Source: Mytilus californianus (taxonomy: Eukaryota). From it: a stretch of DNA of 64,000 nt. The stretch lies in the NCBI RefSeq assembly GCF_021869535.1, contig NW_026262672.1:5518001-5582000 (forward strand). The letters are read 5' to 3'. Positions 1-64,000 of the stretch are shown here, piece after piece. A program made the position numbers and the translations under genes. The notes below the pieces were generated by a model that saw only the letters and a list, made by a program, of their open reading frames with translations, was not told the origin of the DNA and searched no databases. How positions within the stretch are numbered: position 1 is the first letter of the stretch; each line of letters opens with the position of its first letter.

Positions 1-896
1 GTTATCAGTTTATTCAACTAGGAGTATATCTAAGTCGTAACTATTAAGATTGTCATCCCACGAAATAAAATCGGAATTTTCCATATTGCGTGCACATGAA
101 TGAAGCTTTATTCAAAAGAGAAATAAATTGTAATTTTCTTAAATATTAATTCTCAATACACACTTCGAACATGAAGAAACCATAAATTTACCGACAATCA
201 TTTAAAAAACAACTCAATGCAAGCCTATGATGAAACTGTCAAACAACACTTAGAAATCAAACATTTACCGACAATCTTACAGAAAAAACTCAATGCAAGC
301 CCAATTAATGATACATATAAAAATAAATAAAATTTTAATAATTTATAAATATCAAGAATAAAAAACAAAGCCTAGCATGATTAACAATTAATTAACAAAT
401 AAATTAAGTTTTTTTCCACATTAATTAATTTTACATTTTGTGAATTGTATTTTTTGGAAAGAGTGTGGACACCTGTGGTGTAACAACTTCTTGTTTACAA
501 GGTGTCAATTAAAACTCATTATTTATAACATGTTCGTGATTTACCTGGTCATCGAATAATTCAAACCTAATATACATGTCACACTGTGAAATTATGTCTC
601 CGAGACAGGTGTATATTCAATAGAAACCCATTATGAAACTATCAAATAAAATGAACGCTGACACAATTTATCAAGTGTCAATTATTTAATATCAGTATTT
701 TTTTAAAACAATATCAAATTATGTCTCTTTTTCAATAATACAAATCTAAAATCAAAATTACATTAAAATAAATAATTATATATGAACTCAAATTATTTAA
801 TTAATTATGATAAATTTAACACTGAAACAGTTTATGTTATGCTTAAACATTCGTCCTTACTTCGAGTACTTTTAATACTTTGACGCTTCATATGGA

Positions 897-3800
897 GTGA
901 ATGAAATTGTAACAAAACTGCCATATTTCATGCAGACTAGATGGATTGACCAAGCCAGCAAGTACAAACTTAACAATTCAGTGGTGTATCCACCATTTAG
1001 AACATCAGAATTTATTCATTCTTTAGCAGTAAAGATGAACGACCCAAGTTTTAAATTTCAACAGACTGAATCAGGTAGTAACCGAAAAGACCCTGAAAAG
1101 CAGAAGTTTAACAACAGAAATCCAACAAATAGAAATGCACTAAATAGACAAGTATTAAACACAAAAAAGACTAAAGTAGAAAATCAGAACTCAAATGACC
1201 TTAAGTGTCCAGTACACGAAGAAGGGAAACATAGTTTAGTGGAATGTCGATCATTTCCTACCAAACCCTTGCAGAAAAAGGGAGATAATAAAGAAACATG
1301 GTTTTTGCTTTAAATGTTTAAAAGGCAAGCATCTGGCTAAAGACTGTTCAGCAAAGGTTAATTGCGAAAAATGTGGAAACTCATCACATTGCACAGCGTT
1401 TCACATTGAACGTCAGGAACCATTGTTAGATAATGGCGGGGAACGAAAGAAGATAGACGAGGATACCCCGAAAGTAGGATCATTATGTACAGAAATTTGT
1501 GGCGACGCAAATCAGTTTAATTGAAAGTCATGTGCAAAAAACATTACTGATAAACCTATATCCAAAGGGATAACCAGAAAAACGTGTAAAAACATATGCG
1601 ATAATTGATGACCAAAGTGACAGGTCTTTAGCTACCTCTGAATTTTTTGATACTTTCAGCGAACACTATGATTCTATACAATTTACCTTGTCATCATGTT
1701 CAGGAAAATCTGCACAGTCTGGGCGTCGTGCCACAGGATTCATACTTGAATCATTCGATAGAAATACTCAACTCGAGTGCACATCATTAATAGAGTGTAA
1801 TGACATTCCAAATTCCAAACAAGAGATAGCTACACCTGCTGTAGCCAGACAGTATAGTCATCTAGAGTCAATAGCAGAATTTATCCCTGAATTGGACCAT
1901 GCCGCCAATATTTCACTGCTTATAGGAAGGGACATGATAAGTTGTTATCACATTTTGGACCAGATAATTGGTAAAGATCATGAACCATACGCTCAGCGCC
2001 TACGGTTAGGATGGACTATTATTGGAGAAGCATGTCATGGTCTAATGCATACATCTGATGTCATAACTGTCAACAAAACATCAGTTTTACCAAATCAGGA
2101 ATTAACCTTGAAACCTTGTAAATATAACTTTAAGGTCAAGGACACAAAACTAGAACAAAAATCTGTTTATAGTGATATATTTGAACAGACTGTAGAAGAT
2201 AATGAAGTAGGATTATCCCGTGAAGATAAGGAGTTTATAACCATTATGGAAAATGGAGTACGGAAGGAATCAAATGGTAACTTCAGTGCACCTCTGCCTT
2301 TTCGCAAAGATGGTACAACACTAAGTAATAACTATGAACAAGCACGAAAAAGAGCAGAAAACTTAGGAAGAAGTCTAAAGAGGGACCCGAAAAAGTTAGA
2401 GGATTTTCTTCAGTTCATGGAAAAGATACTTAAAAACAACCATGCAGAATTGGCACCCCCCATCAAGGATGGAGAAGAAGTATGGTATTTGCCCATTTTT
2501 GGGGTCTACCATGCTAAGAAACAGTCTAAAATACGGGTAGTTTTTGATTCGTCGGCAAAGTACCATGGGATTTGTCTAAATGACGTACTGCTTAAAGGAC
2601 CAGACTTAACAATCTAGTTAGTGTATTATCAAAGTTCAGAATAGGACAGTTTGCAGCTATTGCTGATGTGGAACAGATGTTTTTTAACTTTGAAGTTCAA
2701 GATAATCACAGAAACTTTCTCAGATTTATTTGGTTTAAAGACAATGACATTGAAATGCCACTTGTAGAATTTAGGATGCAAGTTCATGTATTCGGAAACT
2801 CTCCGTCTCCATCAGTTGCAAATTATTGTTTACGAAAGGCGGTTTGTAATCATGAAGGAGAAGAACCGTGTGACGACGTATGTAAATATGTGAACGAACA
2901 GTTCTATGTTGATGATGGACTTCTTTCTAGCGACAGTGAAAAAGACATTGCTAGTCTTATTAAAAGAACACAGGATAGACTAATGACAGGTGGTAATATT
3001 AGATTACACAAAATCTTATCAAATAGTAACAAAGTGCTTTCTAGCTTTCCACAAAAAAGACTTAGCAAAGAATATTACAGAAATAGACTTTGATTCTAAC
3101 GAATCTTGTTTACAGCGTAGTTTAGGCCTAAGCTGGGATGTCATTCGAGACATATTCACATATCAGCTATCAGCAGATGAGAAACCTTACACAAAAAGAG
3201 GACTACTCTCAGTCATAAATGGAATTTTTTGACCCTATAGGTTTTGTAGCGCCTGTAATCCTAGGAGGGAGATTAATTATGAGACAAGCTTTACAGAACG
3301 CCAGTGTAGAATGGGATGATCCATTACCAGAATATTTGATGAATGATTGGCAGATCTGGAAACAATCATTAAAGGACTTAGAAACATTAGAAATCCAAAG
3401 ATCTTTCACTGAAACATCTTTAGGCGACAGTTCAAAATGTGAACTCCACATCTTTTCAGATGCATCCAAAGACGCTATAGCCTCAGTAGCTTATATTCGC
3501 ACATTCAATGACAATGGACATTCTCAGTTCGGATTCGTATTAGGAAAATCAAAATTAGCACCTTACCATGGTCACACCATACCCAGACTTGAGTTGTGTG
3601 CAGCCGTTCTAGCAACAGAACTTGCCACTTTCATTCAGAAGACTCTTGAGATACCTTCATCTGCCACATACTTTTATACAGACAGTCAAGTGGTCCTAGG
3701 TTATCTATATAATGAGACTAGGCGATTTAACGTGTATGTTAGCAATCGAGTTGATCGAATTCTGAAGGTTTCTACAAAATTACAATGGAATTATGTGCCA

Positions 3801-5470
3801 ACAAGCTATAATCCAGCAGATCATGGTACAAGAACATTGGAAGTTAACAGTTTAAGACAATCAGAATGGTTAAAAGGTCCAAATGCCTTTTTTGCGTCCC
3901 AGAATTTATCAGATAGCACACTGTTTGAAGTCATAGAACCAGAAGTCGACAAAGAAGTCAGACCATTAGTGGAAGTAAAAAAGACATTTGTTAAGTCATC
4001 AGGTCTAGACATAAGTTTATTTGAATATTTTTCAACATGGACAAGACTTGTCAGAGGTATCGCATTTCTTAAACGAAAAGCTTCAATGTGGCACAAAGAT
4101 GAGACTGATGAAAAGAACAGTAAGTCTTGCGTCACATTCATGAAGGAGACTGAGAAGTTTATCATAAAGGAAGTACAACAAGACACATACTATAATGAGA
4201 TTGACTGCTTGAAGCAAAGAAAACCTTTACCAAAGAACAGTAGTTTAATTGCACTTTCACCAGTATTATACTCCGATGGATTACTTCGAGTAGGAGGAAG
4301 ACTTAAAAATTCAGACATAGAAAGTTGTGAAAAATGCCTGTCATAATACCAGGTAAAAGTTACATTGCTACATTAATAGTCAAGCACTGTCACAATGCTG
4401 TTCAGCACATGGGAAGACATTTTACTGAGGGAGCAATTCGTTCAAGACGAATATGGTTGACTGGAGGTAAACGACTCATTAACTCCATACTACACAACTG
4501 TTTAAAATGTCGTAAATTGCGAGGAAGTGCCGAACAACAGAAAATGGCTGATCTTCCTTCTGTCCGTCTCACACCAAGCCCTCCATTTACCTATGTTGGC
4601 GTGGACACTTTTGGTCCTTGGTCCATCTTAACAAGACGCACACGTGGAGGTTCAGCAAACACAAAGCGATGGGCGATTATGTTTTCCTGTCTAGTAACTC
4701 GAGCAATACACATAGAAGTGGTTGAGGAGATGACTTCATCTTCCTTTATCAATGCGTTGCGCAGGTTTACAGCTCTTCGAGGACCAGTCAAGGAATTCAG
4801 ATCAGATCAAGGCACAAATTTCATTGGAGCTATAAATGAACTAGACATTACAAGTTTCAATGTTGAAGACCAACCAATTAAAAACTATCTCCAAAACAAT
4901 GGAACCATATGGAAATTTAACCCACCACACGACTCCAATATGAGCGGTGCTTGGGAGCGTATGATAGGACTAGCCCGAAAGATCTTGAATTCAATGTTGT
5001 GCGATATAAAAGGTAAACAACTAACACATGAAATTCTATGCACTTTAATGGCGGAAGTATGTTGTATTGTGAACAACAGACCTATAACTGTAGTATCTAG
5101 TGATCCAGAGTCACCTCATGTGTTATCGCCAAATGTCCTTCTCACTCACAAAACAGACAATGATACGGAATATATTCCGGATTTATCACTTAAAGACACT
5201 TATAAAGCTCAATGGAAACAAGTGCAAGTATTAGCCAATCAGTTTTGGAAAAGGTGGAAAACCGAATACTTACACAATCTTCAACTCAGGAAAAAGTGGG
5301 AAGTTGAAAGCCGCAATCTATGTAAGGATGATATTGTGCTCATGATTGATGATACTCTGCATAGGAATCAGTGGTTAACAGGAACTATAGTCGAAGTTTA
5401 TCCGAGTTCAGATGGTTTGGTTCGTAAAGCATTTGTGCGTGTCATCAAGAATGGTGAACCAGCAACTTAA
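897..5470 (+). pseudogene. BEL/Pao gag-pol polyprotein broken by stops and frameshifts
   Basis: Gag Cys/His knuckles near 1210-1410; protease YAIIDDQS near 1600; RT YVDD near 2905; RNase H FSDASK and TIPRLELCAA; integrase H-H-C-C zinc finger, GVDTFGP, SDQGTNF and GAWERMIG. Split over ORFs 897-1313, 1688-2617, 2668-3093, 3219-4346 and 4334-5470. Confidence 0.93.
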
Positions 5471-5638
5471 ATTCGTCCGACTTCTAAACTTGTGTACTAA
5501 TTTTCTGATTAGAATTGGTTTGTGAATGAATGAACAATTATAAGGACGTTGATATCATTTATTATCAGACAATTGTAAAAAATTCTTGTTCGAATTTATT
5601 TGTTTCTTTTTAAATGTAGCGATTTTGTTATGTCAAAA

Positions 5639-5650
5639 TCAGGCGGGGAA
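5639..5650 (+). promoter_or_regulatory. Polypurine tract of the BEL element
   Basis: TCAGGCGGGGAA lies immediately before the TGT start of the LTR. Confidence 0.75.
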
Positions 5651-6549
5651 TGTAGTGTTTCACTTTTTTTTGTTTTGAGTTATCCTTCTTTGTACAGGTT
5701 TAGAGTAAACGCATTTCGGGGTAGTTCCCATCCCCTTTCGAATATAGCTCTCAAAATTCAGCCATGGTACACGTTTTCAATTCAATCCAAACAAAATTAG
5801 AATAATAGAGTTCCCCCACAGAGTAAGTTTATTTTCCCTGCCTGATTATATTTTTATTATGTATTTGGAAGTATGCACAAATAGTGCCAGGTATATATTT
5901 TTGTGTTTTCAACCCGTAAATAAGGATTATATTTTTGGTTCATACCAAACGAATATCTGACTTGGTCCAGGCAATACACACTTTGTAAACCTATATAAAA
6001 GTATTATAGATACTTACCTTCGTAGACATATATATTTTTTAGGTGTTTTGCATTTAATTTATTACACACAAAAGGTAAAATTCTCTGTCTAGGTTATGAA
6101 CTATTATCTTTTCTTACATGTACATGTAATATTAGGCAAACTTGGACACACTAGGAATTGTTGGTTATGTATTTTACACATTAGGAATGCTTATGCTAGT
6201 TTTTAGTCATGGTTTAGGCATGCATATATAAGCATGTAACATATTTATAGGCACAGGTTATATAGGATACTTTGCAAGTGTTTAACTAGGATTTAGATGT
6301 GTGAACTTTTGGCTGATTGATTGATTTAGGTGTGTGTTTTCATATACTGTTAGTGCATGTGTACTTACCTGATACTTACCTTCATGCAATTGGTGTATTT
6401 TTGTTTATTTTACTAGGACATATTGTAATGGGAACATTTTATTAATTTCAGCTTTCTACCTTCCCCTGGGAAGTATGTAATGTGATTAGAATAAAGAAAT
6501 AAAGAACTTATATGAACATTGGCTTTAATTAGAACCCTAGAACACTACA
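5651..6549 (+). repeat. 3' LTR (899 bp)
   Basis: Starts TGTAGTGTT and ends AACACTACA (9-bp inverted termini). Follows the purine tract. AATAAA near 6490. Confidence 0.85.
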
Positions 6550-7025
6550 CATGGATTTACTCGCATTGAACACATGTATGAATCCATAGTCTGCTATCAT
6601 TCGGGGCAATATTCTTATATTTAAAAATAAAATCGATGACAAAATAAAATTAAAATGAAATCAATAATTATAACAAGCTGCTTTCTTTCAGGAAAAGCAA
6701 CAAAAGCACCCCCAAGACCGCCTAATGGTCACCAAGAGAGTTGCTGATTAATTTTGGTTCTTGATTCGAAATAATTAGGTTCGAATAAGATAATGACGGA
6801 GATAGTGCATGTACGACGCCAAGGTTCATTTTTATGTTTTAGTGGTATTGTTGTATATTCATCTCCCATCTGCCATCATTAGATGACCCCACTGATGTTT
6901 CTTATGTTGAGAAAAAATCTTCATGGTCTGTATGATCTGACTCTACGATACAATCTGCTGCAACTGCATTCATATGTGACCCTGAAATCCTTTCTGCGAT
7001 ATAAACCTTTTCTAGATATTCCAAT

Positions 7026-7444
7026 CCCCAAGGGTGACTGGGGATAGAAGTATGGTCACCATTGGTCTTCCTCCGACCGGCGGCAAAACCCTCGTCAAAG
7101 TGGGGCGTCCGTTTGGTTGTGCGGGATGTACAAATTTGCAGCCATGTCCGGTCAGAATGAGGACGTTAAATCCGATGCCTTGTGTAAAGAGAGTGCCACG
7201 CTCTATGCACGTTAAGAATCCTTGCAACAACTCTTTGAGGGGTCCGTAGGTGACCTGTTGCAAGGCTAAATTTCTGTCCCTATCCAATATACCCTCATTT
7301 CCCGTGGCACTAAATTTCTCCGACCTTAATCCCATAATCTATTACAGAAACTTCCTATTGTATTTATTGTGAACTTGTTCTCGTCCTGAATATGCATGAA
7401 ATATTTGCCACTGGACGTTAAGCAATCAACAATCAATCAATCAA
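7026..7444 (+). mobile_element. SINE-like retroposon copy 1 with (CAAT)n tail
   Basis: Near-identical to the other four copies. Decayed TSD TCTAGATATTCCAAT / TCTAAATCTTCCAAAT. Confidence 0.85.
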
Positions 7445-9115
7445 TCTAAATCTTCCAAATCTATATTATTCGCTTCAGATCAATCGCTCCAGAATAATTG
7501 AGGATAGTCATAAATATCAAATAAATAGATTATGTTTTACGGTTTTACTGAATCGTTTGATGAATATGTGACAATTATTTATAGATTTTTTTAAATGAAA
7601 TGAAAGTAACAAAACAATACAGATTAATTGAAATGAAATGAAAGTAACAAAATATATTTCGTTATATAGGAAACATTTTTATCTTTTTTATTAATGATTA
7701 TTTTTTTAACAATTTGAAGAATATAAATTGTAGATAAGATGCTAGAAAAATAATGTATATTTCTGTTAATTGAAACTTACCTCAAGCAGTAAACTTTTCT
7801 TCTAAACTACCACGAAAAACTCTTTAAGAAAAGACATTTTAGAAAAGTAACAGTATCATATATTGTGAATAATGGTAACTAGATGTGTGAGAAAGCTACA
7901 TTTTATCGATGCTGATGTATCACCGAAACTTGATACATCAGCACAAATAAAATGTATGCTAAAAATCGAATAGCACCTCCTGGCACCAAACCTTCGATAT
8001 GGACACTCTAAAGACAAGGCAATAAGCAAAAATGAAAGACAAGAATACAAAAGAGGACCATAGCACAATAACTCAATGGTCACGATGACTCTTAATACGT
8101 TCTGATTCTAGGTTTGATTTCTGCACCAACTCTTCAGAAGGAATACGCTGGGTTTTTGTTTTTTTCACGAAAATCCCTTATTGGAGATTGTGCAAAATTA
8201 TAAGTCGAAGGCTAAATCATGAAAGTAATTATGTGTTTCTATGACTTGCAGAAACTATACAACATTTTAATCATCAACTGCCACTTTTTTATATGTTATT
8301 TGTCCTTAGATTAAGAAAAGGTTGGGCGAACAACTTCTTAATTTTAGATATACACTTGCATAAAGTTCCTTTGTAAATCAAAATTTATATTATAGAATAA
8401 AGCATCTCCATTTGTACAAGATCAAATATTGACCGTATAAACATAATATTTCTTGTTTCGTTGTGTTGTCAAGTATCAAAATGAAAATGTTAAAAATAAC
8501 ATCTATAATGAACTCTGTTATGATGATTGTTTCGATGGCAATCATATTTCATCTCCTTACCTTATTAGAAATCAATTTCCCAATCTATCATGTCTTTAGA
8601 AATATTTTTTTAATACGCTTATATACATAGGAGACTTGAAAGAATACAAAAACATATTATCTTTGTCATGTATTGTTTGTTTCGTTAATTTGTAGACACG
8701 TTGTCTCTAAATGTTGGTGGACCTGATGAGTTTTGCCCATGACTTGTATAGTTAAATAAATAATACATACACTGAACAGGAATAATATTGACAAATCAGA
8801 AAATACAACATATGCAGATATTTTTTTTATCATAATGCAAGTATAAAAATTCTTTCCAGATGGAATCCCTCCACTGCACTTTGCCAACACTGCAATCTGG
8901 CCATGACAGCTGCACAAACAGGTTAGGCGAGCTGGAAAAAGAAAAACAACAACATGAAAATGGTAAATATAATAATCAAACTTGAATCATTGTTGTCTTT
9001 CATGTTATTACCGGAAATAAGATAAAAGTACAGTGATATGCAATGAACATTCGAACGGAATATTTGTATTTATATTGTTATACTTATATCTTTCATTCCA
9101 GATGTCGTCGCTCCA

Positions 9116-9437
9116 AGTTCGCAGTCACGTCCGGTCAGAATGGGGACGTTAAATCCGATGCCTCGTGTAAAGAGAGTGCCACGCTCTTTGCACGTTAAGA
9201 ACCCTTGCAACAACTCTTTGAGGGGTCCGTAGGTGGCCTGTTGCAAGGCTAAATTTCTGTCCTTATCCAATATACCCTCATTTCCCGTGGCAGTCCAAAT
9301 TTCCCAGACCTTCATCCCGGACGGCCTCTATTACAGGACCTACCTATTGCATTTATTGTTAACTTGTTCTCGTCCTGAACATGCATGAAATATTTGCCAC
9401 TGGACGTTAAGCAACCAACAATCAATCAATCAATCAA
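9116..9437 (+). mobile_element. SINE-like retroposon copy 2, 5'-truncated
   Basis: TSD TCGTCGCTCCA at 9105-9115 and 9438-9448; (CAAT)n tail. Confidence 0.88.
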
Positions 9438-9520
9438 TCGTCGCTCCACTGCTCAAAAATGAAACTCTGCAATCTGGCCATGACAGCTGCACACATAGGT
9501 CAGCCGAGCTTCTCTTTTGT

Positions 9521-9731
9521 TACTGTAAATTCAGAAATTATTGCGTGCATTTATTATTGCGATTTTTCAAAAATGGACAAGAATGCGAGTTTAATTATTG
9601 CGATTTCAGCAAAATCTAAATACAGATCTATGTTCTAGTTATCAAAATGCGAGTTCTTATTATTGCGATACTCATCTAGTCGCATTATTCGCATTAATAA
9701 AAACCTCGCAATAATTTCTGAATTTACAGTA
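9521..9731. mobile_element. MITE with TA-flanked 25-bp TIRs (Tc1/mariner-like)
   Basis: TACTGTAAATTCAGAAATTATTGCG and its perfect reverse complement at the other end. Confidence 0.85.
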
Positions 9732-9840
9732 TTCCTCCTTCAGTCTGATTTCCTCGTCCTGTTTCTGTTTTTCCTGCTTCTTCGTTCTTCCTGTTGTAAT
9801 CTAATTTCCTCATCCTGTTTCTGTTTTTCCTCTTGTCATC

Positions 9841-10269
9841 GCCCCCCAAGGGTGACTGGGGAATAGAAGTATGGTCACCATTGGTCTTCCTCCGACCGGC
9901 GGTAAAACCCTCGCTAAAGTGGGGCGTCCGTTTGGCTGTGCGGGATGTACAAATTTGCAGCCACGTCCGGTCAGAATGGGGACGTTAAATCCGATGTCTC
10001 GTGAAAAGAGAGTGCCACGCTCTTTGCACGTTAAGAACCCTTGGAACAACTCTTTGAGGGGTCCGTAGGTGACCTGTTGCAAGGCTAAATTTCTGTCCCT
10101 ATCCAATATACCCTCATTTCCAGTGGCAGTCTAAATTTCTCCGACCTTAATCCCTTAATCTATTACAGAACCTACCTATTGTATTTATTGTGAACTTGTT
10201 CTCGTCCTGAATATGCATGAAATATTTGCCACTGGACGTTAAGCAACCAACAATCAATCAATCAATCAA
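9841..10269 (+). mobile_element. SINE-like retroposon copy 3
   Basis: TSD TCCTCTTGTCATC at 9828-9840 and 10270-10282. Confidence 0.9.
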
Positions 10270-10752
10270 TCCTCTTGTCATCCTTTCCTTGCTTAAGTTT
10301 CTTAACCTTCTGTTCATGGTGGTAATTCATTTTCTTTCTTTTCTCTCCTTCATTTTCTGTTTTCTTATTTTCTTCTGGCTTGTTTCTTTCTCGTTTTCTG
10401 GTTCCTCATTCTCGCTGTCATCCTCTAATATTATGTCTGAGATGACAACGGATTTGGGATGGCTTTTGTCTGTTTCCCTGGAAAGAGTTTATCTGATGTT
10501 TTGATGTCTGATACATATTCTTCTGAGATAGAGAGTTTCCTGGCCAATACTGGCGTCACTATATACTTTAATTCCTCGTCTATCGTGGCAGAGAAGGTAT
10601 GTAATCATGTATACTTGATGTTGACGAGTGCGGTTATCCTCCTTATCAAAACATCTAGCATCTTGTGGTCTTTTAGAACCTGATTTGGTAGTATCTTATT
10701 GACACCCAAATATCTAATTTAAAGATTAGAGTGGAGTCCCCAAGTCCTGAGA

Positions 10753-11260
10753 TCAGTTGCTGGAGGGTCTGTCCTTCATATATGGTGGGTCGTGTTGACG
10801 AATAAGACATATTGGTTGGCTCCTGCTCAACCTGTTCATCTTATGTACCCTTATCATTTCCTTCAGACACTTCCATCCTAGAACCCAATACTCTGTTTTC
10901 CTTTTGGTGTTTCCCACTCTGTTGATGAATTCCAGAACATCTATCCTGGTCTTCGTGGCCTCTTGAGAATTTTCATTGGATGGCGAAATTACCTTGGCGT
11001 ATTTCTGGTTAGTTTGACATCCAAAATCCAATGTTCTCACTCAGTAAGCTATATGGCATTAGTTGGATCTTGCTTCGATGGTTTGCCATAATATGTTCCT
11101 TGAGATCCACCATTCTCCTACATGTCTTCTCCTCAAGACACCAAACACAAATGACCGAAAGCCGTTTGTGTGGGGCAGCTGTCAGATGATTCTTGAGTTG
11201 TCTCCTGGTCCTGAATATAATAGGTCACAGCAAACACTTAACCTCCACTTGTGCTGATGG
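10753..11260 (-). pseudogene. Decayed ORF with two C2H2 zinc fingers, probably TE-derived
   Basis: The minus strand reads KCLL*PIIFRTRRQLKNHLTAAPH, then CVWCLEEKTCRRMVDLKEHIMANH, then SENIGFWM. Stops and a frameshift interrupt it. Confidence 0.65.
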
Positions 11261-12469
11261 TCTAATTCTGAAATCGAATCAAATCTTTGAAATCCCTCCA
11301 CCATTTATATAGCATATTATGATACAATAAAAGATATGTATGTAGTGTGACTATATGTGCTTGTAATATTGAAATCCTCCCCCCATATGGCATCTGCTGG
11401 TTATGAATGTCAGTAAAAATATGATTCCCCCCCTTGGTCTCCCTTATTCCCAGAGTTTCAAAAATAGTCATCCATGTTGTCCCTACCCGCTGTTCGCAGC
11501 GATAACTTAAGAATATCTAATTATGGCAGTAATTCAAATCTGCCCTCCCTTACAGCCAGATTTATATCTTGAGAAACAATGGCCATTTGTCTCCCTTCAA
11601 TATTCAACCAGGGTGGATCCAGCCCTAGGAATTCCAACATGACTCTCTCCAGCCTTTAGTAGTCATACTGTTACTCGTAAACATAGTAACAAAACCCCGT
11701 TGTTCTTGAAACAAGCTACATTAGTTTCCTGAGGTACAATCGTTATCGCGGACGCGCACTTGAGTGACTTACCCTCAGGCAAAGCAGTCTAATGACGTAT
11801 CATCAGTTGGTTTGTTGGGTCAGGAAAGGTCAACCACTTGGCAAGAAACACAGAATTATCCTACCGGCTTGTGTAGTTAACATATTTAGAAAAGAGTTTC
11901 CGTCAATGGATGGGGTATTTTTATAAAAGAGTTTCCGTCAATGGATAGGGTATACGAATGAATCAATGAATGTATTAGTGACGTGTCAGACTCTGAATAG
12001 CTTTAAAATTGACATTTAAACGATTAAACAATACCATTTTTTACAGAATGTTTCAGTTTAATTATATTATTTGTGTATCAATAAAACATATATACGACTT
12101 CTTTCACTTTGATATGTAGCTTAATAGGTTGCTTGATGTATATAACATGAAGGTTTGGTATACCAAAGTACCACGGAGCTTTGATATGCATCTAGAATTA
12201 GTCTTATTCCGAAGCACCTGAGAACATCCCAAGTTTTTGGTGGGGTTCGTGTTGAGAAACCTAAACCAGTTTTCTATGATGTATTTTTATCCCTTTGTTT
12301 GTTTTTTTTTACCATGACATAATTTTGACTAATGAGAATGACTATCCGTTTAGTATCTTTCGCCTTTTTTCAAATATTTGAACAAGACCATGAAACTGAA
12401 TTTTAGATATTAATATTGCTATTGCACTAGGTAGCAAGTTTGCAAGAGAACATGCCACTCTACCCAGAT

Positions 12470-12760
12470 ACGTTAATCTGTCAACCAGTCTCTCAGCCTT
12501 ATATTCGGTGGTTGTCGTTTGTTGCTGTGTTACATATTTGTTTGTCGTTCAATTTTTTGTACATTAATAAGGCCGTTAGTTTTCTTGTTTGAATTGTTTT
12601 ACATTTGTGATTTCGTGGTCTTTTATAGCTGACTATGCGCTATTGGCTATACGCATTGTTGAAGGCCGTACGGTGACCTATAGCTGTTAATTTCTGTGTT
12701 ATTTGGTCTCTTGTGGAGAATTGTCTCATTGCAATCATACCGCATCTTGTTTTTTTATAT
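12470..12760 (+). repeat. Dispersed non-autonomous repeat related to the 3' end of the Penelope-like element
   Basis: Shares TTGAAG-CC..GGTGACCT...GTTGTCTCATTG..CATACC.CATCTT with copies near 16180-16350, 22020-22310, 26085-26205(-), 33560-34020(-), 43415-43560, 46790-47280, 55600-56040(-), 60560-60910(-) and the 3' end of the element at 47490-48804. Confidence 0.7.
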
Positions 12761-13107
12761 TTAAAGGTTCGGTATACTAGTAGTTGTCATACTGCTCACA
12801 CGTATTGGAAAGACAAAATAGTTTGAAGTACTTCACACAGGTTTATTCTTTTTGACACAATAACAAATTGATAAAATTTAACTATAAAACACACCTAGTT
12901 ATTCATGTTACATTATAACTTTATACTATGCAGAAACCTAATATGAATAAATCAACGAATGATGATATTGTACACGATTCAAATAAAGATATTACAAACG
13001 GTAAATACTGAGTATTTCACAAATGCTTCACTTTGGATCTTTTTACTATCTGACTCTCTCGATCTTCTCTCAGTTTGCAATGACTTTGTTCACTGCTTTC
13101 CTGAATA

Positions 13108-13549
13108 CCCCCCCCCCCCCCCCCCCCCCCCCCAGGGTAACTGGGGATTAGAAGTATGGTCACCATTGGTCTTCCTCCGACCGGTAGTAAAACCCTTGCT
13201 AAAGTGGGGCGTCCGTTTGGCTGTGCGGGATGTACAAATTTGCAGCCAGGTCCGGTGAGAATGGGGACATTAAATCCGATGCCTCGTGTAAAGAGAGTGC
13301 CACGCTCTTTGCACGTTAAGAACCCTTGCAACAACTCTTTGAGGGGTCCGTAGGTGACCTGTTGCAAGCCTAAATGTCTGTCCCTATCCAATATACCCTC
13401 ATTTCCCGTGGCAGTCTAAATTTCTCCGACCTTAATCCCGGACGCCACTATTACAGAACCTACCTATTGTATTAATTGTTAATTTGTTCTCGTCCTGAAT
13501 ATGCATGAAATATTTGCCACTGGACGTTAAGCAACCAACAATCAATCAA
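13108..13549 (+). mobile_element. SINE-like retroposon copy 4 with a 26-C run at the 5' end
   Basis: TSD TCCTGAAT at 13099-13106 and 13550-13557. Confidence 0.88.
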
Positions 13550-15184
13550 TCCTGAATTTATTTATACATGGATTTTGTACTATGCAAAAACGTACTACAA
13601 TAAATTAACGAATTACTATTTGGTATATGATTTAAGTATAGATAGTGGGTCTCATTAGGGTCTAAGCGTGATGCGGGAGTGGCTGTTTTTCTTTGTAAGC
13701 GCGACACGTGAAAGTCAAATTATTGTGCGTGAAAACGGGAAACAAAATCGGGCGCGACGCGTGAAATTACAAAAAAAAAAACCTGGGAATCCGGGAAAAT
13801 CGTAATTTTATTAAGCGTGAAATCAAAATGTGTTGTCAAAAGAAATGAATACTTGTTTGTATGTACGGTTTACAGTCATCGACATTCCGTAATTGGTTTC
13901 TGCATTTCCAAAACTGTATCCCGAAATGTCTTTCGTACATAGTTACATAGTTACATAATCATAAAAACTAATAACAATGTTCAGTCGAGTCCAAAGATCA
14001 AGAGGTGCGTTGCAGGATTCTTCTGTAGAGAAATTTTATTTTTCATTCTGGAAGTAATATAAAATCGGATCCGTCAAACATTTCATTTTGAAAATGTTGG
14101 GTAATTTAATCTTGGTCTCAGTAAAAAATATACTCCAATCCATCCCTTTATGCACAAATTACGTACAATGAAGGGCAAAAGGCATACACAATGCAATATA
14201 CACAACAAAATATTTAAACATATTACAACATTTTTCATTGTCATACAATATCTTCCAAGTTCCCATTCTTGAACAACTAATTGTTGTATCCAAAAATATT
14301 GAAGAAATTCAAAACATGGGGACATTTTTGTCAACTTTGGCTCCCTTCGTTTTGGCCTAAAATATAGCGGCTTTTTATTGACCGTTTTTCTCTGATAAGT
14401 GAGAGATTGCCGTTTTCATGCAAAAGATTGAGGACAAGTGAAGCATACCAACAGGAGGGATCAGTATTATAATAAATTAATAAAGAAAAAACGAAAATTT
14501 AAACATTGATACTGACATTAGTTTTACCTGATAACAGTAGTCCCAGGTTTAACATCGAAAAAAGACAGAATTGCTACCTACTTAAAATAAAAACATTGAG
14601 TTAATTTTGAAGTTTTTATGTCATCCCGAATTTCTTATAGTATCATTTGTTGACTGAATTTCAACATTTCATGTAGCTGCGAATATGTGAGTCTTCGGGT
14701 CGCCCTTTATAATCGGACTTCACACAAAAAAGCGCGATTAAAAACAGCGATCTTAAGAGCTACGTATTTGCAGCTACATTGAATGCTGACATTTCTTCAT
14801 CATTAAAACAGCCACAAAAGATGCAAATATATCAAATCTGAATAAAATATAGGTCCAGGAGAGCTCACAAATATCACCGCCCCCTGATCTTATTAATTTT
14901 CTAATCTCTTGTTAGAAGATCAATTCTTGTTTAGTAAGAAACTGCTTCTCCTTGGCTCTATTTATCACGCATTACAGCTGTAGAGTGTGCCTATTAAAAG
15001 CTTATAAAATGTCAGTTTCACTGCACCAAAAATAGTCTTTCGATGCGACTAAAAGATAAAGGAAAGGCCCTCTTTCGATTACCTTTTATCCAATTTTGTT
15101 CACATTTTCAAAAAAATCAAAAGTTACAAAAGGTAGACATTTTGTATATCTTTTGATGATTCAAAAGGCAGTTGAAATGGCCCA

Positions 15185-15424
15185 CTTTTTTTTTGTCAAA
15201 AGGTGTATAAAAGGGCAACTTTTGGTATTTAAAAAGGAAGACAATAGTTATATCAAAGATCGACTTTTTTTTTGTCATAAGGTGTATAAAAGGGCAACTT
15301 TCAGTATTTAAAAAGGAAGACAATAGTTATATCAAAGATGGACTTTTTTTGTCATAAGATGTATAAAAGGGCAACTTTTAGTATTTAAAAAGGAAGACAA
15401 TAGGTATATCAAAGATGGACTTTT
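15185..15424. repeat. Left subterminal tandem array (about 78 bp x 3)
   Basis: Unit TGTCA(A/T)AAGGTGTATAAAAGGGCAACTTT...AAAGAT(C/G)GAC; unit starts at 15194, 15273 and 15350. Confidence 0.9.
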
Positions 15425-17646
15425 AGTTATTCCAAATGTATCCATATCAAAACAGAAGTTAGACTTTTGGATAAATTTGATCCTCAAAATAGTACCTTTT
15501 GTTCAAAAAAAATTAACAATTTTATACCTTTTGGAAACAAAATGTTGATAAAATATGAACAAAAGAAAAGCATGGTAGGCAAGATTTCCATATGCATATC
15601 ACCTCTTTTTTTGTTGATGAAATATGCAGAGAGAAACTATGTTTGGGTATCAAAGCAAGTTCAAATTAAGCAACTCATGACAAAAGATAGGCAAAAGGTC
15701 AACATTTAATGGCATTTTATAAAAAAAACAAGGTGAACTTTTGAGATGAAAGGCATAAAAATGTCAGTCAAATATGACCTTTTGAATATCAATTTTGACA
15801 TAAAAGAGACCTACATTTTTAGCTTTCTAGAGTGTTGTAATTCAAGAAGGTCACCAGAATGCAGCCGTTTTGTACTTCTGCATGTCTTAAGGGGCCAAGT
15901 CTTATCACAAACGTAAACCTAATATCTTAGTCAAATAATAATGTTTCCTGCTCTAATCTTCTATACCCTCATCAGTGGTTTGTCCTGTAGTAAAATGTGT
16001 GTACTGTTTTTGTTAACATGTTGTATTGTGTTCAGGGTGTGATACCCTCAATGAAGCATTTGAATTAAGTTTCTTTTGCAAAATCACCTGTCCAATGGCA
16101 AGTTTTTAATATATTGTTGCATTTGAGTAGACTCAATTGACCAGTCCATAGGGTCTTCTTGTAAATGGTGATTACTTTAACTGCCTTGTTATTTGTTCAA
16201 CATGTTCAAGTCCTTTTATAGCTGACTTTGCGGTAGGGTCTTTGCTAATCATTGAAGACAGTACAGTGACCTGTAGTTGTTTATTTCTGAGTAATCTGGT
16301 TTCTTATGAAGAGTTGTCTCATTGGCAATTATACCATACCTTCTTTTCTATATTTATATAACTTAAGAATCCATCTATAAATAGTCATTTCATATTTGCT
16401 AATTTGTTTTGTGCACTTGAATCGCACCAAAATTGCAACAAAATGAAAACATTTTTTTTAATTTGTTTTTTAATTATTATTTGATCATCCACTTCAAGTT
16501 ATCCCCCACATCTGGGGTCTCTTTATTGTTCATGTCCCCTCTGACTCTGGTCTGCAAAAGTCTTCTGCTCTTGGTGGAGCATATATCTAAATATGCTCCA
16601 TCCAATTTGGCTTTATACTCTTTGAACTTGGGCGACTGCCAAGAGGGTTGATGGGTTATAAAACCCTCTTGGCCTTCTTCATCTGAGGACATGTACATTG
16701 GCTTTAAAGCCTCTGTAATTTTGGCCTTTTTTACTGCGCTAATATCATGATTTTCAAGTGCTACTAGTCTTCTTTTTGCTTTCTGAAAAAAAAAAGATTT
16801 AACATATAGAATTGTAACCTTTAAAAGATTCATTTAGTAAATACAATTTTCTGTAAGCATTAAAAATAATGTGATGTTTGGTTACATACAGTACTGAAAC
16901 AAAAAATAGGGTTTGTATGTTGACAATTTTAATACATTAGTCATTATCATCATCAGTAGTCATTATCCCTAAAAAGACAATTTTTTTTCTCTTGTTTTTT
17001 TTTACACACTGTGTATCTGTAAGCTGTTTTTTTAATCAAGAAATTTACCCCAACTGAATACTGAATAAGTCAATCTAACAACAAAACCTGACAACTAAGT
17101 TGATATTGAAAGAACAAAGGTCACTGTACCTTATAGCTAGGTAAAAGTGGTACATGATTGAGCTTATAAAATATTATCATAACAAAATAGTCATTTTCAC
17201 ATTCATGGAACAAATATCTTTTCTTTCTCAGAGTCTTTCTGTGTATTTTAAAATGTCCTATAATTGTACAAGGAGTATTATCTATGAGTCTTTCATAAAG
17301 ATATTCATTTTAAATATTGATCATGAATTATTCACAAATAACTTTTCTGGCATTATATGATAAACACCTATTCTCATAATGAATGTTGATGCTTCCCCAA
17401 CACTTATGACTGATGAGAGAATAACAACACATTATCTGTCAATTAGTGTTATTTTCATATAAATGAATGATTTTAAAAGATTCATTTTACCTGCCTACTG
17501 TATAATTATAGTGTCGAAATTAGTGCATGTTGCCAGTAACAGAGCTAAAATGAAATGACTGCCTAATGAAAACCAAGTTACAGTTCTAAATGAATAAAAG
17601 TGTTTTCCAATAGTATATAAAGTTACGAAGCTTCTGTGACCTTTAA

Positions 17647-18120
17647 GGTAGATAAGGTGTCTTCCTCCATCTTTGATTTTGAAATACCAGAAAACAATCG
17701 GTCTAGATCTTTAATATAATGTGCAAATTTTGAGAGTAGTAGGTAATTCATGTGAAAGAATTTTCATTTCAATATAGAATATGACATGTTTTATTATATT
17801 TATGGTTGAATGTTTGATTCAATTTTTTATAACTTTGCCACATAAGGGGAGGCAATTAAATGTAAGGGCAGATAATTCAGATAAAGTTACTTTTACAATA
17901 GAATGTGTTATGAATTTACCTATTTTATTATGAAGCAAGAAAACGAGTCCTGTGACCCCATTTTTTCTTGTTCTTATCTCAAAGCATAATAATAGAGTTA
18001 TCTTCTCAAATTTTATCTCAAAATTCTATGGTGTAGTTTTTGTGTTATGGCAGAAAATTGGGTTTATTATTATTATTATTAAAAAATTCTATGGATTATA
18101 ATTTAGACACCCCATCTACC
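17647..18120. mobile_element. Kolobok-type MITE
   Basis: TTAA on both flanks (17643-17646, 18121-18124). TIR GGTAGATAAGGTGTCT vs GGTAGATGGGGTGTCT. Confidence 0.8.
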
Positions 18121-20989
18121 TTAATATATTATGGCAATCTGATTAACTTGTTTCTTCATTTTAGAGATATACTGTAATTGTACTTTTTTCCCCAGGTACT
18201 TATTTTCGCGTATTGTGTATTTCAAAAAAGTTTGCGGGTATTTCTTTTCACGATTTTTTCTCAAAAATAATAAAAAAAATTGTTTTATAGTTGTGTGTAA
18301 ATCTGAACTGTATTTAAAGTGAAATCGTAAATAGCCGTCAGGTATACTGTATTGCACACTGGGTGATTAGTGCATGCATTTCAGAATGTAAAAGATGACA
18401 GTTTGATAAGAGTTTCGGTTAAGTCCAGTATTGCAAGAGTCGCACTCGGTAAATGACAAAATGTAGTAAATTTGGTTATTTGTAAATTATCTTCTTGTGT
18501 ATTTGTTTGTGCTTGTTTTATTTTCATAATATCTAATTATAGATGAAATTTTGTTTATTATCAAATCATTACAGTAAAGCTTTCAAAAACATTGTCTGCT
18601 ACTATACACACATGTTTGTAAATCAATCAATAACAATAACAATAGAAAGTCATATGGTTCAAGGTAATCTCGAGTCATTATTGATTCTTTGACCTTTAAT
18701 TGGTTTTTACTTGTCACCTGTTGATATTAATCTAGTTTGTTTATTAATCGGATAAACAGGGTTGTAAACATGTCATGTCATCGACGTAAGGTTAAGTTTA
18801 CATGCATAGATGAACAGTAAGTTTTCAGTTAAAAAGTTGGATTTAGATTCGTGTGTATTTATTTTCGCAACAATAAACCAACCGCGAAATTTGTGAATAT
18901 AAATACATCGCGAAAATAACTACAATTACAGTATATTTAACAAGTGTTAGGCTCTGGGCTCCTTTTGTGACAGCAAATTGTAAATAATGATACATACCTC
19001 CTTTTTCCTTTCATACAGAGCTCTTTTTCTCTTTTCACCCTCATACTTGTTCTTGCTTATAGCAGATTGCTGCTGCTTCTTGGTTGAAAAATATCTTGCC
19101 ATTGCACCTACAAAAATCAGTAGCACAATCAAATCTGTGACTATATGTTTTATAATAAAAATTCATGATGTGTAAATATATATATATATATATGAATTCT
19201 TTATAGCTAATACCACTTTTTTAAAAATCTAGGGATCAAACTTGGGTCTAGAAACTATAGATTGTCAAATCTTTCTAAAAAAGTGGGTGCATTTTGTGGA
19301 GGTGTATTAACAATCAATGTGAAATGAGAATACATGTTTCCTTACAGTGTGATTGAAATCAAAGTGCATTGGGGACATATCAGAAAATGGGAGCGCTGAG
19401 AGGTTTGATTTTAATCAGGCTGGGTTCCTAGGTAACTGCATGCATTTATTTTATTATTATTAAATTATTATCTTCAAATCATACATCAATTGTAGATTTT
19501 AAATAACTAATTATAATATTTTATTTGTATCTAAAGAGAGACAACTCTTCTCTTTAGCAGAATGATCAGATTGTAAATTATATTTCCTCATTTTACAATT
19601 TAATAAAATACAAGGAAAAAGTAAAGACTACTGTAAGCTTTTGAAATTCATATCCACTTACAATTCAATACGGTGATGTCATTGTATGCTGGATTCCAGC
19701 CTTTAACAAATGTCACAATATGTGATGTCATATTTTTGTTTACTGCATCACTAACTCTGAAATGAAAAACATATACATGTACATTCTTGCTAATGTATAT
19801 ACTGAGTATACCTATTATATCAATGCATATATCAAGTTTTTGATAACTATATTGTAATCCAATTTTTGTCTTTTAAGTGTATTTAGCTAAGTTGCACATA
19901 CAGGTTGAGACCACTAATTACATTTGAATAGTAATTTTCAAAATACTAATAAATAAAACACAGCCTTGAAAAATTGACCAATCGACACTATGAACTGTAA
20001 TGCATTGTGAGTTACTACAAATTTACTAGGCATCACATAAATCATATAGAATTATATGTTAAAAACTATGAACTCATATAGTGTATTAGACTCAAATTCA
20101 ACATTGTTTTTTATTAGACAACATATAAATTGTAAAATCTATAACAATACATTGTCTTCAATTTGCATGCACAGGTTAAAAAAAATTCTCTGGTGCCTGA
20201 AACAACCAACATCAACGTGTTTTCCTTCTTGTCAACACAGTAGAACGGGTTTAGACCATTAGATTTGCTTAAGCTTTGTACACAAGCATTCATTACGTGA
20301 AAACAAAATTTTAGGTGCTGATCAAATATTGTAATAATACCTTTTTCCTTCAAAGCTCCAACAGAGACCTTTTTCTTCTCCATCCTTGTACCCTTGTTTC
20401 ACAGCATTCTACAACATCAGAGTTCATTAAAGATTTTTTTTTTGCCAATTGAATTACTAAAATAATTAAGGAATAACTGTACTGTAAATGAAGAGTTGCC
20501 ACCGTCAATTGTCGATTTGACAGTCGAAAATACAGTCTTACTGGGGAGGCGTAGTAATAACAAAAAGAAATGATATGTTAGAGCTTGAAAAAATGTATAA
20601 ATTTGACAATAAATCGAAAAAATGTATAAATATGACAATTAAAAAAATTCTGCAAAACTTCACGAATAATTTTGGTGCAAAGACGCTAAACGTGATGTCA
20701 TACAAATGAAAACTTACAATATGGAGGTTATTATGTTACCTCTATGATTCAAATTTTGATAAAATCACATTAATACAGTAAATTCAAGGTAGGTGTTGTT
20801 TAATTGTGATAATATTGTAGTTATCTAACATTTGTTGATCCGATTAATTTTAAATGACGGGTCCCTCCTTACTTACGTCTTATCAACTGTGGATTTGACG
20901 GTAACTTTTAGCCAATGAAAAAAATTGTTACATAAATAATGCATTCGAATTTTGCATTTATTTAAGTTAAAAATTATAGGGCCTTGTTT

Positions 20990-21216
20990 GAGGGTGGTAA
21001 TGGGGGTAACTTCATGACGAATAATGGTAAAAATTCTTGCCAAATGACGTTAACGGTATTTTTTGGTGCATGACAATAAAATATGCACTTTCTTTTAGAC
21101 GACAAATCACCATAAAGATATTTTGATGAATCACGGTAAAATCTTAATCAATTTGACGCTAACGGTAGCCTTAAATGGCCTTTTGACGCCTGACGTTAAA
21201 GGGCATTGCTACCCTC
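20990..21216. mobile_element. MITE with GAG..CTC termini and a 6-bp TSD
   Basis: TIR GAGGGT(G/A)G(T/C)AATG; TTGTTT on both flanks. Confidence 0.75.
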
Positions 21217-22740
21217 TTGTTTATACTGTTTGGCTCTTAAAACTATATATTTTGCCACAAGCAAGGGGTAAAATACAAGAATTCAATTTCATTTTAAGTC
21301 TCCCTTATCCTATTAGTAAGGAAAAATGGTGACATTGATTACTGTTATTCCTTTTGTTTGTTGCCATTTTTTGTACTTTTAAGTTGTATTTTTTAAGTTT
21401 ACGAAATTAAGAATGTGCAAGTTAACAAGTAGTTTCTGAGTTGAAAATGTAAGCTTTCCTTTGCTCTTTGCCATACAAAGTCATCAAGTCTAAAAAAATA
21501 TAGATATACAGACAAAAACAGAGTCAAACTCTTGAAAGCTGTGCATGTGAAAATGGATTGACATGGGGTTAAATTTAAAAAAGCCATCAAGTTATCCCCA
21601 CTGATAAAAAAAATTACCTTAACTCCTATTGGAACTACCAGATTTTCTTTGGATTTTGCAGAGCTGTTGTCATGTGCTGTCTGTGCTTTCAGTGCAAGAT
21701 TTCCTCCTGCCTCTCATATATTCTTATTAATAAATCTCTTTGACCTGTGCAGATGAAGAAAAAAGGGTTAATGAACAATTGGACTAATTCAATTTAAATA
21801 CAGAAATAAAATACACAATTTTGTATACCTTGTTTTACGAAAAAAATCTTGTCTTGCACCTTAGCCTTACCCTATATTTTTACACCCTCATATCTAATTA
21901 TATTTAATCTCTAAGTTTTTTAAATGGATCATATTAAGATTTGCCAGGATATCATTTCTGTGCTTAATTAGTGGTTTAAACTGGTCTTTGAGTGTGAATA
22001 ATTTTTATGCACCAGCCACCTGTCCTATGACATGGACCTGTTGTTCAGTGGTTGTCGTTTGTTGGTGTGATTCATATGAGTTTATCGTTTATGGTAGTTT
22101 TTTTTATATAGATTAGACCAATGGTATTTCTGTTTGAATTGTTAAAACTAGTCATTTATGGGCTCTATATAGCTTGCTGTTTGTTGTGAGCCAAGGCTCT
22201 AGATCTGTGTTAAAAGTCATACTTTAACCTGATATCATTAACTTTTTATACATTCTGACTAGGATATGGAGGTTGTCTCATTGGCACTCATACCACATCT
22301 TCTTATTTATATAATATTACACACGCATGATCTTCATTATATTTGTGAACAGCAAGCAAAAACCTATTTCTAATGAAAAATCAGTAGATTGCATCCAAGA
22401 AAAAAACTTTTGTTACATATAAATTATTAGACCAAATTTGATAAAAAAAAATCACAATTTCATACACTTTTGTTATTCTTTAAAGAAAGAAGAAATCTTT
22501 TAAAAAAGGATGTGTTTTAGTAGTACATTTTTGGTCTGGTGAGAATTAGTCTGCAGCAGCTTCTATAACAAAACTACAACTTATCAATATATTGCAAATT
22601 TTCTGAAAACTAAAGGGCAACATTCACTGTACTCCTGTGGAGATACAAATTCCCTAATATCAAAAGGTCAGTATTACTCGATTTATTTCACTTGACTGGG
22701 CAGAGTTTAACTGGTTGGCTCATAATAAACCAGTCCATCT

Positions 22741-23169
22741 CCCGGGGGAGTTACTTCCTATATTTTTAGTGGTATGAGTGTGCCGCAAAACAGGGTCACT
22801 TTTTCATGCCCTGCTTGTTAGAACAGGGTCCCTTTTTAATGTCCTGCTGGTTAGAACAAGATCGCTTTTTCATGCCCTTCTGGTGAGAACAGGGTCTTTT
22901 TTAAACAAAGTATTTGTCTAGAAAAGGGTCGCTTATTTAACTGTTTAAGATACAGTTTAGAACCCGGGTCTAGAACTGCATCTATTTTATATGGTCTAGA
23001 ACAGGGTATACATTTTTTTAGCGTGTATAGAACAGGGTATGTTTTTCAATATTTTTGTTAAGAACAGGGTATGTTTCTCAATTTTTTCTGGTTAGAACAG
23101 GGTATGATTTGGCAAGTGCTGTCGGCACAGTTATACCTGAAAGGAGAGTCAGTAACCCCCCCCCCCGGG
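22741..23169. mobile_element. MITE with CCCGGG termini and an internal TAGAACAGGG repeat
   Basis: Ends CCCGGGGG..GTTAC and GTAACCCC..CCCGGG; TCCATCT on both flanks; many internal AGAACAGGG copies. Confidence 0.8.
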
Positions 23170-23901
23170 TCCATCTATAGATAGGTTTTTAGAATAAACT
23201 CATCAATGAAGCGTCCAGTCATTCTTTTGTAAATTCCTTTGAAGACACTGATAAGTGATTAGAAATCAGTAATAATTATAACAGCAATCATCCTAATCAC
23301 ACACATCTTCAAATAGACTGTCCATATGCAAAGTAAAACGTAAGCTCTGCTCGATCAGTTGAAATAACATTGGTTATATGTGTCAGTTATAACATTGATA
23401 AATCTTACCAAGACTGTGGATATCATTGGAACTGGTATTCATGGTATTCATGGACCTTGCATTTGGTGTACTGGACTCTCTACAAGGACCACTGCTGCCA
23501 ACACCACTTGTCCTTGGTGTATTAATACTACTTGTGCTTGGTGTATTAATACTACTAGTGCTTGGAGTATTCAACATGTTCCGGACTGGTGTTTGACTTA
23601 TCTGCAAAGATATTTTCATTTCTTAGGTGTTAAGCAGTTTCCTCTCTGCAATTTTACAAATAGCCTGTATTTCAGTATGTGTACTTGCACAGTCGCCTGA
23701 AGATTTCATAATCATAGCGAAAAAATGGTGGATATAAAATATTTTTAGTAGTATTATAATAGAATAATAATTATAATACTACTAAAATTATTTTATTTCC
23801 ACCATTTTTTCACTATAATTATGAAGTCTTCAGGCAACTGTGGTACTTGCATGTCTTATGTTTATATTCTGTATGCTGAGACATGGAACACTGTAATAAA
23901 T

Positions 23902-24090
23902 GAGGGGCCTGATGGGGGGGTCTCATCACGATTCACGAGTTGATTTTTTTGTCAATCACGATTCACAGAAAATAAATTTCCATGATCACGGATCACGAAA
24001 ATATAAAAAAAATTAAATCTGTAGAAAAACGGATCACGATAACGAAAATGCGCCGATCACGAAGAACGAAAATAACCCATCAGGCCCCTC
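23902..24090. mobile_element. MITE with GAG..CTC termini and a 6-bp TSD
   Basis: Perfect 15-bp TIR GAGGGGCCTGATGGG; ATAAAT on both flanks. Confidence 0.85.
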
Positions 24091-26344
24091 ATAAATAAGT
24101 ATCAATATGCCAAAAATAAAATATAGGAATACAATCACATCCAATTCATGGTCAGATTATATGTTTTTATACAGACAAGTTTGTCTAAGAATTTACCTTT
24201 CTTATGCATGTCTTAGTTTCTAACAGTATGTCCCATGCTAAATTTAGACATTGGGGTTTTCCATCTGATTTTCGTTGATGTAAGCGATTATGAGGATTTC
24301 GTTATAAAATTGTTGCAAAGTGCTTTCTTTGAATATCACCAGTTTAATGATTTATAAACTAAAACCGGCGCTTCTCTGTCTACTAAGATTTGTTCTGTAA
24401 TAGAAAATCCAATATTGACACAGCCTATGCCCCTTAGATCATCATAACAATATATGTTCTCAGTGAGTGGATATTGAGTTATCTTGTAAAAGGCTGATGG
24501 AATTTGCGTTTAAATACATGTATACACACTTACTCTGCTTACTTGTCTTGATGTGGATGAATTCTGATGAAGGATATCAGGACTTGTTGCCAGGAATTCA
24601 TCCGTCCTTACATCATCCTCGCTTAGACAGTCTTCATGCTCGCTGTCTTGTATCACATCTCTTAAATTACGTGCTGCTCTCTGTCGAACACGACTCCTTT
24701 GAATATCAGCAAGAGGTGTTTGGTCCAAAGTTTCATCATCAGAAATATCGTTGAAAGACATGTTTGATACTAGATCTACAGTGATGACAACATTCGTGTT
24801 TGAATAGGCGCCGAAATCGCAAGAATCGTGTCTGCGGCTGTGTAAAAGAGATAAGGATGGCATGCCAAGATGCTGATTGGCTACGTTAAAGACATTTCCA
24901 TATACAGATTGGAAAATAACCAAAACTTCAACCGCATGGGATTGATACTTCAGCGCCATTATTGAACCTGAGAGTTTTTATCAGCTTAGATTTTTTTTAT
25001 AAATGGTGTAAGTATATCATTTAAAAAGCCTCTTAAACTTTACAGAAAAAAATATGGATATTGTGGTATATATATGTGCCCTTGTCCAAAGGTTCAATAG
25101 CCTGCAGCACCACCACTGAGTGCTTCAATGAGAAACTCACTAGAGAAAATCTCCTTGACACTTACAAATACCTACATGGTTTAAAATATGTATCTTGTTT
25201 TTATCTTATACCAAAAATTAAAAAAGAAATTGAAAAATATTACTTACTGTACATGTACATATGCATTTCAGCCATTTGCATACAAAAAATTGAAATTATA
25301 ATTTTAATCCTAAACAATATTGTTAAACCAGGCATGCACCTGCCAGTTAATGTTTTTTCTATATAAAAAGAGGGGGGATATGACCTTTATTGGGACTCCA
25401 GGATCGGGTGTTTTTAAGCTTTGGATTTCTGCATTGACCCTTTTGGGATCCAGGAATTCTTTTTTCGAATTTCTGGATGTCGGATGTCAGGATTTAAATT
25501 CATTTAAAATTCGGGACCTCAGGATTTCGTGTTTTTAAGTCCAGGATTTCGGGATCAGGACCCCTCCTACCCCACCCCCACACCCCCACCTCTATAAAGA
25601 AGAAGAAGAAGAACAAGATGCATGTACATTGTTAACATTATAAAAGAACATATATAACAGAGTCAACAGAGTCATAAATTTACATATTTTCACTGTTGAA
25701 CACTGTTTAAAGCAGAATTATTTTTAATTTAAAAATTATTTATGGCAGTGGTGGATCAAGAGTAATTTTCAAAAGGGGGGTAGGTGACATCTTTTTTTAT
25801 TCATATTAAAATTATTTCCTCAGCCATAAAAAAGATGTTTGCCCTAACCCTTACCTACCCTAAAAAGAGCCGCATACTCAAAATATTTTCTTGTCCTGAT
25901 GTGAAATTTTTTTTTCAATCAGATAGGCATGGAGATAAAAAAAACATTTGACACATTAATTTCTCTTTGTCAAAAAAGAAAAAAGACAATGCCTACTTTC
26001 CTGATTAAACTGATTCAACCTTCGGGTAGGATTTGGACAAACCAAATTATTTTTATAAGTGTGGCCCAGTACCATTGCTAACTTGTACATTTTGTACCAA
26101 TATAAAAAAAGAAGATGTGGTATGATTGCAATAGAGACAAGTCTCCCCACAAGATACCAAATGACACAGTAATTAACAACTATAGGTCACCATACCACCT
26201 TCAGCAATGAACAATTAATTTAAGATAATTTAAGAATTTAAGAATAAATTAACACTATTAAAAAAATGTATATCTCCAGATTCCAAAGGTCACCAAATTG
26301 GCAGGTGAGCCACAAACTCTTTCAGAGTCTAGTTTGATGACCTG

Positions 26345-27500
26345 TTTTTATACGACTGTAAAAAATTTTTGCGGTCGTATATTGGTATGACGTTGGCGTC
26401 GTCGTCGTCGTTGTCGTCCGGCTTTGTCGTCGTCGTCGTTGTCGTCCGGCTTTGTCGTCGTCCGAAGACACATTGGTTTTCGCACTCTAACTTTAGTTTA
26501 AGTCAATGGATCTCTATGAAATTTTACCACAAGGTTCAATACCACTAAAGGAAGGTTGTGATTGATTTTGGGGGTTATGGTACCAACAGTTAAGGAATTA
26601 GGGGCCAAAAATAAGCATTTTTTTTAACTTCCAGACATAACTTGTGTGTTAGTGTATGGATCTCTCTGACATTGTACCACAAGGTTCCATATCACACAGG
26701 GAATACTGGGATTGATTTTGGGGTAATTGCCTCAAAATATTAGGAATTAGGGGCCAAAAAAGGGGCAAAAAACAAGCATTTTTCTAGTTTCATGACAATA
26801 ACTTGTGTGTAAGTGTATGGATCTTTCTGAAATTGTACTACAAGGTTCCATATCACAAAGGGAAAGCTAAAATTGAGTTTGGGGGTAATTGCCCAAAACG
26901 TTTAGGATTAAGGGGCCAAAAAGGGGCCAAAATAAGCATTTTTCTAGTTTCCAGACAATAACTTGTGTTCAAGTGTATGGATCTCTCTGAAATTGTACTG
27001 CAAGGTACCATACCACAAAGGGAAGGCTGGGATCGATTTTGGGGGTAATTGCTTCAAAATTTTAGGAATTAGGGGCAAAAAAAGGGGCAAAAAAACAAGC
27101 ATTTTTTCTAGTTTCAGGACAATAACTTGTGTGTAAGTGTATGGATCTTTATGAAATTGTACTACAAGGTTCCATATCACAAAGGGAAAGCTGGGTTTGA
27201 GTTTCGGGGTAATTGCCCTAAACGTTTAGGAATTTGGGGCCAAAAAGGGGCCAAAAAACAAGCATTTTTCTAGTTTTATATATAAAAGCAAATAATAATG
27301 ATATGGTTTGAATAGGTAAATTTAAAATTTTTAAGTTCTTAGACCACATTCATTCTGTGTCAGAAACCTGTGCTGTGTCAAATATTTAATCACAATCCAA
27401 ATTCAGTGCTGTATCAAGCTTGAATGTTGTGTCCATACTTGCCCCAACTGTTCAGGGTTCGATCTCTGCGGTCGTATCAAGCTGCGCCCAGCGGAGCATT
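26345..27500 (+). mobile_element. Helentron/HINE (DINE-1-like) non-autonomous element with an internal array of about 180-bp units
   Basis: T-rich start with the ATACGAC/GCGGTCGTAT sub-inverted repeat, a (GTC)n microsatellite, 4-5 tandem units, a second GCGGTCGTAT and a short GC hairpin at the 3' end. A reverse-oriented fragment occurs at 54715-54930. Confidence 0.75.
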
Positions 27501-27533
27501 TTATTTTTATTTATTAAACGTTTTTATTTCAGA

Positions 27534-29596
27534 ATGCTTTATGGAGAGATAATAGTGATAAAGAGAAGCGGTGTAGATGGAGCACATTTTCCCTTAACTG
27601 TTAAAAACTGTTTGTTTGGAAGGTAATTATAATTAAAGTACTTATATAAAAGAAAATGATTATCTTGAATACCATGCTTCACATGTATATCTCTCTTTCC
27701 CATTTCTTAACTTCGTTTTACTTGAAGCAAATGTTATGAAACTAACGCGCAACGCCTATTACTACAAATGTGAGATTGAGTTTTATTTATTAAATTTTAG
27801 TGTCATCACAAGGTGTTATTGAATTATGTCACTTTATAAAATTTATGCAAGCTGGGGCATCATTCTTCTTTTAATCCCCCCAAGGGTGACTGGGGAATAG
27901 AAGTATGGTCACCATTGGTCTTCCTCCGACCGGCAGTAAAACCCGTGCTAAAGTGGGGCGTCCGTTTGGCTGTGCGGGATGTACAAATTTGCAGCCACGT
28001 CCGGTCAGAATGGGGACGTTAAATCCGATGCCTCGTGTAAAGAGAGTGCCACGCTCTTTGCACGTTAAGAACCCTTGCAACAACTCTTTGAGGGGTCCGT
28101 AGGTGACCTGTTGCAAGGCTAAATTTCTGTCCCTATCCAATATACCCTCATTTCCCGTGGCAGTCTAAATTTCTCCGACCATAATCCCTTAATCTATTAC
28201 AGAACCTACCTATTGTATTTATTGTGAACTTGTTCTCGTCCTGAATATGCATGAAATATTTGCCACTGGACGTTAAGCAACCAACAATCAATCAATCAAT
28301 CTTCTTTTAATCCTCATGGCTTTCTTGACAGAAATTGAAAGGATCTCTATATACATTTTAGTATACATGTAATGTGCATAATGCAAAAAATCATTTATTT
28401 TTTGTTATGCTACAGCAAATACTTTTTTAGAGTTTGTGTGAATTTTACATTTTTTGGGGTACCATTTATAGTAAAATACAGTCGATTTTGAAATGCATGC
28501 AAGGTACAAAATGTATATACAGGATATACTGACAATGACTTTGTCATATTAAAGCACCATTCTTGAAAATTCAGTAACCCAGGGTCAAATAGGGTAGACA
28601 TATATAATTATTATCGGCTTAAAAAGTTTTTGAACTTTATTCTTTGAAAACGCTACAGGCATGTTATGTATTATGCGCTCATGGCGCAGCTGTCTATTTT
28701 CATCATGCTTGAAAATATTGATTGGAAAACTGGTATATAATAGTTTTATCATGTTAGACCAGTTACAGATGAAGTTCGAATTTATTTTTAGTCTGATAAA
28801 TTTGTTCAGAGTTTAAGCCATTGGACTCAAAAAACTCACTTACACAATAAAAAAAATCAGTTTTCAACACTTTTTTTGTCATGCTTGAAGATATTTGTTA
28901 AATAGTTTACACCATGACATGGTATAGATCAAGTTAAAATTTTGTTCTTATACAATGACATTTTAACTGGTAGGGGAGGTAGGGGACTATGTATTACCAT
29001 GCAATACTCACCATGCTTACAGAGTGCTTGTCTTTCATCATGAGTAAAGATTTTTATTTGATATAAATTTGGTATATATGTATAATATAGTCTTAAAATG
29101 AGACGTTACAGATCAAGGATTCAAGTTCCAATTTCGTTTTGGTTAAATTAATTGTTAATGGTAGGGGACTATGTTTTGCCATGCAATACTCTCAGAATGT
29201 ATTCTGGATACTATCCAAGCTGGTCTGTGACCACACTTGTATTTAATGTAATTAAAGGACTAGTTGTAGATTAGATTATTCTGAAATCATAAAAACTAGT
29301 TAGTTTCCCTGCTTGCTGTTAAGGATTATCATTAAGAATGTAGCTTCAGTTAGACCCAAAAGTCAACCCATTATAGTATTAACCATGTAGATTTGTGTAG
29401 TCTTTTTTATATTTTTTTCAGGGGCAAAGATTGTGATATAATAATTAAGCTTCCAAATGTTTCCGGAGAACATTGTAGAATTAATGTATCAGACAATAAA
29501 CAGGTGAATTGTATTTAAAATCTTAGTTAACTAAAACTAGTACCAAACCATGAAACAACAGTACTGATCATGCTGATATATCCAGTGGTGGATCCA

Positions 29597-29629
<33 letters not shown>

Positions 29630-32600
29630 GTTCCGGGGGTTGGAACCCCCCTTTTTTTTGGCCGATCAATGCATTTGAATGGGGACACATAGTTGGAACC
29701 CCCCTTTTTTTGGGCCGATCAGTGCATTTGAATGGGGACATATAGTTGGAACACCCCCTTTTTTTTGGCCAATCAATGCATTTGAATGGGGATATATAGT
29801 TGGAACCCCCTTTGTCATGGGTTGGGAACCCTCCTTTTTTAAAATGGCTGGATCCACCCCTGTATATCGGGTAAAAAAAATATTTGTTTTGTTTTCTGAC
29901 CCTTATGGTTATGACCATAGTTATCGTTGCAAACACTATCATTAAATTAAAGTGTAGATTATCTTCCTAGCATGTCCTAATTTTTATGCCCCACCTGTTA
30001 AGTTATGGTTAAAAATGGAAAATGATAGGGAGAGTAGGACATCTTTGTACTGAGGAAACATTTTCCTTTAGTTTTCATGCCAAATTTTATTCAATTGTAT
30101 ATACAACGAAGTTTAATTTGAATTGTAAAATTAACAACTATAAGTCACTAAACAGACTTCAACAATGTGTCTAATTATAAATCATTCTTCTGTCCAAAAA
30201 TGTTTTATTTTGAAAAAACTCAACTGTATGAAATATGTACTGTTCATTTCTTTTGTAGGTTTTTTTGACAAACTTGAGTATAGATAATCCTGTCTTAGTC
30301 AACTCTTCATATTTTGACAAACCAATAAAATTAAATCATGGAGATGTATTCACCATCATAGACAGATCTTTCCGCTTTGATGAAACAGAGGAATCAAAGA
30401 AGAGCAAATTAAGAAATCCAGACAAAGATTTGAATTTGAACAGACCATCAATCAGGATAGATGATGCACCAAAGGTAATTTGTATTTTTAGTCCCCTACT
30501 GACAAAGTCGAAGTAGACTTTAGGTTTGCACTCTGTCCGTCTGTCGGTCTGTTCATTTGCCAGTACGGCAAATCAGTTTTCTTCACTCTTTTCTTCAGGC
30601 TTGAAGATATTGATTTGATTTTATCATGGCAAGTTACAGATCAAGTTCGAGTTTTGTTTCAGTCTAATGATTTTGTGCAGAGTTATGGTCCTTGGAAAAT
30701 TCACTTAAATAATCAGTGTTCCATACTTTTTAGTCCCCTACTGACGAAGTCACAGGGGACTTTAGGTTTGCACTCTGTCTGTCTGTCCACCCTTCAGGGC
30801 AGCAAATCAGTTTTCCAGGCTTTTTCTTTGTTCTTGAAGATATTGATTTGATATTTGGTATATAGTTTTGGAAAGAGTTCCATATGGCACCCCATGGAAT
30901 AAACTGTAATACATTATTGTGTTCTTTTAGTATGGTGGGGGTGCCATATGGAACTCTTACCGTATTTTAAGCAAAAAGAATAAAATAAAGAAGGGGGATA
31001 GCCAGAATTGATTATTGTATATAATCAAGTTCTTTTTGTTTCTTTGTGTATTTTCTTCGGTCAACTATATGTGTATTCAAGGTATTGGATATTTATTATG
31101 CATGTTTTAACCAGTTGATATTGATGAAAGCTAGGGACTCATAGTTTGCCCTTTTATTGCATCTTAATTTTTCATGATTAAACAACAGCTTGGGTTATGG
31201 CTTCATTGGTTTTTATATAAGTTTTTGAAGAATAATTAAAAAGCAGAAAACAGATGAAAATTAATATTTGGTGCCGAACTGACCAACTTAATGCCGAAAT
31301 GACTTTAAAATAGTTGCCTATTTGATCAGATGCCGATTTGACTTTTTCGATAGGTGCCGATTTAACTTGTACCCTCTGAACAACAGAGAGGATTGAGTGT
31401 ATCCTGTTAAACTGTTGACCCTTCATAGTTCTATTTCCTGGATTTAAAATTTATTATTTTTTTAGCCATATTTTGTCAGTTGCTTACTGCAGGTTGACAG
31501 TTTCCGAAGGCAGGTCTGGTTTCCTCTAAATATAAATCTTCCCAGTTTTTGAATGACTGAATAAAGCATAAATTAATGTTCTCAATGAATTCTATTTAAA
31601 CTATAATACAAGACACTAAGAAATAATATGAGGTGAAGACACAATTATAAGGGCTATTCCAGAAATGTCTGTATGGGGAGGGCGGAGGCACATTAATAAA
31701 AAAAAATTGCATGGGCTACTTCACATATTTTCCCAATCAAAACTTACAATTAAGGAAAAATGAATTAAAATTTTATTCAAATAAAAAGTGCATTTTCCTC
31801 CCAATAAAATCAATTCTGGAATAGCCCTTAGTGAGACTTGCAATAAGAATAACATTGAACATGGGAAGGGGTGAAGCAAGCCATGTCATATAAAATCTGC
31901 AAAAAAAAATCATATTAATTTTCAATTTTTGAGGAAAAATTTAGATGAGCTACTAAAAATGGACTTAACATGAAGAATAAGAGGTCAAAATTTACTCCGA
32001 ACAGCCCAGATACCACCCCCTGCAATCTAGAAATTTTCCGGCTTTACGAGAAGGGGGGATACCCCCTCTCGAACTCACCCCCCCTTTTGCCTCTGCGACG
32101 CTTGGTTCGGGCCTTGCGGCCCTCGTGATTGCCTGCTACTTTTATGTTTCTTCCTTTTATTCAAAAAATTATTGAGAACACTGATGTTATATACCTTCTG
32201 CAGTGTCGATGTGGCATGCAGTATGTTGGCGAGACAGAACAGCTATTCAACAAACGCATGAATGGTCATCAAAATGACTACACCTGCAAGCCCTACCTCC
32301 CTGTGAGTCGTCATTTAAGATCACCTAGGCACGCCCAAACTGATCTTAAAAACCTTACCATCACAATCATAGACCACAGTGAGGGTTGGTCAAGGGCCGA
32401 AAGACTTGCTCAGGAAAGATTTTGTGTAAGAAAGCTAAGGACAGTTTCCCCAACAGGCATAAATGAAAAAAAATAGAATGAGTCACTCATTTTTCTACCA
32501 TCATCACTCATTTTCCAGACATCACTTGTTTCCAGTAACTCCGGCTTCCTTACTTGACTCCTACAGTGTTAGGGAAGTTTTTGAATTATACTAGTTGAAA

Positions 32601-35600
32601 TATCATGGTCAAGGTATTTTTATTTCATTTTTTTAGTAGGTAGTTTGTGATGAAGTGTAAGTCCAATCAACTTGAAACTTAGTACACATGTTCCCTTTGC
32701 TATGATCTTTTTAATTTTAATGCAAAATTAGAGTTTTTACCACAGTTTCACGGTCCATTAAACATAGAAAATGATTGTGCACGTGGGGCATCCGTGTGCT
32801 TGGGACACATTCTTGTTATTTTTGGCATGTCTTTGAGTCGTTTTTTAGAAATTTTAAAATAGTACAAGCAAATCTATATATGATGTTCTGGTAAAACTGT
32901 TTAACTTTCTTTATTGTAAAGAATTCAAGATTGCTATAGTTTAACAATCAAAATAGATTGATATATCAGATTCATTTTACTTCGTGATCATACTGATGAA
33001 GGACATCTGTTAACTGAAATAATTAACATTTGTTAATTAATTGTTATTTTATGGTGATCTTGTATCCTTTTAGACTGGTTATATATATTTATATGTACAA
33101 AATCATTAATGCTACTTATATTTCCTTTTAGTCTTTGAAAAGTAAAAGTAAAAAGAAGTCAAAAGAAGAAGTGAAGTCTAGAAGCAAAAGACGTCGTATG
33201 CTGAAGAAACAAAAGTAAGAATTAACATCCAACATGTTTATACTTGCCTCCTCAAAAAGTAACTGTTATATTGTGGCTTATGAAATATCACTTCATTGAA
33301 TTGATACCTAATACTAATGAATAAAAACAAAAATTAAACTTCCACACTATCCTGAATACAATGTAGTTGTTCATGATCATCTATCACTACGGCCTACTTT
33401 TCAGGGAGTTTGTTTACTGTTTTTTTGAGAAATAATAATAACATATGATTACAAATAAAAAAAAAAATTTGAAATTATCAATTTTTTTTGTCTGGAAAAA
33501 ATCCTGTGAAATGCAAGACAAAGGGAATTTGCAACTCAGTTACTATTCGTATAAAGCTTTATATTGAAGAAGATGTGGCATGAGTGCCAATGAGACAACT
33601 CTCCATCCAAGTCACGATTTATAAAAATAAACCATTATAGGCAAAAGAAGGGTCTTCACCACTAAGCTTTGACTAACACTGAACAGCTAGCTAAAAAGGT
33701 CCCCAAAATTTACTAGTGTAAAACCCATTCAAACAGGAAAAACCAAGGGTCTTATCTATATAAAAAACAAGAAAAACTAATGAACCACACCAACAAACGA
33801 CAACTATTAAACATCAGATTCCTGACTTGGGACATGTGCCAACAATAACAGGGGGTTTAAATGTTTTAATGGTACCAAACCTTTACCCTTATCTGAAACA
33901 ATAGTGTAACATCACAACATAGAAAGACACCTTATAAAATATCAATTGAAATGGCTTAAATCAAAAGACATATTAACACAAGTGAACATACACTGAACAA
34001 ATAAATTTGATCTATGATACAATGTAAACAATTAAATAAATCAAATTAGTTAGTCCGTCCAGTTTCAGGTTAAAATTTTGGTAAAAGATTTTAGTCAAGG
34101 TAGTTTTGATGAAGTTGATCATGAATTCCAATCAACTTGAACTTTGTGACTTCAACTTGAAACTCTGTATTCATGTTCACCATGATATGATCTCTCTTAA
34201 TTGAATGAAACTACCAATAGCATGAATAAAGGAAGGGAACAAGAAACTGCTGTAGGAGACTTGCTGTCCCAAGGATTTCAAGAAAAAAATGTTTCTGCCT
34301 AGTTGGTCAGCTTGTTACATGTATAAGACAAACAACCAAAACTGATTCTGACATGCCCATTTCAGTTATTGTTACTAATTATAAAGATACCAGTTTTTGT
34401 CTCGCCTTGACGGAGTCAAAAAGCGAGACATAGGTATGCGTCAACAATGTATTAGTTTGTGATAAGGTCTAGTTCATGGTGAACCACTAGTGGTAGGTCA
34501 ATGATATTTGGTATGCAGTTGTATTAGCATTGGCACATCTCATTACCTTGGAGATTATTTGGCCCCGCCGCCTCAGTCAAGGTCTATTGACTTTGAAACT
34601 TTTCATAGTTTACATGTATTAGTTTGTGATTAGGTCAATTTATGGGGAACCACTAGTGGTAGGTCAATGATATTTGGTATGCAGTTGTATAAGCATTGGC
34701 ACATCTCATTACCATGGAGATTATTTGGCCCCGCCCCCTCAGTCAAGGTCTATTGACTTTGAAACTTTTCATAGTTTACTTGTATTAGTTTGTAATTAGG
34801 TCAATTTATGGGGAACCACTAGTGGTAGGTCAATAATATTTGGTATGCAGTTGTATAAGTATTGGCATATCTCATTTCCATGGAGATTTTTTGGCTCTGC
34901 CCCCTTAGTCATGGTCTATAGACTTTGAAAATTTTGCTAAGTTAACATGTATTAGTTTGTGATTAGGTCAGTTCAAGGGGAACCATTAGTGGTAGGCCAA
35001 TGTTAATTGGTGTTCAGTTGTATAAGCATTAGCACATCTCATTTCCATGGAGAATATTTGGCCCCCGCCCCCTCAGTCATGGTCTATTTAACTTTTGAAA
35101 CTTTTGCTGAGTTTACATGTATTAGTTTGTGATTAGATCAGTTTAAGATGAACTGCTAATGTTAAGTCAATTATATTTGGTATGCAAATTTATTGGCATT
35201 TGCAAGTATCGTTTCCATGGAGATTATATAGCCCCACCCCTGATAATGGTTCATTGACTTTTAAACTTTTACATAGTTTACAAGTTAATGTTTGTGTTTA
35301 GGTTTGTTTAAAGGGAAAGACTTATAATAAGTCAATGGTATTTGGTATGCAGTTGTATTAGCATTAGCAAATCTCATTCCATGGAGATTGTTTAGCCATG
35401 TACCTTCAGTCATGGTTCATCGACTTTGAATATTTGCATAACTTACATGTTAAAGTATTGCTATTTTAATTTCAACATTTGCATTATCAAAATTACAAAA
35501 AAGCGAGACATATCTCTGTGATAACAGTTTATATTCTTTTTACTTAAGAGTTGTAAAGGACAAATGTTAACCATTCACTTTTATTTCAGATATTGGGAAC

Positions 35601-35818
35601 AAAGAGAAAAAGAAGGGGAAAATGACAATATAGATGTAGTTGAAAATGATAAAAATAGACAAATAGCAGGAACAGAAAGAAAACCTAGTGATGATAACTT
35701 TTATGTGGACATGTTTAAAGATCCATTATTTTCGAAAATGGTGACATACCAAAAGGCTAAAAGATTATCCTTAGCTTTGAAAGAAAAAGGACAGAAAAAT
35801 ATTGATATTTTAGAATAG
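27534..35818 (+). CDS. MKI67-like: Predicted 5-exon gene (232 aa): Ki-67-type FHA domain, basic NLS-like segment and short tail
   Basis: Exons 27534-27622 (MLYGEIIVIKRSGVDGAHFPLTVKNCLFG-R), 29422-29503 (GKDCDIIIKLPNVSGEHCRINVSDNKQ), 30259-30474 (VFLTNLSIDNPVLVN..LNHGDVFTIIDRSFRFD..), 33132-33214 (SLKSKSKKKSKEEVKSRSKRRRMLKKQK) and 35590-35818. All introns are GT-AG with phases 2,0,0,2; 699 nt with no internal stop. The N-terminus closely matches the Ki-67 FHA sequence as I recall it. Exons 4-5 are less certain than exons 1-3. Confidence 0.85.
27878..28299 (+). mobile_element. SINE-like retroposon copy 5, in an intron of the FHA gene
   Basis: TSD TCTTCTTTTAATCC at 27864-27877 and 28300-28313. 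Confidence 0.9.
29583..29862. mobile_element. MITE with CAG(T/G)GG(T/C)GGATCCAG TIRs
   Basis: Inverted termini, TATATC on both flanks and internal repeats of about 55 bp. An opposite-orientation relative lies at 55677-55822. Confidence 0.75.
30874..30964. repeat. Short foldback/MITE remnant
   Basis: AGAGTTCCATATGGCACCCC and its reverse complement about 50 bp apart. Confidence 0.7.
31648..31830. mobile_element. MITE with 17-bp TIRs
   Basis: TAAGGGCTATTCCAGAA ... TTCTGGAATAGCCCTTA. Confidence 0.8.
32170..32476 (+). pseudogene. GIY-YIG endonuclease, 3' fragment of a Penelope-like element
   Basis: DVIYLLQCRCGMQYVGET...RMNGH...H...RLAQE...LRTVSPTGIN matches the C-terminal GIY-YIG pattern of Penelope-like elements. 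Confidence 0.8.
34394..35536 (+). mobile_element. HINE-like element with an internal array of about 150-bp units
   Basis: TTTTTGTCTCGC/AAGCGAGACA sub-inverted repeats at both ends. The unit containing GGAACCACTAGTGGTAGGTCAAT is repeated about 6 times. Confidence 0.7.
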
Positions 35819-36173
35819 AAATTTATTCAGTTTGGATTTATATATAGTTTTATGTTGCAAGTGTTTTTTATTTTTCTATTTTCTTTTTATAAACCCATAA
35901 TCAAAATCTACCTTTAATAGTCAAGTGGATTGTAAATAGGAATTATTTGATTTCATGTATAAGCAATGAATTTTATATATATTTTGAGATAAAATTTCTG
36001 CCCTTATTTTTGGTACCAAAGATATGAATAAGATTCTAGAGAGCATGCACATTGACTACTAGTGAAGCAGCTACTTGTATTCAAGAAAGCTTGCACATTG
36101 GTTTATTATACAGTGAAGCAGCTACTAGAATACTTAATTCATAATTTTGAATCAAAACTTTATTGCATGTTTC

Positions 36174-39059
36174 ATGGCAGAAAAAGCAAAGCGTCCAAGA
36201 AAATCTTGCCCTAAATGTTATACAGTTTTCTCAGACAAACATGCTCGTAGACATCTACTTGAATGTAACGTTCAATTTTGTGAAAGTGAAGTACCTCAAT
36301 CTGATAACGAAAATATACCTGTATCAAGTGTGGAAAATAACACATCAGATTATCAAAATGATATCAGTGATGATGAACATGAAATAAATTATAATTGTAT
36401 GAATAAATTCAGAAATTTATCAAATATATCTCATAATAATTTAGAAGATGAGGACATTGAAAGCTACTTTGATAGATGTGAAGATAATCTGAACGATTCA
36501 TATAGTTCTGATAATTACTCAGATGTAGAGTTTGATATTGATTGTGATGAAAGTATTGGTGTAGATCAAGAACATAATTCAGAGTCCGATATATCTCGGA
36601 TTACTTATTGGTTTTGTAAACTTTTATTATTATGGCAATGTATTTATTATATATCAGATGCAGCTATTTGTTTTCTTTTGAACATTTTAGCAACATTTTT
36701 TAAACTGTTGTCTGTGAATTCAGATGTTTGTTCTAAAGTACAAAATGTTTTCCCCAAAAACATGTACCAGTTGTCTAAACTTTTGAAGAGTAATATGTTA
36801 GATTTTAAACAATATGTTGTTTGTACCAACTGCTATTCATTGTATGAATTCGAAGATTGTTATCATATTGTTGAAGGTTCAAAAGTCTCTAAAAAGTGCT
36901 CTTTTATAGAGTTTCCTAATCATAGACTTCCTTATTTAAGAAAAAGATGTAATCAGCCTCTTTTAATGGAAATTAAAAGTGAACCTTCAAAAATATTAGC
37001 CCCTTACAAAATATACTGTTACAAATCTATTGAGTCAAGCTTAAGTTATTGTGTTAAAAGACAACATTTTGAAGACTTATGTGAACAATGGCGATTGAGA
37101 GAAACAAGAGAAGATATTATGTATGACATTTATGATGGAAAATTATGGGATGATTTTAATGGAAAAAAATATAATTTTTTTACAAAAGAGGATAATTATG
37201 GTTGCATTTTAACTGTTGATTGGTTTCAACCATACAAACATACTCATTGTTCTATAGGTGTCATGTACATAGCATTTTTTAATCTTCCACGAGATCAAAG
37301 ATTTAGAAGAGAAAATGTTTTACTAGTTGGTGTTATTCCGGATATGAAAACAGAGCCTAAGACAAACACCTTTGTTACCCCTCTTGTTCAAGAGCTAAAG
37401 AAGTCTTGGTCAGATGGTTTTCAATTGTTTTCAAATAAGTCACCTTTGATATTGAAATGCTTTAAACTTGCACTCATATGTGTTGGATGTGACATTCCTG
37501 CTAGTAGAAAGCTGTGTGGTTTCCTTGGACATGCAGCAACCTCAGGTTGCAACAAATGTAAAAAGAAATTCCCAGGAACTGTAGGTGAAAAAAATTATGG
37601 TGGTTTTGATAGATTAGAATGGCCGTCCAGAGACAACGAAAGTCATCGTCAAGAATGTGGTTTTATAAATAATTCTACTAGCAAGGGAGATAAAGAAAAC
37701 ATTGAACGTCAGTTTGGTACAAGATATTCTGCATTGCTTGAGCTTGAATACTTTGATCCAGTAAGAATGACAGCAATTGATCCAATGCATAACTTATTTT
37801 AAGGAACAGCAAAACACATGCTTTCTGTATGGAAGACAAAGAAATTATTATGTGATGACGACTTTAAAAAAATTCAGACAAAACTGGATCCATTTGAATG
37901 TCCCTCAGATGTAGGGAGACTACCTAAGAAATTTGCTTCATCTTATGGGTCATTTAATGCAGATCAGTACAAAAATTGGACCCTATTGTTTTCTATTTAT
38001 GCTTTAACTGATTTATTGCCAAAGGAACACCTTGAATGCTGGAGAAAGTTTGTGTTAGCATGTAGACGGTTGTGTTCAATGTTTATAAGTGTTGGTAATG
38101 CAAAAGTTGCAGATAGATTGCTAAATGACTTTTGTAAAAAATTTGAACAATTGTATGGGCAAGATTTTGTCACACCAAATATGCACCTTCATGGGCATTT
38201 ATATGATTGTATAATAGATTTTGGACCAGTATATTCTTCCTGGCTTTTTAGTTTTGAAAGAGAAAATGGTATATTAGGCTCTTACAAAACTAATAAAAAA
38301 AACATAGAGACTCAATTAATGAGGAGATTTTTAAAAGAGTCTTTTGCAAGGGAAAAAGAATTCCAAATGGATGAAAAATTTATGTCTTTATTCAATGATA
38401 TGTCAAATACTACAAGGGAGAGGGGTACATTAAATGATGTTTCTGTTTCTTTGAAACCAAGCGTTCTCGATATGTCATCACAATATGTACCTGTAAAAGA
38501 AGTATGTTGGGATTTATCAGATAACATTTTTGTTCCTAAAATGAAGGATGCTGTTCTGAGTGATTGTGAAATAAGACTGTTAAGCCAAATGTATTCAACA
38601 CTGTATCAGTATGATTTTATTGTTTGTCCCTCTGTCAAAGTGTGCAAAAACTTGTATTTAAATGGAACATTGCTTGGTTGCAAAATGAGCAGAAGTGTTA
38701 GATCATCCTATATTTTAGCTTATTGGTGTAATAACGAAGGGACAATTGATACTGACAATTTTGATTTATCTCCTCATCCAGGACAAATTGTACAAATGTA
38801 TAAGCATAGTATTATTGTAAATGGAGAAACAAAGACACATTTTTTAGCGAAAGTAAATTGGTACAAGAATTTACCTGCTTCTGTACAGCACTATAATGGT
38901 AAACCGATTGAAATATGGTCTTCAGAATTATTTGTTCAAGAAGGGCCTGCTTTATTTATACCAGTCCACAGAATTAAATGTAGGTTTGTTCATGCGAAAG
39001 CAAAATTTAACAGCAGAAATGTAATTATTGTTGCACCAAGAGAGCGTCATATTTTATGA
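36174..39059 (+). pseudogene. CACTA/EnSpm (Transposase_21-like) transposase, about 961 aa, with one in-frame TAA at 37800-37802
   Basis: Motifs DIYDGKLW, LTVDWFQP, NLPRDQRFRRENVLLVGVIP, GCDIPASRKLCGF, IDPMHNLF*GTAKH (normally HNLFLG), PNMHLHGHL and WLFSFERENGILG. The two ORFs are in the same frame. Confidence 0.9.
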
Positions 39060-40119
39060 ATATGGATCCAGTTATAATGATACAATCTGTAATCATATTG
39101 TTTTACTTTGTACAAAAAAATACAACTATTTAAGAAAATTGATTATATGACAATGTCAAAATTACAATATTTTCTTGTCATGATTCCTTTATTTAATTTC
39201 ATGAATGTGTCATGACTCTTTTGTGTTTTTTAAAGGAAGTACTTTTTATGGAGTGTATTTGATTATTGTAGATATTTATGATGTTATGAGTATTCTTTTT
39301 GTATTGGGTATTAAGAATAAGTGTCTTAATGCAGTGTGTTGTACTAATCTTACATGCCAGTTATTGCTTTGAAACAGTAAAATGTAAACAAATTAAACAT
39401 TAAGTTTACTATTAAATAAACAATTTCGTTACACTTATTGTAGTTATTTATATACCACTGCTAATTATTTATGTTTGTTTGTTTAAAAAAGCTTGAGTTC
39501 ATGCATGGTTCTTCTAACCAGGTGTTATACATGTATCATCAAATCATACAAATTTTTAATAAACTATTTGATCACTACAGATCATTACTTAGGGAAAATC
39601 CTTTCAAATATATAAAGATGTGTAAATTTTATCACGTAACAAAGTATCGGAGAAAGGTCAAATGTTTTCTCAACAGTTTAAGATAGTGAAGTAGATTTAT
39701 ACTCTTTCAGCGAAACATCCTGTAGACAATGGTATTAGAGAGTTTTGCTGAGATTGGTTTATAGACACGACTATTTATAAAAGGTTAAATAACTTTCAGT
39801 TCAGGACGAGATGGACCTATTAAATCGCTATGAAAACATATATGAATTTGAATGATCTTTGTTCTCTTGTGCTCAAACATTGAATGTGATTGTCTTTTGT
39901 TTTACACTTAAAAATACACAGAGTGAATCAAACATGTTCCTTATTAAATATTTCAACATGCACAAAATGCCACGTTTGCATGTCATCCCATATAAATGTA
40001 GACAAAAAGTGGGGTATAATGTTTTTGTCCTCTGTATTTACATGTACAGAAAGTTACAGATGACTTCCCGCTCAAATTTTACATTCGGTCATAATTTTGG
40101 GGGGGGGTCATAAATAGTT

Positions 40120-40960
40120 TACCTATACCTTTTGACGTGCATAAAATGTCACAGAAAGTCGGTCCTATACATTTTGACATTCAAAAAATATCCAAGGTTG
40201 TCTATTCTATACCTTTTGACACGCACAAAATGTCAAAGATTGTCTGTCCTTTACCTTTAGACATGCACAAAATGTGAAAGGTTGTCTGTCCTATACCTTT
40301 TAACTTGCACACAATGTGAAAGGTTGTCTGTCCTATACCTTTTGACGTGCATAAAATGTCACAGAAAGTCTTTCCTATACATTTTGACATTTACAAAATG
40401 TCAAAGGTTGTCTGTCCTATACCTTTTGACATGCACAAAATGTCAAAGGTTGTCTGTTCTATACCTTTTGATATGCATAAAATGTCAAAGGTTGTCTGTT
40501 TTATACCTTTTGACATGCACAAAAGTCAAAGGTTGTCTGTCCTATACCTTTTGATATGCATAAAATGTCAAAGGTTGTCTGTCCTATACCTTTTGACATG
40601 CACAAAATGTCAAAGGTTGTCTGTTCTATACCTTTTGATATGCATAAAATGTCAAAGGTTGTCTGTTCTATACATTTTGACATGCACAAAAGTCAAAGGT
40701 TGTCTGTCCTATACCTTTTGATATGCATAAAATGTCAAAGGTTGTCTGTCCTATACCTTTTGACATGCACAAAATGTCAAATGTTGTCTGTCCTATACCT
40801 TTTGATATGCATAAAATGTCAAAGGTTGTCTATTCTATACCTTTTGACATGCACAAAATGTCAAAGGTTGTCTGTCGATTACATTTCAAGGTTCACAAAA
40901 TGTCAAAGATGGTCTTTTGTTTACATTTCAACTTACCAAAATGTCAAAGATGGTATTTTG
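40120..40960. repeat. Right subterminal tandem array (42 bp x about 20)
   Basis: Unit AAAATGTCAAAGGTTGTCTGTCCTATACCTTTTGA(C/T)ATGCA(C/T), containing an inverted pair of the TGTCAAA(A)GG motif. Confidence 0.95.
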
Positions 40961-42639
40961 TCAATAAAAAGGCGACGAAATATTATCTGTAGAGGAAGGT
41001 AGTCTTTTGATTGTATTTCATTATACACAAAAGTCAATCAAAAGATGAGTTTTCATGCAGTGTTTGATCTGTATTTTCAAGTTTCTTCCAAATTTCAACG
41101 TCCTGGTTTTTAGTATCACCTAAATTCATTTTCAGGGGTATATTTGTGTCTGGCTCTCCAACTATATTGTATTCTAGCAATGTCTGTTTTCCTAGACCAC
41201 TATCTTCTGAACTTTCTTTGATAAGCGAATAATAATAGCTTGTCCTCCTGGAAAGAGAAAAATGAACAATTAATATTGCATGTAAAAATAAACCTATCAA
41301 TCCGTTTTATTTTTATATCCACCAGAAGAGGAATGCCTTTTTTTTTCTTTTCTTTTTTTTTTGCTTGTTAATTGCAGTTTTACAGTAATTTGGACAAATT
41401 GTTTCTTTTTGTGTTTTGGGATACAAGTAGTTCGGACACATTGTTTCTTTGTCCTGTATCTACAAGGAGTTCTTGGTGATGCACATGTCACTAAATCTTT
41501 TTTCGCAATGTAAGTTGAACTATCTGCTACTATTCTAAGCTCTTCTGTAGAATACAGAAATTGTCTATATTTTGAAATTTAGAAGTGAAACTAGTACAAA
41601 TGTATGACTTTTCATAGAATTAGGGCGACACGTGTCGTTGTCATGTAAACACCAACGATGTCATAGGGTTAATTTGCAATAAACCATTTGGTTATCAATG
41701 GTCCATCAAAATAGAGAATGTTTCTGTTCTGCCCTGTTACATCTCGCTTTCACACTTCCAAAAGACTGTAGCTGAGAAAAACCCTCTAGTTTGAAGACCC
41801 ATTGATGATCTGTAACCATCTACATGTACCTTACACATATTTAAGGGTCATATCTTTGAAATTACATGTAAAATATAATATTGTTTATTAAATTAAATAT
41901 ATTTTAGTTTTAATATTCATGTACAGACAATTATCAATATATTTAACTCTGATATTTAACTGTTAATTTAAAATTATTGTGTTTACTTTGATTATTTATG
42001 ATGCAAACTACCTACCATACTTATATAATTATATTAATATTAACACTTAAAGCCTTACCACAGTAGTGGAAAGAAATTTTTGTTCATTTATGATCAATTC
42101 ATAATTAAAACCTGGGACAAAAAGTGAACAATAGTCCTAATATCTCCTTTTGTGCCATTCTGAACTCTTTCACCAACATAAATTCTTTCTAAAGATGAGT
42201 TGATGGCCATCAAAGACGGTCGGTCTTCCACTATTTGGACCTTCAAACAAATTGCTGTGTTTTATTTGACATACCTTCCGGTTAAATTAAAGGAATGAAT
42301 GCCAAGACACAACTGAACAACAAATTTATATCAACTTATAGTTTCATTCCTTTTAAAATCACACGGAAAAAAATATATACATACATTTGTTCATCTTTTC
42401 CAATTACTTTCCCCTGTCTATGCTCTTCCTTCCCTGCGCAACTCTTGCCAATTGGTAAATTTCCTTGATGCAGTTTGGAGCCCTTGTACTAAATGAGGTG
42501 CGTCGTCATTTTCAGAACTAGACGGACTTTCTGTCTGGAAAAGTATTGCTTTTTCCCAGTGGTCATCATCCTACATTCTCCTTTTCAACAGTTTCTGTTT
42601 CTTTTTTTTTTATATCATCCTGTTCTCCATGCACATCAA

Positions 42640-42855
42640 CGGGCTTTTGCATGTTTGTGAAAATTTTTGAGGCAAAACTGGATTCATGGCAAGTTGCCTT
42701 TGTTCATTTGTAACTTTTTGCTTATCATTATTAATTACAGCGTTGTGCATTAGAAGAGCCAAATCGACATACTCTCCTCTTTGAAATGTTTGTCTTAAAC
42801 TGACTTGCATGTCGTCATCAAGGCTAGGCGAGTAACTAGGTGTGAGTTTGAACAT
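42640..42855 (-). pseudogene. Possible DIRS/Ngaro ORF1 (gag-like) fragment
   Basis: QRGEYVDLALLM resembles a recurrent motif in tyrosine-recombinase retroelement ORF1. Short fragment only. Confidence 0.4.
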
Positions 42856-42859
42856 TGAA

Positions 42860-43630
42860 ATCCTTTATCTAACTGTGATATGCCATACACCGATTTTATA
42901 TCTAATATTAGAGAATATGTTTTTAATATATTGGCAAATGAATGGAGTAAAAAAGATGAAAATAAATTACATGAAATTAAACCTAAATTATGTAAACCTT
43001 TTCATACTTGTATGTGCAGAAAAGATCAGTGTGTTATTTCTAGATGCCGTAATGGTCATACTAGAATAACATATGAGTATCTTCTAAAAATTGAAGAAGA
43101 ACCATAATGTATATCTTGCAACTGCAAGTATATTATTAAACATGTCTTGACTAATTGTATTGACTGCTGATATCGTAGGAAGCATTTCAATGTCAATAAC
43201 ATGTATGATTTATTTGAAGTATAGAGTTCCAATTACAAATAGTGTTTCATTCTTAACAGAAGTTTGAATATATTATAAAAATGTTGTATAAATTCTAAAT
43301 GATTTTAATTTTTATCACGTTATTTTAGCGTTGAATTTTATTTGTAAATAAACAATTTTAAATAGACTTGAGTTTTAGTATTTTGAAGGACCTGTTGTCT
43401 GATTTTAAAAATACACTTTTACAGCTGACTATGCGGTATGGGCTTTGCTCATTGTTTAAGGCCGTACGGGGACCTATATTTGTTAATTTATGTGTCATTT
43501 GATATCTTGTGGAGAGTTCGTCTCATTAGCAATCATACCACATCTTTTTTATATTTAAATTGTTAAAATATTTCAATTAGCTATAGCCGCGATATAGCCT
43601 TTTTGCGCTAAGCCGGCGTAAAGCAAATAC
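42860..43630 (+). mobile_element. 3' fragment of an I-group (Nimb/Ingi-like) LINE, interrupted by another repeat
   Basis: W..DENKLHEIKP..VISRCRNGHTRITYEYLL..EEP*CISC..IKHVLTNC is a C-terminal CCHC region. A 3' tail GGCGTAAAGCAAATACTAATCAAT lies near 43600-43640. Confidence 0.7.
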
Positions 43631-46600
43631 TAATCAATACATAGATTTTCATTCCATTACATAATAGTTCGATACATAATAATATAGTGCATTACCTTAC
43701 ATAACATTAACATTACTATGCAGTACATTTCAATACATTATTACATAACATTGCTTTTACAATACATTAACATTTACGTAACATTACAGTACCATACGTT
43801 ACACTACATTAATATATTTCATTAAATAATATTACATTAAAAAAAAAACATTGCATTGCATTACAAATTAAATGAATTAAACGTTTTCGTAAAAATAACG
43901 TTATACACAGTAGTTTACTTTTCAACAAAAGTCTGTTCTATTCAAAGACAAAAAAAAAGCTCGACAAATTTTGTTATTTCCCACAGTAGAATCATTATTA
44001 AAACTTGAAATTAACTTAAAATATTTCTCTGGCAACGTTTGAATCCTTTACAAAAATGTAGGATTATTTAAAGTAAACAAGACTAAGATATATATTATTT
44101 TCCTGCAATATGCGATTTAATTTTTGTTTATAGACATGACTTCGATACCTTATAGAACATTTTTTATATGTTTGCAAAACTTATGTTCCGCTTTAATTTT
44201 GAAATGTTTACCAACATTTGATATTGATCCAAAATTATTTTCCTGCCATAAATGTTTATTAAATATTCGACGGAAAAATATGTTTTTCTACACTTTAAAT
44301 TTTTTTCACAGATTAATGTAACTTGTCAAAAGTTAAGATTGGTTTTCATAATTATTTGCTATTTAAGGTATTTTTCAAGAGCAATAGCAGATAACCAGTA
44401 AGTAGTATTATTTTTTTTCTTAAGTAAATGACTTGTTTCTTGGCGTAAATACAATAGTTAAATTTTGATTATTTAATATAACGCAAAATAAATGATTTAC
44501 AATATAGTCTTGATTTGCTCGCGATTTGAGTTTTTACACTGAATTTTATTTCGAAAAATTACAGGAATGTTTTACCAACTATATTCCATTAACATTATTT
44601 CAAAGTACAGTACATTACATGACATTATTAATTTATATTGCTTTAAAATGACATTGCATTACATAGCATTTAATTTACATTACATTAGAGTGCAATACAG
44701 TACGGAACATTACACTACATTATAATACCTAAAACAACATTACATTACATTTACATACATTGCATTAATTTGCATTTAAATACATTTATAATAACATTAC
44801 AAAAGATGACATAAAATTTACATTTTCATTACATTACATTACGCCACATGAACAACATGTATTCATATACACAAACAAGCGTAAATGCTTTCTTACAGAC
44901 ATACAATATGCTTTCTTACGGACATACAATTCATGCATACAAAGAACGGTGTTTGCAAATTAACATAAATGCATACTTGCATGCAAAATAACATTACATT
45001 ACATTTATATTACCTTACATTTACATAACACTTACATTTCTATTACATATACATTTACATAACATTTACAATACATATATATTACATTACATTATAATTA
45101 CATATACATTACATGACATTACATTCATATACGTTACATTACATGACAAATACATTACATTTCATAACATATACATGACATAACATAACACATACGTTAC
45201 TTTACATTACGTATACATTGACATACATTACACAACATAACATTACATATATATGCATTTGATTACATTTACCTTTCATCACACTAAATTTACATCGTAT
45301 TACATTAAATTACATAAACATTACATTTACATTAAATAACATTACATTTTCATTATGTAACATTACATTTCCATTATGTTACATGACATTTACAATACAT
45401 TAAATTACATTTACATTACATAACATTATATTTCAATTACATGACATTAAATTACATGCATTACATTACATTACACAAACTGGCATTTATTTACATTTAC
45501 ATTAACATTCAAACGACATTACATTACATTGCATTTTATATCATTACATTTGGATAATATCACATTTCATAACATAATATGCCATTACATAACATTACAA
45601 TCAATTGCATTACATTACATAACAGTACCATACATAATAAAACTGCAATACATAATATCATGATATATTTACATTATATAAAATTAACATAACAGTACAG
45701 TACACTGCATTATATTTCATTAACAAGATGGATGCATATATATATATACAAGCTTCAATGCTTTCTAAAGACTTATACCAATGCATGCAATACATACAAT
45801 CGATGTGCAAACTAACATAAATTTATACATGCATGCAAAAATACATAACATAACATAACATTACATAAGATTTACATTACATAAAATTTGCAGAGCATTT
45901 ACATTACAAACAGATATATAACCATACAGACATATATATTACATAACATATACATTACATATACATTGCTTTTCATTACATATACATGGCATTACATTAC
46001 ATACACTTTACTTAGACTTTACATTACATTACATGTATATTACATTACATTAAATTATATTATATTACTTATACATTACATAACACGACATAACATATAA
46101 ATTGCATAACATAACGTTACATATACATAACATAACATAACATATTCATTACATTACATAGTTTATATATTACATTACATAACGTCACATATGTGCTTCC
46201 TTACAGACATACACAAATTCATGCATATATAAAACGGTGTACATAAATGCAAACTTACATGCAAAATAACATTGCATTACATTTATATTATATTACATAT
46301 ACATAACATTAACATTTTTATGACGTATACATTTACATTCAATTTACATTACATAACATCATATTACATGCATTAATTAAATTACAGTAAATGATGTTTA
46401 TATACATTTATAAGACAGTTTTTTACATTAAAATTTATAACAACATTACATTACATTTACATAATATGACATTTCATTACATTACATAACATTACAATTC
46501 ATTGCATTGCATTATATTAAATAACATTACAATTAATAATGAAAATGTGCATTACATTACATACATTATATTTCCAAAATATAACGTAAATATTACTTTA

Positions 46601-47490
46601 CAATACATTTCAATACATTATTATTAAATATTTCTTTTATTCTTGATCAACAATGCATTAACGTAACATTTAAGTACATTATATTACAGTACAGTTCATA
46701 ACTTTACATTATATTTCATTAACAACATGCGTACATATACATATACAAGCTAAAATGCTTCCTTACAGACACACTACAATTCATGCTTATAATTTTTATT
46801 AACTATGTATTTGCATTCAGGTATCACAGATCAAATTCATTCGTTCATTGTGTGTTAATTTGCGTTTTTTGATTGAGTTAAGCCTTCCAATTGATATTTT
46901 TTAGTATGTCTTTCTATGTTGTGAGTTTATACTATTGTTTCAGAAAAGGGAGAAGGTTTGGAACCATTAAAACGTTTAATCCCGCTGCAATTTTTTGCAT
47001 CTGTCCTAAGTCAGAAATCTGATGTACAGTAGTTGTCGTCTGTTTATGTAGTTTATACGTGTTTCTCGTTTCTCGATTTTATATAGATTAGACCGCTGGT
47101 TTTCCCGTTTAAATGGTTTTACACTTGTAATTTTTGGGGCCCTTTATAGCTTGCTGTTCGGTGAGCCAAGGCTTCGTGTTGAAGGCCGTACCTTGACCTA
47201 TAATGGTTTACTTTTATAAATTGTTACTTGGATGGAGAGTTGTCTCATTGGCACTCATACCACATCTTCCTATATCTATATACATAGAAAGGGATATGCA
47301 AACTGAATAAATGTATACTTGCATGCAAAAACACTTTACATATCATTACATAAAATTTGCATAGCATTTACCTTACTAACATGTACATTACATTACATAT
47401 ACATTACATAAACATTGCATTACATTACATATACATTGCATTACATTACATATACATTGCATTACATTACATATATATTGCATTACATTA
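43630..47490. repeat. Degenerate (CATTA/CATAA)n satellite with recurring longer blocks; continues at 57600-58110
   Basis: Pervasive ACATT pentamers. The block ATG(T/C)GCTT(C/T)CTTACAGAC..TTCATGCAT..TGCATGCAAAA recurs near 44885, 45760, 46195, 46755 and 57975. Confidence 0.85.
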
Positions 47491-48804
47491 AAATAAAATT
47501 GAGAATGGAAATGGGGAATGTGTCAAAGAGACAACAACCCGACCATAGAACAGACAACAGCAGAAGGTCACCAACAGGTCTTCAATGCAGCGAGAAATTC
47601 CCGCACCCGGAGGCGTCCTTCAGCTGGCCCCTAAACAAATATATATATACTAGTTCAGTGATAATGAACGCCATACTAAACTCCAAATTGTACACAAGAA
47701 ACTAAAATTAAAAATAATACAAGACTGACAAAGGCTAGAGGCTCCTGACTTGGGACAGGCGCAAAAATGCGGCGGGGTTAAACATGTTTATGAGATCTCA
47801 ACCCTCCCCCTATACCTCTAGCCAATGTAGAAAAGTAAACGCATAACAATACGCACATTAAAATTCAGTTCAAGAGAAGTCCGAGTCTGATGTCAGAAGA
47901 TGTAACCAAAGAAAATAAACAAAATGACAATAATACATAAATAACAACAGACTACTAGCAGTTAACTGACATGCCAGCTCCAGACTTCAATTAAACTGAT
48001 TGAAAGATTATGTCTTCATCATATGAATATCAGGCACAATCCTTCCCGTTAGGGGTTTAGTATCATACCATCATAACATATATGAGAAGAACATAACCCG
48101 TGTCATGCCAACAACTGGTTTTTAAATAAATGTGTTTAGTGCCGATGCAAAGACCCTATAAGTGAATCAATATTAACGCCAAAATATGCAATCTTTAATG
48201 ACCTGACAACAGTATCGTAACTATATCCCTTCTTAATAAGTCTATTTAAAGGTTTTGTTAGCTTCAGAGGTGAATACTGACATTTTTGTGCTTTATAAAG
48301 AATATTTCCATAAAAAATTGGATGTGAAATACCTGAACGTATAAGAAGTCTGCATGTTGAGCTATATTTACGAATGATGTCCTTATACCGATGATAAAAT
48401 TTAGTAAATGTTTTGACTAGTTTGTGATATCGAAAACCCTGGTGTAATAATTTTTCAGTAATACATAAATTTCTCTCATTAAAATCTAAAACATTGTTAC
48501 ATACACGAGCGAATCGTACAAGTTGAGATATATAAACACCGTAAGATGGTGACAAGGGAACGTCACCATCTAAAAATGGATAATTTACGATAGGAAATGA
48601 AAAATCATCTCTTTTATCATATATTTTAGTATTAAGCTTTCCGTTAATGATATAGATATCAAGATCGAGGAAAGGGCAGTGGTCATTGTTAGTATTAGCT
48701 TTATTTAAAGTAAGTTCAACAGGATAAATTTCTTTAGTATACACACTGAAGTCGTCATTATTGAGAGCCAAAATATCATCCAAATATCTAAAAGTATTAT
48801 TAAA
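47490..48804 (-). mobile_element. Penelope-like element (Naiad-type, RT at the C-terminus): 3' part of RT and 3' UTR
   Basis: FNNTFRYLDDILALNN..CPFLDL..IYDKRDDFSFPIVNYPFL..SYGVYISQLVRFARVC. The ORF stops at 48136 with no downstream GIY-YIG. About 640 bp of 3' UTR follows. Confidence 0.82.
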
Positions 48805-50599
48805 GGAGAAGGTATGATAAGGGGCGTTTTTGGCCCCCTCTCAAAAGAAGCCTTAATTCATACCATTGTTAGCCTTAGTATAGAAACTTAAAAAAAAAAG
48901 ATTTTTTTATGTTCCGGTTAAAAGAAGTGAGTAATCCTTATCTTTTTTTACTAGGTTTATATTATATAATAGAATAAGCACATAAGAATTGCTGTATCTG
49001 TACAAATAACCATATTTCCAGATAAGATGGTTGGTTTGAGAATAACTTGAAGTTACAAATGAATAGTCACTTTAATTTGAGTTTACAAGATCCTTTGTAA
49101 CAACCTAACAACAGAAATATTCCCTAGCAACGGTTATTTAAAGGTGATTTTTGTCCTCTTGAGTATAAATCTAGCAATGTTTGTGTTCATATAATGGTGT
49201 TACATTATAATACAATTTGTGAGTAATCCTTATCTTTTTTTACTAGGTTTATATTGAGCATAGCAACACAATTGTTGCTTAGCAACAGCATAAAATATCA
49301 AATTAAAGCTTACTGCAAATGAAGTAGTCATTTTATTGTACTAATAAAAATAAATGCAAAAACAGAATGCATGTTCGAGAATAACAATTGGTAAGAATTG
49401 AAAATATCAGTATAATTTTAGCTCTATTATATAAATGCTTGACAACAACGAAGCAACAGAAATAGCGCATATAGCAACGGTTAACATTTTATAAGATACT
49501 AGTATGTTACAGGTGTTTTTAGTCACTTTCTTTACATAACTGCATAATAGTTCATTATAAATCTTTTCATAGAGCATTTTTTTCTCACATGAACAGTTGG
49601 TTGCCTAGTAACGGATTTTACTAATTAAAATACCATAACATATCATTTTTTTGTGCAATTTCTCTTTGAAATGGCTTTGAAATATTTAAAATGCAGTAAG
49701 TGGTGTCAAATGCTTAAAATTATCAAGATGAATATTTAGTATGCATTGCGTTACAGTAATAGCTTCAATCTAGTAATGACCATGGTCCCTAGAAACCACT
49801 GAGGACTTTATTAGGCAATATGAAAATCTTAAGTAACGGCTTGAGTTTGCTTTTTGTAGTTCTAGTTATCAACATCATGTTTATATTTACCAGTATTTCC
49901 TTAGCAACAACAGCAAGTCAGATAGGGAAGTGTTTGAACAAACATATTAAGATACTTTTCATGAGTATTATTATTTTAATTTGTACCATCTTATATTCTA
50001 AACTTAACTTTTCAAAATCAACAGAAATAATTTTCTATTGGTCCAAAAAGGTAATGTTTTCGACTTATACTAGACTTATGAATTCAGTGGGTATCATGGA
50101 AACACAAAATAGATTTAATACTTGACTATTATATAATAGCGTTCGACTTTTTTTTGTGTTATTACATTTAAAAAGCAGTCTTTTCTTATACAAAATACAA
50201 CAATCTCATGTAAGTTAAATGTATACGAACAGCATTTTGTTTCATAGCCTGTTTACTCCTTATCGTCTGAGAATTCGATATACCAATTTTAAGTACACCG
50301 AAAATTATATAAAAATCTTGTTTAATAACATTTGCATTGACAATAGAATTCAATAACATGAATAAGTTATGACCATTTCATTTTAGAAAAGTTATTTAAC
50401 TACAATATAATGACCAAATCAGCATGATTCGGTAAATAATGAGAACAAGGCATTAGCTGTTTGTAAATGCTCATAAAAATATGTGAATTAATGAATTATT
50501 TGGACATTTTCTTAGCAAACAGAATTTTAATTAAGTTTATGCTCTAAAATATAAGTGAAGAGTAGCTGTCAAATACACACAGTTTGTATTATATTTATT

Positions 50600-52700
50600 T
50601 TACTCCTCTGGCAAAGAATCACAGTCACTTTCATCAGAACTAGGTATGTGAGATGCATCTAAGACGGATGTTTTAAAGTCTCCCCTTGAAACAGACTGCT
50701 GTTCAAGTCTTTGATACCCTAGATTCCACAGCACACTTGCAACGTGTGCACAACAACCAACTATTCGTGCTCCCGCTTTGCATGTACAATACCATCCTTC
50801 TATACCTCCTTCGTCACTGTAACTTATAAAGACAGTATGGGAAAGTTTGTTACTGTGTCTTGATTGTATTTTAATTTTGAGCAGGTTTTCTTTAATTTTG
50901 CACACATACATTTCAAATTTTCCATCTTCACCCTCATGTTCTCTGACATAATTAGGGGCCTGTTTAAGCTGATATACCCCCATGGTTATTTCTCGTAATT
51001 TCTCCATACTGAGAACGGGAAAATCAGTTATTTCATCTAGAACATTTGATGCATCAACTAATTTGTAAATGGTACGTTTTGTTAATAAACCTTCTTCCGT
51101 CACCATCTTTTGGATTTCATTTCCACTTTTACATTTTTCAAGCATGGCTTCAGCAATACTTTTATCATCAGGGTGTGTAGTAGCAAGTGGTGGGCGAAAC
51201 TTATTACAAACAGCACATACAATGCGTAATAGATCACCAATGATTGGAATAAAATGGTTTGATACTACTTTGTCAAAAAATCTCCATTGCTTGACACGAG
51301 CATTTACACTTTCAACCACCCATCTAACTTTGGTGACTAGTCTACTAGCGTTAGCTTCTTCTACCGGGTGCTGTTTGGACCCTTTTTTAAGGTAAACGGG
51401 CATTTCTAAATTCTAGCCTTGCTCCCTTAAAAAAGTCTACCACGTCTCGGAATCCCCGGTCTACAACACAAACATCACTAGTCTGTAGCCATTCATTCAT
51501 TCCTTCTGCATTGACAGAAATCATATGCTTCGTGATTGCTGCATCATTATTTTTTCCGTTTGCAAAATATGGACCCAGAACTGACAGGATATATCCATCA
51601 GTTCCAACAACAACCATTGGTTTGACTAGAGGTCTGTTTTTATGAAGGCTGTATGACAACCTCTGGAATTCATAATCAGAGCTTTTTTGAAGGTAGATAT
51701 AAGTACCGTCCATGACAATAATTGCAGCATCTTCGGAATCATTGGCAAACAGAGTTTTAGCTATTGGAGTGGTGTGATTCCGAACAAAATCTTCGTGGCT
51801 TATATGTTGAAACCCAATAAAATGTGGTACAAAATCCTGCATAAGAGAAACTCTGGCACTATGAATGCATCTTTGCACCTGGCTTTTGGTTAACGAAAAT
51901 ATTGTTCCAAGTATATGGTTTGGAAGTCCTGTCCTTAGTTTTGTTAACAAGACAGCTATACATGTGCGTACAGACCTAACATTGGTTTGACGTGCTGAAA
52001 CAATATATGAGGAGAGTTCATTGAATTGCTGCTTTGATAATCCAGTTAGATTGTAATAGTCACCATCAGATAATGATAATGGGTTGTCAAAATTCAGGAT
52101 ATGAGAGTTTGCCAAAGTTTGTCTTACATTTTCTAATAATGAAGTTATATCAGAACGATTCATATATGTTGTAGTGTATTTTGCAGTTAATGCTTGAAGT
52201 GACGTGTTGTCGAAAAGTTGTTCAGATAAATGGTGTTTGCAACAGCGTGTATTCCCATCTATAAAAACGGCATTTTTTATAAAGGCTTGGGTTCTTGCCT
52301 GTAAAGGAACTTTGCATAACTTGTTTCTACTGCTACCTTCCTTCTTGCATACAATGCAGAATCTATGTGATGTGTGAGTGGAAGAAATGTTCAATTCAAT
52401 TTGTTTCGGACTTAATATTTTCGTAGATACGGCTTCTTCTATATTTATAACAAACTCAGAGTCACTGTCATCTGAAATACACTCGAAAAGACAGTTTGAA
52501 ACTTTCTGTTCATTGTTTACACTTTTTAGTGTTTTCCTGTATATTGCTCTACACTTCTCACATACATGTATCACATCATTTTCTTGAATGTTTCGCTCAA
52601 TTCTTTTCTTTACAAACTGTTTCAGTGCTTTAGTGGTGATTTTACGCCTGGATTTTAGATGACATCTCCCACAAACAACACACTTGTAGTCTTTAGCCAT
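50600..52700 (-). pseudogene. DDE_Tnp_4-type transposase with N-terminal Cys clusters and a C-terminal SWIM-like finger; frameshift and TAG near 51405-51435
   Basis: IIVMDGTYIY, VVDRGFRD, RWVVESVN (D-D-E) and YCTCKAGARIVGCCAHVASVL. Splice acceptor at about 52710. Confidence 0.88.
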
Positions 52701-53699
52701 CAGTCACCTGGAAAAATGTAAAAAAATATTATTGATTAATTTAAAACGTAAAAATATATCAGCATATAAGATAAGATAAATTTTATTTCCCATAGAGGAC
52801 CTTTTAAGGGCATAATCAGTATAATGAGTTTTATATTAAAAAATTACAATATAGATAGTACACACAATAAACCTCATAACATGAAATATAAATGAGTTAA
52901 TAATATATGTAGCCATATAACCAATAATGTTTAGTGTTTCTTGACCATGCACCAGAAGCAGCATTACATCCATTACAAAAATAGCTTTTATTAATGTTCT
53001 AACACTTTTTATCACAACATACATAAATAAAAATCAGAAAGGGTTATTATATAGTCCTCCTCGAAGATATATATAGTGCTCATGAACAAGGTTTTTATGC
53101 AGAAGTCACCTAGGGTAGGTCCTTAAAGGATATACATTGTAGTTACATGTTTTGTAAAGTTTTTGTGCAATGAGAATATTTGGATTTAGATGCAGCCTCT
53201 AGCGCAACTTGTCGCAATGCTCACTCTGATAAAAAAAAATACAAAAAATTAAATAGAAAACACAAACAATTGTTTAATCAGAAATAACAATGTTAAAATG
53301 AAAAATAGACAATATAAGCTTAGTTTTTAAAGGAGTTTACTTCATTAAAAAAAAAATATATAGCATTCAGAAAATTAGTTTTTACAGAATAACAAACAAA
53401 CTTGCCACAAAATTCTACAAACAATTTACCAAAGAAAAGAAGAAAAAAATCCAAAATTTTATTTATCATTAATACAATGTCATTTCAAAATCTATAAAAC
53501 TTATCAGTAACAAGAAATAATTGTAACAGAATGCTGTTACGAAGTCTCCAAAACAAAGCTCCAATAATTCGTCATTCCCATTGTCGATTGACATTGGGCA
53601 ATGTCCAGTACAAATTGGTTTATGATATGCATAAGTGACGCCTATGGATATACCCTGTATGTCATTCAAATCTTCTTGAAATTACGAACAGGAATTTAT

Positions 53700-54700
53700 A
53701 TGGTTAAAGGGGGGGGGGGGGGGGATCCCCAGGGGACTCTCCCTTTATTTCATATGATTTGTTTTTTTGTCCCTAGCAAGAATATATATGGTTTAGGGGT
53801 GGGGATCTCGACCGTTTACAAGTTTTTAAAGAGGAGGGGGTGGGGGTGACCCCAGGGGACTCATCTATATTTCTTTTGATTTGTTTTATGGTCCCATACA
53901 AGAATATATATGGTTCCGGCGTGGGTATCTTGACAGTTTACAAGTTTTCAAAAAGAAGGGGGGTGGGGGTTACCCCAGGGGATTTCCCCTTAATTTCATT
54001 TGATTTGTTTTATAGTTCCATTCAAGAATATATATGGTTTAGGGGTGGGGATCTAGACCATTTACAAGTTTTCAAAAAGAAGGGGGGTCGGGGTGACCCC
54101 AATGGACTTCCCCTATATTTCATTTGATTTGTTTTATTATCCCATACAAGAATATATATGGTTTAGGGGTTGGGATCTCGACCGTTTTCAAGTTCTCAAA
54201 CAGGAGGCGATGGGGGTGACCACAGGGGACTCGCCTTTTATTTCATTTGATTTGTTTTGTTGTTACATACAAGAATATATATGGTTTCAGGGTTGGGATC
54301 TTGCCCGTTTACAAGTTTTCAAAAAGTAGGGGGTGGGGTGAACCCGGGGACTCCCCAAATATTTCATTTGATTTGTTTTATTGTCCCATACAAGAATATA
54401 TATGGTTTAGGGGTGGGGATCCAAACTGTTTACAAGATAAAAGCACATTCTCAAATTGAAACCATATATATTAAAAATGGCGATAACTCACAAAGGAGAT
54501 ATACTAATATCTTGAAAATTGAACTAGACCTTCATTAAGTCCGAGGAAAGAACATATTTAAATTTGAAAAAAAATTGTTAAAGCGTTTTCATGTTATTCT
54601 GCTGACAAGCTATTTGGCAGCCGCCCGTAGATCCGCCCAGCCGCCAGCCGTATGTCACCATTTTAATAACCGATATTTCCTTTGAAAATCCGGTTAAAAA
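53700..54700 (-). mobile_element. HINE-like element with an internal array of about 118-bp units, nested in the Spy-like element
   Basis: Six units containing CAAGAATATATATGGTTT. The minus strand starts TTTTTAACCGGATTTT..ATCGGTTA followed by GGCG repeats. Confidence 0.7.
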
Positions 54701-56426
54701 TAATGCTTGTTTTAGGTCACTTTTTGGCCCCTACTTCCTGAACGTTTGGGGCTATTACCCCCAAACTCAATCCCAACCTTCCTTTTGTGGTATTGAACCC
54801 TCTGGTAAAATTTTATAGCGATTCATTCACTTAAACTTAAGTAATTGTCTGGAAACCAAATGTGTCTTCGGACAACGACATGATAGCAATATACGAACTC
54901 AAATAAAAATTTGCGGTCGTATAAAAAGTCTTAAACAAACAGTTTGCAATGCATGGACTCGATAATATGTATCTGTGTTTCGTGTGTATTTTATATAAAT
55001 TTTGCGGTCGTATAAAAAGTCTTAAACAGTTTACAATGCATGGACTCGATAATATGTATCTGTATTTCGTGTGTATTTTATTTTATTACATATATCGTAC
55101 CTAATGCCCCTTTCAAGTATTATCAATTATAATAATTTTGCAACTTACATTTAAGTTTAATACATATATTCTCTACCATCTCCTTCTTTTAATATTAAGG
55201 ACAATCCATGCATGAAGAAACCAAGCCATGGCCCTGGGCATGGGGATTGCTGTGATGTACAGCAACGTATCTTAAATCTAAAAAAGAAAAAAAAATTATG
55301 TTGATTACAAATGTATCTGAGATTTTCGCTGTGGTTTAAACTCTTTGTATTGCAACAGCACCGACAAGGACACAAGAACAGCAATGTTAACTAATTTTTC
55401 TATTCTTATAGTTTAAAGATAATCATATATTTGGTTATAATACTTTAAGGTTGACACCTCATGGAGATTATCCTTACGTACTATAGTAATCAAAAATTTT
55501 CCAGCCGCCTTCCTGTAACAGTGCAAGGCCGTTCTATTTCATATTAAAAGTTTAGGTAATTCGAACCGGGCATATTGAAAACTAAGTCGGATTAGTCCTA
55601 TAAAAATAAAAATATGTGGTATAATTGCCAATTAGAGAACTCTCCATAAGACACCAAATGATACAGAAATTACCAACAGGGGCGGATCCAGCCATTTTTA
55701 AAAGGGAGTTTCTAATCCAGGATAAAAAGGGGGGTCCAATTATATGTCCCCCTTTAAATGCATCAGTGATCGTAAAGAAGGGGGTTCCAACCTCAATACC
55801 CCCCCCTCTGGATCCGCCACTGACCAACTACAAAATGATGAACGAAATACAAATATGATATACAGCGACAAACGGCAACCACTGACATACATGCTCCTGA
55901 CAGACACATACAGAATGTGGAGGGGTTTTTGTTAGCAACAACCTGCCCCTGAGCTGGGACAGTTGTTGTGTAACAGTAAAACATAAGAATGAACTATAAA
56001 AATCAGTTGAAAAAGGATTTACTCAGCAGATGAATACAAAGCTGAAATATTTCTTAAAAAATCCACAGAGTTGGCGTGACAGGGAAACATAGCCTTTTTG
56101 TTTGCTTGTTGATATTTTAATCATGTTAATGATTCCTTTGGAATGTAAACATTATCTTTTAATCATAATTTTGTCAAGATCTTCAACATAACTGGATTCA
56201 AGTTCCAGTAAAGAAACGGGTATGAATTTTACAGCTGAGAAGTAACTTTCCATCATTGAAAATCATGAAAAGAAATAACAGTAATAATCATTATCATTCT
56301 ACAATTCCATATAGTGAACATCTTTATGCCTTATAAGTGTTTGTTATTTCGTCCAAGAACAAATTATTAATAATATTCAGATAATACTATTTACGTAATT
56401 TTATATATAAAAAAAAAAAAAAAAAA

Positions 56427-56497
56427 CAGAATCTGAGGTTCGAACTTTACCCGTCTAGGATGGGAAGCAGCGATGTGTACCATTGCGCCACGGCGGC
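56427..56497 (-). other. tRNA-derived sequence (SINE head or tRNA pseudogene)
   Basis: A-box-like TGGCGCAATGG and B-box-like AGTTCGAACCT followed by a long T run. The acceptor stem does not close. Confidence 0.45.
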
Positions 56498-57500
56498 AGA
56501 TCACTTGTATATCGTAATTTTGATGTACTTAAATTTTCTGTCAAAATCAAGTGACGAGTATATTTTTCTTAATTCAGTTGATAAACCAAATAAATTTATC
56601 GGGGTTGGTTACTTTTTACAAATATCGAAGTTGAAACAAAAAATACGTGTATTTTACCGCATAGTATTTTCTACAGAAATATTTTTTACCATTGTTCTGA
56701 TCATGATCGTCTGCCGCTTCCCTATCATCACAATGAAACTCTCAAGTTTATCGGCGATTTGTTGCTCTGTTTACAAAATGTTTTTTAACAGATTTCTGAT
56801 AAAATTATCTTTCAATTTATATAAAAAATATTGTGAAGTACATACCTTTGTTTTTCGGCTCTCCAGGTTGCTAATGTAATCTATCGTGTCAGTTCCTTCC
56901 GATAGAAACAGAGTCACAAAATAAGTCTTACAACCCGGCAGTTCGAAATGAACTATTGATTGGTCATTAAATAAAATTCGTAGTTGATATCCATGTATTT
57001 CTATCACTGGAAAAGTCCACATAAGTCTTTTAACTTAATCTACGTGTATGAAAATGAGCTTGGAAAAATGTACGTAAATTCGGGAAAAAAAACCGAGTTC
57101 ATTCCGTCAACCGGTAAAAAGTAAGTTATGGGGCAAAATTCCGGCAGTTTTTTTTAAATTTCAGTATGAGCGGACGATCGCCCCAAAAAGTCCTTTTGCA
57201 AGATGATACAAACTTACATTTTTGACAATATCTGAAAATATCTTCTTGGGGCGAGCGTCCGCTCCTATTTAATTCATTCGATATTACAGTTAAGTACTTA
57301 CGATTTTGTTGTTTTTGCGTTACTAGGCAAAGAAAAACGTGTCGTTTTGATTGTTAACAGTTTGAAATATTCGGACTTCAATGGTGTTTATGTTAGTTCG
57401 ATATTTATGGAAGTTAAAAAACATATATTTCATAAAAACAATTGTCTTTAATTTTTCACTAAAATAGGGGGCCGATCACGTAGCTTATCATACCTTCTCC

Positions 57501-57600
57501 TTTGTGTATCAGATGTTGTTTCGATGGGTCTTTGCTGATTTTTGTCATAAATTGTAACTCATAGCAATACAAAAAAAGGTCCGCAATAAGTGGTGCACAT
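57501..57600 (-). pseudogene. Upstream part of the Penelope-like RT, separated by the Spy-like insertion
   Basis: Reads CAPLIADLFLYCYELQFMTKISKDPSKQHLIHK and joins in frame to FNNTFRYLDD at 48804. Confidence 0.9.
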
Positions 57601-59108
57601 ATTTATTGCATTGCATTACATATACATTGCATAACATTACATATACATTGCATTACATAACATAACATAACATAACATAACATAACATAACATAACATAA
57701 CATAACATAACATTACATTACATTACATTACATTACATTACATATACATAACATATACATATCATAGCATATACATTACATATACATTGCTTTACATTAC
57801 ATATACATGGTATTACATTACATATACTTTACAATACATAACATATATTACACTACATTACATTATATTATATTACTTATAAATTGCATTACATTACGTT
57901 AAATATACATAACATATAACATATTCATTACATTACATAACTTATATATTACTTTACATAACGTCACATATGTGCTTCCTTACAGACATACACACATTCA
58001 TGAATACATAAAACAGTGTACATAAATGCAAACTTGCATGCAAAATATCATTGCATTACATTTATATTACATTACATTTACATAACATTAACATTTTAAT
58101 GACGTTTAATCACCTTTTGTGAGCTTCAACTATATTGTAAACACAAATATAGTTTTGTCCAATCAAGTCTGTCGTGGCATCATAACTAATTTTAAACATT
58201 TCATGTTACATATAAACATTGACTATGTTTGGTACATTATATTTGATTGTATTTTACATTGAAGATACATTGTTCTTATTTATCTTTCAAACCCAAACTC
58301 CTGAATTGTAGCATACACTGTTGAACATTATCTGCCAATTGCGAATAGTTTATTCAACAGACATTCGGCTTAAGGTTGCGGACACCTTGATCAAATTTGT
58401 AATAAACTAAATTAACATTAACAATTAACAATTAGGATGTTTTAAAGTTAATTGTAAGATCAAACAAGCATTTGGCTTAAGATTGCAGACACCTTGATCA
58501 GATGTATAATAAGATAACATAATCATTTACAATTTTTCTAAAGTTCTTAACTTACAAATGACAACGATCTTGGAAGCATGGTTTGAGGACCGCGATTATT
58601 TCATGTTATATGCTGAAATTTCATTTATCTTCCTGAGGAAACTGCGTGTTTACCTACACAAAAATACAATAATTTCTTTGATTTTTATAATTAAAATAAC
58701 AATCATTTTGCTCGATTATTATACCTCTTGTTTTGCGAAAATAAGACGAAAATAAATGAAAGTAAAAGTATGCATTCTTAACAGAAAACCAGTCTCATTG
58801 AAGTATTAAGCCCCCGTTAAGGGTTGGAGTTAATTCTAAGGTATCCAAAAGAGGGACGAACGATACCAGAGGGACAGTCAAACTCATAGATCGAAAACAA
58901 ACTGACAACGCCATGGCCAAAAATAAAAAGACAAACAGACAAATAATAGTACAGATGACACAACATAGAAAACCAAAGACTAAGACTAAGACTAAGTTGT
59001 ACTTGAAAGTTGAAACACTTACACATGTAAGTTATTACATTAACTATGTGTGGCTTGTCAAATAGTAATAAAATAATAAAGATAACATCATTCATGTTTG
59101 TCTTCTAG

Positions 59109-62100
59109 ATATTGATGATGATAAAGAAGACCGAATAAAGAGAGCACTTACTCCAAATGATAATTCAAAAATTACAACAGAGGATTATAGAGAGAAGGAT
59201 TTGGCTGAATTAGAAAAAATACAAAAAACTGGTAGCAATGCACTAGATAAAATGTCAAAAATCGAAAATAAATTATCCCCGGTAGACATTACACATGATG
59301 TATCTGGTCATAAGAAAGACATTACGGAAATGTGCGTAGATGCGACAAAGGGAGACACTATAACGCATCATGAGGAACTATCTGACAAAGAAAATATTGA
59401 CGAAAATATAGATGATAATGGGCCTTCGTTATTGGTTATGCCTGAGGATTTGATGTCTCATGTGCTAACTTACTCAGCTACAAATACTTCATCGAACCTT
59501 TATGCATTATGTGAATTATGGGACTTTGCAGGACAAAAGGAATTTTATGCTACACATCAAGCATTTTTGACAAGTAATGCGGTATACCTTGTTGTTGCAG
59601 ATATGAATAGCGATATCAGCAAACAAAGCACTAGTCAGTGTTTTGCTAATTTTCAGGATGTTGGAGGTAGTGTGCTTAGAATTATCAAAGGGCGGGTATG
59701 CAGAACACTTTAATACAACGGATGTTTACGATATCATTTATCAAGGGGGGATACCTGATTGATAACGGATGCAGATGTCATCCTTTTTCGGATTTTCAGT
59801 TTTTTTTTTGTATTAATCAGTGTATACATTAATATCACCATACGACCATCCATGTTATTGTTACTTCAGATAACATTGACTTCTGACAAAAATGCGAAAT
59901 CTAATTAATGTGATTGCAAGCTTTAATGAAGGAGTTAAACTCATCATCTACGCAAGACGCCGATTGGGCTACAAAAGACTCATAAGTGACGCTCGAATCA
60001 TAAAAAATGAAAAAGTAACATAAAATAGCTGACGAGCAGTGAGGATTCAAAATTCTAAAAGATTTGCCATATACAGCTAAGATAATATAATTATGGGGTA
60101 GAAAATCCGAAGTGTTTCGAAAAGTTCAAGGTGAATTATTTTTTAAATTATGAAGTTGAGTTGGCAAATTTGCTACCATAGCTACCATAGTTGCAAATGT
60201 TTGAAAGAAATTATGTTCTAGACCGGTGGTTTTAGACATTTTTTAGTGTACGTTTAAATGAAAAAAAATATATCATAATTACTATTCTTATAAGTTAAAT
60301 TCTTTACACTTCCTTTTCAACAACATGAACAATGTTGATCTGTTTCAGGGTATGTTGATTTTTGGTTTGATTCTATCCATTGTCATCGAACGGTCGACAA
60401 TCCAGTGACTGAGCACTTTGAACCTCCTATTCTATTAGTTTTTACTGGAAAGGATAAATGTGACAAGGTAATGAAATTTTAAAAATGTGTTTCTCAGTTT
60501 TACGTGATATATATATAAAAGACTTGAATTATTAATATCTGTGCATGATCAGAGCGCCATTACAAAATTAAGATGTGGTATGTTTACCAGTTATATAGCT
60601 CCGTATAAAAACGAAATGACAATGATGTAAGGATATTTAGTTAACAAACGCATACAATAACATAAGTTGTAAAAGGCTCTCGGATATTAATATTCGAAAT
60701 ACGTGTACTTTAAAAGAGTTAATCAAAGGCTTGAACATCGATTAACTACTGTCGCTATAATCAATTTTCTTTCATTATGAAAATAAGAAAATGTGGTATG
60801 ATTGCAAATGAGACTTCTTTCGTAGAGACCAGCTGACATTAATGTGTAGAATAACAGATCACCGTACGGCCTTCAACAATGTGCAGAACGTGTACCGTTT
60901 AAGATGCTATAAATATGGTTTGTTTTATAGTTTTCTGGAGATCAATTGATATATTGGAATAAGAATAAATGTCGTACACTGTTAAGAGTTATAAAGTTGA
61001 AAACTCTTCATTTTCTGTTAAAGTATTAACCAAGATCATCTTAGATTCCTTTGTTTTTTGCATGTAGGCACAGTTTACAAAAAGAAAAGAGGAGCTTGAT
61101 AAACAAATAGATGAAGTTTTGGGACACAGAAGCAAATATCATCACTTGCACGAAAAGTTTTATTTGTCAAATACAGAAGATTCTGAGGAAGAATTCTTAA
61201 CGTTACAAAACGCAATCTTCAAGACTGCCAGAAAAATGGATATTTGGGGTAAAGCTTTTCCGTTAAAATGGATTCTTTTAGAGCAATTGATTGAATTAAA
61301 TAAAGACAATGGGAAAAATTTTATCACTTTTACTGACATGGTCAATATGGGTAAACATCCTGATATCAATATACTAAAAAAAAAAGATTTGTTGATGTTT
61401 CTTAGATTTCAACATAATGTAGGGAATGTTATTTTCTTTGAAAATATTCCGGATTTAATCATACTGAAACCTCAATGGTTGGCTGATGCTTTCCGATGTT
61501 TTGTCTCAGATAGAGTTGATAACAGTAGATTGCACCACCTTGACGACTGGATATTGTTCAAGCAATATGGCAAAATAAGTGAATCTTTAATAACAAAACT
61601 CTTCAAATCAAAACAAGGAAGTCAGTTTTCAGGACAAAAGGTGAATTTGCATAAAATTATGGAAAAGCTTGACATATTGGTCAGAATTGAAAACTCTCGC
61701 TTTTATATGATGCCAAGCAAGATGCCTGCTTCTGCTTTTGAAGATGTATGCAAAAGTGTTAACATTCGAACAGAAGGATGTAAAAGGACTTCGTGGCTGT
61801 GTTTAAAATTTGATTTTCTTCCACCTTCTTTCTTCAACCATCTTTCTGCCTGGTTTATCAGACACTACTATCCTAGCAAAGTGGACAGTGCTAGTGGATC
61901 ATTTGCTTTATACCGCGGAATTTGTATGTTTGACATTGATAGATCTGGTTGTGAAAAGATTCTGGTTACAATGTCGACTGATATAATTGCTCTGCAGGTT
62001 GTTTCTTTTTCCAAACAACAAAGAGAAGTCGGAGATACGTGTAGTAATATCTACAATAAAGTGAAAGGGGTAGTTGAAGAAATAAAAGAGAGTTATAGGG

Positions 62101-62262
62101 TAAAATTATCATTTGGACTCAATTTCAAATGCAGTGATGGCGATTTTTATAAAGATACTTTTGACTATGACACTTTGACAAATAACCAGGAGTGTTTCTG
62201 TCCACAGCATAAAACAGTACATTTATCTGAAAAGTTATACGCGCCTTGGATGAAGACTGAGG
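59109..62262 (+). CDS. ROCO-family (Roc-COR) protein, 3' exons only
   Basis: Predicted exons about 59109-59668 (CELWDFAGQKEFYATHQAFLT, Roc G3), 60350-60467 (YVDFWFDSIH..PPILLVFTGKD, G4) and 61069-62262 (COR: FPLKWILLE, FLRFQHNVGNVIFF, ILKPQWLADAFRC). A tiny last exon (VQ*) may lie at 63813-63821. The P-loop exon was not found. Confidence 0.85.
59948..60130 (-). repeat. Degenerate retrozyme/hammerhead-family repeat
   Basis: Minus strand GAGCGTCACTTATGAGTCTTTTGTAGCCCAATCGGCGTCTTGCGT is a mutated version of the motif at 63568-63611, with both core boxes damaged. Confidence 0.65.
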
Positions 62263-63567
62263 TATGTTTTTAAAACGGGATATTTGAGAAATGGTTGGAT
62301 AACCATTTGTATACATCAATCTTCCTATAGAAAAAACAAAAATTAAGATTGATTGGCTTAAAAGGTATTAACCCTATTTGAATAAATTAAAAACAGGTTT
62401 GAAAAAAATAAATGCAGTTTAATATATTGTAAAATATTTTAAATCAAATAAATTATACTAATTCAAGACCTGCTTAATCCCCGTTTAACTAAATAACCAC
62501 GCCCCTGTTAATCACTTTCATCCTTTTGGTATGACTTGTTTAACTGTCCACGTCGTTGTGTTCATATTCAGATCTCTGAACAGATTTGAAAATATTATCG
62601 ATTTTCAGTTCAGTAATATTCGTTTAACAAAAATAATGATTAAGTACAAACAACATTACTTGTAGACAAAATCAATTGTATACAAATAACATAGACATAA
62701 TGCTAAAAGTTAATTTATAATATTCACAATGTTGTCAGCTTTTAATCAAAGGTTTAAATAAGCAATGCCTTGGACAAGTTCGAAAATCAGTGCTGATTAA
62801 ATATTTAATTATATCCCTTTGGAAATATTAACTATATTGCTCTTAACCCTTCACTTCTATAAGATATTTATAAAATGTTTTAAAGAACAAAGTTTTTTTT
62901 TCAGTTATTGCTCTTGGGTACATAAAAAATGTGCAACACGGGGACATTGGAGCTATGTTCTTTTATAAAATTTAATTTAACAAATTTATTTACTCTAAAA
63001 TATCCTCAAAATTTCCACTACTAGTATAGAAGAAAGATATCAATGAAAATGACCGAAATCGGGTGGACAAATACACGACTTAAGAAAAAAAAATGTAAAT
63101 GTTAACTCTTAAAGTTGTTCGATATACAAAAGATATTTGTCCCTCTGGTATCTTTCGTCCCTCTTTTTGCAATTGGACATAATTTAGCAAACAACTATCA
63201 TTCAATTTTAAGGAAGCGCGATACTTATAGACAAAACCGGACTATCAAGTTAAATAAGATGAACATTTATACGACAATTCTTACTCAAACACTTAGGTTT
63301 ATATACACTGTAAACATTACTATTTGGTGATCAATCTATATGAGTATTGAAGACAATATTCAGATAGATAAGGCTGTTCGTGAGTACATTAAAAATCAAG
63401 AAAAATTTGTATAGTGAAATATATTGTATTGTCCGAAACTAAATAAAATTGTTACTTTGTATATATGTATTTTATTTTATATTCATGTTCTTAGACCCCA
63501 ACCGGCTGAAAAATAGATCAACTTGCAACATAAATAGCTATCAAAGGTACCAGACTTATAATTGAAT

Positions 63568-63611
63568 ACGCCAGACGCGCGTTTCGTCTACATAAGACTC
63601 ATCAGTGACGC
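63568..63611 (-). ncRNA. Type I hammerhead ribozyme (minimal, retrozyme/Penelope type)
   Basis: Minus strand GCGTCA-CTGATGA-GTCT TATGT AGAC-GAAA-CGCGCG-TC-TGGCGT: intact core, 4-bp stem II, palindromic minimal stem III, GTC cleavage triplet and 6-bp stem I. Confidence 0.9.
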
Positions 63612-64000
63612 TCAGAATAAAATAAAAGAGAAAATAAATGACAATAATTGACATTTAAAAGCAAACAAAACTAATAAATGCACCTCTATTTTCTATATCA
63701 TTCAAACCTCTTTTTTTTTTAATTTTGTGTTTACATTCTAAATTCTTTCTTGTATTATTTATGTTTTTTAAAGTAATAATATGGTTATTTACTCACTGTC
63801 GTTATTCTTCAGGTGCAATAAATTAGTTAAAATAAGTACATGACATCAAACATGTTGTTTTGGAAAAATGAGTTATTATAATAATAATATTGAGCAGCTG
63901 ACTGGAGACATTTTAATTTAATGTAAGGCCTCTTAATCGATATTAGAATTTATTAATATTATTAGAATATTACTTATTTTTTTCTGAGTTGAATTACTTG

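What the first reader, a model, noticed from the sequence alone, without database searches (positions are those of the whole stretch)
15019..41062. 26-kb CACTA/EnSpm transposon carrying three genes, one of them a captured cell-cycle domain
Seen in sequence: imperfect CACTGCA TIRs, a TTT duplication and matching subterminal arrays enclose a transposase, a 7-exon accessory gene and a 5-exon Ki-67-type FHA gene. Established: CACTA elements have CAC termini, 2-3 bp TSDs and subterminal repeats, and capture host gene fragments in plants. Inference: this is an animal cargo-carrying giant DNA transposon family. It looks young, with only one lesion each in the transposase and the accessory gene. I do not know of a described CACTA carrying a Ki-67 FHA gene.
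Basis: partly seen in the sequence, partly recalled or inferred. Interest (0 to 1): 0.92.

Follow-up and report, generated by a model that had tools for sequence, protein, structure and literature searches.

The report
Mussel CACTA transposon with Ki-67-type FHA gene
This is a real 26-kb cut-and-paste transposon of Mytilus mussels that carries, besides its transposase and a helper gene, a third conserved gene whose domain closely matches the phosphopeptide-binding FHA domain of the cell-proliferation protein Ki-67, which I found in no paper on transposons of this kind.

Summary
Window 15019-41062 (Mytilus californianus) is a 26,044-bp CACTA/EnSpm element. It has CACTGCA...TGCAGTG termini, a TTT target duplication, inverted subterminal motif arrays and three genes:
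- a 7-exon accessory gene (- strand, one frameshift);
- an intact 5-exon, 232-aa gene with a Ki-67-type FHA domain (+ strand);
- a 961-codon Transposase_21/DUF4218 transposase (+ strand, one in-frame stop).

Other copies settle the boundaries. An M. coruscus deletion derivative pairs the same two ends with its own duplication (ATC). A 21,971-bp M. edulis copy of a sister subfamily has all three genes apparently intact and a GTT duplication. Other copies end at the same bases with unrelated flanks. At least ten M. edulis and M. galloprovincialis contigs have FHA exons directly upstream of this transposase.

All three genes show dN/dS below 1. The FHA gene is missing from an oyster relative that keeps the accessory gene and transposase, and from a distant Mytilus CACTA family. 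It was therefore gained once in the Mytilus lineage and kept, and it is not a passive captured fragment.

Descent from the host Ki-67 gene, and the gene's function, remain inferences. I rate it a new variant of a known kind, of moderate to high interest.

The parts
15016..15018 (.). Left copy of the 3-bp target-site duplication (TTT)
   Evidence: It matches 41063-41065. Two other complete copies have their own matching triplets (ATC in L011; GTT in the M. edulis copy).
15019..15048 (+). Left terminal inverted repeat, CACTGCACCAAAAATAGTC...
   Evidence: It matches the right end 7/7 at the tip and 20/30 overall. M. coruscus copies (L011, L006) are 92-97% identical up to exactly this base and then diverge.
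15184..15424 (+). Left subterminal repeat array (79 bp x3) carrying the motif GTCAWAAGGTRTA
16483..24890 (-). Accessory gene, 7 exons: about 24890-24525, 23610-23395, 21745-21618 (frameshift near 21693), 20441-20340, 19758-19660, 19117-18998, 16785-16483 (stop 16480-16482). The likely start is the Met of MSFNDISDDE within exon 1.
   Evidence: tblastn of P0122 (423 aa, M. coruscus, 80-97% identity per exon) and of P0128 (subfamily B). The exons are conserved with subfamily B at L005 603-2951. dN/dS is 0.23 against the M. coruscus copy. No Pfam family matches. The AlphaFold model (pLDDT 89) has no PDB fold match.
27534..35818 (+). FHA gene, 5 exons: 27534-27622, 29422-29503, 30259-30474, 33132-33214, 35590-35818. 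The 232-aa product has a Ki-67-type FHA domain (about residues 1-97), a Lys/Arg-rich stretch, and a conserved C-terminal motif NFYxDxxKDPLFSxM.
   Evidence: All splice sites are GT-AG and the ORF is intact. Pfam FHA. Among PDB chains only Ki-67 FHA matches strongly. It is 40% identical over its full length to the subfamily-B protein P0121. dN/dS is 0.42 (0.23-0.79) against the M. galloprovincialis copy.
36174..39059 (+). Transposase gene, a single exon of 961 codons with an in-frame TAA at 37800-37802
   Evidence: Pfam Transposase_21 and DUF4218. Collinear with 948-968-aa relatives. 71 of 73 near-invariant residues are kept, including D349, D440 and E695. dN/dS is 0.35.
40122..40961 (+). Right subterminal repeat array (42 bp x19 plus degenerate copies) carrying the same motif on the opposite strand
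   Evidence: inverted repeat I11.
41033..41062 (-). Right terminal inverted repeat (...TTTTCATGCAGTG)
   Evidence: The same 13 bases end the element in L003, L004, L005, L011 and the M. edulis copy, each followed by a different flank.
41063..41065 (.). Right copy of the target-site duplication (TTT)
26349..27501 (.). Nested block specific to this copy (160-bp tandem array), absent from the M. coruscus and M. galloprovincialis copies. Similar window-specific blocks lie at 17498-18333, 22740-23169, 27665-29196, 30869-33040 and 34398-35527.
   Evidence: Gaps in the collinear blastn maps against L003 and L006; tandem repeats.

Best explanation
What it is: a copy of an autonomous-type CACTA/EnSpm (CMC superfamily) DNA transposon family that is specific to Mytilus mussels. 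This copy is now disabled.

How it moves: the family moves by DDE-transposase cut-and-paste and makes 3-bp target duplications.

Gene layout: three genes lie in a fixed order, with the accessory gene pointing outward to the left and the FHA gene followed by the transposase pointing to the right.
- The accessory gene is the older partner of the transposase, because it also sits beside a related transposase in an oyster. By analogy with maize TnpA, I infer that its product binds the 13-bp subterminal motifs and brings the ends together. It is not detectably homologous to TnpA.
- The FHA gene was added once in the Mytilus lineage, before subfamilies A and B split. The most likely source is the FHA-encoding 5' exons of a host Ki-67-like gene. 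It has since been kept as a working element gene.

Inferred FHA function: the product keeps the residues FHA domains use to bind phosphothreonine and has a basic, NLS-like stretch. I infer that it docks on a phosphorylated host nuclear protein. That would either couple transposition to dividing cells and mitotic chromatin or recruit repair factors to the excision break.

Shown versus inferred: the structure, family membership, mobility, gene conservation and the taxa where I found the FHA gene are shown. The binding partners and the role in transposition are inferred.
For: Boundaries and mobility:
- Three complete copies each have matching 3-bp duplications: TTT in the window, ATC in L011 and GTT in the M. 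edulis copy.
- Identical terminal bases are followed by unrelated flanks in L003, L004, L005 and L006.
- L004 and L005 are 99.56% identical over 8.1 kb at different sites.

Transposase: Transposase_21 and DUF4218. The window keeps the conserved acidic residues D349, D440 and E695.

Three-gene order: conserved in subfamily A (window; L003; L006) and subfamily B (L005; the M. edulis copy).

Copy number: 19 members in the FHA+transposase protein cluster, spread over many contigs.

Selection: dN/dS is 0.42 for FHA, 0.35 for the transposase and 0.23 for the accessory gene, and every bootstrap interval lies below 1.

FHA identity: Ki-67 is the only strong PDB match. The alignments cover Ki-67 residues about 7-100 and keep GR, SxxH and the NP asparagine.

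Timing of the gain:
- Oyster locus L009 has the transposase and accessory gene in the same divergent layout, with no FHA between them.
- The distant M. edulis CACTA locus L012 and the Saccostrea locus L010 have neither FHA nor accessory gene within 10 kb.
Against: - No host Ki-67 gene from a mussel could be fetched, so the donor of the FHA exons is not demonstrated.
- There is no expression or binding data. The accessory protein has no Pfam match and no PDB fold match, so its TnpA-like role rests on position and analogy only.
- The M. coruscus deletion copy L011 lacks the accessory gene and FHA exons 1-3, yet keeps an intact transposase and a clean duplication. Neither gene is therefore needed in cis, and whether either is needed at all is untested.
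- dN/dS between transposon copies mixes the active phase with neutral decay after insertion.
Confidence: 0.85

Rival explanations
1. The FHA gene is passive, non-functional cargo. On this view it is a host gene fragment picked up by the element, as in plant Pack-type captures, and is carried along without serving the element.
For: CACTA elements do capture host fragments in plants (reviewed in PMC13317346, listed). The deletion copy L011 has lost FHA exons 1-3 and still has an intact transposase and a clean duplication. The FHA protein diverges faster between subfamilies (40% identity) than the transposase does (69%).
Against: - The ORF is intact and all five exons keep GT-AG sites in the window. 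The exons match P0121 at 85-100% in the M. edulis copy.
- The same gene sits in the same place in two subfamilies whose transposases are only 69% identical.
- dN/dS is 0.42 with the upper bound at 0.79.
- The phosphothreonine-binding residues are kept.
- Both subfamilies share a non-FHA C-terminal motif.
Confidence: 0.08
2. The FHA exons are 5' exons of the transposase gene, so the element makes an FHA-transposase fusion protein. At the least, both proteins would come from one transcript by alternative splicing, as TnpA and TnpD do in maize En/Spm.
For: - At least ten automated gene models in M. edulis and M. galloprovincialis fuse FHA and Transposase_21 into proteins of 1127-1219 aa.
- The two genes lie on the same strand, 355 bp apart.
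- There is no AATAAA or ATTAAA between the FHA stop and the transposase ATG, while both signals occur after the other two stops.
- A GT follows the conserved ...DPLFSxM codon used as donor in the fused models.
Against: - The last FHA exon ends in a stop codon in both the window and P0121.
- RefSeq models keep the proteins apart: P0121 and P0212 (214 aa, FHA only) and P0198 (955 aa, transposase only).
- Full-length relatives from many sources start at the same Met as 36174 and carry no FHA.
- In the window only 12 codons are open upstream of the transposase ATG, and none is preceded by AG. The in-frame junction used in the subfamily-B models therefore cannot form here.
Confidence: 0.1
3. The FHA gene is the host's own Ki-67-like gene, or the 26-kb span is an assembly chimera. 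On this view the CACTG ends belong to unrelated elements.
For: Before other copies were examined, the left 11 kb had no counterpart in the first three loci fetched.
Against: - The same left and right ends pair in L011 with an ATC duplication.
- The accessory exons, FHA gene and transposase are collinear in L005 and in the M. edulis copy.
- The FHA gene is multicopy on many contigs and encodes only 232 aa.
- A second M. californianus assembly has the same structure from 26682 to 47877.
Confidence: 0.01

Closest known systems
Maize En/Spm and other plant CACTA elements
   Same: CACT(A/G) termini, 3-bp target duplication and several hundred bp of subterminal direct and inverted repeats. They also have a Tnp2/Transposase_21-type DDE transposase plus a second gene, and they produce internal-deletion derivatives like dSpm (defining features as given in PMC8978399; tested).
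   Different: This is an animal host. The second gene has no detectable similarity to the plant TnpA family or to any Pfam family. A third conserved gene encodes an FHA domain. The accessory gene is transcribed divergently, not from the same transcript.
Two-gene CACTA relative in the oyster Crassostrea angulata (L009, JANFPH010000124.1)
   Same: The transposase is 46% identical. A homologous accessory gene sits in the same divergent orientation.
   Different: There is no FHA gene in the 5.6 kb between the two genes (tblastn E<1). It shows the state of the family before the FHA gain.
Enlarged En/Spm families of the red alga Chondrus crispus (16-20 kb, 4-5 ORFs; Kojima et al. 2013, as cited in PMC6431247)
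   Same: These are CACTA elements well above the usual size, with more than the usual one or two ORFs.
   Different: A different kingdom. I could not check what the extra ORFs encode, and the review does not mention an FHA domain.
Gene-fragment capture by plant CACTA and Pack-MULE elements
   Same: Host-derived coding sequence lies inside a TIR transposon.
   Different: Those captures are usually fragments in non-autonomous elements and decay neutrally. Here a complete spliced gene sits in autonomous-type copies and is under purifying selection.
FHA domain of human Ki-67 (PDB 1R21, 2AFF)
   Same: It is the only strong PDB match (E 5e-15). About half the residues are identical across residues about 7-100, including the N-terminal strand IKRSGVDGxHFPL and HGDVxTIxDRSFR.
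   Different: The element protein has 232 residues and lacks the PP1-binding region, the Ki-67 repeats and the LR chromatin-binding domain. It is multicopy and lies between transposon ends.

Membership tests
CACTA / EnSpm (CMC superfamily) DNA transposons | Terminal inverted repeats beginning 5'-CACT(A/G) | tested here: met
   CACTGCA at both ends of the window copy and of every other copy examined.
CACTA / EnSpm (CMC superfamily) DNA transposons | 3-bp target-site duplication | tested here: met
   TTT (window), ATC (L011) and GTT (M. edulis copy). The chance of three random matches is about (1/64)^3.
CACTA / EnSpm (CMC superfamily) DNA transposons | Subterminal arrays of short repeats in opposite orientation at the two ends | tested here: met
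   20 motif hits confined to the two subterminal regions, on opposite strands, against 0.5 expected.
CACTA / EnSpm (CMC superfamily) DNA transposons | Tnp2-type transposase (Pfam Transposase_21, usually with DUF4218) | tested here: met
   Transposase_21 at E 1e-11 (window) and 2e-12 (P0198). DUF4218 scores below the Pfam cut-off but falls in the expected place.
CACTA / EnSpm (CMC superfamily) DNA transposons | Acidic DDD/E catalytic triad | tested here: inconclusive
   D349, D440 and E695 are 93-100% conserved among 26 relatives and are present in the window. They were picked by conservation and motif context, not by alignment to a transposase with mapped catalytic residues.
CACTA / EnSpm (CMC superfamily) DNA transposons | Second ORF homologous to plant TnpA (Pfam Transposase_24) | tested here: not met
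   P0122, P0128, P0132 and P0141 match no relevant Pfam family at E<=0.1. This is a feature of the plant elements, not of the superfamily.
CACTA / EnSpm (CMC superfamily) DNA transposons | Mobility: copies at different loci with unrelated flanks | tested here: met
   Seven ends with different flanks in four species, and two 99.6%-identical copies at different sites. An empty site for the window insertion itself could not be searched.
Ki-67 (MKI67) orthologues | N-terminal FHA domain of the Ki-67 type | tested here: met
   Ki-67 FHA at E 2e-10 to 5e-15. The next PDB FHA domain scores E 0.08.
Ki-67 (MKI67) orthologues | Large protein with a PP1-binding motif, Ki-67 repeats and a C-terminal LR domain (from my own knowledge of Ki-67) | tested here: not met
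   The product has 232 aa. After the FHA domain come only a basic stretch and a short conserved motif. It has a Ki-67-type domain but is not a Ki-67 orthologue.
Ki-67 (MKI67) orthologues | Single-copy host locus | tested here: not met
   It is multicopy, always between CACTA ends and next to the transposase.
Pack-type non-autonomous elements with captured gene fragments | No transposase of their own; the captured sequence is fragmentary and evolves neutrally | tested here: not met
   The transposase is present. The FHA gene is complete and dN/dS is 0.42 (0.23-0.79).

The most novel reading that the evidence does not exclude
The element-encoded FHA protein mimics the Ki-67 FHA domain. On this reading it binds the mussel counterpart of a mitotically phosphorylated Ki-67 partner (NIFK- or KIF15-like). 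The transposon would thereby sense the host's proliferative state and place or time its transposition on mitotic chromosomes of dividing germline or haemocyte cells. That would be a DNA transposon that has taken over a cell-cycle reader module for its own regulation.
Probability: 0.2. Interest if true: 0.85.

Novelty: new variant of a known kind. Interest (0 to 1): 0.66.

Why it matters
CACTA elements are classically described with one or two genes. Host sequences captured by DNA transposons are nearly always decaying fragments. Here a complete, spliced gene that reads phosphorylated proteins has been kept under selection inside an animal CACTA family. That holds across at least four mussel species and two subfamilies, and the M. 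edulis copy has all three genes open.

This gives a concrete system for asking what a transposon gains from a phosphothreonine-binding module borrowed from the cell-proliferation machinery. It also shows how an accessory gene is added to a cut-and-paste element, because the oyster relative preserves the two-gene state.

Practically, the family explains a set of misleading 'FHA domain-containing protein' gene models of about 1,200 aa in Mytilus annotations. These are read-through fusions of two transposon genes.

Tried and rejected
- Two regular-expression scans for FHA signatures found nothing, because introns split the motifs. A Pfam screen of 118 stop-to-stop ORFs and a reading of the ORFs then located the exons.
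- The first three related loci (L001, L003, L004) showed no left end and no accessory gene. I therefore briefly considered a left boundary near 26067. I rejected it once L005, L006, L007 and L011 were read.
- Length-limited protein searches with the FHA part returned only Mytilus proteins. They could not reach a long host Ki-67 protein, so the donor gene stays untested.
- The accessory protein gave no Pfam family. It folded confidently (pLDDT 89) but had no PDB fold neighbour (best E 0.9).
- The hit to AHNAK2 looks like a composition artefact of a repetitive 6,182-aa protein (name).
- Both flanks are unique among all held sequences, so there is no paralogous empty site.
- The GIY-YIG look of ORF 32129-32473 was not confirmed by Pfam.
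- Five literature searches for an FHA gene in CACTA/EnSpm elements, or for CACTA elements in mussels and other bivalves, found nothing relevant. Repbase could not be consulted.
- Locus L004 contains runs of N; they were left as they are.
Full report
**What is at the coordinates**

The element starts with CACTGCACC at 15019 and ends with CATGCAGTG at 41062. TTT lies on both sides. It is 26,044 bp long. The two ends match 7/7 at the tip and 20/30 over the first 30 bases.

Just inside each end there are tandem arrays: 79 bp x3 at 15184-15424, and 42 bp x19 (plus degenerate copies) at 40122-40961. The arrays share a 13-bp motif, GTCAWAAGGTRTA. With one mismatch allowed it occurs 20 times in the 64-kb window. 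Three hits are on the + strand at 15195-15363 and seventeen are on the - strand at 40124-40848. There are none elsewhere, against 0.5 expected from shuffles. The window has no N.

**The three genes**

*Transposase.* The gene runs from 36174 to 39056. It has Pfam Transposase_21 (E 1e-11) and a weak DUF4218 hit.
- It aligns end to end, in one frame, with 948-968-aa relatives that start at the same Met.
- Its only lesion is an in-frame TAA at 37800-37802, where other copies have a sense codon.
- It keeps 71 of 73 residues that are at least 97% conserved in 26 full-length relatives. It also has D349, D440 (conserved in 25 of those 26) and E695, the likely acidic triad.

*FHA gene.* It has five exons with GT-AG borders: 27534-27622, 29422-29503, 30259-30474, 33132-33214 and 35590-35818. 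They give an uninterrupted 232-aa protein.
- Exons 1-3 encode an FHA domain. Among all PDB chains it matches strongly only the FHA domain of human Ki-67. The E-values are 3e-6 for exon 1, 2e-10 for exon 3, and 5e-15 for the M. edulis homologue across exons 2-3. The next FHA domain scores E 0.08.
- The alignments keep the GR, SxxH and NP residues.
- Exon 4 is Lys/Arg-rich. Exon 5 carries the motif NFYxDxxKDPLFSxM, which both subfamilies share.

*Accessory gene.* It lies on the - strand. It maps in seven exons between 24890 and 16483, using the M. coruscus protein P0122 as guide. It has one frameshift, near 21693.

**Species and independent assembly**

The transposase is 99% identical to M. californianus LOC127732339. 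The locus from assembly GCA_021869535.1 matches window 26682-47877 at 99.2%, including the right flank. The structure is therefore not an artefact of one assembly.

**Other copies fix the boundaries**

Two subfamilies exist. Subfamily A holds the window copy. Subfamily B transposases are 69% identical to the window's.

Subfamily A:
- L011 (M. coruscus) is an 8,603-bp internal-deletion copy. Its left end is 95-97% identical to window 15019-16481, and it then jumps to window 32832-41062. It is flanked by ATC on both sides and has an intact 948-aa transposase. The two window termini therefore belong to one element.
- L006 (M. coruscus) holds another left end that stops exactly at the base equivalent to 15019. 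It also holds a partial copy, 88-94% identical to window 15112-27616, that includes the accessory gene.
- L003 (M. galloprovincialis) is collinear with window 26067-41066 and ends ...CATGCAGTG|ATT.

Subfamily B:
- Two overlapping loci from one M. edulis contig (L007, L008) give a 21,971-bp copy flanked by GTT on both sides. It has the accessory gene (P0128), a five-exon FHA gene and an open 955-aa transposase ORF.
- L004 and L005 (M. galloprovincialis) are 99.56% identical over 8.1 kb but have different right flanks, which points to recent transposition.

The protein cluster around P0197 has 19 members. Ten of them are named 'FHA domain-containing protein' and lie on eight different M. edulis and M. 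galloprovincialis contigs.

**Is the FHA gene part of the element or a passenger?**

- It sits in the same place, between the accessory gene and the transposase and on the transposase strand, in both subfamilies.
- Between the window and the M. galloprovincialis copy, dN/dS is 0.42 (bootstrap 0.23-0.79). The values are 0.35 for the transposase and 0.23 for the accessory gene.
- The A and B proteins are 40% identical over their whole length, including the non-FHA tail.
- The deletion copy L011 lacks FHA exons 1-3, so the gene is not needed in cis.

I conclude that it is a maintained element gene, acting in trans if it acts at all.

**When was it gained?**

- The oyster locus L009 (Crassostrea angulata) has a 46%-identical transposase and a homologous accessory gene in the same divergent layout. 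It has no FHA sequence between them.
- A Saccostrea locus and a distant M. edulis CACTA family have neither extra gene within 10 kb.
- Oyster accessory-gene relatives occur on 2-3-kb Logan contigs with complete 380-aa ORFs. For a multi-exon gene this suggests spliced transcripts, which is an inference.

The simplest history is a two-gene bivalve CACTA lineage that gained the FHA gene once in the Mytilus lineage, before subfamilies A and B split.

**Separate genes or a fusion?**

Many automated models fuse FHA and transposase. Several points argue against a fusion:
- the last FHA exon ends in a stop codon;
- RefSeq has separate 214-aa and 955-aa models;
- relatives without FHA start at the same Met;
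- in the window no in-frame acceptor exists upstream of the transposase ATG.

No canonical poly(A) signal lies between the two genes. A shared transcription unit therefore remains possible.

**Function (inference)**

The transposase cuts and pastes. By analogy with TnpA, the accessory protein is the candidate binder of the subterminal motifs. It has no Pfam match. A confident model (pLDDT 89) has no PDB neighbour.

The FHA protein most likely binds a phosphothreonine-bearing nuclear host protein. The attractive version is mimicry of Ki-67's FHA to couple transposition to dividing cells. Recruitment of break-repair factors is the alternative. Neither was tested.

**Comparison with what is known**

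All superfamily-defining CACTA features tested were met, apart from the catalytic triad, which is inconclusive. The features are as listed in PMC8978399. Enlarged CACTA elements with 4-5 ORFs are on record in a red alga (PMC6431247). Gene-fragment capture by plant CACTAs is well known. I found no report of an FHA gene in a CACTA element, and no description of this mussel family. Repbase could not be checked.

**Verdict**

It is a new variant of a known kind. About 7 kb of the 26 kb is nested repeat material specific to this copy. This copy is dead in two of its three genes.

Noticed in passing
window 1574-5467 (+): ORFs of a BEL/Pao LTR retrotransposon (Peptidase_A17 E 2e-44, integrase core, DUF5641).
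   Followed up: partly
window 50603-52703 (-): PIF/Harbinger-type transposase split over two ORFs (DDE_Tnp_4, HTH_Tnp_4), with a SWIM zinc finger at its C-terminus.
   Followed up: partly
window 59072-59710 and 61068-62270 (+): Exons with Roc GTPase and COR-A domains. This is probably a ROCO-family host gene and is the only clear host gene seen in the window.
   Followed up: partly
window 44606-47497 and 57605-58096: Long degenerate (ACATT)n-type satellite arrays, with a marked drop in GC content and GC skew.
   Followed up: no
window 7025-7444, 9115-9433, 9844-10265, 13129-13551, 27878-28299: A repeat of about 420 bp is present five times in the window, once nested inside the element. It also occurs in M. 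edulis and M. coruscus loci. It is probably a common mussel MITE or SINE.
   Followed up: no
window 30869-33040, ORF 32129-32473 (+): A block specific to this copy lies inside an FHA-gene intron. Its ORF looks like a GIY-YIG nuclease motif (Penelope-like element?) by eye, but Pfam did not confirm this.
   Followed up: partly
window 41066-41306 (-) joined to 15005-15018: With the element removed in silico, an 85-aa ORF on the - strand runs from the right flank and stops 13 nt into the left flank. The insertion may therefore have hit the end of a host exon. There is no Pfam match.
   Followed up: partly
L011 7541-7565 (M. coruscus): The internal deletion joins window positions 16481 and 32832 through about 25 bp that align to both sides. 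This is the kind of short-homology junction expected from abortive gap repair, as in dSpm-type derivatives.
   Followed up: no
L003 8025-15107 (M. galloprovincialis): This subfamily-A copy has a partial tandem duplication of the transposase region. Both transposase copies carry a 224-bp deletion corresponding to window 36658-36882.
   Followed up: no
Mytilus protein annotations (P0197 cluster): Two 292-aa proteins named as LDL-receptor-related fall in the same 90% cluster as the FHA+transposase models. This may be a clustering or annotation oddity, or a host gene model that has absorbed element sequence.
   Followed up: no

What the first reader, a model, noticed from the sequence alone, without database searches (positions are those of the whole stretch)
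27534..35818. Stand-alone, intron-containing Ki-67 FHA mini-gene that appears intact
Seen in sequence: a 232-aa open spliced frame with the FHA phosphothreonine-binding residues preserved (FGR, SxxH as VSGEH, NP/VN), followed by a Lys/Arg-rich NLS-like exon. It stops early, with no RVSF-type PP1 motif or long repeat region. Established: Ki-67 proteins are very long and the FHA domain binds phosphorylated NIFK and KIF15/Hklp2. From memory, human MKI67 has introns at the same two FHA positions (phase 2 in the GR arginine, phase 0 about 27 codons later); this needs verifying. Inference: DNA-level capture of the host 5' exons plus new 3' exons. The product could act as a mitotic-chromosome or nucleolar tether, or as a decoy.
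Basis: partly seen in the sequence, partly recalled or inferred. Interest (0 to 1): 0.85.

Follow-up and report, generated by a model that had tools for sequence, protein, structure and literature searches.

The report
Ki-67 FHA gene inside mussel transposon
A short, intact, intron-containing mussel gene that copies the phosphopeptide-binding FHA domain of the proliferation protein Ki-67 is real and already annotated, and it is a conserved cargo gene of a large multicopy cut-and-paste (CACTA-type) transposon rather than an ordinary host gene.

Summary
The window is Mytilus californianus (GCA_021869535.1, JAKFGE010000023.1). That model adds two residues from a further upstream exon, so the CDS spans 25003-35818. 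Exons 1-3 match the solved Ki-67 FHA domain collinearly. The G-R, S, H and N signature residues are present. There is no RVxF motif and no repeat region.

The canonical Mytilus Ki-67-like gene has introns at the same two positions and phases, and the same acceptor one base before the ATG. The FHA exons were therefore copied as DNA.

The gene sits between a divergent 341-aa gene and a Tnp2-type transposase. This three-gene unit recurs in M. edulis and M. galloprovincialis at many loci in two subfamilies. Five sequenced copies all end at the same ...CATGCAGTG terminus, followed by unrelated flanks. The left end (about 15019) is only probable, and no target-site duplication was seen.

dN/dS between subfamilies is 0.18 for the FHA gene and 0.11 for the transposase, so both are under selection. 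The protein's function is inferred, not shown. I found no paper describing this.

The parts
15019..41062 (+). Probable full extent of the CACTA-like (Tnp2-type) DNA transposon copy, about 26 kb including nested repeats. The right end is firm; the left end is only probable.
   Evidence: The right terminus is shared to the base with four other copies. The left end is the best inverted match to the right end among 36000 positions and is anchored by CACTGCA. The three genes inside recur together in other copies.
15019..15048 (+). Candidate left terminal inverted repeat (starts CACTGCA)
   Evidence: About 75% match to the inverted right end over 30 nt. No target-site duplication: flanks are TTC and TTT.
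16477..24761 (-). Divergently transcribed 341-aa multi-exon gene of unknown function. Its start codon is about 240 nt from that of the FHA gene. It belongs to the repeated unit.
   Evidence: Gene call in L004. Exons are conserved in subfamily-B copy L003. A 345-aa counterpart exists in L005. No Pfam hit.
25003..25007 (+).
27533..27622 (+).
   Evidence: Same acceptor and donor positions as canonical Mytilus MKI67-like.
29422..29503 (+).
30259..30474 (+).
33132..33214 (+). Lys/Arg-rich exon (15 K/R of 29), predicted basic helix, NLS-like. Not derived from the Ki-67 exons seen.
   Evidence: The same junction appears in M. galloprovincialis model P0001.
35590..35818 (+). Last exon: acidic stretch, then a conserved C-terminal helix motif (NFYxDxxKDPLFSxMVxY..RL), stop TAG
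   Evidence: The motif is conserved in subfamily B. No Pfam or PDB relative.
36174..39059 (+). Tnp2-type (Transposase_21 + DUF4218) transposase gene. In this copy it is interrupted once by an in-frame stop, with no frameshift.
   Evidence: Pfam 45 bits against a cut-off of 28.6. 69% aa identity over 966 residues, in a single HSP (one reading frame), to the uninterrupted 1006-aa ORF of L003. dN/dS 0.11.
39931..41037 (+). Subterminal array of about 21 copies of a 42-nt repeat
   Evidence: The same kind of array lies at the right end of L003 and L005.
41033..41062 (+). Right terminus, ending ...CATGCAGTG
   Evidence: Identical end point in L001, L003, L005 and L006, followed by unrelated flanks.
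26476..27256 (.). 160-nt tandem array nested in the first intron; absent from copy L001
27876..28301 (.). SINE-like repeat of about 425 nt nested in the intron after the first FHA exon
   Evidence: Four more copies in the window at 93-98% identity
34425..35405 (.). 166-nt tandem array nested in the last intron; absent from copy L001

Best explanation
The mini-gene is a cargo gene of a large CACTA-like (Tnp2-type transposase) DNA transposon family of Mytilus mussels. An ancestor of the family copied, as genomic DNA with its introns, the 5' UTR acceptor and the three FHA-coding exons of the host Ki-67-like gene. These became joined to two unrelated 3' exons: a Lys/Arg-rich helix and a conserved C-terminal helix motif. 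The resulting 234-aa protein has been kept under purifying selection together with the transposase while the family split into two subfamilies and spread to many loci. Those steps are shown. The following steps are inferred. The protein is an accessory factor of the element. Its Ki-67-type FHA domain reads a phosphothreonine mark, either on the host partners of Ki-67 (NIFK or KIF15 type) or on the element's own acidic, Ser/Thr-rich transposase N-terminus. The basic helix gives nuclear import or DNA/chromatin contact. Together these would link the element's proteins to mitotic chromatin or the nucleolus in proliferating cells. The window's own copy has an intact FHA gene but a transposase with one in-frame stop, so it may no longer be autonomous.
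For: Gene reality: exact tiling onto XP_052097347.1; Ki-67 FHA is the top hit by sequence and by fold. DNA-level origin: the three intron/acceptor positions are identical to the canonical M. edulis MKI67-like gene. The element's FHA is closest to that gene (67% against 54-58% for other animals). Exons 4-5 are absent from that locus. Inside a mobile element: gene models and clusters place FHA next to Transposase_21 on at least 6 M. edulis scaffolds, at least 6 M. galloprovincialis contigs and 2 chromosomes. L003, L005 and L006 are 98-99.7% identical across the upstream gene, the FHA gene with its introns and the transposase, and all stop at the same base with unrelated flanks. The window and L001 (subfamily A) stop at the homologous base, again with unrelated flanks. 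The terminus reads CACTG in inverted view, there is a 42-nt subterminal array, and Pfam Transposase_21 is above its cut-off. Selection, by Nei-Gojobori counts per exon: FHA gene 0.18 against subfamily B and 0.42 against L001 (FHA exons about 0.3). The transposase gives 0.11 and 0.36-0.38. The C-terminal motif is conserved between subfamilies while the neighbouring residues are not alignable.
Against: The left end is only a best-scoring candidate, and no target-site duplication is visible in the window or in L005. I had no transcript data, so expression rests on the RefSeq model. Against L001 the last exon evolves at about dN/dS 0.9. The L001 copy has lost the usual stop and carries Arg at the conserved His. 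Subfamily B has Tyr at the conserved FHA Asn, so phosphopeptide binding may not be retained everywhere. Only one gene of this subfamily is on record for M. californianus. No evidence bears on the binding partner or on any role in transposition. Haplotigs may inflate copy counts in the older assemblies.
Confidence: 0.75

Rival explanations
1. The FHA exons are the 5' part of the transposase gene. Alternative splicing from a GT inside the last exon (after ..F-S-K/N-M) would join the FHA domain to the transposase, giving an FHA-transposase fusion of about 1200 aa, much as En/Spm makes two products from one transcription unit.
For: M. edulis and M. galloprovincialis annotations hold many such models with both FHA and Transposase_21 (P0136 1196 aa, P0257, P0260, P0264, P0265). 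The two genes share a strand and lie 356 nt apart. A GT follows the same codon in both subfamilies.
Against: RefSeq models keep the two apart: 214/234-aa FHA proteins and a 955-aa transposase. The fusion models disagree on the junction (P0136 against P0142). The open frame upstream of the transposase ATG that P0136 uses is 51 codons long in L003 but only 9 codons in the window. Residues after the putative donor (V-T/Q-Y..R-L) and the tail length are conserved between subfamilies, which is unexpected if they were spliced out.
Confidence: 0.12
2. It is an ordinary host paralogue of Ki-67 that merely lies beside an old transposase insertion. The repeats of the arrangement would then be segmental duplications or uncollapsed haplotypes.
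For: The gene has host-like introns and an apparently bidirectional promoter region. Only one copy is on record in M. californianus. No target-site duplication or clear left inverted repeat was found. L001 and L002 share their upstream flank.
Against: Five copies from two subfamilies that differ by dS > 1 end at exactly the same base, with five unrelated right flanks. Copies lie on different chromosomes of one assembly. Near-identical copies (99%) include the introns and intergenic DNA but not the flanks. The terminus is CACTG-type next to a Tnp2 transposase.
Confidence: 0.06
3. The window's copy is a decaying relic whose FHA reading frame is open by chance or only recently released from selection. 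It would have no present function for host or element.
For: The transposase in this copy carries an in-frame stop. Nested satellite and SINE insertions fill the introns. The last exon gives dN/dS of about 0.9 against L001, and the L001 copy shows substitutions at signature residues and several breaks in its transposase copies.
Against: Six exons with canonical splice sites remain open over 10.8 kb. All five FHA signature residues are kept. The FHA exons give about 0.3 against L001. NCBI annotates it as a gene with an upstream 5' exon that an ab initio caller would hardly choose; that last point is my inference.
Confidence: 0.07

Closest known systems
Ki-67 (MKI67) and the non-vertebrate Ki-67-like proteins
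   Same: The N-terminal FHA domain is of the Ki-67 type: 53-55% identity to the solved human domain. It is the top hit by sequence and by fold. It has the same intron positions as the canonical Mytilus gene. Ki-67-like proteins in molluscs and other non-vertebrates are described in bioRxiv 10.64898/2026.06.18.733134.
   Different: It is 234 aa instead of thousands. It has no RVxF PP1 motif, no long disordered repeat region and no recognisable LR chromatin-binding domain. It has a different tail and sits inside a transposon.
En/Spm (CACTA) transposons of plants, with TnpD transposase and TnpA accessory protein
   Same: It has a Tnp2-family transposase, CACT-type termini, subterminal repeat arrays, large size and more than one intron-containing gene in one element. 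The properties of En/Spm are from my own knowledge.
   Different: This is an animal element. The accessory gene holds a host-derived FHA domain. The repeat array was seen at one end only. A 3-bp target duplication was not seen. No evidence shows that the FHA protein binds the repeats.
Pack-CACTA / Pack-MULE transduplication, and MULEs or CACTA elements that carry a captured ULP1-like protease domain (Kaonashi type) in plants
   Same: Host gene DNA, introns included, was captured by a cut-and-paste transposon and spread with it (reviews PMC13317346 and PMC8903248 came up and were not read; the ULP1 example is from my own knowledge). As in the ULP1 case, the captured domain is under purifying selection.
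   Different: Pack elements are non-autonomous and their fragments are mostly not conserved as proteins. Here the carrier encodes its transposase, and the captured exons form a complete, conserved gene in an animal.

Membership tests
FHA domain (Pfam PF00498) | Score above Pfam's gathering cut-off | tested here: met
   P0089 scores 52.3 bits against a cut-off of 20.7. Exon 2 alone scores 22.9 bits.
FHA domain (Pfam PF00498) | Signature residues G-R, S..H and the loop Asn | tested here: met
   Aligned to 2aff residues R31, S45, H48 and N67. Subfamily B has Tyr at the Asn, and copy P0001 has Arg at the His.
Ki-67 protein family (orthologue of MKI67) | N-terminal Ki-67-type FHA domain | tested here: met
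Ki-67 protein family (orthologue of MKI67) | PP1-binding RVxF motif | tested here: not met
   No match to [RK]x(0,1)[VI]x[FW] in P0089 or P0005
Ki-67 protein family (orthologue of MKI67) | Long disordered, repeat-rich central region | tested here: not met
   The protein ends at residue 234. No repeat family in Pfam. No further Ki-67-like exon in the window.
Ki-67 protein family (orthologue of MKI67) | C-terminal LR chromatin-binding domain | tested here: inconclusive
   The tail has no Pfam or PDB relative. A basic helix exists, but its chromatin binding is untested.
CACTA / CMC (EnSpm) DNA transposons | Tnp2-type DDE transposase (PF02992) | tested here: met
   45 bits against a cut-off of 28.6, plus DUF4218. 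An uninterrupted 1006-aa homologue lies in L003.
CACTA / CMC (EnSpm) DNA transposons | Terminal inverted repeats beginning CACT(A/G) | tested here: inconclusive
   The right end ...CAGTG is identical in five copies. The left CACTGCA candidates at window 15019 and L005 777 are the top-ranked inverted matches, but weak.
CACTA / CMC (EnSpm) DNA transposons | Short (2-4 bp) target-site duplication | tested here: not met
   Window flanks are TTC/TTT; L005 flanks are AAC/GTT. This depends on the unproven left end.
CACTA / CMC (EnSpm) DNA transposons | Subterminal repeat arrays | tested here: met
   A 42-nt array lies next to the right end in the window, L003 and L005. None was seen at the left.
CACTA / CMC (EnSpm) DNA transposons | Several copies at unrelated genomic sites | tested here: met
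Pack-type (non-autonomous, gene-fragment-carrying) transposons | No transposase gene in the carrier; captured fragments not conserved as protein | tested here: not met
   The transposase is present in the same unit. The captured exons have dN/dS 0.18-0.42.

The most novel reading that the evidence does not exclude
An animal CACTA-type transposon has taken the phosphothreonine-reading module of the mitotic chromosome protein Ki-67 and keeps it as a core gene. It would use it to dock its transposition proteins onto Ki-67's phosphorylated partners (NIFK or KIF15 type) or onto mitotic chromatin. The element's activity would thereby be coupled to dividing cells, for example germline or early embryonic cells. 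This would be a host cell-cycle reader repurposed by a mobile element.
Probability: 0.2. Interest if true: 0.8.

Novelty: new variant of a known kind. Interest (0 to 1): 0.6.

Why it matters
Capture of host genes by cut-and-paste transposons is well documented in plants. Examples in animals where the captured piece becomes a complete, intron-bearing gene kept under selection with the transposase are rare. Here the captured piece is the FHA module of Ki-67, a protein tied to mitotic chromosomes and proliferation. If the element uses it, this gives a concrete, testable link between a transposon and the host cell cycle. It also matters for annotation. Proteins named "Ki-67-like", "antigen KI-67" or "FHA domain-containing" in Mytilus databases are partly transposon genes. 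They could mislead studies that use Ki-67 homologues as proliferation markers in bivalves, including work on mussel transmissible neoplasia, or that trace the evolution of Ki-67 outside vertebrates.

Tried and rejected
1. A weak Pfam hit of the last exon to Mei5_like (E 0.0018, below cut-off) suggested a second gene. It vanished on the whole protein, and PDB and NCBIfam gave nothing, so I rejected it as noise.

2. I first read L003 as the orthologous locus of another species, which would have meant conserved synteny and a domesticated transposase. The cluster look-up showed it is M. galloprovincialis, a paralogous copy, and the flanks are unrelated. Rejected.

3. I considered the tandem duplication in L001 of the segment equal to window 35817-39118 as marking a small 3.3-kb transposon that would exclude the FHA gene. 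That segment has no inverted termini, and the homology between copies runs well beyond it. Rejected.

4. The exact-protein look-up of the window's transposase ORF was not on record.

5. Look-ups for P0090, P0091, P0094, P0112 and P0136 were not on record. I therefore obtained no intron map from a vertebrate or annelid and no fourth subfamily-B copy covering the left end.

6. The empty-site test, with the two flanks searched apart, found nothing.

7. The bacterial promoter/terminator scan is irrelevant for a eukaryote.

8. Literature searches for an FHA/Ki-67 and transposon link, and for CACTA elements in Mytilus, found no description.

9. I never built the joined 232-aa query. Exons were searched one by one by reference, and the database protein P0089 served for whole-protein scans.


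Full report
**Identity of the window.** The window is AT-rich animal DNA without N runs. Locus L004, fetched through the annotated protein P0089, is 100% identical to window 15003-45818. The window is therefore Mytilus californianus, assembly GCA_021869535.1, scaffold JAKFGE010000023.1, positions 5,518,001-5,582,000.

**The observation.**
They have GT..AG introns of phases 2, 0, 0 and 2 and total 699 nt.
Each exon was searched by reference.
- Exons 1, 2 and 3 hit the solved Ki-67 FHA domain (2aff, 1r21) collinearly at residues 7-30, 32-55 and 60-100, and Ki-67 was the top hit each time and the only one with E below 1.
- A whole-library HMMER search with exon 3 returned Ki-67 proteins of vertebrates, with the FHA domain at about residues 59-110 in proteins of 1400-3700 aa. 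It also returned a few short mussel proteins.
- One of these, P0089 (XP_052097347.1, "proliferation marker protein Ki-67-like", M. californianus, 234 aa), is tiled exactly by the five exon translations. The two split codons give R32 and K159.
- P0089 has two more N-terminal residues.
The CDS spans 25003-35818 with five introns.
- Pfam FHA scores 52.3 bits against a cut-off of 20.7.
- An AlphaFold model from a shallow alignment (mean pLDDT 61; FHA core 75-84) finds 1r21 and 2aff as its best structural matches. It predicts two helices in the tail, at residues 143-168 (basic) and 196-224.
- There is no RVxF motif, and no further Ki-67-like exon anywhere in the window.

**Origin of the FHA exons.**
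- Mytilus also has a canonical Ki-67-like gene. P0107 ("MKI67", M. edulis) continues after the FHA domain with the Ser/Pro/Lys-rich sequence typical of the Owenia and other invertebrate homologues. Non-vertebrate Ki-67-like proteins, molluscs included, are described in bioRxiv 10.64898/2026.06.18.733134.
- At its locus L007 the acceptor lies one base before the ATG. The first intron splits the Arg codon of G-R as AG|G, and the second is phase 0 before V-Y-L-T-N-L-S.
- These positions and phases are the same as in the mini-gene. The FHA exons were therefore duplicated as genomic DNA, not through an mRNA.
- Over exons 2-3 the mini-gene's FHA is 67% identical to the Mytilus canonical domain, against 54-58% to annelid, cnidarian and vertebrate ones.
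- Exons 4 and 5 have no counterpart within 10 kb downstream of the canonical FHA exons.
Human sequence is barred, and my look-ups for an annelid and a lizard gene were not on record.

**The gene lies inside a mobile element.**
- A Tnp2-type transposase gene starts 356 nt downstream on the same strand (36174-39059). It scores 45 bits on Pfam Transposase_21 against a cut-off of 28.6, plus DUF4218. In this copy it is interrupted once by an in-frame stop and has no frameshift.
- Upstream, a 341-aa multi-exon gene of unknown function (16477-24761, minus strand) is transcribed divergently. The two start codons are about 240 nt apart.
- The same arrangement occurs elsewhere. M. galloprovincialis protein P0005 (XP_076115885.1, 214 aa) has an FHA domain, a basic stretch and the same C-terminal motif NFYxDxxKDPLFSxMVxY..RL, at about 40% overall identity.
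- At its locus L003, translated comparison with the window finds four features. These are exons of the upstream gene, FHA exons 1, 2, 3 and 5, an uninterrupted 1006-aa transposase ORF (69% identical) and the 42-nt tandem repeat.
- A search with that ORF found M. edulis and M. galloprovincialis gene models that contain both FHA and Transposase_21 (P0136, 1196 aa, and others). One 90% cluster holds 19 members on at least six scaffolds per species. RefSeq keeps the transposase (955 aa) and the FHA protein as separate genes. Two RefSeq loci lie on different chromosomes of the new M. galloprovincialis assembly.
- Three sequenced copies of this subfamily (B: L003, L005, L006) are 98-99.7% identical through the upstream gene, the FHA gene with its introns and the transposase, apart from nested insertions. 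All three stop at the same base...CATGCAGTG, and their flanks beyond it are unrelated.
- The window has the homologous end at 41062. The M. galloprovincialis copy L001 is 87-96% identical to window 26067-41066 and carries P0001, 92% identical to the mini-gene. It ends at the same base, with a flank unrelated to the window's.
- That makes five independent right junctions in two subfamilies. This is the behaviour of a transposon terminus, not of a segmental duplication.
- Read inward, the terminus is CACTGCATG..., of the CACTA type. Beside it lies an array of about 21 copies of a 42-nt repeat (39931-41037).
- The left end is less certain. A CACTGCA at 15019 begins the best inverted match to the right end among 36000 window positions. 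A CACTGCA at L005:777 is likewise top-ranked. Both scores are only marginally above background, no copy other than L005 reached that far, and no target-site duplication is visible.
- I therefore give 15019-41062 (26 kb with nested repeats) as the probable extent. The element reaches at least to 16477.

**Selection.** I used Nei-Gojobori counts exon by exon, summing counts and not strings.

| Comparison | Gene | dN/dS |
|---|---|---|
| Window vs L003 (subfamily B, dS saturated) | FHA gene | 0.18 |
| Window vs L003 | Transposase | 0.11 |
| Window vs L001 | FHA gene, all exons | 0.42 |
| Window vs L001 | FHA exons 1-3 | about 0.3 |
| Window vs L001 | Last exon | about 0.9 |
| Window vs L001 | Transposase (two copies) | 0.36-0.38 |

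- The transposase was computed on its two open stretches separately.
- The L001 transposase copies carry 3-4 stop-containing codons, and their alignments to the window show 6-7 gap events; whether any of these shift the reading frame was not determined.
- Intron DNA of the element is 87-90% identical between the window and L001, while the transposase coding DNA is 96%.
- The FHA gene has thus been constrained about as strongly as the transposase over the family's history. That argues that it serves the element and is not a dead passenger.
- Signs of decay exist in single copies. P0001 has Arg at the conserved His, and in L001 the usual stop codon of the last exon is gone. Subfamily B has Tyr at the conserved loop Asn.

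**How it most likely works.**
- Shown: the protein consists of a Ki-67-type FHA domain with all signature residues, a basic helix and a conserved C-terminal helix. It is encoded inside a Tnp2/CACTA-like element and is conserved with it.
- Inferred: it is an accessory protein of the element. The FHA domain would read a phosphothreonine epitope. The target would be either the host partners that Ki-67's FHA binds (NIFK, KIF15; established knowledge for vertebrate Ki-67) or the acidic, Ser/Thr-rich N-terminus of the element's own transposase. The basic helix would supply nuclear import or nucleic-acid contact. The C-terminal motif has no relative in Pfam or PDB and would contact another element or host protein.
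I put the element-borne, selected, captured-gene reading at about 0.75, and the specific mitotic-tether mechanism at about 0.2.

**Rivals.**
- An FHA-transposase fusion made by alternative splicing is suggested by the M. edulis and M. galloprovincialis models. Those models disagree on the junction, and the upstream open frame they use is not conserved in the window. RefSeq separates the genes. The residues beyond the putative donor are conserved between subfamilies.
- An ordinary host paralogue beside an old insertion is contradicted by the five shared end points with unrelated flanks.
- A relic open by chance is possible for this particular copy, given its interrupted transposase. It fits poorly with six intact exons, the kept signature residues and the RefSeq model.

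**Novelty.** The gene model itself is known, being in RefSeq and UniProt. The searchable literature describes neither its membership of a transposon nor the capture of a Ki-67 FHA module. Gene capture by CACTA and Mutator-like elements is well known in plants, so this is a new variant of a known kind.

1. After, and again, I wrote short stretches of human Ki-67 and NIFK sequence from memory in my reasoning.
3. One search printed P0122, P0123 and P0125, mammalian Ki-67 N-termini from Logan contigs. P0122 may be human, and P0012 is the human PDB chain. I did not save, align, compare or search further with any of them.

Noticed in passing
window 897-5470 (+): Pieces of a BEL/Pao LTR-retrotransposon pol gene (Peptidase_A17 E 1.9e-44, integrase core, DUF5641), split over several ORFs and therefore broken.
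   Followed up: partly
window 50600-52700 (-): PIF/Harbinger-type transposase (HTH_Tnp_4, DDE_Tnp_4) with a C-terminal SWIM zinc finger, lying in two overlapping ORFs.
   Followed up: partly
window 59201-62273 (+): Exons encoding Roc (E 6e-9) and COR-A (E 1e-10) domains, probably a host ROCO-type GTPase gene.
   Followed up: partly
window 16477-24761 (-): The third gene of the element (341 aa, divergent from the FHA gene) is conserved in subfamily B but has no Pfam match. Its C-terminal exon holds an acidic SSDEE stretch. Function unknown.
   Followed up: partly
L001 14169-21898 (M. galloprovincialis UYJE01003948.1): The segment equal to window 35817-39118 (transposase gene with its upstream spacer) is duplicated in tandem directly after the FHA gene. 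The junction shows no inverted termini.
   Followed up: partly
window 27876-28301; also 7026, 9114, 9842, 13127: A SINE-like repeat of about 425 nt in five copies at 93-98% identity, one of them inside an intron of the FHA gene.
   Followed up: no
window 26476-27256 and 34425-35405: Two satellite-like tandem arrays (160-nt and 166-nt units) nested in introns of the FHA gene. Both are absent from the L001 copy. A unit of the first also lies at 54695-54880.
   Followed up: no
P0128 (M. edulis CAG2191544.1): A gene model that splices subfamily-B FHA exons 1-2 onto an unrelated Cys-rich protein named 'ZAD domain-containing'. It is either another chimera or a prediction artefact.
   Followed up: no
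P0004 / P0093 (ENA and JGI metagenome contigs): FHA exon-3-like ORFs with a Cys-rich continuation resembling subfamily B. This hints at further subfamilies in other, unidentified organisms.
   Followed up: no
P0205 (MAG of Candidatus Thiodiazotropha sp.): A Tnp2-type transposase 45% identical to the mussel one is filed under a bacterial metagenome-assembled genome. Most likely this is host (bivalve) DNA contaminating the bin.
   Followed up: no
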